Assembly: GCA_022564515.1 (NCBI GenBank)
Contig: JADFLH010000017.1
Span: 1-29,015 of the forward strand
Reading direction: 5' to 3'
DNA: 29,015 bases
DNA from: Nitrososphaerota archaeon
GTDB lineage: Archaea > Thermoproteota > Nitrososphaeria > Nitrososphaerales > Nitrosopumilaceae
Shown: in pieces, positions 1 through 29,015 of the stretch
Layout of the letters: every line of letters starts with the position of its first letter
Numbering within the stretch: the first letter of the stretch is position 1
Translations under genes and position numbers: made by a program
The notes under the pieces: generated by a model
Told to the model about the DNA's origin: nothing
Databases searched by the model: none
The model's input: the letters and a program-made list of their open reading frames with translations, nothing else

Positions 1-226
1 ACATATCAGACATCATTGGTTTTTCTCTCATCTCTGAACCCATCGTTGTATCCAACCACTTGGCAGTCATTTTGGGATTCTGAGACATCATCTGTTCAAA
101 CAATTCTTGATTTGCAAACTTCATAGTGTTGGGATTGTAAGTGGCTGACAAAATTGTAGAGGTAACACCTACTCCAATAAAGAAAACTGCAATAGTTATT
201 CCAATCCAAATAGCCTGTCTTGCCAT
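1..226 (-). CDS. hypothetical small membrane-anchored protein, N-terminal part (3' end runs off the window)
   Basis: Not in the ORF track because no stop lies in the window. Own translation from ATG at 226-224: MARQAIWIGITIAVFFIGVGVTSTILSATYNPNTMKFANQELFEQMMSQNPKM... The frame stays open to position 1. One N-terminal hydrophobic helix. TATA-like ctataat about 22-34 nt upstream. Confidence 0.45.
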   Translation of the reverse strand, partial: MARQAIWIGITIAVFFIGVGVTSTILSATYNPNTMKFANQELFEQMMSQNPKMTAKWLDTTMGSEMREKPMMSDM

Positions 227-277
227 ACTTATGCCCAGCTCAAATGACATATTATAGCATTTAACATATTTTCCAAA

Positions 278-299
278 TGATTTAGCGAAATTGAAATCT
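278..299 (-). promoter_or_regulatory. 22-nt promoter-proximal element, copy A (reads AGATTTCAATTTCGCTAAATCA on the gene strand)
   Basis: TGATTTAGCGAAATTGAAATCT matches 25150-25171 at 21/22 positions. Both copies lie 40-75 nt upstream of the start codon of a small minus-strand gene, just distal to a TATA-like box. Confidence 0.35.
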
Positions 300-439
300 C
301 TATTTAGACTTCATAAAATTAGTTCAAATCTCCACCGAATGGGGTTCGAATATGAAGGGTTCCATGTCAAAAACGATGCGAATCTTTTTGTGCGTAAAAT
401 TTTGTTTTGGATAATCCTGAATAGATTACCCAGATAGTT

Positions 440-458
440 AACAGTTCGTATCAAATGT
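440..458 (+). repeat. dispersed intergenic 19-mer, copy 1 (exact consensus AACAGTTCGTATCAAATGT)
   Basis: Exact 19/19. Flanked by tt...aaa. Lies in the 695-bp non-coding spacer 227-921. Confidence 0.85.
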
Positions 459-489
459 AAATCAAGATTCTTTTTCTAGAGATAGGACG

Positions 490-548
490 AGAATAAAGCC
501 AGAATCGAGCGATGATGGGGCAAACATATGCGGCTGTGACTTTATTCT
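490..548. other. inverted repeat / hairpin in a locally G+C-enriched patch (possible structured RNA)
   Basis: AGAATAAAG (490-498) is perfectly complementary to CTTTATTCT (540-548), with a 41-nt loop. It sits in the comparatively GC-rich stretch 482-595 of an otherwise very AT-rich spacer. Strand and function unknown. Confidence 0.25.
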
Positions 549-921
549 TCTATGTAATCTAACGCGGCTTGGAATAAAAGCAGGCTGGAAAATTACTTCA
601 AAATTGGTTACCAAATTGGAAAATAATTAATTATTTTTTCATTTTAGATAACTAGTAGTAGCTTATTTGCACATACAACTTCCCAAATCTCAGATTTGAA
701 GGTCAGATTACATCTAAAACACTTTCAAACCATTTTTAATACATTGAATAAAAGTAAATTTTAGATATAAAGATACTAAATGTTTTGTACAGTTTTTTCA
801 TTACATGAACATTACTTCTGAAAATCTGAAGTTTTTTTCATTTTTTATTTTTTCTCAAATTTTTTATGGCTAGATAAATGACAAGGATTTACATGATTAT
901 CATCTATTCTAAATTTGGAAA

Positions 922-1542
922 ATGACTAGCATTTTAGAGACGTTGAGCGAGTTTTCCTATATTGGAATTTTTGTTCTGCTAATTGGTGTCAATGCAGCTC
1001 CTCTCTTTATGCCACCCACTTGGATAATTTTGGCATCATTTTACGCATTGGAATCTGATTTAAATCCATTTTTTCTTGCTGTAGTAGGGGCCACAGGAGC
1101 AACCATCGGCAGATTTATTCTAAAACAAATTAGCAGTTTCTTTCGAAACCTTGTAGGAAAGGAACAAAAAACAAATCTCGACGCAATAGGAAATTTCCTA
1201 AATCATAAAAAGTATGGGTATGCTTTGGCTTCCTTCATTTTTGCAGCCACTCCGTTGCCAAGCAATATGTTATTTGTTGCATATGGCATGATGCGTGCCA
1301 AAAGTATTGGTCTTTACGTGGGATTCTGGTTGGGACGAATTGTATCATATTATATCATGATTACAATAAGCGGAGTTGTTCTTACCCCATTCTTAGAATT
1401 ATTTGAAGAAAAATATGTTGGAATCTTGGTTGCTGATGGGATTGGAGTAGCATCTGTAATTTTATTCACATCTATAAATTGGAGTTTATTACTAACACAA
1501 AGAAAATTAAAATTAGTTAGACCAAAACTTTGGCGGTTATAA
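922..1542 (+). CDS. DedA/VTT (SNARE-associated, PF09335-like) family membrane protein
   Basis: 206-aa ORF with several hydrophobic helices. GATGATIGRF and AATPLPSNML motifs resemble the DedA/TVP38 family. Family call is by eye. Confidence 0.6.
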   Translation: MTSILETLSEFSYIGIFVLLIGVNAAPLFMPPTWIILASFYALESDLNPFFLAVVGATGATIGRFILKQISSFFRNLVGKEQKTNLDAIGNFLNHKKYGYALASFIFAATPLPSNMLFVAYGMMRAKSIGLYVGFWLGRIVSYYIMITISGVVLTPFLELFEEKYVGILVADGIGVASVILFTSINWSLLLTQRKLKLVRPKLWRL

Positions 1543-1543
1543 G

Positions 1544-2164
1544 TTGGAAAAATTAAGGAAATTAAAAAATGAGGTAAAAAATAGTGTTCCAAATGATCCT
1601 GCACATGATTTTGAACACATAATGCGTGTTTACAAAAATGCAGAAAAATTAGCAAAAAAAGAAAATGCCAATACTAAACTTGTGTTATGTGCTGCCTTAT
1701 TGCATGATGTGGTATCATTTTCTAAATCCGATAAGCGTTCAAAAAAATCATCAATTAAAAGTTCAATCAAAGCAACAAAGATTCTAAAAAAATACAATTT
1801 TTCCAAAACTGAAATTAAAATTGTAAGCGATGCAATTAGAGAACACAGCTTTTCGCAAAATAAAACTCCAAAAACTTTAGAAGGAAAAATCCTTCAAGAT
1901 GCAGATAGACTTGATGCTATAGGATCTATAGGAATTGCAAGAGTATTTGCAGTTGCAGGATCTGATGGACGAGCATTTTATAATGAATTAGACCCATTTT
2001 GTGCTAGACGGAAACCAAATGATCAAAGGTGGACATTAGATCATTTTTACAGAAAACTATTGAAACTTGAAAAGTTAATGAACACAAAAGCAGCAAAAAC
2101 CGAGGCAAAAAGAAGAACAAAAATTCTACAAATCTATCTTACCGAACTGAAAAAGGAGCTTTAA
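1544..2164 (+). CDS. HD-domain metal-dependent phosphohydrolase
   Basis: AHDFEH...LLHDV...QDADRLDAIG are classic HD-superfamily motifs. TTG start 1 nt after the upstream stop. The first in-frame ATG would delete the first His motif, so the TTG start is favoured. Confidence 0.8.
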   Translation: MEKLRKLKNEVKNSVPNDPAHDFEHIMRVYKNAEKLAKKENANTKLVLCAALLHDVVSFSKSDKRSKKSSIKSSIKATKILKKYNFSKTEIKIVSDAIREHSFSQNKTPKTLEGKILQDADRLDAIGSIGIARVFAVAGSDGRAFYNELDPFCARRKPNDQRWTLDHFYRKLLKLEKLMNTKAAKTEAKRRTKILQIYLTELKKEL

Positions 2165-2472
2165 CCATAGTCTACATATCTGTCGTATCGCTTTTCAATC
2201 TCCTTATTGAGACCATTAGTGATTTGCTCAATCTCAGTTTTTTTTCTACTTTGAATGTACTTGTAAATTTCTTCCAATGCTTCATTGCCTGAAAGTGATT
2301 CAAAAAGAGGGTCAAGTAGTGATATGTATTCAATAACTTTATTCCTATATTCCTCTCTTGTGGGATTTTTTTTTCCATTAAACCTAAACCATGTTGTTGT
2401 CCATGTGGCACCAACCACGTGGGGAAGCAAATCAAAAGCACGTTCTATTTCAAACCTTTGATTTTCGTTCAT
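2161..2472 (-). CDS. hypothetical protein, last gene of the hemA-hemB operon
   Basis: 103-aa ORF. Its ATG overlaps the hemB stop (ATGA, 2469-2472). No recognisable family. Confidence 0.6.
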   Translation of the reverse strand: MNENQRFEIERAFDLLPHVVGATWTTTWFRFNGKKNPTREEYRNKVIEYISLLDPLFESLSGNEALEEIYKYIQSRKKTEIEQITNGLNKEIEKRYDRYVDYG

Positions 2473-3449
2473 AAATTCTCAAGCATTTTGGCTGCTGATT
2501 TTGCAAAATAAGTTACCATCATGTCTGCACCGGCCCTTTTAATGGCATATAATATCTCTAAAGCTACATCATTCTCTTGAATCCAACCCTGATTTGCTGC
2601 TGCTTTTACTAAGGCATATTCTCCTGAAACACTATATGCAGACAGAGGGACATTAAATCGTCTTTTTGTTTCAGCAATCACATCAAGGTAAGCAAGTGCA
2701 GGCTTGATCATAACAATATCAGTACCTTCTTTGATATCTGCCTCGATCTCTCTTATCGCTTCTCTTGGATTTGTATAGGGCACTTGGTAGCTTTTTCTAT
2801 CACCAAACTTTGGTGCACATTCAGCTGCATCACGGAAAGGAGAGTAAAATGAAGAATAGTGTTTTGCTGAATGAGACATGATCAAAACATCAGAATATCC
2901 TGCGTCATCTAATCCTAATCTAATCGCAAACACTTGACCATCCATCATTGCTGAAGGAGATACTACATCCACACCTGCTTTTGCTTGACTTAAGGCTATT
3001 TTTGTAAGAGTCTCTATACTAGAATCATTGTCAATTTTTTTGTCCTTGACCAATCCACAGTGCCCAGCTAATGTATATTGACAAAGACAGACATCTGCCA
3101 TGATGACCATTTTTTCACCATAGTTTTTTCGAATTTCAGAAATTGTCTTCTGCACAATTCCATTTTCATCAAAGGATGAAGAGCCCACATCATCCTTTTT
3201 TGAGGGTAAACCAAAAATCATCACTGCTGGAATATTCAAATCTGATATTGTTCCTACTTCATCTACAACTTCATCTACAGGAAGTCTTTCAATACCTGGC
3301 ATTGATTCTATTTTTTGACGAGTTTTCAAACCCTCTTGAATGAAAATTGGACAAATAAAATCCCTAGAAGAAAGTCTTGTTTCTTGTACTAACTCTCTCA
3401 TTTTTTCACTGATTCGTAATCTGCGAAGACGTCTTGTGGGAAAAGACAT
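2469..3449 (-). CDS. hemB: porphobilinogen synthase (delta-aminolevulinate dehydratase)
   Basis: DVCLCQYTLAGHCG (Cys-rich Zn site), SPSAMMDGQV, FYSPFRDAA, IVMIKPALAYLD (active-site Lys) and YSVSGEYA are HemB hallmarks. Confidence 0.95.
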   Translation of the reverse strand: MSFPTRRLRRLRISEKMRELVQETRLSSRDFICPIFIQEGLKTRQKIESMPGIERLPVDEVVDEVGTISDLNIPAVMIFGLPSKKDDVGSSSFDENGIVQKTISEIRKNYGEKMVIMADVCLCQYTLAGHCGLVKDKKIDNDSSIETLTKIALSQAKAGVDVVSPSAMMDGQVFAIRLGLDDAGYSDVLIMSHSAKHYSSFYSPFRDAAECAPKFGDRKSYQVPYTNPREAIREIEADIKEGTDIVMIKPALAYLDVIAETKRRFNVPLSAYSVSGEYALVKAAANQGWIQENDVALEILYAIKRAGADMMVTYFAKSAAKMLENL

Positions 3450-3479
3450 AGCAAAAATTCTATTCCAGTAAATATATTC

Positions 3480-4745
3480 CTAATCTGGGTATTCTTTTTT
3501 CTTGTAATCGAACAGTTTACTTGCGGCCTCTAGAATCTCTGGATTTCCTTGTTCTGAAGCTTTTCTAAGATTGTTCATTGGTTGAGATAAGATGCTCTCT
3601 ACAATCGCCTTTGTCAACTCATCAATTATCTTGATTTTTTCTACATCATCTTCCCCTAACATTCGTAATGCTTTTTTCAATTCTTTTTCCCTAAAAGAGT
3701 TAATGTTTTTGAAAACATCTTTTACAATTGGTTCAGCATCTAATCTATTCATCGAGGCTTCTAAAACTGGTAGTTCGTCGTTAATTATATTTTCAACGGT
3801 TTTCACTTTTGCCATTCTACTTTTCATGTTCTTATCTGCCAGCTCGGCTATCTGATCAAGATTCATGAGTTTTATTCCACTCACAGTGGAAACCTTCTCA
3901 TCCACTGTTCTAGGATTTGACAAATCCAAAATCATCATTCCTTTTTGATTTTCTTTCGTTGCATTCAATATTCTTTCATGGGTCACAAGAAAATAAGGAG
4001 CCGTGGTAGCAACAAACAACACATCATAGTTATGGAAACCAGATAACACCTCTTCAAATTTTACTGGAACCCCTCCCATTCGTTCACAAAATGCTTTTGA
4101 CCTTTCAAGTGTTCTGCTGGTAACAAAAAATGGATAGCCTCTTCTTATAAGAGATTTGGTGACAAGAGTTGAAATGTCTCCCGTACCTATTACCAAAATC
4201 TGTTTTGATTTTAATTCATCAATATTTTCTTCTACAAGTTTTACCGCCATAGAACCTATTGAAATACTACCTTTACTAATTCCTGTAGAATTTCTTATTC
4301 TGGTCCCAATGTGAACTGCCTTGTCAAATAAAGTGTTAAGATGTTGCCCTGAGGCTTTTGCAGCCCTTGCTTTTGTAATAGACGCCTTGATCTGTCCTAG
4401 AATTTGCTCTTCACCAATTACCATAGAGTCCAGTCCTGATGTTAATTTCAACAAATGATAGTATGCTTGGTTATTTTTGCTTAGTTTAAGATTTTCCTTG
4501 AAAGCATTTTCTTCTAAACCCACAAGAGAGGCCCATGTTTTTTTTATTTTCTCGATATTGAAATTTTTTCCTGCACCAAATAATTCAATACGGTTACAGG
4601 TTTGAACAATTACACATTCATCCAATCCAGAGTGTTCTTTAAACTGGGAATAAGCATTATCCATATCCCAGAAACTAAATTTCTCAAGAACATGGATGGG
4701 GCAATTGCGAAAAGTTACTCTTGCATTAATAATATCTTGATTCAC
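3480..4745 (-). CDS. hemA: glutamyl-tRNA reductase
   Basis: VQTCNRIELF catalytic-Cys motif and VIGTGDIS NADPH-binding motif. GTG start overlaps the sirC stop (GTGA), with GAGGAG 6-7 nt upstream. Confidence 0.93.
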   Translation of the reverse strand: MNQDIINARVTFRNCPIHVLEKFSFWDMDNAYSQFKEHSGLDECVIVQTCNRIELFGAGKNFNIEKIKKTWASLVGLEENAFKENLKLSKNNQAYYHLLKLTSGLDSMVIGEEQILGQIKASITKARAAKASGQHLNTLFDKAVHIGTRIRNSTGISKGSISIGSMAVKLVEENIDELKSKQILVIGTGDISTLVTKSLIRRGYPFFVTSRTLERSKAFCERMGGVPVKFEEVLSGFHNYDVLFVATTAPYFLVTHERILNATKENQKGMMILDLSNPRTVDEKVSTVSGIKLMNLDQIAELADKNMKSRMAKVKTVENIINDELPVLEASMNRLDAEPIVKDVFKNINSFREKELKKALRMLGEDDVEKIKIIDELTKAIVESILSQPMNNLRKASEQGNPEILEAASKLFDYKKKEYPD

Positions 4746-5395
4746 TTTTGTCTCCTCAACATCAACATTGCCCTATTCTGTGCTTTTTCAAGTTTTTCAT
4801 CTTTTATTAATTGTTTAATCTTCATATCATTTAAAACAGAATAGAGAAATTTTTTTCGTTCTTTTTGAGTTGAAATTTTTTCCTTCGCTGCGTTTCTTAC
4901 GATCTGCTGAAGTTTAATCTGATAAATCTCTTCTTTGTTTACAATTTTTTTGAATATTTTTTCAGCCTGTATTCTTAGCTTGCGAGCCATGGCAGGACTT
5001 TTTCCACCGGTAGATATTGCAATTTGAACCGTATCTTCTATGTTTATTACCGATGGATGAGAAAAATCACTTACTTTAGGATCATCTATTGCATAAACAT
5101 AGCATCTCATTTTTTTTGCTTTTTCTACAATTTTTCGGTTAAGTTGTTTATCATCAGTTGCTGCCATAACCAAAAATGGTTTGTATTTTGAAAGAAAACT
5201 GGTATTTTTTAGTTTGATTTTTTTGAAGCCAATCTTTTTTTCTTTTACGTATTTTGATAACTGAGTATTGATCTTATCGCTAATAACTAAGATTTTACAA
5301 TTCTGTGTAAGTAAAGAATTCACTTTTCTTAGACCCTCTGTACCTCCCCCTACGACAATTACTAAATTTTCCCTCAGGTTGAGATCCACAATCAA
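4742..5395 (-). CDS. sirC: precorrin-2 dehydrogenase / sirohydrochlorin ferrochelatase (CysG N-terminal / Met8-like)
   Basis: N-terminal Rossmann motif VVGGGTEGLRKV. About 217 aa. Located next to hemA/hemB. TTG start preceded by a GGAGG Shine-Dalgarno-like sequence. Confidence 0.8.
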   Translation of the reverse strand: MIVDLNLRENLVIVVGGGTEGLRKVNSLLTQNCKILVISDKINTQLSKYVKEKKIGFKKIKLKNTSFLSKYKPFLVMAATDDKQLNRKIVEKAKKMRCYVYAIDDPKVSDFSHPSVINIEDTVQIAISTGGKSPAMARKLRIQAEKIFKKIVNKEEIYQIKLQQIVRNAAKEKISTQKERKKFLYSVLNDMKIKQLIKDEKLEKAQNRAMLMLRRQK

Positions 5396-5402
5396 TGATC
5401 CG

Positions 5403-5407
5403 CCTCC
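5403..5407 (-). promoter_or_regulatory. Shine-Dalgarno-like GGAGG upstream of sirC
   Basis: The gene strand reads aaaGGAGGcggatcaTTG, giving a 7-nt spacing to the TTG at 5395. Confidence 0.5.
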
Positions 5408-5479
5408 TTTGAAATTCTATTTAAAATATTAACTCGTTTTATGAGATTAGAATATTTTTTTGACAGAAAAACTTGCAGA

Positions 5480-5809
5480 TTACTCAGGAAAATCTATCCT
5501 AAAGCCCTCACAATAAAAAATATACCTCTCACGAATTTCATCCTGTTCTTTTTGTGAAAATTGGTAGAACCAAGTAGCCTGTTGTAAATACCACCAAAAA
5601 TCTACGGCATCACAATTAGTATATCGTAATCTATGAAGAGTGGTTCCGTCTCCGTTTATTGTGTCAATATAAACATCAAAGGGTTCAGGAGATTTGCCTG
5701 GATTAATGTAACGTGAGATAAACTCGTAAAATGGGGCTTTTTCTTTTTGTGGTAGAGACTCTATTACAAAGCCAAAGTCAAAGAACTTTGATTTAATGCT
5801 GATCTCATA
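5480..5809 (-). pseudogene. 109-codon open frame with no ATG/GTG/TTG anywhere in frame (pseudogene or non-canonical start)
   Basis: Own codon-by-codon check of 5483-5809 between stops at 5810-5812 and 5480-5482. Translation: YEISIKSKFFDFGFVIESLPQKEKAPFYEFISRYINPGKSPEPFDVYIDTINGDGTTLHRLRYTNCDAVDFWWYLQQATWFYQFSQKEQDEIRERYIFYCEGFRIDFPE. An ATG at 5808-5806 lies one nucleotide out of frame and stops after 14 codons. Confidence 0.4.
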
Positions 5810-5838
5810 TTAAGAAATTACCAGATTTCAGGATTTCA

Positions 5839-5850
5839 TAACAATTGTTA
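5839..5850. repeat. perfect 12-bp palindrome TAACAATTGTTA
   Basis: Self-complementary. Lies 9 nt upstream of 19-mer copy 2 and uses the same TAACA/TGTTA arms as the dispersed element. Confidence 0.6.
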
Positions 5851-5859
5851 ATGCTCGAT

Positions 5860-5878
5860 AACAGTTCGTATCAAATGT
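5860..5878 (+). repeat. dispersed intergenic 19-mer, copy 2 (exact)
   Basis: 19/19. Lies in the divergent spacer between the start-less ORF (5809) and the AhbA/B-like gene (ATG at 5957). Confidence 0.85.
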
Positions 5879-5956
5879 TTGAAATTTTTGATAGTAGATT
5901 CAATGAATCACGCTACATTTTTAATTGAATACGTAAATTCTTTGATATTGGCTGTA

Positions 5957-6970
5957 ATGGATAATCTCGATAAAGAAATTCTTAACGAAATACAATGGGT
6001 ATTTCCCCTTGTACCACAACCATATCACGAAATTTCAAAAAAATTTAATATTTCAGTTGATGAGGTCAAAAAAAGACTAACTCGATTAAAACAAAATGGA
6101 ATACTAAGACAGCTTAGTGCAATTTTTGATACCAGAAAACTTGGATACAAGAGCTCATTGATAGCAGCGCAAATAGAATCTGGTAAACTTGAGAGTGTGG
6201 CTCTTCAAATAAATCGACATCCTGGTGTTAGTCATAATTATGAACGAAATCATCAGTTTAATCTTTGGTTTACTATAGCAGTTCCACCAGGTTCTGATCT
6301 AAAAACCGAAGTTGATAAATTTAAAAAAATTCCTGGAATTCTTAAAATTAGAATGTTGCCTACCATTAAACTCTTTAAAATTGGAGTAAAACTCGATATG
6401 GTAGAAGATAAAAAACATGAAATAGCGCCAACTGAAGAAAAGAAAGTTATTCGTAACGAAAAATTTGTTGCAACAGAAGAAGATAAAGAATTCATCCGTG
6501 AACTTCAAAAAGATTTGGAAATTATTGATAACCCATTTTTGAAGGCTGCCCAAAAACTTGGAATGACTGAAGAACAAATTTTTGAGAAGCTAAAAAATTA
6601 TGAGGAAATAGGTGTGATGAGAAGATTTGCTGCAATTCTAAGACATCGGGATGCAGGTTTTGTAGCAAATGGAATGATTGTATGGAAGGTTCCTGATGAA
6701 AGAATTTCTGAAGTTGGAGAAAAACTTGGCGCATTTCCACAGGTTAGTCACTGTTATCAGAGACCTGTTTATCCAGATTGGCCTTACAATGTTTTTTCCA
6801 TGATTCACTGCAAATCAGAAACTGAAGCAGCTGAGATGGCAAAAACAATTCAAAGTCAAATTAATGTAGACGAATACAAAATTCTATTTAGCGCTAAAGA
6901 ATTCAAAAAAATACGTGTAGAATACTTTGTTGAAAACGAGTTTACTTTAAAAGATAAAATTCCTGCTTAA
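5957..6970 (+). CDS. ahbAB: siroheme decarboxylase, fused AhbA/AhbB (NirD/L-like) with two Lrp/AsnC-type HTH modules
   Basis: Two tandem modules: LDKEILNEIQ...ISVDEVKKRLTRLKQNGILRQLSAIFDTRKLGY and DKEFIRELQ...GMTEEQIFEKLKNYEEIGVMRRFAAILRHRDAGF. Start placed at ATG 5957 (MDNLDKEIL). The track ORF begins at TTG 5879, which abuts the repeat at 5860-5878. Confidence 0.8.
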   Translation: MDNLDKEILNEIQWVFPLVPQPYHEISKKFNISVDEVKKRLTRLKQNGILRQLSAIFDTRKLGYKSSLIAAQIESGKLESVALQINRHPGVSHNYERNHQFNLWFTIAVPPGSDLKTEVDKFKKIPGILKIRMLPTIKLFKIGVKLDMVEDKKHEIAPTEEKKVIRNEKFVATEEDKEFIRELQKDLEIIDNPFLKAAQKLGMTEEQIFEKLKNYEEIGVMRRFAAILRHRDAGFVANGMIVWKVPDERISEVGEKLGAFPQVSHCYQRPVYPDWPYNVFSMIHCKSETEAAEMAKTIQSQINVDEYKILFSAKEFKKIRVEYFVENEFTLKDKIPA

Positions 6971-6972
6971 TT

Positions 6973-7971
6973 CTAGGCAGTTTGTGGTGTGGCTTTAAGC
7001 TCATATGGTGGCCAAGTATTATACAAATCATCAATTTCCTTCATGTCTGATGCATTCAAGTAGTTTCCATCAGACATCATGGCAAACTGTTCAACCTCTT
7101 GCTCACTAATTACTGTTGGAAAAACTGATGTAATTCCTTGTTTTGATAAGATGAATTTTATTGCTAGTTCAGTAATACTCAACCCATTACGTTCAGCTAT
7201 TGGTCTTAACTGTTCCACCTTCTTAATAGCTGCGTGTATCCATTCTCCTTTTCGTACTGAACGATGGTCTTTTTCATCTATCTTTGTTTTTTCATTAACT
7301 TTTCCAGTAAGTATTCCTGATGCATCAGGCACTCGAACAAGAATTCCCACATCTTTTTTGGAAGCATTTTCCAATAACTCGTTTCCTGGTGTTTGTTCTA
7401 AAATATTGTATACCGTTTGTACTGCGCTTATGTTTTCTCTCTCCATAACTTCCAAACCTTCTTGGGTCCATCCTATTGCTGGCCCTAGAGCAGCTTGGCA
7501 CGCTTTGATTTTTCCTTCTTCCATTAACCTGTCAAATGTTTGAAATATAGTATCATCTCGAATGTGGCGTAATTTTGGATTATGCAATCCATAAACATCA
7601 ACATGATCAGTCTGAAGTCGTTCTAAGCTATTGTTTAATGCTTGGTTTGTAAAGTCAGGATCAAATTTTTGTGGCAATTCACTATGTCCTATCTGTTGAG
7701 CACCTGCAAAATCGTAACCATATTTTGTTGATAAAACAATCTCATCGCGCATTCCCTTGAAAACCTCTCCAATCAGTTTTTCACTTTTACCTTTTCCATA
7801 CATGTCTGCTGTTTCAAAGAAATTAATCCCAACATCGTATGCTTTTTTCAACATTCTTTTTGCTTCATCTTCTTCGATTTTTTTACCCCACCATGCAAGA
7901 GCGATTGACCATGCTCCAAATCCTATTTCAGAAACCTTGATTCCACTTTTTCCAAGTCTTTTGTATTTCAA
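6973..7971 (-). CDS. aldo/keto reductase family oxidoreductase
   Basis: MKYKRLGKSGIKVSEIGFGAW N-terminus plus DTADMYG-like and LHNP motifs. TTG start overlaps the upstream stop (TTGA). Confidence 0.88.
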   Translation of the reverse strand: MKYKRLGKSGIKVSEIGFGAWSIALAWWGKKIEEDEAKRMLKKAYDVGINFFETADMYGKGKSEKLIGEVFKGMRDEIVLSTKYGYDFAGAQQIGHSELPQKFDPDFTNQALNNSLERLQTDHVDVYGLHNPKLRHIRDDTIFQTFDRLMEEGKIKACQAALGPAIGWTQEGLEVMERENISAVQTVYNILEQTPGNELLENASKKDVGILVRVPDASGILTGKVNEKTKIDEKDHRSVRKGEWIHAAIKKVEQLRPIAERNGLSITELAIKFILSKQGITSVFPTVISEQEVEQFAMMSDGNYLNASDMKEIDDLYNTWPPYELKATPQTA

Positions 7972-8513
7972 TTCATAACATCCCTAAACTTTTTTAATCT
8001 TGAGTTGATTTCAGAATCACTCAAAACTGATTCCCCATCTTCCGTGTCTGCATTTATGTCTATCCAAGATTTGCAACCATGATATTCCGACTTTAAAGGA
8101 ATTTCTATTTCAGGAATTTTGTATACTTTTAGAAAAATCACACTCATTGGTTTTTCTGGCATCCAATTTTGTCTTTCATTTATGTACGAATCACTCCAGA
8201 TATGAAAAGGAGATAGTGCCTTAATTTTATCTTCTGATGAAATTTCTAAATCAACGATGACTTCTGCATAGGATGAAATTTTGTTGTGACCTTTTTTTGG
8301 ATGATTATTCTTTACCTCGTTTAGATAATGCTGAAACTGTGGTTTGATATATGCAAGTTCTTGATGCTCAAATGTTGGAAACAAGAAAAATTTTTTTGAT
8401 TCTACTTTAAAGCCTGAAGCGGTTTCTAAGATGCCGCCCTTTCGTAAAAGTACAGATTGGTCTCCGTTCTCTAATGCTTTGACAACTGTTGCCCATTCTT
8501 TTAGAGATTCCAC
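7968..8513 (-). CDS. DUF1802 family protein
   Basis: LKEWATVVKALENGDQSVLLRKGGI...FFLFPTFEHQ resembles the DUF1802 N-terminal signature (by eye). GTG start overlaps the upstream TAG by 1 nt. Confidence 0.6.
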   Translation of the reverse strand: MESLKEWATVVKALENGDQSVLLRKGGILETASGFKVESKKFFLFPTFEHQELAYIKPQFQHYLNEVKNNHPKKGHNKISSYAEVIVDLEISSEDKIKALSPFHIWSDSYINERQNWMPEKPMSVIFLKVYKIPEIEIPLKSEYHGCKSWIDINADTEDGESVLSDSEINSRLKKFRDVMN

Positions 8514-9190
8514 TATCCGAGACTGGAAATAAGAGGAATAATATCCTTTTTCACACAGACAATCATTGGAGTGTCTACTTTTACATATACTGAAACTTTG
8601 GTTTCTCTTAAATCCATTATTAGATTTTGAAAGTCTGGAAGATCATCAGTCTCAAATGCCAACATAAAATCTTCATCATGAATTCCAAAGGAGTATGTAG
8701 TGTTTAGGATAATTTGGGGATATTTTTGACCCAAATCAATATGCTCATCCATCATTTTTTGTCTTTCTGCTTTTGGCAACAAATACCATTCTCTTGTTTT
8801 AGTAAAGGGATATACTACAACATACTTTTTTGGTTCATTTCCCGCCACAAAAGAAATTGTTTTACCATTTTTAGCATAGATTGATGGTCTAGTATATGAT
8901 AGATACACTAAAGATGGTGTGATGTATTTTCCAAAAACAGTCAAGTAAAGTTTTGAAATTGCATTTTGAATTTCTTCAACTGATTTTGAAGCAAACCAAA
9001 ACAAGAAATCAGCATCATCTCGTAATCCCAAAGTTGTGTAGGTTCTTAATTTTATGCCGGTATTTCTTAATACATTATTTACTTCTTTTGCCGATTCCTC
9101 TTTAGCAAGATCTGCCATCCATCTCCATTTAGGATCAACTTTGAAAAATGAAAAGTTGAAAAAATAATTCTCATCATCTTTTGTTTCCAT
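8513..9190 (-). CDS. chlorite dismutase family protein (Cld-like / HemQ-like, probably not a true chlorite dismutase)
   Basis: FSFFKVDPKWRW..., VVYPFTKTREWYLLPKAERQKMMDEHIDLG is typical of the Cld/HemQ family. No Arg occurs in the ~20 residues after the candidate proximal His (HIDLGQKYPQIILNTTYSFGI). Confidence 0.8.
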   Translation of the reverse strand: METKDDENYFFNFSFFKVDPKWRWMADLAKEESAKEVNNVLRNTGIKLRTYTTLGLRDDADFLFWFASKSVEEIQNAISKLYLTVFGKYITPSLVYLSYTRPSIYAKNGKTISFVAGNEPKKYVVVYPFTKTREWYLLPKAERQKMMDEHIDLGQKYPQIILNTTYSFGIHDEDFMLAFETDDLPDFQNLIMDLRETKVSVYVKVDTPMIVCVKKDIIPLISSLG

Positions 9191-9242
9191 GTTTTCAACT
9201 TTTTCTAGACCCTATTTAAACAAAAATACAAATTATCAATTT

Positions 9243-9455
9243 TTAGTTTAAAACTTCTACAATCTTCTGTCTAGATTTTTTACCTGACCTTATAATCACT
9301 TTTGATGATGACACGCCAAAGTATTTAGCTAATTTTTTCATAATTTCCATGTTAGCCTGTCCTTTAACAGGTTTTGAATTAACTCCTATTGAAATTTTAT
9401 CCCCATTTATCGTAATATTATCTTGGTAAAAAACTATATTTACTTTGTATAGCAT
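9243..9455 (-). CDS. DUF167 (YggU/UPF0235)-like small protein
   Basis: KPVKGQANMEIMKKLAKYFGVSSSKVIIRSGKKSRQKIVEV matches the DUF167 pattern (K-G-x-AN...L...V.I..G..SR.K). At 70 aa it is short for the family. Confidence 0.55.
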   Translation of the reverse strand: MLYKVNIVFYQDNITINGDKISIGVNSKPVKGQANMEIMKKLAKYFGVSSSKVIIRSGKKSRQKIVEVLN

Positions 9456-9528
9456 TGATTAACGAAATATTGCTTTCTCATATTTAAAAGGGTAAGCTTC
9501 ACAATTCTTTATATTAAAAAATTTTATT

Positions 9529-10299
9529 CTAAGACTGATTTTTTGTTACCCAATCGTAACCTTTCTTCTCTAATTCATCTGCAAGAGATGCATCCCCGGT
9601 CATTACCACTTTTCCTTTAGAAAAAACATGTACATAATCCAATTTCTTGAGGAATCTCAAAATTCTTGCATAGTGTGTGATCAAAATTACTGTTGAGTCT
9701 TTAGTTGAAACTTCACTAATTGCTTTTGCAACTGACTGTACAGCATCAATGTCAAGTCCAGAATCAGGTTCATCAAGAATTGAAATTTTTGGTTTTAGAA
9801 CTGCCATCTGTAAAACTTCTGAACGTTTCTTTTCTCCTCCTGAAAACCCTTCATTAAGATATCTTGTAAGAAATTCATCAGGCAAACCCACTTGTTTTAG
9901 ATTATGTTTTAGATATTTTTGAAACTCTCTTACAGTAATGAAAACTTCTCGATTATCACCTTGAAGAGCCTTACTTAATGCATTGTAAGAAGTTCTAAGA
10001 AAATGTGAATAACCGACGCCTGAAACTTCTGTAGGATATTGAAACCCCAAAAATAATCCATTTTTTGCTCTTTCATCTGCTTTCAAGTCCAAAATACTTT
10101 TTCCATCAAACAAAATGTCCCCTTTTGTTACTTGATATTTTGGGTGCCCAAGTAGCGTGTAAGCTAATGTACTTTTTCCTGACCCATTTGGGCCCATAAT
10201 TGCGTGTACTTCATCTGGACCTGTCTTTAAATTGACTCCTTTGAGTATCTCTTTTCCTCCTATTGTAACATGCAGATCTTTGATTTCAAGTACTGTCAT
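9529..10299 (-). CDS. sufC: Fe-S cluster assembly ATPase SufC
   Basis: Walker A GPNGSGKST, HPKYQVTKGDILFDG, signature LNEGFSGGEKKR and Walker B ILDEPDSGLDIDA. Confidence 0.93.
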   Translation of the reverse strand: MTVLEIKDLHVTIGGKEILKGVNLKTGPDEVHAIMGPNGSGKSTLAYTLLGHPKYQVTKGDILFDGKSILDLKADERAKNGLFLGFQYPTEVSGVGYSHFLRTSYNALSKALQGDNREVFITVREFQKYLKHNLKQVGLPDEFLTRYLNEGFSGGEKKRSEVLQMAVLKPKISILDEPDSGLDIDAVQSVAKAISEVSTKDSTVILITHYARILRFLKKLDYVHVFSKGKVVMTGDASLADELEKKGYDWVTKNQS

Positions 10300-10416
10300 A
10301 AATCAAATGGAATTTTTCTATATATAACACAGACGAATTTTAGCTAGTCCTAACAGATATTCTAAGAATTTAGAATCTCATTTGATAATGATGAAAATAG
10401 AAAAGAAAGGGAGGGG

Positions 10417-11373
10417 TTAGTTCTTGGCAAGTGATGGTCTTAGAGTTACCTTTAATCGATAACAGGCTAGAATCTCCTTGCATCGATTGCGTATAGTGAC
10501 TTCAGTCACACCTGAAACGCTTGAGACGTCTCGCTGAAGCACATTCTGGCCTAGAATAATTGATGCGATGTACAGATATGCTGCGGCAATGCCATTTGGA
10601 GCTTTTCCATCAGAAATTCTATTGTTCTTAGTTTTTTCTGAAAGTTCTAAAGCAAGTCTTTCAACTCTTACATCGGTTTTTGTTAGATTGGCAATCTTTG
10701 AGATGTACTTGTCCATTGTTACAATTGGCGTGTGGTATGTTCCCATCTCCATTACCATGGTTCTATAGTATCTGGCGGCTAGTTTTGCTTTTGCTTTTAC
10801 TTCATTTGCTGTACACATTTTTTGGCATATCTCATCAAGAGAACGTATAACATCGCATTGTTTACATGCCATGTAAATTGTTGCTGCAGAAATACTAACA
10901 ACAGATTTTCCCTTTACATCAATTTTGTCATCTAAGGTTCTGTAAATCATCGATGCTGTTTCTAGAACGTTCTTCGAAAGGGAAAGATTCTGACACGATT
11001 CTCCAATTTTTGTGAGAACATTTGCTAGTCGCCTTTCTCTTGGAGTAGAAACTCTTACCCTTTGTTGCCATTTTCTAAGATTGTGCATCTGGCTTGCAAT
11101 TTCAGATTTTATTGTTTTTCCACTAAAGTCCTTTGAACTTATTGAAATTTCTGTCGTTATTCCCAAATCATGTTGCGAATAAGTTATTTGGCCGGTTGCT
11201 CTAGCAAGTTTCATTTTTTCTTCTAGACTTGAGCTTCTTGATTCTGGACCACAATCTGCCATTTGTTCTGCGACGATGACGCCACAGCCAGAACAAATTA
11301 TTTCACCATTCTGTACATCATCTACAAGTGTAGACTGACATTCAGGACAGCACTGTGTTTCTAGAGTATTCAT
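10417..11373 (-). CDS. tfb: transcription initiation factor IIB (TFB)
   Basis: N-terminal Zn ribbon CPECQS...CSGCG followed by two cyclin-fold repeats. ATG overlaps the gar1 stop (ATGA). Confidence 0.93.
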   Translation of the reverse strand: MNTLETQCCPECQSTLVDDVQNGEIICSGCGVIVAEQMADCGPESRSSSLEEKMKLARATGQITYSQHDLGITTEISISSKDFSGKTIKSEIASQMHNLRKWQQRVRVSTPRERRLANVLTKIGESCQNLSLSKNVLETASMIYRTLDDKIDVKGKSVVSISAATIYMACKQCDVIRSLDEICQKMCTANEVKAKAKLAARYYRTMVMEMGTYHTPIVTMDKYISKIANLTKTDVRVERLALELSEKTKNNRISDGKAPNGIAAAYLYIASIILGQNVLQRDVSSVSGVTEVTIRNRCKEILACYRLKVTLRPSLAKN

Positions 11374-11633
11374 TTTCTTTTTCTCCTAATTTTTTGTTTT
11401 TTTGCAGTGGTTTCGAGGGCAAAAATTTTCTTGCCAGTAAATTTTTTTATGTTACTCGTAAGTGGCATTGCAGATGCATATGGTTTTGAAACAGGACCAA
11501 TCAATTCCATAACTTTTGCAATTTTACCACTTTTGCTATCGCAGAGTATTTGACCTTCTTCAACTAATTTTGTGAGTTGTACAATAACTCTGCCACTCTT
11601 GGCCAAGTGCATTATTTCGCCTATCTCCTGCAA
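11370..11633 (-). CDS. gar1: H/ACA RNP component Gar1
   Basis: HLAKSGRVIVQL...GKIAKVMELIGPVSKPYASAMP is the Gar1 core, and the gene sits immediately upstream of tfb. The track start is TTG 11633. ATG at 11612 (MHLAKSG) is an equally plausible start. Confidence 0.8.
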   Translation of the reverse strand: MQEIGEIMHLAKSGRVIVQLTKLVEEGQILCDSKSGKIAKVMELIGPVSKPYASAMPLTSNIKKFTGKKIFALETTAKKQKIRRKRK

Positions 11634-11705
11634 TTAATTGAAAAAACGTTTTATTGTTATCATAGACTTCTATCAACTTTACTTTAGCTAACAGCTATTT
11701 CGTTC

Positions 11706-12005
11706 TCATTTTGATTGCTTTGCACGTTTTGGTACTAACTTTTCTGAAATTTTGTCAAGAATCCCTGTCTTGGAAGAACCTTTAGGTAACACAACATACC
11801 CAGACCTTACATAAGGCCTTCTTGGAAATCTAACTTTGTCTGAAGACTCTGCAATTTCAAATCCTGCAGCTTTTGTTGCATCAATCAATTCTTTGAGTGA
11901 CGGATCAAAAATACATTTTTCTTTCACTAAACGTCTGCCTTTGTTTCTTGGTAATGTTTTATTAAAATAATCCAACCAGATTACGACATGCTCGTAATCT
12001 TTCAT
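11706..12005 (-). CDS. srp19: signal recognition particle protein SRP19
   Basis: VIWLDYFNKTLPRNKGRRLVKE...LKELIDATKAAGF is the typical SRP19 N-terminal motif. 99 aa. Confidence 0.85.
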   Translation of the reverse strand: MKDYEHVVIWLDYFNKTLPRNKGRRLVKEKCIFDPSLKELIDATKAAGFEIAESSDKVRFPRRPYVRSGYVVLPKGSSKTGILDKISEKLVPKRAKQSK

Positions 12006-12009
12006 ATGA

Positions 12010-12390
12010 TCACTTGATCAGAATTGCGTTAACTACGCCATCTTGTCCAGGTCGTGAAACTACTTTACATTTTCCTTCTTTTGTTTCAAGTATCGCACCC
12101 TTTGTAATAACACCACGGCGTTGATAGTCATTGTTAGTGGGATTCTCTAAAACTTTTAAAATCTTCGTCTTCTTTACTTTTGAATTGGGGGCTGACAAGT
12201 TTATAAAATCAATTTTTTTCAACGCCGTCTTTTGATTTTTACCACGAACTTTTCTTGTTACAGTAACTTGTGGACCAGTTAATGCTTCATTTGGATATCT
12301 ATCTATTTCATATTTTCTTCTAACACGCAATGGAATTCTGCGTCCACCAGTTAACTTACTTGTCGCCAAGTTTTCTACGCACTTTTTCAC
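12010..12390 (-). CDS. rps8e: 30S ribosomal protein S8e
   Basis: KLTGGRRIPLRVRRKYEIDRYP motif. 126 aa. Lies 4 nt upstream of srp19. Confidence 0.88.
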   Translation of the reverse strand: MKKCVENLATSKLTGGRRIPLRVRRKYEIDRYPNEALTGPQVTVTRKVRGKNQKTALKKIDFINLSAPNSKVKKTKILKVLENPTNNDYQRRGVITKGAILETKEGKCKVVSRPGQDGVVNAILIK

Positions 12391-12484
12391 GGTAGACCTT
12401 TTATCTACTCTAATTTATACAAACCGCATAGGATTTGCTTTAGTTTGGTTTCTTTTAAGATTGTGATGAAAGTATTGTCAAAAA

Positions 12485-13066
12485 TTAAGTTTGAGCTGAT
12501 GTGTTGGTAGGAGTATTAATCGCTGCCATTGCAGATGTTTTTCTTACTTTCTTGAACAATTTTTGTTTTAAGTTATCCGAATCACCCTGAATGCCAAAAT
12601 ATTTTTGAAATTTTTCAGTTGTAGAATAAATTTTCAACCTCCCAACATTTTGGTGGGAAATGAAATCTAACTGTCGGAGTTCCTTAAGATGAGCATAAAC
12701 ACCACTGCCTCGTATTTCGAGTATTTCTTTTGATGAAATTGGTTGCATATATGCAATGTAAGATAAAGTCTTTAGAGTAGCTTTTGGTAAAATGGGTTTT
12801 GAAGCATAACGCCTAATAACAGAACTATATTCTGGCTTTAGCTGAAAAACATATGTTCCATCAGGAAGTGTAACAATTTCGAGTGCTTTGAATGATGATT
12901 TTGTCTTTTTCATGAGATTTGTAAGCAAAGCAAGAGTTTTTGTCCTAGATTCTGTGCCTGAGGCTCGGATTAACTCTTCAATGTTGAGTGGTCTGCCCGC
13001 AGAATAAAGCGTCGCCTCAATATTTGCTGTGGCCTGTGATTCACTTTCAGCCTTTACCATAATCAA
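12485..13066 (-). CDS. scpB: segregation and condensation protein B (ScpB)
   Basis: IEATLYSAGRPLNIEEL and LKTLSYIAYMQPISSKEILEIRGSG are typical ScpB winged-helix motifs. Confidence 0.85.
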   Translation of the reverse strand: MIMVKAESESQATANIEATLYSAGRPLNIEELIRASGTESRTKTLALLTNLMKKTKSSFKALEIVTLPDGTYVFQLKPEYSSVIRRYASKPILPKATLKTLSYIAYMQPISSKEILEIRGSGVYAHLKELRQLDFISHQNVGRLKIYSTTEKFQKYFGIQGDSDNLKQKLFKKVRKTSAMAAINTPTNTSAQT

Positions 13067-13119
13067 AAATCCTTCAAAATATACTTAAAAGAAGCCTTTC
13101 TCCATGTTTGATCCACTCG

Positions 13120-13848
13120 TTAATTTTGCTTCAATAGAGTGATTTTGATATCGTCGCCAACTTGTTCAAGATCTACCTTTCCATCCCTAGCTAAAAACAA
13201 TATTGTAAAAAAACATCTTATGGCGTCAATGGGATCCAAATCTGATATAATTTTTTGTAACAACCCAGACCCATTGGAACTAATTTTTTTTACAATAAGG
13301 TCCTCATATTTGCCAATTAAATTTTCAAAAGAAATAAAATAGTCTTTAAAATTAGGCACTTCTATAGGTTCAAAACTCATTTGACCTCGTCGTGTTCGAG
13401 GATTAGCAATAGAACCAATTAGATTTTCGAGTAAAGTTAAAAGCTCATCTAAGGAAACGGGATAGGTCGATTCATGTCTATATGGAATAGAGATTAAATC
13501 AATATCCAAATCAGTTCTTTGTCGCAGTGGTATCTTTTCCATGGCAGCCTTTTGCAGTGCAAAAATACTTTCAACCTTCATTCTATAAATTAATGATGAG
13601 GATAATGCTGCCATTCCTGCAACTCTCAAGTCCTTCTCACTTGTTTTTTCAAGGATTTTGATTAAAAGATCTAAAATTTTAATTATATCTATTTCCCAAA
13701 CGTCTTTTTTGTTAATGGAGGATGGGTTAAATAGAATGCTTACTGGTTCTTGTGATAAACCTGATTTGAATTCGTCATCATTCACAAAGAACATCGAATT
13801 CCATTCAATAATATCTAGAGGCTCTAATTTTTTCTCATTCTCTGTCAA
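13120..13848 (-). CDS. scpA: segregation and condensation protein A (ScpA, kleisin)
   Basis: Directly upstream of scpB. C-terminal IRCFFTILFLARDGKVDLEQ matches the ScpA winged-helix end. The N-terminus is divergent. Confidence 0.7.
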   Translation of the reverse strand: MTENEKKLEPLDIIEWNSMFFVNDDEFKSGLSQEPVSILFNPSSINKKDVWEIDIIKILDLLIKILEKTSEKDLRVAGMAALSSSLIYRMKVESIFALQKAAMEKIPLRQRTDLDIDLISIPYRHESTYPVSLDELLTLLENLIGSIANPRTRRGQMSFEPIEVPNFKDYFISFENLIGKYEDLIVKKISSNGSGLLQKIISDLDPIDAIRCFFTILFLARDGKVDLEQVGDDIKITLLKQN

Positions 13849-13881
13849 CTCTTATATTATTAGTCAAAAATCAATACCGCA

Positions 13882-14961
13882 GTGAAAGCAGCAAGGATTA
13901 TTGCTCCTAATGAGCCACTACAAATTTCCGAATTACAAGTTCCCAAACCCCAAGTAAACCAAGTCGTTGTTAAGGTTAAAGCAGTTGGTGTGTGCCATAG
14001 TGATTTGCATCTATGGGAAGGCGGTTACGACCTAGGTGATGGCACTTTCATGAAGGTGACAGACAGAGGCGTAAAATATCCAGTTACTCCTGGCCATGAA
14101 ATTGTCGGAACAGTAAGTGAGATAGGAAGTAGAGTTGAAGGCTTTACTGTTGGAGATAAAGTTTTAATTTATCCCTGGATTGGCTGTGGTGACAAATGTC
14201 CTGCCTGTAAAACTGGACAAGATAATCTATGTGATACACCAAAGTCTCTTGGTATTTTTCAAGATGGTGGTTATGCAGAATATGTTCTTGTACCAAATTT
14301 CAAATTTTTAGCTAAAGTTTCAGGAATTGATCTTGAAGCTGCAACCTCATTAGCTTGTTCTGGTTTGACATCCTACAACGCTATCAAAAAAGCAACTAAA
14401 AATTCTCCAGAATATTTAGTGATTATTGGTGCAGGCGGTTTGGGTTTAATGGCTGTCCAGATTGCTAAAGCTATTACCCAAGCTAAGATCATCTGCGTAG
14501 ATTTAGATGATGAGAGATTAGAAGCTGCCAAAAAGATGGGAGCAGATTTTGTTATAAATTCAAGTGTCATTGGTTCTGTTACAACTGGTTCTGGAAATGC
14601 AGCACAAAAAATAATGTCTATTTGTAATAACAAAGGTGCTGATAGTGTTATTGACTTTGTAAATGCTCCTCAAACTGCCAAAATGGGAATTGCGGTTTTA
14701 CGAAAAAGAGGAAATCTTGTTCTAGTTGGTCTCTTTGGCGGTTCAATTAATTTGCAACTTGTTACTATCCCACTGAAAGCAATTACAATTCAAGGCGCGT
14801 ATACTGGCAGCTATAATGATTTAGTCAAATTGCTTGAGCTAACAAAAAAAGGAGCAATAAAACCAATTATTTCCAAACGATATTCACTCTCTGAGGCAAA
14901 CAATGCCTTAAAAGATCTTAAAGAGAGAAAAATCATCGGCCGGGCAGTCATTAATCCATAA
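13882..14961 (+). CDS. zinc-dependent alcohol dehydrogenase (MDR superfamily)
   Basis: GVCHSDLH, PGHEIVG, structural-Zn site CGDCPACKTGQDNLC and GAGGLG NAD(P) motif. GTG start gives the typical MKAARI N-terminus. Confidence 0.9.
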   Translation: MKAARIIAPNEPLQISELQVPKPQVNQVVVKVKAVGVCHSDLHLWEGGYDLGDGTFMKVTDRGVKYPVTPGHEIVGTVSEIGSRVEGFTVGDKVLIYPWIGCGDKCPACKTGQDNLCDTPKSLGIFQDGGYAEYVLVPNFKFLAKVSGIDLEAATSLACSGLTSYNAIKKATKNSPEYLVIIGAGGLGLMAVQIAKAITQAKIICVDLDDERLEAAKKMGADFVINSSVIGSVTTGSGNAAQKIMSICNNKGADSVIDFVNAPQTAKMGIAVLRKRGNLVLVGLFGGSINLQLVTIPLKAITIQGAYTGSYNDLVKLLELTKKGAIKPIISKRYSLSEANNALKDLKERKIIGRAVINP

Positions 14962-15039
14962 AAATTTCATAAATGTTTATTTCTAGACTAAATAAAAAAC
15001 ATCATAAAATAATATAAAACAAATTAAGCATTCAAGCTT

Positions 15040-15795
15040 ATGTCTGATCTAAAAAAACAAGATTACGAATTAGCTTTTACACATCTAAAAAATAATCAAA
15101 ATCTTTCAGCATATAATTTCTTTACCAACTTGGCAGAAACACAAAAGAAAGGAGATAGAATAAAGGCCGCATTATTCTATATACTAGCTGGTGAATGCAA
15201 ATCAAAGCAGGGAAAACCCAATGGTAAAGAACTTTTACAAGCTGGAAAATTATTTTTGGACTATGGAAAAAAAGACAAAACCTACAAAGCAAAAGGTGCT
15301 TACCTTTGCGCATCAAAATGTTTCATGAGAGCTGGTGAATACACCGATGCCAAAAAAGCCTTTAATAAAGCAAAAGAATTTCATGTACCTTCTATTGAAA
15401 TTTCTAGACCTGTAGTTGTTATTGATGACAGCAAAGCAATATTATTGAAACTTAAAAATTATCTAGATAATCTTGGATACAGTGATTATCATTCCTATCT
15501 TTCTGGAAAAGAAGGAATCATTGGCATTAAAAAATTAATTAATGATTCTAAAAATCCAATAGTTTTGCTTGACATGGGTTTGCCAGATATTAGTGGCGAT
15601 GTTGTTGCAACAAAGCTATTAGGCGAAAAACTTGATTTGCCAATAATTCTAATTACCGCAGATGAAAAAACAACAAAAAGAGTTAAATCAACAATCAGCT
15701 CTGGGGTAGCTGCATTTATTCAAAAACCATTTACTATTACTGAACTGAAAACGGCTCTGGATATGGCGGAAAAAGAATATTCTTTATCGCAATAG
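15040..15795 (+). CDS. response regulator receiver protein with N-terminal helical (TPR-like) domain and no recognisable output domain
   Basis: C-terminal CheY-like receiver: VVVIDDSKA...VLLDMGLPDISG...PIILITAD...FIQKPF. The N-terminal ~125 aa is helical and Lys/Ala-rich. Confidence 0.85.
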   Translation: MSDLKKQDYELAFTHLKNNQNLSAYNFFTNLAETQKKGDRIKAALFYILAGECKSKQGKPNGKELLQAGKLFLDYGKKDKTYKAKGAYLCASKCFMRAGEYTDAKKAFNKAKEFHVPSIEISRPVVVIDDSKAILLKLKNYLDNLGYSDYHSYLSGKEGIIGIKKLINDSKNPIVLLDMGLPDISGDVVATKLLGEKLDLPIILITADEKTTKRVKSTISSGVAAFIQKPFTITELKTALDMAEKEYSLSQ

Positions 15796-15834
15796 ACGGA
15801 ATAATTTTCGTAATTGTTATTCAAAATCTTCCTA

Positions 15835-15845
15835 TTTTCTTTTTT
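15835..15845 (+). terminator. oligo-T tract downstream of the response-regulator gene
   Basis: ttttctttttt lies 40 nt after the stop. Archaeal termination typically uses oligo-T. It abuts 19-mer copy 3. Confidence 0.35.
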
Positions 15846-15862
15846 ATTTGATACGAACTGTT
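15844..15862 (-). repeat. dispersed intergenic 19-mer, copy 3 (17/19)
   Basis: Minus strand reads AACAGTTCGTATCAAATAA. Lies between two convergent 3' ends (15795 and 15900). Confidence 0.8.
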
Positions 15863-15880
15863 CACAGATTTAAAAAATGT

Positions 15881-15894
15881 AAAAAAAAAGAAAG
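15881..15894 (-). terminator. oligo-T tract downstream of the pilin-like gene
   Basis: Minus strand reads ctttcttttttttt, beginning 6 nt after the stop. Confidence 0.4.
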
Positions 15895-15899
15895 TGGGT

Positions 15900-16556
15900 T
15901 TATCCTGACTGTTGTCCAATCACTACTGTTCCCACAAATACAGCACCGTTGGTTGTAGTCAACTTGAATTGCGTATCCCGTCCAGACTTGAAATCGGTAT
16001 CAAGTGCCAGCAATATTGTAGCTGTTTGACCAGGTTGAAACTCAGCTGCGCCTTCTAGCAGCATGAGGTCAGTTATACCATCTTCGGATAACCAAACATC
16101 GTATGTTCCACCTGGAATACTACTTGCCGCACCTTGGGCATCGAGTGTTGCTGCTTTAGCATAGGTATAGACTGTTCCACCAAATCTTAATTCACTGATC
16201 AGCATCTTTTGAACACTGTCATTTTTGAGATAGATGGCAATTCTTTCATGCTTCTGATTTATGCTATCTGCATTTCCACCTGAGGCTGCTAGGAGCACTG
16301 GACCGCCATCATGGGTTTGCAATGTCGAAACATCACGTCCATCATAACCTAGAATCTTGATCAGTTCTATAGTTGGCGTACCGCTAATTTGTGATTGGCT
16401 AAAGAATCCTTGAGCAAAGACAAAGATTATTGTGCCTCCTACAACTGCAATTGCCACCAACAGAAGTGTCGCAATGACTGGAGCTACTGCTCTATGTTTT
16501 CTTGTTCTTTTTGGTTTTATAGTATTTGCCAACTTGCCCTTTGAATAATAATACAT
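15900..16556 (-). CDS. archaeal type IV pilin-like protein (class III signal peptide)
   Basis: N-terminus KRTRKHRAVAPVIATLLLVAIAVVGGTIIFVF is the archaeal prepilin/flagellin-type signal plus hydrophobic helix. The remainder is Gly/Thr/Ala-rich. Confidence 0.85.
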   Translation of the reverse strand: MYYYSKGKLANTIKPKRTRKHRAVAPVIATLLLVAIAVVGGTIIFVFAQGFFSQSQISGTPTIELIKILGYDGRDVSTLQTHDGGPVLLAASGGNADSINQKHERIAIYLKNDSVQKMLISELRFGGTVYTYAKAATLDAQGAASSIPGGTYDVWLSEDGITDLMLLEGAAEFQPGQTATILLALDTDFKSGRDTQFKLTTTNGAVFVGTVVIGQQSG

Positions 16557-16706
16557 AACATTTGTTAAGCCAAATGCTGTTCAAAATGCACAACAATCAA
16601 TACCTTCAATCAAAAGAATATCAGGGAATTTAACCAAGTTTACAAACCATGCGCTTGAGAAGATTTGAAGCAAAAATTCAAAAACGTGATAAATATCTCT
16701 ATTATA

Positions 16707-17207
16707 ATGAGTAAAGATTCATGGTCTAATCTTGATAAAGTGGATCAAAAAATTATCGAAATTTTGAATAAAAATGCAAGAACACCATCAAAAGAGATTG
16801 CGACTGAATTAAGAAAATCTGGACACGATGTTTCAGATAGGACGATTAGAAAAAGGATTGAAAGGTTAGAAAAAAGCGGAGTTATCCAAGGATACAAGGC
16901 AGTACTTACTGATGTTTCAGGGCCAAATTATTATGAAGCTGCATTCCTAAAACTAAAACCAACAAAATCACTAGAATCTGTTAAAAATTCTATAATTGAT
17001 TTTACAGCAAAATTGCCAAATAATCTTCTTGTTGCAAATTTAGATGGAGAATGGAATATGTTTTCTATAATGAAAATAGAGCCAGATCAAAATCAACCAT
17101 CACTAAAAATAATAGAAAAATTTTCAGACGATATAATCGATTATAGGATAAATGAACTTGATATAAAAAATGTAAATTTATTGAATATGTCATTATTATT
17201 ATTGTGA
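16707..17207 (+). CDS. Lrp/AsnC family transcriptional regulator
   Basis: LDKVDQKIIEILNKNARTPSKEIATEL...DRTIRKRIERLEKSGVIQGY HTH. Start placed at ATG 16707. The track uses TTG 16665. Confidence 0.85.
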   Translation: MSKDSWSNLDKVDQKIIEILNKNARTPSKEIATELRKSGHDVSDRTIRKRIERLEKSGVIQGYKAVLTDVSGPNYYEAAFLKLKPTKSLESVKNSIIDFTAKLPNNLLVANLDGEWNMFSIMKIEPDQNQPSLKIIEKFSDDIIDYRINELDIKNVNLLNMSLLLL

Positions 17208-17222
17208 AAAGTATTCTTATAA

Positions 17223-17241
17223 TTCAGTTCGTATCAAATGT
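17223..17241 (+). repeat. dispersed intergenic 19-mer, copy 4 (17/19)
   Basis: TTCAGTTCGTATCAAATGT lies 16 nt after the lrp stop and is followed by aaattaaagaaaaaagaaa. Confidence 0.8.
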
Positions 17242-17458
17242 AAATTAAAGAAAAAAGAAATCCATGTGGGTCACTTGGTTCAGTATGATCAGTTAGTAGA
17301 TTTTATAAGAGGTAAGCGTTTTGTGAAAAGCCAGCTCTCACTAAAAATCAATGTGCCTGAAATTACATGCATCCCATATTTTCCCCAAGCGCCCATTAGT
17401 ACGTCATAATGTCATGTTACATTTAATGATGATCAAGTGTCATATTTTCATGTTACAC

Positions 17459-17478
17459 ATTTTCCAAATTTGGAAAAT
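17459..17478. repeat. perfect 20-bp palindrome ATTTTCCAAATTTGGAAAAT
   Basis: Fully self-complementary. The half-site ATTTTCCAAAT recurs at 268-278, and a 1-nt-shorter relative CCAAATTGGAAAAT lies at 611-624. Confidence 0.7.
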
Positions 17479-17501
17479 TCATTTCATTAAACATGTAGAT
17501 T

Positions 17502-17520
17502 AACAGTTTGCATAAAGTGT
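17502..17520 (+). repeat. dispersed intergenic 19-mer, degenerate copy 5 (15/19)
   Basis: AACAGTTTGCATAAAGTGT, flanked by tt...taa, so the palindromic arms are retained. Confidence 0.55.
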
Positions 17521-17802
17521 TAATCAGAAAAGAATGGTTTTGTCTCTTTTCCATTTTATCTACATGGAATTTCGAGAATTCTGTCATTACATCTGAACAA
17601 ACCAGTACTCTTGGGGATATTGGTACAATTGAAGCAACTCTTATGTAGACATTTAAATTTTGAAATTACGTTAAAGAAAAAAAGATTAATTTTCTAAAGT
17701 AGGAGATCAGGCAGTTCTAGTGGTCTCCTAAGAAATATCATGATCTGTTCTTGCAGAACGTGCACAAATACTTAAAAACTGTTTCTAAATATCGAATTAG
17801 AT

Positions 17803-18111
17803 ATGAAAGAATATTTTGATGAAGAGGGTCTGCTTAAAGTTATAAAAATTTTTGAATTATCTGAAGAAATTACAAAACTTACATGGAATTGGAATAATTA
17901 TTCAGATCCTGTTAAAGAAACACATGAACTTATGGATAAGGGGCAAAAACTTTTTTTAGAAATTTCTGAGTATGAGCAAAGAATGGGCTCTAAACTTAGT
18001 GTGTATCAGAAAAATAAAATCCATAATGCAATAGAAAATTTAGGAAAACTAATTCCTTATATGAAAAACAAAATCAAGCCTTCTGAAAGTTTAGAAAATA
18101 GAGTAGAATAA
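17803..18111 (+). CDS. hypothetical protein
   Basis: 102-aa ORF with an ATG start and charged helical composition. No family recognised. Confidence 0.5.
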   Translation: MKEYFDEEGLLKVIKIFELSEEITKLTWNWNNYSDPVKETHELMDKGQKLFLEISEYEQRMGSKLSVYQKNKIHNAIENLGKLIPYMKNKIKPSESLENRVE

Positions 18112-18171
18112 TGCTTAAATCATTTCCTGTGTCCATTTCATGAAGCATTTTGAAAAGAATGCTATCTGATT

Positions 18172-18190
18172 AACAGTTCGAATCTAATGT
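18172..18190 (+). repeat. dispersed intergenic 19-mer, copy 6 (17/19)
   Basis: AACAGTTCGAATCTAATGT lies between convergent 3' ends (18111 and 18213). Confidence 0.75.
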
Positions 18191-18206
18191 ATAAAAAAGA
18201 AAAAGA
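18191..18206 (-). terminator. oligo-T tract downstream of the secreted repeat protein gene
   Basis: Minus strand reads tctttttcttttttat, 7 nt after the stop, directly abutting 19-mer copy 6. Confidence 0.4.
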
Positions 18207-18212
18207 TGGGAT

Positions 18213-19640
18213 TTATTCTGTTAAAGTAGCAGTTGGATAGAACCTCATTTGGGTAAGTACAGAACCCTTATTTTCATAATCAAATCCATAGAGTACAATA
18301 TCAGCTATAATGAAAATCCATGTTTCTATGAATTCTTGACATCCGTCTTGTGTTGCAAGAAATTCTTGGAATTCTGCATCAGTCAAGGGGAGCATAAAGT
18401 CTCCAGTGATTGCAGCTATTGAGGCTTCTGTTTCACCAAAGTCTTCAGGCTCAAGCACGCCATCACCATCCGTGTCCACAGCAGCATTACAAATAACTCC
18501 ACTCCATGTAAATAGATCAGTAATTTCTATTGCTTTGCTTTTTCCTTTTCCTTTAACTGGTTCTGGGTCTTCAAATCTTTCAAGACCAAATTCTGTTTTT
18601 TTGAAGACAGCTCCTTTGTTTGTTATGAGACCCAATCCTATTATTGAAGTGTCTGTACAGTCGAGTACTTCACCTCCTTCTCCTTCAGGAAATCCTTGAG
18701 TTATCGCATTAGCTAATCTGATATCATTTTCTGAAACGAAACCATTCCCATCTACATCTAGGTAAACAGTTTCACCCAAATCAAATGCAGCTGTACCACC
18801 AGAAGAATCATTCTCATGTTTTTCATCGCCATTAAAATTAACTATAACTCGTCCTGCATCAGAATTAAAATCTTCATCAGGATCACCATCAGCAACAACT
18901 GAACCATCAGCAAATGCTCCTTGAGTGGAAGCATTGGCTAATCTGATATCATTTACTGAAACGAAACCATTCCCATCTACATCTCGGTAAATAGTTTCAC
19001 CCACATCAAATTTAGTAGGATCACCACCAGAATCATTCTCATGTTTTTCATCACCAGCAAAAGCACTTAAAACGAGTCCGGTTCCTCCAGCTTGTGCATC
19101 TGGATCAAGGGTTCCAACAACTGAATTATCTGCAAACGCTGGTAGAAAGTTACACGCGTCTATCAATTTAGGATGAGTTAGCATTACTGCGCTTGGATCA
19201 CCACCACCACCGTTGTTTGGTTTTCCAAGTATTCTCCAATAGACTTGCATTTCTACAGCTTCTAACTGGATAAGTGCTGGGTCAAGAGGGCCAGTATTTC
19301 CAAACGGATCTGCACATGGATCAAGTACTCGAAGAATGTTAAAGCCTGATGCTCTCTTATTTGAAACAAAGTTTATCTCAGATGTACCATCTATGGGTAC
19401 AAATATTGAAGAACCAAACGGTTCAGCTGCATCAGAATTGTCACAGTTAAAGAATGGTTTTTTCCCATGAATATTTATAGTTCCGTGTTCTCCACTCGGG
19501 AATCCATTACTCCATTCTATTACTGCTTGTGGTTTCTTAGCACTTGCTAAAAGATTTTCACCTGCACCATAAACACCAGCAATGATCATGGAGATCGTAA
19601 TTGTCAAAATTACCGCATTTCTAGCTGATGATGTATTCAT
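18213..19640 (-). CDS. secreted or cell-surface protein with an internal 75-aa duplication and three EF-hand/dockerin-like calcium-binding loops
   Basis: Signal/anchor sequence MNTSSARNAVILTITISMIIAGVYGAG. The loop DVDGNGFVSxND occurs twice and DTDGDGVLEPED once, and each fits the 12-residue EF-hand loop pattern (D1, D3, D/N5, G6, hydrophobic 8, D12). Start placed at ATG 19640. The track uses GTG 19664. Confidence 0.75.
   Translation of the reverse strand: MNTSSARNAVILTITISMIIAGVYGAGENLLASAKKPQAVIEWSNGFPSGEHGTINIHGKKPFFNCDNSDAAEPFGSSIFVPIDGTSEINFVSNKRASGFNILRVLDPCADPFGNTGPLDPALIQLEAVEMQVYWRILGKPNNGGGGDPSAVMLTHPKLIDACNFLPAFADNSVVGTLDPDAQAGGTGLVLSAFAGDEKHENDSGGDPTKFDVGETIYRDVDGNGFVSVNDIRLANASTQGAFADGSVVADGDPDEDFNSDAGRVIVNFNGDEKHENDSSGGTAAFDLGETVYLDVDGNGFVSENDIRLANAITQGFPEGEGGEVLDCTDTSIIGLGLITNKGAVFKKTEFGLERFEDPEPVKGKGKSKAIEITDLFTWSGVICNAAVDTDGDGVLEPEDFGETEASIAAITGDFMLPLTDAEFQEFLATQDGCQEFIETWIFIIADIVLYGFDYENKGSVLTQMRFYPTATLTE
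18693..18836 (-). repeat. intragenic repeat unit 2 (aa 277-324 of the 483-aa track ORF)
   Basis: FNGDEKHENDSSGGTAAFDLGETVYLDVDGNGFVSENDIRLANAITQG. Long identical nucleotide runs are shared with 18918-19061. Confidence 0.85.
18918..19061 (-). repeat. intragenic repeat unit 1 (aa 202-249 of the 483-aa track ORF)
   Basis: FAGDEKHENDSGGDPTKFDVGETIYRDVDGNGFVSVNDIRLANASTQG. The repeat period is 225 nt. Confidence 0.85.
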
Positions 19641-19789
19641 TACATGTTGTCTTTTTGTTACCACAAACTCGCATCAGCAATTTGTATAATTATCAAGTAG
19701 TGTGTTCATTTTTTACGCAACATAGACCAAAAATATGAGAAATGATGATTATAATTGATAAAGAATGAGTTTAAAGGAAATTTAAAAAA

Positions 19790-20038
19790 TTAAAGTTTTT
19801 CTTCAACAGATAATGATTTTAATTGATGTTCGATTCGTAATGATCCGGTAGAAGATCTTTTATTTATTCTAGACAAGGCTCTGTTTGCCGTCTTTTCACC
19901 GTATGTGGATCTGAGATGCTTCATCATGCTTGTTCGAACCCTTCCAAATCGTTGTTTGTCCAAAATTATAGAATCCTCGCATTCAAGTTCTCCTTTTAAA
20001 TATTCATACTCATCGATCTCTTGCCTTAAGTTTGCCAC
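19790..20038 (-). CDS. hypothetical protein
   Basis: 82-aa ORF with a GTG start (MANLRQEIDEYEY...) and a tttaaaatt TATA-like box ~20-28 nt upstream. No family recognised. Confidence 0.45.
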   Translation of the reverse strand: MANLRQEIDEYEYLKGELECEDSIILDKQRFGRVRTSMMKHLRSTYGEKTANRALSRINKRSSTGSLRIEHQLKSLSVEEKL

Positions 20039-20076
20039 AATTTAAAGAGCAGAATTTTAAACAAAAGGAATATGCT

Positions 20077-20089
20077 GTTCGATTCGAAC
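20077..20089. promoter_or_regulatory. perfect 6-1-6 inverted repeat GTTCGA-T-TCGAAC just distal to the TATA-like box of ORF 19790-20038
   Basis: The arms are exact reverse complements. It lies 39-51 nt upstream of the GTG start and shares the GTTCG core with the dispersed 19-mer. Confidence 0.3.
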
Positions 20090-20150
20090 AACATTCATCT
20101 TTTACTGTTTGGGAATTTTCCCAATCCTATAAAAGACAAAGAAACGCATT

Positions 20151-20169
20151 AACAGTTTGTAACAAATGT
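20151..20169 (+). repeat. dispersed intergenic 19-mer, copy 7 (17/19)
   Basis: AACAGTTTGTAACAAATGT flanked by tt...ta. Lies between the tbp 3' end (20282) and the start of ORF 19790-20038. Confidence 0.75.
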
Positions 20170-20281
20170 TACATCCTTAGTAGATAACTTGCGATAGATC
20201 CTTGTGTTTTGGGCAGAAAAATTCCACAGCTATCAACATGAACAGATAAGATATTTATAAAAATCAGCAAAATGCCTGCAC

Positions 20282-20842
20282 CTAATCGTAATAGATCAAG
20301 TTTTTTTCCTCAAGAGTATTGTGAATATTATGTATGGCCCGAAAAACTTCGTGAGTGGATTTGCCTCCAGTGCATACCAATTTTCCTGAGGCAAAAATCA
20401 AAATTACAGTTTTTGGATCAATCATCCTATGAACCAAACCAGGAAACTGTTCAGGCTCATACATGCTTTTTGGTAGCACCCTTGCTGCTTGCTCTAGGTG
20501 AATCCTGCCACCAAGATTTATTGCAGAGACTATATTTTCTACTGTGACTTTGGGCTCATTTTTTATTTTGACATTTTTAGCTCGAAGTTTTTCGACAACA
20601 TTACTTACTGCCCTTTTTGCCATATCTTCTGATTTTGCACCCGTACATACCATGTTTCCAGTGCGGAAAAGCAGGATTGCAGTTTTTGGTGATTTTAGTT
20701 TGAAAATTGCCCCAGGAAACTTTTTTGGATGATATTCCACCTCAGGAAATTTTTTTGTTATATCATCAAGGTCAAGTGCTTGTTCTACTGTGGCAGATAC
20801 AACTACATTTTCTATGCTGACAATAGGCTTTGTTTGTGGCAT
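20282..20842 (-). CDS. tbp: TATA-box binding protein
   Basis: Two imperfect direct repeats: IENVVVSATV...YHPKKFPGAIFKLKSPKTAILLFRTGNMVCTGAKS and VENIVSAINL...YEPEQFPGLVHRMIDPKTVILIFASGKLVCTGGKS. Confidence 0.95.
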   Translation of the reverse strand: MPQTKPIVSIENVVVSATVEQALDLDDITKKFPEVEYHPKKFPGAIFKLKSPKTAILLFRTGNMVCTGAKSEDMAKRAVSNVVEKLRAKNVKIKNEPKVTVENIVSAINLGGRIHLEQAARVLPKSMYEPEQFPGLVHRMIDPKTVILIFASGKLVCTGGKSTHEVFRAIHNIHNTLEEKNLIYYD

Positions 20843-20963
20843 TTTTTAAACTTCATGGTCTTTTTTGATCACGCCAATACTATTTTGATTTCACTAACAG
20901 GATGGTTTGAGATTTTTTTGTGTAAGATAGCTGTGAATTGTTCGATGAATGTTAAATCACATC

Positions 20964-21093
20964 GGTAACATTTCCATGCCATCGCACTCATCGTTTCATA
21001 GAACAATGTTTTGCATATAATAACAACGTAGAAATGATCAGTATGATCTAAATATGATTACATAGAGACAAATAGTTTACTGGAAATGTTACC
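20964..21093. repeat. 13-nt perfect inverted repeat pair GGTAACATTTCCA (20964-20976) / TGGAAATGTTACC (21081-21093)
   Basis: Exact reverse complements 104 nt apart in the 425-bp non-coding region upstream of tbp. Both contain the AAATGTTA half-site word of the dispersed element. Confidence 0.6.
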
Positions 21094-21216
21094 AGAGTAT
21101 CACTAGGAAGGCTGTCTGCTGAATAAGCTTATACCACTATGATTGTAAATGTAACTTCCTCTTGAAAATCACAATTTCTGAGATAAAAATTGTTTTGGGT
21201 GGTTTAGAAAATTTTG

Positions 21217-21235
21217 ACTACTGATAAGAACTGTT
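21217..21235 (-). repeat. dispersed intergenic 19-mer, degenerate copy 8 (15/19)
   Basis: Minus strand reads AACAGTTCTTATCAGTAGT, preceded by tt. Lies 34 nt upstream of ORF 21269. Confidence 0.5.
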
Positions 21236-21268
21236 AATGGTTTTATACTAATTTTGTAATGATGAAAG

Positions 21269-21472
21269 GTGAATTTCACAGAAATTGAAGAACACATGAA
21301 ACTGGCCCATGAGGAATTTGGTACAATAAACAGCCTAAGAAAATCTGATGCAAGCCACTTTGAGAAACAAAGATTGCAAGATGCTCTGAGACATTACAAC
21401 AAGATTAGAGAAAAATATCATACCAAAAAAGCTGAAATAGCAAACAACATTTTACACATAGCTGAATTGTGA
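21269..21472 (+). CDS. hypothetical small protein (weak)
   Basis: 67-aa ORF with a GTG start and charged helical composition. An oligo-T tract and a 19-mer copy follow its stop. Confidence 0.3.
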   Translation: MNFTEIEEHMKLAHEEFGTINSLRKSDASHFEKQRLQDALRHYNKIREKYHTKKAEIANNILHIAEL

Positions 21473-21495
21473 ATCTTCAATTAAAATTTGCAAAG

Positions 21496-21501
21496 TTTTT
21501 T
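21496..21501 (+). terminator. T6 tract downstream of ORF 21269-21472
   Basis: tttttt lies 24 nt after the stop and 5 nt before 19-mer copy 9. Confidence 0.3.
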
Positions 21502-21506
21502 GATTA

Positions 21507-21525
21507 ACATTTGACACAAACTGTA
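21507..21525 (-). repeat. dispersed intergenic 19-mer, copy 9 (16/19)
   Basis: Minus strand reads TACAGTTTGTGTCAAATGT followed by taa. Lies between convergent 3' ends (21472 and 21619). Confidence 0.65.
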
Positions 21526-21618
21526 AATCAGAATGCTGTTTTGTTAGGTTTGCAAAGATTGAGTCAATGTATGACACCTTTTCGTACCATGCAATTCACA
21601 GAGCAGGTTTGGTATTAA

Positions 21619-22545
21619 TCATTTGTAAACAATAGTTCCTGATTTGAGCTTTGCTGCCTTTCTTGCTTTTCCGACGGCAGCTATGACCGCATTTTTGCCA
21701 GTGTTTTCAGCAAATCGTATAGCTGCTTTGACCTTTGGTTTCATGCTACCTTCCTCAAATTTTCCATCATCCCAAAGCTCTTTCAGTTTATCTGCCCGTA
21801 TTTTTCTTATCAGTTTTTTGTTTTTGCTTCTGAAATTTTCGTAGGCACCTGCCACATCTGTCAAGCTGACAAACACAGAAGCACCTATGCTAGTGGCAAG
21901 TACCTCGCTTGCAAGATCCTTGTCGATAACTGCTTCAGTAAAGACGATTTTATTTTTATTTATCACAGGGATTCCTCCACCACCACATGCAATCACTATA
22001 TAGCCATCTTCAATGAGCTCCTTTACGGCATTGAGTTCTATAACGGAAATCGGGTTTGGTGATGGTACAACTCTTCTGAATTTTCCTGGTACCATCTCTC
22101 TGAAAGATGCCGAAGGTTGTAACTTTTTGATCTTACGAAGCTCATCTTTTGTAAAAAATGAACCTATCGGCTTTGTTGGGTTTTTGAATGCAGGATCTTT
22201 TGCTAAAACCGTCACATTTGTGATCAGACTTGCAACTTTAAAGTCTCTTCCTAGATGTCCCAGCAATGAAGCCTGAATCATTGCTCCCAACATCCCCTGT
22301 GTTTCTGCAACACATGCATAAAGCGGTAATGGTGGAACAAGATCCTTTGCACACTCGTTTCTCAACATAGCGTCTCCTACCTGCGGACCGTTACCGTGGG
22401 TGATCACTATCTTGTATCCATCTCTTGCAAGACTTGCTATTTCCTTTGTAGCATCTCTTATTGCACTATATTGGGAATCAAATGTTCTTGACACATTTGC
22501 TATAGCGTTGCCACCAAGGGCAAGAACTATAATTTCTTTTGACAA
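21619..22545 (-). CDS. arcC: carbamate kinase
   Basis: IVLALGGNAI, VITHGNGPQVG and ACGGGGIPV are carbamate kinase / amino-acid-kinase family signatures. 308 aa. Confidence 0.9.
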   Translation of the reverse strand: MSKEIIVLALGGNAIANVSRTFDSQYSAIRDATKEIASLARDGYKIVITHGNGPQVGDAMLRNECAKDLVPPLPLYACVAETQGMLGAMIQASLLGHLGRDFKVASLITNVTVLAKDPAFKNPTKPIGSFFTKDELRKIKKLQPSASFREMVPGKFRRVVPSPNPISVIELNAVKELIEDGYIVIACGGGGIPVINKNKIVFTEAVIDKDLASEVLATSIGASVFVSLTDVAGAYENFRSKNKKLIRKIRADKLKELWDDGKFEEGSMKPKVKAAIRFAENTGKNAVIAAVGKARKAAKLKSGTIVYK

Positions 22546-22695
22546 CTTGGATAATTATCGAATGTGGCATAATATTAACGGTAAAATTACTTAAAAGCCA
22601 TTATGGATAAGAAAAAAATCATTGAACAATTTAACAAAAATAGCATAATCAAGTTTCCGCCCGTAATTGTTGACATTACAAAATTAGTTTACACA

Positions 22696-23076
22696 TTATA
22701 ATCCCCCGCCAGAAACTTCACTCAATTCAATTTCATATCCATTAGGATCTTTAATGTATATTGATTGCGACCTTTCAAATTGGACTGGACCGTCATAAAG
22801 AACTTCGATTCCAAGCGTTTTGCACTTTTCCATTATTTCATCAAAATTTTCTATATTAAAACCAAAATGAGCTATTCCTCCTTCTGGTGACATCTCAGAG
22901 TCCTCGTAAAGACAGAGTTTGATGTTATCATTTCCTATAATTTTCGAATTTTGTTCAGGTTGTTCCTTTTTTACTTCAAAACCAAAAAGTTTCTTGTAAA
23001 AAACTACGCTTTCATCCAAGTGTTTAACCCTCATATTGACGTGATCCATTGAGGTTGCTTTTAGCATGTCCGCCAT
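22696..23076 (-). CDS. VOC (glyoxalase/bleomycin-resistance/dioxygenase) family protein
   Basis: MDHVNMRVKHLDESVVFYKKLFGFEV...IAHFGF...DPNGYEIEL is the typical VOC beta-alpha-beta-beta-beta module. Confidence 0.85.
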   Translation of the reverse strand: MADMLKATSMDHVNMRVKHLDESVVFYKKLFGFEVKKEQPEQNSKIIGNDNIKLCLYEDSEMSPEGGIAHFGFNIENFDEIMEKCKTLGIEVLYDGPVQFERSQSIYIKDPNGYEIELSEVSGGGL

Positions 23077-23118
23077 TGCTATTGTATTAAGTATGAGTCA
23101 TATTTGAAATAAATTGAG

Positions 23119-23239
23119 TCCCAAGCGCAGGAGTTGAACCTGCGACAACCCGGTTTCTGTATGCCTGATATGCTGTTATTCGGTCAGCCTAAAGCCAACA
23201 ACTACAGCCGGAAGCTCTACCAGGCTGAGCTAGCTTGGG
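23119..23239 (-). tRNA. tRNA-Tyr (anticodon GTA) with a 47-nt intron at the canonical 37/38 position
   Basis: Manual fold. Acceptor CCCAAGC/GCTTGGG (C1:G72, A73: the archaeal tRNA-Tyr identity pair). D-arm GCTC-AGCCTGGTA-GAGC. Anticodon stem TCCGG/CCGGG with loop CT-GTA-G...A. T-arm GCAGG-TTCAACT-CCTGC. The intron is ~23155-23201, and its 3' part (UACAG) pairs with loop CUGUA, as expected for a bulge-helix-bulge substrate. No encoded CCA. Confidence 0.9.
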
Positions 23240-23355
23240 ACAAATTATTTCGCCCTATTCTAGTATTAAATAACTATCGAATGAAAATCGGAATTGAATC
23301 AAATTAGGCAGTCTTGATTGTGAACAAATAATTTTAAAATAATAAATAATAACTC

Positions 23356-23985
23356 TTGCCTTTAGAGAATCCATTGAGTCCTCAGGAAAACTCAACTAAC
23401 GGATATATCTGTGTTCCATATTTACATGATCATGATTCTATTGAATTGAAAGATACATGGTTTCATTCACAAGATATCAGTGATGTATATTTCGTAACTG
23501 CAACCTTTTCAAATGAAAGCAAGCTTTACTTTCCTACATGTGCAAATCATTATTTATTGGCAAAATTCAATGACTGTGAAAAAATAAAAAAAGAAATTGA
23601 AAAATACAATAAAGAAAAAACATCTTTTGTTTTTAATATGGATGATGGTTTCTTTGAAAGAAATGCAGACGATTCAACGAACTTTATTTCTGTATATTAT
23701 TTAGATTATGGAGAAACACTAGATGATTTTATTGAAGTTGCAAATGTTATAGCTAACCGAGAAAAGGTGAAATGTGCAGGATTAGGCCATATGGATGTTT
23801 TTCCTGAAAGCACACCAAAGTTTACTTTTCCATATAGGGATAATATTGTCATTTTAGAAGTTTCAAGTGATAAAAGTTTTCAAAGTGTTAACCAATATTG
23901 CGAAAAAACTCGTCGTCAAATCAATAGAAAAGGGATCGTGATGACAAATTTGATTAGTTTTTCTATTCTTGAAAAGTTAAAATAG
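23356..23985 (+). CDS. hypothetical protein (island-borne; start uncertain)
   Basis: 209-aa ORF only if TTG 23356 is used. The first in-frame ATG is codon 94. An AT-rich TATA-like ttttaaaataataaataa lies 10-25 nt upstream of the TTG. No family recognised. Confidence 0.45.
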   Translation: MPLENPLSPQENSTNGYICVPYLHDHDSIELKDTWFHSQDISDVYFVTATFSNESKLYFPTCANHYLLAKFNDCEKIKKEIEKYNKEKTSFVFNMDDGFFERNADDSTNFISVYYLDYGETLDDFIEVANVIANREKVKCAGLGHMDVFPESTPKFTFPYRDNIVILEVSSDKSFQSVNQYCEKTRRQINRKGIVMTNLISFSILEKLK

Positions 23986-24044
23986 AAAAGTTAAACATGT
24001 CACGCGTCTAGTGCTCTTAATATCTCCCTATCTTAACATAAAAT

Positions 24045-24266
24045 GTGAAAAAACAGCGAAGCTTGCGGTTATTTGAGCAGATCCTGAAATCTGACTTGAC
24101 CAAAAAAGTCTACTTGCAGAGCCTCAACTACTTTAGGGAATATTGTAAAGTAAAGGATTTTGACTCGTTGCTTGATATTCCACCAAAAAAACTCCAGATG
24201 CTGATTGAGGATTATGTGATTTGCCTAAAGGGAAAAATTTCTCCAAATTCCATTCCTACCAGATAA
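24045..24266 (+). pseudogene. truncated tyrosine-recombinase (integrase) N-terminal SAM-like/core-binding fragment
   Basis: 73 aa: LFEQILKSDLTKKVYLQSLNYFREYC...IPPKKLQMLIEDYVICLKGKISPNSI follows the phage-integrase N-terminal domain pattern (S..T...Y...L..F ... I..Y...L....S..S). It stops far short of a ~300-aa integrase, and I could not read a catalytic domain in any downstream frame. The family call is by eye. Confidence 0.45.
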
Positions 24267-24486
24267 TTGAAGATAGAACTATGATTGATTCGATGCCGAT
24301 TTCATTGAATTACTTTGATAAATCTATGATCAAATCGACAGTTTTAATGAAATGAATTTCCAAAATTAATTCCTGAAAGATTCGGATTGAATGATAATTA
24401 TTCGTGCTCAGAATCATGTCAATTATGTCATGAGAGGATAACACAGACAGTTCTATATAGTCTTAGTAACGCCCTAGGAATAAGAT

Positions 24487-24642
24487 ATGAAGTACATGTG
24501 CAGGACCTGTAAAACACAATGTGATGATATTCCAAAACATATGATTACAGTACACAAATTTTCAAAAACACTGGTGGAATCCCAACTCAAATCAAACCCA
24601 AATTGTTATAAAAATTCCTTTGAAAATTTGAATAATGACTGA
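24487..24642 (+). CDS. small C2H2-like zinc-finger protein (51 aa, below the track cutoff)
   Basis: Own translation: MKYMCRTCKTQCDDIPKHMITVHKFSKTLVESQLKSNPNCYKNSFENLNNDStop. Spacing is C-x2-C-x9-H-x4-H. Confidence 0.4.
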   Translation: MKYMCRTCKTQCDDIPKHMITVHKFSKTLVESQLKSNPNCYKNSFENLNND

Positions 24643-24872
24643 AGTAAAATCACAATACAAGCAAAAAATAAGGAACCAGACAATAATTCAATTTAACAAA
24701 ATTCTAACAAACCAACCTTACATTATATCGTGAATCAATACGGATTTTTTATGCGTGAAAAAGGGGGATTCTATTTTTACTGATTGTCAATAAAAAGGGA
24801 AAGCCACTCGCCCCAGCACAAATTCTGCCTATAACTAACGTTATGACGTGAGTGTGATATGTTGGAAAGGTT

Positions 24873-24891
24873 AACAGTTCGTATCAAATGT
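24873..24891 (+). repeat. dispersed intergenic 19-mer, copy 10 (exact)
   Basis: 19/19. The full unit ttAACAGTTCGTATCAAATGTtaa (24871-24894) is 18/24 self-complementary. An A8 run follows. Confidence 0.85.
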
Positions 24892-24896
24892 TAATG

Positions 24897-24904
24897 AAAA
24901 AAAA
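24897..24904 (-). terminator. T8 tract downstream of ORF 24928-25110
   Basis: Minus-strand tttttttt lies 24 nt after the stop and 5 nt before the 19-mer copy. Confidence 0.35.
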
Positions 24905-24927
24905 GTTAGTCAGCAACATTAACAAAA

Positions 24928-25110
24928 TCAATCTTTAAAATGCTTTTTGCTTTCGATATAGAAATTTTTTACCCAACAGTACTTCAATTCTTCCTGTGTA
25001 TGGTCCTTTTTGGGTTTTTGACATATTGGACATATCTCATTAGTTTTTTTAAATTTTGAGCCATAAGCCCCTGATATAGGGTCGTCCCTACTACTGTCAT
25101 ACAAGTCCAT
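24928..25110 (-). CDS. small Cys/His-containing hypothetical protein
   Basis: 60-aa ORF with ICPICQKPKKDHTQEELKYC (CxxC...H...C). A strong tttatataaa TATA box lies 21-32 nt upstream of the ATG, and the 22-nt shared element lies just beyond it. Confidence 0.5.
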   Translation of the reverse strand: MDLYDSSRDDPISGAYGSKFKKTNEICPICQKPKKDHTQEELKYCWVKNFYIESKKHFKD

Positions 25111-25149
25111 TACTACATCATTACACGGTTTTTTATATAAATCTCAAAG

Positions 25150-25171
25150 TGATTTAGCGAAATTGGAATCT
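25150..25171 (-). promoter_or_regulatory. 22-nt promoter-proximal element, copy B
   Basis: TGATTTAGCGAAATTGGAATCT matches 278-299 at 21/22. It starts 7 nt distal to the TATA box of ORF 24928-25110. Confidence 0.35.
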
Positions 25172-25251
25172 GAGTAATTGGTCTAATTCGCCATTATTTT
25201 TTTAACATCGAGTCTAAGAATTTTAATATACTCGGATTAACTACTAAAATT

Positions 25252-25359
25252 ATGAAATACTGCCATGATTGTTTAACTCCGATTAAGAGAGACTCAAAAG
25301 AAGAGTATTGTTCTTTTTGTAAAAGAGATAGAGCCCTTAAAGAAAGCTCTGCAGCTTAG
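25252..25359 (+). CDS. 4-Cys zinc-ribbon mini-protein (35 aa, below the track cutoff)
   Basis: Own translation: MKYCHDCLTPIKRDSKEEYCSFCKRDRALKESSAAStop (CxxC...CxxC). A ttttaatata TATA-like box lies ~25 nt upstream. Confidence 0.4.
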   Translation: MKYCHDCLTPIKRDSKEEYCSFCKRDRALKESSAA

Positions 25360-25532
25360 GACTCTGATTTTTAGTTAAACCATCAAGTGGTATTTTTGCA
25401 TTCACATTTTTTGTTTATCGAATCTTGAGGGTCAAACTTTGATTATGCCAGACTTGGATTGTGGAAGAAACCTATTCGTATTTTGAAGAAATTGGAATTT
25501 CTTTGCCAACAACGGACTTGATTGTCTGCGTT

Positions 25533-25874
25533 TTAGTTTCCATGCGTAATATCTTCTAGACGTTTTATGAAATACTCAGGTTTTTTCTTAAATTGTTCCA
25601 TACAATGTGGGCATCTGCAAAAGTGATAAGTTATTCCATCATGCTCAAGCATTGATGTCCATTCTATTGGTTTTTCTTTAAGGCAAACTGGGCATACAAC
25701 CAAGTCGATGATTTCTTGCAGATACTTCTGAGGGTCAGTTTTGAAAATATCAAGACATCCCTGACAGCAGAATCCGTATTCCTTATCATTGTGATGGTAA
25801 GAGACTGTGCTTTCTTTGGGAAGACGCAGTCTTACAAGAGAGCAACCACAAGTAGGACAGATTTCGGTCATCAT
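25533..25874 (-). CDS. YHS/TRASH-type metal-binding domain protein (two modules)
   Basis: CPTCGC...YGFCCQGCLDIFKTDPQKY and CPVC...YHFCRCPHCMEQFKKKPEYF both fit the YHS/TRASH pattern (Y-x-F-C-x2-3-C...F...P..Y). Confidence 0.75.
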   Translation of the reverse strand: MMTEICPTCGCSLVRLRLPKESTVSYHHNDKEYGFCCQGCLDIFKTDPQKYLQEIIDLVVCPVCLKEKPIEWTSMLEHDGITYHFCRCPHCMEQFKKKPEYFIKRLEDITHGN

Positions 25875-25960
25875 TTCTCATCCTTTTTCATGCTAAAATT
25901 ACTTAATTGCTGATCAAAAAGATCCCTGCCAAATCATAACATCACTATTTTTTAGCCAAT

Positions 25961-25979
25961 AACCGTTCGTATCAAATGT
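25961..25979 (+). repeat. dispersed intergenic 19-mer, copy 11 (18/19)
   Basis: AACCGTTCGTATCAAATGT followed by an A8 run. Lies in the divergent spacer between 25874 and 26128. Confidence 0.8.
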
Positions 25980-26127
25980 AAAAAAAAGGAACCACTGTTA
26001 CTGATATTTTACTTAATTTAATCCAAAAACATCAAAAATCAAAATAATATAATCTTAGATTGCATAATTATGATTAAATGAGTAAGGACGAAGAATTTTA
26101 TTTCCCCACAGAAATTGATGAATTGAA

Positions 26128-26271
26128 ATGACAACAGCATATTGCATGAAATGCAGAGAAAAAAGAGAGATAAAAGATCCAAAGGAAGTTAAGCTGAAAA
26201 ATGGCAGACCTGCAATAAAAGGAACTTGTTCCAAATGTGGCACTAAGGTCTTTAGAATAGGAAAACCATAG
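26128..26271 (+). CDS. DUF5679-like zinc-ribbon mini-protein (47 aa, below the track cutoff)
   Basis: Own translation: MTTAYCMKCREKREIKDPKEVKLKNGRPAIKGTCSKCGTKVFRIGKPStop. The CxxC...CxxC spacing and the KNGRPA.KG.C motif are as in the widespread small DUF5679 family. This supersedes the antisense track ORF 26055-26243. Confidence 0.7.
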   Translation: MTTAYCMKCREKREIKDPKEVKLKNGRPAIKGTCSKCGTKVFRIGKP

Positions 26272-26362
26272 AAATTATCTTAAGGTAAAACCAAAAAACA
26301 CTATTATAATTAAAACACGAAATATTTGATACGGATGCTGACCCAATAGCCTATCATTATTA

Positions 26363-26384
26363 GCTGAGGCGCGGACCGCTCAGC
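26363..26384. other. GC-rich hairpin between convergent genes (possible terminator or RNA 3'-end structure)
   Basis: GCTGAGGCGCGGACCGCTCAGC has a 6-bp perfect stem GCTGAG/CTCAGC, extendable by CG/CG with one bulge. T-rich ttttgtgtttttgttttttc follows ~20 nt later on the + strand. Confidence 0.3.
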
Positions 26385-26522
26385 AGTTGGCTTCCATTAA
26401 CATTTTGTGTTTTTGTTTTTTCTCAAGCTCAAACCAGCCTTTTTCAAAACATAAACTTGTGTTTCCTATTAGTTTGCATAGAAGTGTTGATTAATAGAAA
26501 AAATTCTTGTTAGAAGGATTTT

Positions 26523-27491
26523 TTATTCTACTACCTGAATGAGTTCCTTTAGTTTTCGTCTTGATTTTGGCGGCTTGCGTTTTTCAGGATATCCAATACA
26601 GAGAATTGATGATGGTCTCAAATCTGTACCTAAAATTGACTTAACCTTTTCTTCATCAATCATTCCAATCCAGATCGAGCTCAAACCAATGCCTGACGCT
26701 GCTAACTGAGAGTATGCAGCTGCTAGTGTTGCATCCTGCAAAGAAAATTTATCTAAAATTTCTGGCGAAAAGTCCATCTTTACTCTTAAAGGATCCATAC
26801 AAAACACCAAAACAACTGGTGCGTTTACATATGGTTGGTTATTTGCAGCTTCAACAAGGGCTTCTTTGGTTTTTTTGTTCTTGATGTAAAATACTTTAAA
26901 TCCTTGAAAGTTTCCAGCTGTCGGCGCAGTATCTGCAGCAGCTAAAATCTTGTCAACCATCCAATCCTCTACTTTGGTTTTATCAAATCTTCTTGTTGAG
27001 CGCCTTGTTGAAAAAATTCTGAACAAGTCAGACTCTGATGGTTCTTTCTTTGTTTTTTGTGGACCGGATGATAAAATTGCTTGAAGAAGAGATTGTTGTT
27101 TAGATTTTTTATCAGAAGTTTCTTGTGGCGCATCATCTTTTCTAATTGTAATTGAAGGATAGAATTCTTTTGTACTAATAAAGACATATTGTGGCTGATG
27201 GGGAATCTTTGCATATTCAAGTACCTGTTTTTGAAGTTCAGTCGTTTTAGCTTCAAGATATCTATTGTTTTTTAGATTAAATTGCGTGACATCAGAATTA
27301 ATAAATATAGTACTAACTTGGTCTTCAAGATCAATTTTTCCTGAAGAATTTTCTTTCATAATTTCAACAAGTTGTTCTAGTTCTGCTTTGTTTAGTATAA
27401 CCACATGCTGATCATCTTCATCGATTCCTTTCCAAACTAATCTACATCCATCTTTGGAAGTGTAGGAGGGTTGAATCTTTGAAAATTTCAT
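26523..27491 (-). CDS. nitroreductase family protein with a ~150-aa uncharacterised N-terminal extension
   Basis: The C-terminal ~165 aa reads RRSTRRFDKTKVEDWMVDKILAAADTAPTAGNFQGFKVFYI...IGYPE, a typical nitroreductase fold signature. The N-terminal half plus a Ser/Lys/Gln-rich linker has no recognisable family. Confidence 0.8.
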   Translation of the reverse strand: MKFSKIQPSYTSKDGCRLVWKGIDEDDQHVVILNKAELEQLVEIMKENSSGKIDLEDQVSTIFINSDVTQFNLKNNRYLEAKTTELQKQVLEYAKIPHQPQYVFISTKEFYPSITIRKDDAPQETSDKKSKQQSLLQAILSSGPQKTKKEPSESDLFRIFSTRRSTRRFDKTKVEDWMVDKILAAADTAPTAGNFQGFKVFYIKNKKTKEALVEAANNQPYVNAPVVLVFCMDPLRVKMDFSPEILDKFSLQDATLAAAYSQLAASGIGLSSIWIGMIDEEKVKSILGTDLRPSSILCIGYPEKRKPPKSRRKLKELIQVVE

Positions 27492-27611
27492 TAATTTTGT
27501 TATGATAAAACCTCATAAAAAACATGGTGTGGGTTATTGGACCAAATCATCAGTAACAAAGAATACTGATTTGTATCATAAATTTTGTAATAATATGATT
27601 AAAAGAACAAT

Positions 27612-28106
27612 CTATGATTGCATTTCTTGATTAGACATTGCAATCCCGCAACTTCCTAATCCGCTTTTTTCAATATACTTTTGGTGATACTCTTCTGCTT
27701 TATAGAATGACAGGACTGGAATTATTTCAGTAACAACTTTGTTGTGATACCTGCCAGAATTCTGAAGATTTTCTTTGGATTTTATTGCAAATTTTTCCTG
27801 TTCTTGACTATGGAAAAATATTGCAGACCTATACTGAGTTCCCACATCTGGACCCTGCCTATTCAATGTTGTAGGATCATGAATGTTCCAAAAAATCTCT
27901 AAAAGTTGTTCATAAGATACTAAATCGGGGTCATATTCAATTTGAATTGCTTCTGCATGCCCAGTTTTTCCTGAACAAACATCGTGATACGTAGGATTTT
28001 TGAAATTTCCTCCAGTATAACCGACCATTGTACTTTTAATTCCTTTTACTTTTTGAAATTCTGCTTCCACCCCCCAAAAACAACCCGCTGCAAATGTAAC
28101 TTTCAT
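27612..28106 (-). CDS. msrA: peptide-methionine (S)-S-oxide reductase
   Basis: [11 protein letters not shown] catalytic motif, [12 protein letters not shown] and YHQKY. Confidence 0.93.
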
Positions 28107-28334
28107 AATAAAACTACTTTAGAGTTATTTAAAAAATTTTACTAAATTTAATCTGAACTAATATATGAAAAAAACTAAATTAATCACGAATTTTTAGCTG
28201 TTAAGTGTTCTTATAATTATGAAATACCGGTTTTACGGTAATTCGATAACCTAAAACTCTAACTGCTATGCCAATCCAAACAAGAACCATAAGATAGCTA
28301 ATGGTCATCACTCATAATTTACTCGAAGAAAACA

Positions 28335-28463
28335 TCAGGGAAGATCAGGGTCTTCTACACAATGTTTGTGAACCCAAGAGCCCTCGTTGTTTTTTGAGAT
28401 TTCTTTTCCAGGTTTGATTAACTGTCCACAAGAAATGCATGCGGATTTGAATTTTGCCTTCAT
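28335..28463 (-). CDS. zinc-ribbon-like mini-protein (42 aa, below the track cutoff)
   Basis: Own translation: MKAKFKSACISCGQLIKPGKEISKNNEGSWVHKHCVEDPDLPStop (CxxC...HxHC). Confidence 0.35.
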   Translation of the reverse strand: MKAKFKSACISCGQLIKPGKEISKNNEGSWVHKHCVEDPDLP

Positions 28464-28667
28464 GAATTCATTATAGATATAATTGATATGAATTCTAGTA
28501 TTGAGTGATTGTTAACTTTTGGTTTACCTAAATTCCTTTGTTTTACATCTTTTTTAAGGCCATATTTATGATTTGAGAAAAATTCGCAATTGTATTGCTT
28601 TTTTTAATTAATCATAATATTTTCTAAAAAAAATGAAAAAAAAATAAAAATTAATTTTTTTGATTAA

Positions 28668-29015
28668 CTACTGAAAGGAACGAGCTTTTCGAATCACTTT
28701 ATTATGGTCCATGCCTGTTGTGGTGGTCACATAAAGTAAGTGGTTTCGACCTGCAGGCATTGTGATTCGTTTTATCTTTTCGTATTCTGCGACAACGTAT
28801 TTGCATCTGCCAAGTTTTCGTGCCAGGGCCTTTCTTCCCTTCCATGCATTTACAGCATTTCTTAAAGATGCCCTACTTTCGCTTGCAGATAAAATATTGC
28901 GAACTCTTTTTGAATGTGCGGTATACACTATTTTGCCGTTCATATCACAAACAGTCACTACTCTAACTGAAGGACTTAGTTTAAGTAGTCTGTCAGTTGC
29001 AGCCTTAATTTCCAT
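28668..29015 (-). CDS. hypothetical protein (the ORF reaches the window edge, so the true start may lie outside)
   Basis: 115-aa ORF whose ATG is the last three bases of the window. Mixed alpha/beta-looking composition. No family recognised with confidence. Confidence 0.5.
   Translation of the reverse strand: MEIKAATDRLLKLSPSVRVVTVCDMNGKIVYTAHSKRVRNILSASESRASLRNAVNAWKGRKALARKLGRCKYVVAEYEKIKRITMPAGRNHLLYVTTTTGMDHNKVIRKARSFQ

Follow-up and report, generated by a model that had tools for sequence, protein, structure and literature searches.

Repeat Copies in the Analysed Window

The stretch of DNA analysed here (the window, 29,015 nt) carries, among others, sirC-like and ahbAB-like genes, genes for a response regulator, a pilin, an EF-hand protein, TBP and carbamate kinase, and several small genes; no tRNA gene was found in it. 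Its spacers contain a dispersed sequence, AACAGTTCGTATCAAATGT, for which nine matches with at most three mismatches are detected where 0.02 would be expected, a number reached in none of 100 shuffled sequences. The preliminary description of a real and highly non-random quasi-palindromic repeat is thus borne out. A weight matrix built from the 11 copies reported there, whose recovery is for that reason partly circular, returns 11 copies, those at 17502 and 21217 (reverse complement) included, and nothing further above 8 bits; these two score 25-31 bits and the other nine 28-41 bits. The positions assigned to the copies all check, the exact ones being at 440-458, 5860-5878 and 24873-24891, and none of the 11 falls within a called gene or an ORF with Pfam support, as had been claimed. 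The copies, together with a variant and a probable relic, are the following.

440-458, plus (AACAG on the plus strand): exact copy, between a gene fragment at 2-250 (minus) and a gene at 922-1542 (plus)
5831-5849, minus: variant (type-2) copy, AACAATTGTTATGAAATCC, tail-to-tail with the copy at 5860 across a 10-nt gap
5860-5878, plus: exact copy, divergent spacer of the sirC-like gene 4742-5395 (minus) and the ahbAB-like gene 5903-6970 (plus)
15844-15862, minus: copy with 2 mismatches, convergent spacer of the response regulator 15040-15795 (plus) and the pilin 15900-16556 (minus)
17223-17241, plus: copy with 2 mismatches, 15 nt past the stop of the AsnC-type gene 16665-17207 (plus)
17502-17520, plus: degenerate copy with 4 mismatches, in direct orientation with the copy at 17223, 260 nt apart
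18172-18190, plus: copy with 2 mismatches, convergent spacer by the EF-hand gene 18213-19664 (minus)
20151-20169, plus: copy with 2 mismatches, between two minus-strand genes, 112 nt past the stop of the TBP gene 20282-20842 (minus)
21217-21235, minus: degenerate copy with 4 mismatches, upstream of the small ORF 21296-21472 (plus)
21507-21525, minus: copy with 3 mismatches, where the small ORF 21296-21472 (plus) converges with carbamate kinase 21619-22545 (minus)
24873-24891, plus: exact copy, by the small Zn-binding gene 24928-25110 (minus)
25961-25979, plus: copy with 1 mismatch, divergent spacer of the YHS gene 25533-25874 (minus) and the Zn-ribbon gene 26128-26271 (plus)
26322-26340, minus: probable relic with 6 mismatches, reverse complement 50 nt past the stop of 26128-26271 (plus)

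Read as its reverse complement, the repeat lies 48 nt past the response regulator stop and is preceded by TTTTCTTTT (15844-15862), 22 nt past the EF-hand gene stop behind TTTTTCTTTTTT (18172-18190), 34 nt past the stop of the small ORF 21296-21472 (21507-21525), and 36 nt past that of the Zn-binding gene behind a T8 run (24873-24891). The copy at 17223-17241 has the minority orientation, that at 25961-25979 is followed by A8, and the end of copy 5860-5878 is 24 nt from the ATG of the ahbAB-like gene. The copy at 25961 belongs to a divergent spacer because ORF 26055-26243 (minus) was rejected as spurious, the true gene at that place being 26128-26271 (plus). A collapsed palindrome noticed earlier beside the second exact copy is indeed present and is reassigned to the variant at 5831-5849, a member of a type-2 family with the sequence AACAGTTGTTATGAAATGT. 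Among the proposed half-site remnants, 26322-26340 is plausible, since in L051 a copy of the same relative orientation follows the nitroreductase orthologue, some 100 nt away from the position that linear mapping predicts; those at 10378-10392 and 20936-20953 score below 8 bits and were dropped.

These copies can be compared with related loci. The copy at 440-458 is unchanged in strain contigs of 99.8% identity, contig L102 terminates 2 nt away from it, and its spacer marks the end of synteny with L053 and L084, as that of copy 5860-5878 does with L016. The copy at 24873-24891 is kept exactly in L072 (region 89.5% identical). Compared with L108, the orthologous copy of 20151-20169 differs at 3 of 19 positions (region 93% identical), the degenerate copy 21217-21235 has the same sequence at the orthologous place, and the degenerate copy 21507-21525 is present in identical form. 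The module upstream of copy 18172-18190, ttttgaaaagaatgctatctgatt, also adjoins copies in L017, L023, L035 and L050.

Architecture and Decay of the Unit

With its flanks, the full unit comprises about 26 bp, RTT-AACAGTTCGTATCAAATGT-WAAT. In line with the flanks first described, T occupies positions -2 and -1 in 78-79% of copies, and the other side continues with W, A (86%), A (77%) and T (68%). The unit can be laid out as 10-6-10, with two imperfect 10-bp inverted arms, ATTAACAGTT and AAATGTTAAT, that match at 9 of 10 positions around an asymmetric 6-bp centre, CGTATC; this layout could be fortuitous, the arms being short and AT-rich. Direct reading confirms that 24871-24894 is self-complementary at 18 of 24 positions. 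Conservation peaks in and around the centre (94-99%) and drops outward, to 77-79% at -2, -1 and 0 and 46% at +19. The longest T run in the core is 3 nt.

At least 12 Nitrosopumilales MAGs contain the exact 19-mer, and between the genes of this one group of ammonia-oxidising archaea the repeat recurs about once every 3 kb; it is absent from the sampled relatives and viral contigs, and the relatives also lack a substitute motif. Mismatches cluster at the six G/C positions (17-25% versus 3-14%), and in one 92%-identical pair decay has altered 5 of the 19 positions of an orthologous copy. Individual copies decay neutrally and turn over between relatives of the window, yet diverged genomes share one unchanged consensus. 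Since degenerate copies decay with an AT bias, the copies stem from a templated process: they are made, not selected singly. A specified site of 19 bp cannot arise repeatedly by point mutation, so some mechanism of copying must be assumed whichever reading applies.

Regarding the nature of the element, its irregular spacing (0 to more than 3000 nt) agrees with the earlier dismissal of a CRISPR. An IS or MITE was discarded as well, the unit being too short for internal sequence and its left and right flanks showing no correlation indicative of a target-site duplication (mutual information at most 0.07 bit). The preliminary description had dismissed mobility on the grounds of shortness and missing duplications; the evidence speaks against this, as copies decay neutrally, turn over between lineages and sit at the junctions of inserted, deleted and swapped cassettes.

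Placement Relative to Genes

Placement was studied in a larger sample of 516 kb with 274 copies, drawn from 95 loci that were chosen through exact copies, and are therefore a biased sample, within MAGs, which can mix strains. Copies almost never lie within genes there, which extends the intergenic claim beyond the window. Spacers are richer in copies when convergent (14 of 26) or tandem (37 of 105) than when divergent (5 of 32), and the genes beside copies are functionally unrelated, housekeeping genes such as the haem operon and TBP among them. An ordinary operator had already been doubted, and it is highly unlikely that the repeat is a regulon operator, an upstream activating site or a DNA-uptake sequence. 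About half of the copies of a conserved promoter module do have the repeat immediately before them, the repeat resembles uptake sequences in its frequency and its identity between species, and pilin genes are present; however, the repeat is scarcest in divergent spacers, which all hold promoters, and richest in convergent ones, which hold none, its neighbours share no function, and neither role explains the association with breakpoints described below.

A relationship with gene 3' ends has emerged, as the terminator-type idea of the preliminary description would expect. In tandem gene pairs the reverse complement points the same way as the upstream gene in 106 cases against 35, leaving 25% of copies in the opposite orientation, and the median distance from a co-oriented stop codon is 31 nt. 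An oligo-T tract (T6-9) often ends 3-5 nt ahead of the reverse complement and a BRE/TATA-like promoter module often follows 1-2 nt after it; this module is carried by many cassettes in marine and hadal loci and is absent from the window. Neighbouring copies are direct in 67 cases versus 24 inverted, abutting inverted pairs are tail-to-tail in every case, the two sequence types (the type-1 repeat and the type-2 variant) are found tail-to-tail, and copies combine in mosaics with other short modules.

These features would suit a terminator or insulator, in which a clade-specific DNA-binding protein placed past the oligo-T stops read-through into the next promoter or the convergent gene. Archaeal intrinsic terminators consist of an oligo-T tract of at least 5 T at the RNA 3' end, and the Sal box is accompanied by an upstream T-rich release element. 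Like the roadblock terminators of eukaryotic RNA polymerase I (Reb1/Nsi1, TTF-I Sal box), the repeat is an oriented and fully specified protein-type site, located a few bases past a T-rich tract where a transcription unit ends; unlike them, many archaeal copies lack the tract and abut the stop, decay and turn over, and show a breakpoint association without counterpart there. Of 107 stop-proximal cases, 16 have the stop codon no more than 3 nt away or overlapping the flank, and show no T tract; a simple roadblock is impossible at copies beginning 0-3 nt past the stop because polymerase would stall before the gene end. The nearly constant A-run described earlier for one flank is only partly recovered: depending on context, 28-49% of copies have a run of at least 5 (A/T) no further than 30 nt away on the relevant side, and such a run is equally frequent in the "wrong" orientation (49%). 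Moreover, the sampled relatives possess the same transcription machinery and manage with neither the element nor a substitute, copies decay neutrally, and a 19-bp site would still call for a copying mechanism. Termination or insulation as the primary role is improbable.

Even less can be said for an RNA-level role, in which a 3'-UTR hairpin would stabilise or process transcripts, and which we regard as very improbable. Transcription necessarily covers copies abutting stop codons, shuffled sequences fold less well than the fully symmetric 26-mer (z = -4), and tail-to-tail pairs would form long hairpins. The hairpin initially proposed is nevertheless weak, reaching -3.5 kcal/mol only in the 46% of copies with T as the variable flank base W; with the other flanks that were tried, folding energies are about -0.4 to -0.6 kcal/mol, no better than those of shuffles. 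The best-conserved bases are those of the unpaired centre, a quarter of the copies between tandem genes have the other orientation, and, consistent with the earlier view that no known RNA family is involved, Rfam yielded nothing with E<=1 for the window and, for 20 loci, no hit that reached the gathering score.

Breakpoints of Homology and Gene Cassettes

The repeat coincides with the edges of exchanged segments. Homology ends at most 5 nt from copies in 30% of cases, compared with 8% for random intergenic positions and 3.5% for gene boundaries. Among breakpoints without collinear continuation, 373 of 1144 (33%) fall within 8 nt of a copy, two thirds lying away from copies; seen from the repeat, 165 copies are located at a breakpoint, and just 6 are spanned without one. 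Where homologues exist for both flanks (n=63), the same partner is kept at 12 copies and not kept at 51. A total of 44 segments, most of them one gene, have copies at both ends and homologues elsewhere in other contexts with 74-99% identity. In L080 and L091, flanks that are 95-97% identical enclose different cassettes between copies, and one clear filled/empty pair is provided by L052 (X-copy-777 nt-copy-Y) and L038 (X-copy-Y). No empty site lacking just the bare unit was found among 12 collinear flank pairs, all of which were filled, and no circular contig was seen.

One way to account for this is a selfish repeat of the REP/BIME type that is copied on its own, for instance by a transposase of HUH/RAYT-like or another kind, is tolerated solely at places downstream of genes, and then provides passive short homology for ectopic recombination that shuffles the genes in between. 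As in the REP/BIMEs of enterobacteria and pseudomonads, we find a short imperfect palindrome that is extragenic, located at 3' ends and in convergent spacers (14/26, with tandem 37/105 and divergent 5/32) and rare in promoter-only ones, arranged in mosaics with other motifs, lineage-specific and a rearrangement hotspot; its two types in alternating orientation, tail-to-tail, recall the Y and Z units of BIMEs, and its copies decay neutrally. Unlike GC-rich REP hairpins, the stem here is rich in A/T, very weak, with -3.5 kcal/mol at best, and does not amount to a stable stem-loop; the host, too, differs in being an archaeon. No IS200/RAYT-like gene was seen in the 516 kb of loci with phmmer and tblastn, a weak test based on two approximate queries, and no insertion polymorphism of the bare unit was seen: no site was found to lack it alone, the clear filled/empty pair differs by the whole 777-nt insert, and the flanks bear no duplication signal (<=0.07 bit). 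Homologous recombination between short dispersed repeats would give identical junctions. On balance, such a self-copied repeat is fairly unlikely, if less so than termination; both stay in contention as rivals.

The Repeat as a Candidate Recombination Site

The explanation that we favour, tentatively, is that the unit, some 26 bp long, may well be a REP/attC-like repeat of a kind not described before that forms the junctions of exchangeable gene cassettes, probably the core site of a recombinase. The repeat at the 3' edge of transcription units would serve as the junction for insertion, deletion and exchange of single-gene cassettes, some of them non-coding. It would be the core site of a putative sequence-specific DNA recombinase, with the arms bound by the enzyme and the conserved asymmetric centre acting as the strand-exchange region that also sets site direction. 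Each cassette would carry one copy just past its stop codon, as attC does in integron cassettes, and new copies would therefore appear only with new DNA. The oligo-T often present before the reverse complement and the promoter module often present after it would then be the terminator and the promoter belonging to adjacent cassettes; the repeat may secondarily act as a boundary or terminator element, which the cassette explanation does not need. The dimeric binding protein proposed in the preliminary description survives insofar as a recognising protein is still likely, a recombination or transposition enzyme being a better fit than the nucleoid organiser then considered. Copies beside the haem operon and TBP count against the cassette explanation, as active recombination there would be harmful; so do the breakpoints away from copies, the copies of opposite orientation between tandem genes, the lack of circular contigs in the sample, and the identical junctions that homologous recombination would give. 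A regular-expression and XerD search of the loci returned a single integrase (L054), which adjoins a tRNA gene like an ordinary integrated element, and no recombinase tied to the repeat; no tyrosine-recombinase signature lies next to the arrays in the 516 kb, a partial sample of the genomes.

Integron attC sites measure 55-141 bp, comprise L''/L' arms with extrahelical bases, are recognised as folded single strands, and have core sites R'' (RYYYAAC) and R' (GTTRRRY) at their two ends; the integron platform holds an adjacent intI with attI and Pc. Like attC sites, above all the species-uniform VCRs of Vibrio cholerae chromosomal integrons, the archaeal repeat is one imperfect inverted repeat past, and often overlapping, the stop of a single small ORF; direct-orientation arrays, one and the same cassette in varied contexts, non-coding cassettes and uniformity within the lineage are likewise common to both, and the ends have the form ...AAC/GTT.... 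As in integron cassettes, a single ORF is paired with a single site, and the order and surroundings of the archaeal segments vary. The unit ends, ATTAAC...GTTAAT, fit the attC core sites at 6 of 7 positions each, which could be due to chance in AT-rich DNA. Unlike attC, the repeat is 26 bp long and conserved in sequence rather than in folded structure, with a single-strand fold of -2.6 to -3.5 kcal/mol. Unlike in integrons, no intI/attI/Pc platform was found near the arrays in the 516 kb, many marine and hadal cassettes have their own promoter module, and copies are also scattered by housekeeping genes in both orientations.

Sites of tyrosine recombinases consist of imperfect inverted arms that flank a spacer of 4-10 bp, dif being 11-6-11 (PMC2958812). 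Similar to dif and the pdif modules of Acinetobacter plasmids, the repeat has imperfect inverted arms (9/10 symmetric) and an asymmetric 6-bp centre in a 10-6-10 layout, and like pdif it occurs in many copies that bound small discrete gene modules in varied contexts. Its arms differ from those of dif in having 10 bp, not 11, and its many chromosomal copies (11 in 29 kb) contrast with a single dif near the replication terminus; flanking archaeal sites are mostly direct, whereas pdif sites alternate. A more far-reaching proposal, rather doubtful at present, is that a clade of Nitrosopumilales runs an integron-like cassette system of a kind not known before, with a sequence-defined 26-bp 10-6-10 site instead of a folded attC, cassettes made of their own promoter, gene, terminator and one site, and a putative recombinase that would excise and integrate cassettes at many chromosomal sites.

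Significance for Archaeal Genome Plasticity

Ammonia-oxidising archaea have tiny, streamlined genomes, and we know of no mechanism behind the small insertions and deletions that they display. Long-read population studies have revealed that diversity consists mainly of many small indels of one or a few genes (PMC12379486). A fixed 19-bp sequence at the edges of single-gene segments would give this variation a concrete molecular handle: junctions of structural variants could be searched for it, the enzyme could be fished out with it, and cassettes in MAGs could be delimited by it. The flexible genome of these archaea is dominated by small structural variants, and the integron-like system, should it prove true, would generate them. 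In practice the repeat accounts for the short contigs into which these regions assemble and, as far as literature searches could tell, it would be the first REP- or attC-like element in the phylum.

Sequence Unit of the Repeat

The preliminary description had reported a dispersed quasi-palindromic repeat restricted to intergenic DNA, and both parts of that claim stand. The sequence AACAGTTCGTATCAAATGT has nine matches at up to three mismatches in the 29-kb window versus a mean of 0.02 in dinucleotide-preserving shuffles, and no window copy lies within a supported gene. When the 11 reported copies are turned into a weight matrix, it regains all 11, a partly circular check, and finds nothing further above 8 bits. 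The window has a G+C content of 33% and a gene content typical of Nitrosopumilales, with haem and sirohaem synthesis genes, TFB, TBP, ScpA/B, ribosomal protein S8e, SRP19, an archaeal pilin and carbamate kinase.

Pooling the window with 95 stretches that contain the exact 19-mer (516 kb in total) yielded 274 copies at up to three mismatches; these loci were picked for an exact copy, which biases densities and absolute fractions and leaves orthologous empty sites under-represented. Conservation reaches at least 93% at all core positions but position 0 (77%), and the core is flanked by RTT on one side and, on the other, by WAAT and then some 10 A-rich bases. The dyad can be written ATTAACAGTT-CGTATC-AAATGTTAAT, in which an asymmetric 6-bp centre separates two 10-bp arms of 9/10 symmetry. 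Conservation peaks in and around this centre and drops outward, whereas a site that simply bound a dimer would be expected to tolerate most variation at its centre.

The suggestion that the unit forms a transcript hairpin did not hold up: the predicted single-strand fold is weak, with −3.5 kcal/mol requiring T at W and the other variants doing no better than shuffles, and a stable hairpin was rejected. Solo half-sites were also discarded, given that with full copies masked the arm words are only 2–3 times commoner in intergenic than in coding sequence, and the unit is thus the 19-mer. Left and right flanks of the copies show no correlation that would indicate a target-site duplication. The repeat does not correspond to a known RNA, as Rfam gave no match at E ≤ 1 in the window and none at gathering score in 20 repeat-rich loci, and a tRNA search of the window found none.

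Position Relative to Genes

Genes were called with a home-made, rough codon-usage scorer trained on long ORFs. Only five of the 274 copies fall within confident genes, though coding sequence makes up 77% of the total. In spacers of 60–150 nt, copies are present in 14 of 26 convergent, 37 of 105 tandem and 5 of 32 divergent cases, orientation classes that carry some error because the caller misses some small or atypical genes, such as the YHS (25533-25874) and Zn-ribbon (25252-25359) genes. Convergent and tandem spacers being richer than divergent ones, the element goes with gene 3′ ends and not with promoters, and a primary role as a promoter element was rejected on the scarcity of copies in divergent spacers.

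The window also holds several clustered, very small genes (35–60 aa) whose products are cysteine-rich and Zn-ribbon-like; ORF lists cut off at 60 aa overlook them or assign them to the wrong strand:

24487-24642 (+), Zn-ribbon-like small gene
24928-25110 (-), Zn-ribbon-like small gene
25252-25359 (+), Zn-ribbon-like small gene
26128-26271 (+), Zn-ribbon-like small gene

The 51-aa gene among them belongs to a multi-copy family with members in loci L001, L006, L007, L022, L038 and L082. The ORF at 26055-26243 (-) is spurious.

The reverse complement of the 19-mer, ACATTTGATACGAACTGTT, is hereafter called motif′. In tandem-gene spacers it runs in the direction of the genes in 106 cases and against them in 35. 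The stop codon precedes motif′ by a median of 31 nt, and the next start follows motif′ at a median of 132 nt. Longer spacers usually contain a run of T6–9 ending 3–5 nt ahead of motif′. The matching A-run is equally common (49%) beside elements in the minority orientation, for which reason the tract seems to travel together with the element. Of 107 non-redundant stop-proximal cases, 16 have motif′ starting 0–3 nt past the stop, and for ten of them the TTAA flank of the element itself supplies the TAA stop codon. Such copies must be transcribed, and a roadblock placed there could not act on its own gene. A role as terminator or insulator would account for the orientation and the T tract, but it leaves unexplained these stop-abutting copies as well as the breakpoints, the lineage restriction and the copy decay described below; it is improbable as the principal function, and could be a secondary use.

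Copies as Homology Junctions

The main new result is that the copies are recombination junctions. Both flanks have homologues elsewhere for 63 copies, and the partner is the same on both sides in 12 of them and differs in 51. Of all homology ends between loci, 30% fall no more than 5 nt from a copy, compared with 8% of random intergenic positions and 3.5% of gene boundaries. Under a strict definition, which required a breakpoint to be followed by 500 nt or more in each of the two loci and to lack any collinear continuation, 373 of 1144 (33%) lay within 8 nt of a copy. Strain mixing can occur in MAG contigs, yet the usual assembly k-mers are longer than the repeat, and assemblies from independent projects show the pattern again. 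In all, 165 copies sit at one or more strict breakpoints and six are only spanned by homology.

Between the junctions, 44 segments with a copy at either end recur in other contexts as homologues of 74–99% identity, most of the segments consisting of one gene (40–394 aa) and some being gene-free. Loci L080 and L091 have flanks 95–97% identical and different cassettes between the bounding copies. In another pair, L052 reads X-copy-777 nt-copy-Y and L038 reads X-copy-Y, with X 91% and Y 99% identical. The synteny blocks that the window shares with L016, L053/L084 and L030 likewise end in spacers with a copy in one or both genomes. The same scars would result from homologous recombination between REP-like repeats, an explanation that we consider rather unlikely. 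An exchangeable-cassette junction repeat is the best fit to the data.

Paired Copies and Surrounding Modules

Among neighbouring copies separated by less than 400 nt, 67 pairs are direct and 24 inverted, and all nine abutting inverted pairs (gap 0–3) are arranged tail-to-tail. The second member of such a pair is usually a variant, type 2 (AACAGTTGTTATGAAATGT), which always faces the other way from the nearest canonical copy; the two often adjoin tail-to-tail and then make up a 38-bp near-palindrome. Type 2 copies lie at:

Window, 5831-5849 (-)
L088, 3022-3040
L068, 600-618
L067, 1148-1166
L095, 7203-7221

The 19-mer is flanked by recurrent short modules that are freely combined. One of them, the 25-nt AATCCTGAAAATTCTTAATTCTTAG, precedes the start codon (ATG) of numerous small genes by about 17 nt. 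At up to two mismatches, 487 kb contain 76 copies, about half directly preceded by motif′, and the window contains none. It occurs in L002, L004, L007, L017, L030, L064 (e.g., 702-718 and 3532-3548) and others. Judging from its spacing, this module resembles a BRE/TATA promoter of near-leaderless small genes, of unusual uniformity. A second module, non-coding and about 125 nt long, lies between direct repeat copies and has at least seven members. Its GGAAGC...GCTTCC stem and its interior are both conserved, and it has no Rfam match. Members include:

L017, 1138-1260
L055, 631-753
L020, 239-362
L094, 1955-2080 and 4618-4744

A related piece is found in the window at about 26362-26400, where the GC-rich hairpin GCTGAGGCGCGGACCGCTCAGC adjoins a GTTGGCTTCC piece. 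This module may represent either a non-coding cassette or a gene for a small RNA.

Occurrence, Birth and Decay of Copies

The exact 19-mer occurs in at least 12 Nitrosopumilales MAGs, and its sources include:

Marine NP-theta, NP-iota and NP-delta MAGs
Hadal MAGs with names of the form 'B..T..'
Aquifer CSP1-1 MAGs
One 1.07-Mb long-read contig (CBDAOC010000020.1)

It is also present, archaeal modules included, on two tiny low-coverage contigs (L022, L070) of the Rosenbergiella sp. YN46 assembly, almost certainly as contaminating Nitrosopumilales DNA. A viral origin was rejected, the exact 19-mer having no match among IMG/VR viral contigs.

A further set of loci was reached by way of carbamate-kinase homologues and so independently of the repeat. 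At 77–81% identity (L096-L101, 94 kb with overlaps; L109/L110) they contain no repeat copy and no other repeated word. They are not syntenic, and only L108, at 93% identity, is informative for synteny. Around the carbamate kinase gene itself (21619-22545), the homologues in L096, L099 and L109, at 77–81% identity, have wholly different neighbouring genes, and homology with L109 stops within about 12 nt of the gene ends. Strain contigs 99.8% identical to the window carry its copies unchanged. One such contig, the 9.7-kb metagenome contig L102 (k141 naming), ends at window position 438, 2 nt before the copy at 440-458, which hints at a population-level branch point there.

In degenerate copies, mismatches amount to 17–25% at the six G/C positions versus 3–14% at A/T positions, with C7 to T and G8 to A as the commonest changes, as expected for AT-biased neutral decay. 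In one orthologous pair 92% identical, one copy has lost 5 of 19 positions. Over 4.9 kb collinear between the window and L108, the window's three degenerate copies are all common to both, two being identical down to their mismatches and one differing at 3 of 19 positions. Among genomes 70–80% identical, copy presence and orientation vary while the consensus is unchanged. Because a specified 19-bp sequence cannot keep arising via point mutation, we infer that copies arise by a templated process, either recombination or transposition. Copies are born perfect and decay afterwards.

A Candidate Recombination Site

Several searches addressed an enzyme or mobile-element gene. A tyrosine-recombinase regular expression gave nothing near the arrays, and a phmmer search with XerD found a single integrase among the loci, in L054. 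This integrase was rejected as the repeat's recombinase, since it belongs to a tRNA-adjacent integrated element of seemingly ordinary type:

L054, about 80-178, intron-containing tRNA gene, missed by ARAGORN
L054, 182-1477, tyrosine integrase (PF00589, E = 4e-14) after the tRNA gene, followed by integrated mobile-element genes
L054, 4945-4963, repeat copy at the far end

The IS200/RAYT search of the loci, a weak test with two query sequences, gave no match, and no circular contigs representing excised cassettes were found.

The 10-6-10 layout of the unit agrees with the core-site plan of tyrosine recombinases (PMC2958812), whose arm-centre-arm organization the repeat shares. Since this layout matches and the best-conserved region includes the asymmetric centre, a recombinase core site is favoured, and it would be the likeliest mechanism, though a tentative one: the junction role is shown by the comparisons between loci, and the enzyme acting on it would be a putative recombinase.

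A literature search with the two 16-mer cores of the repeat (one per strand) retrieved neither sequence and no description of such a repeat for Thaumarchaeota; as far as these searches show, the sequence, and any repeat of this kind, is new for the group. We rate it as REP/BIME-like by its distribution and attC/pdif-like by its behaviour.
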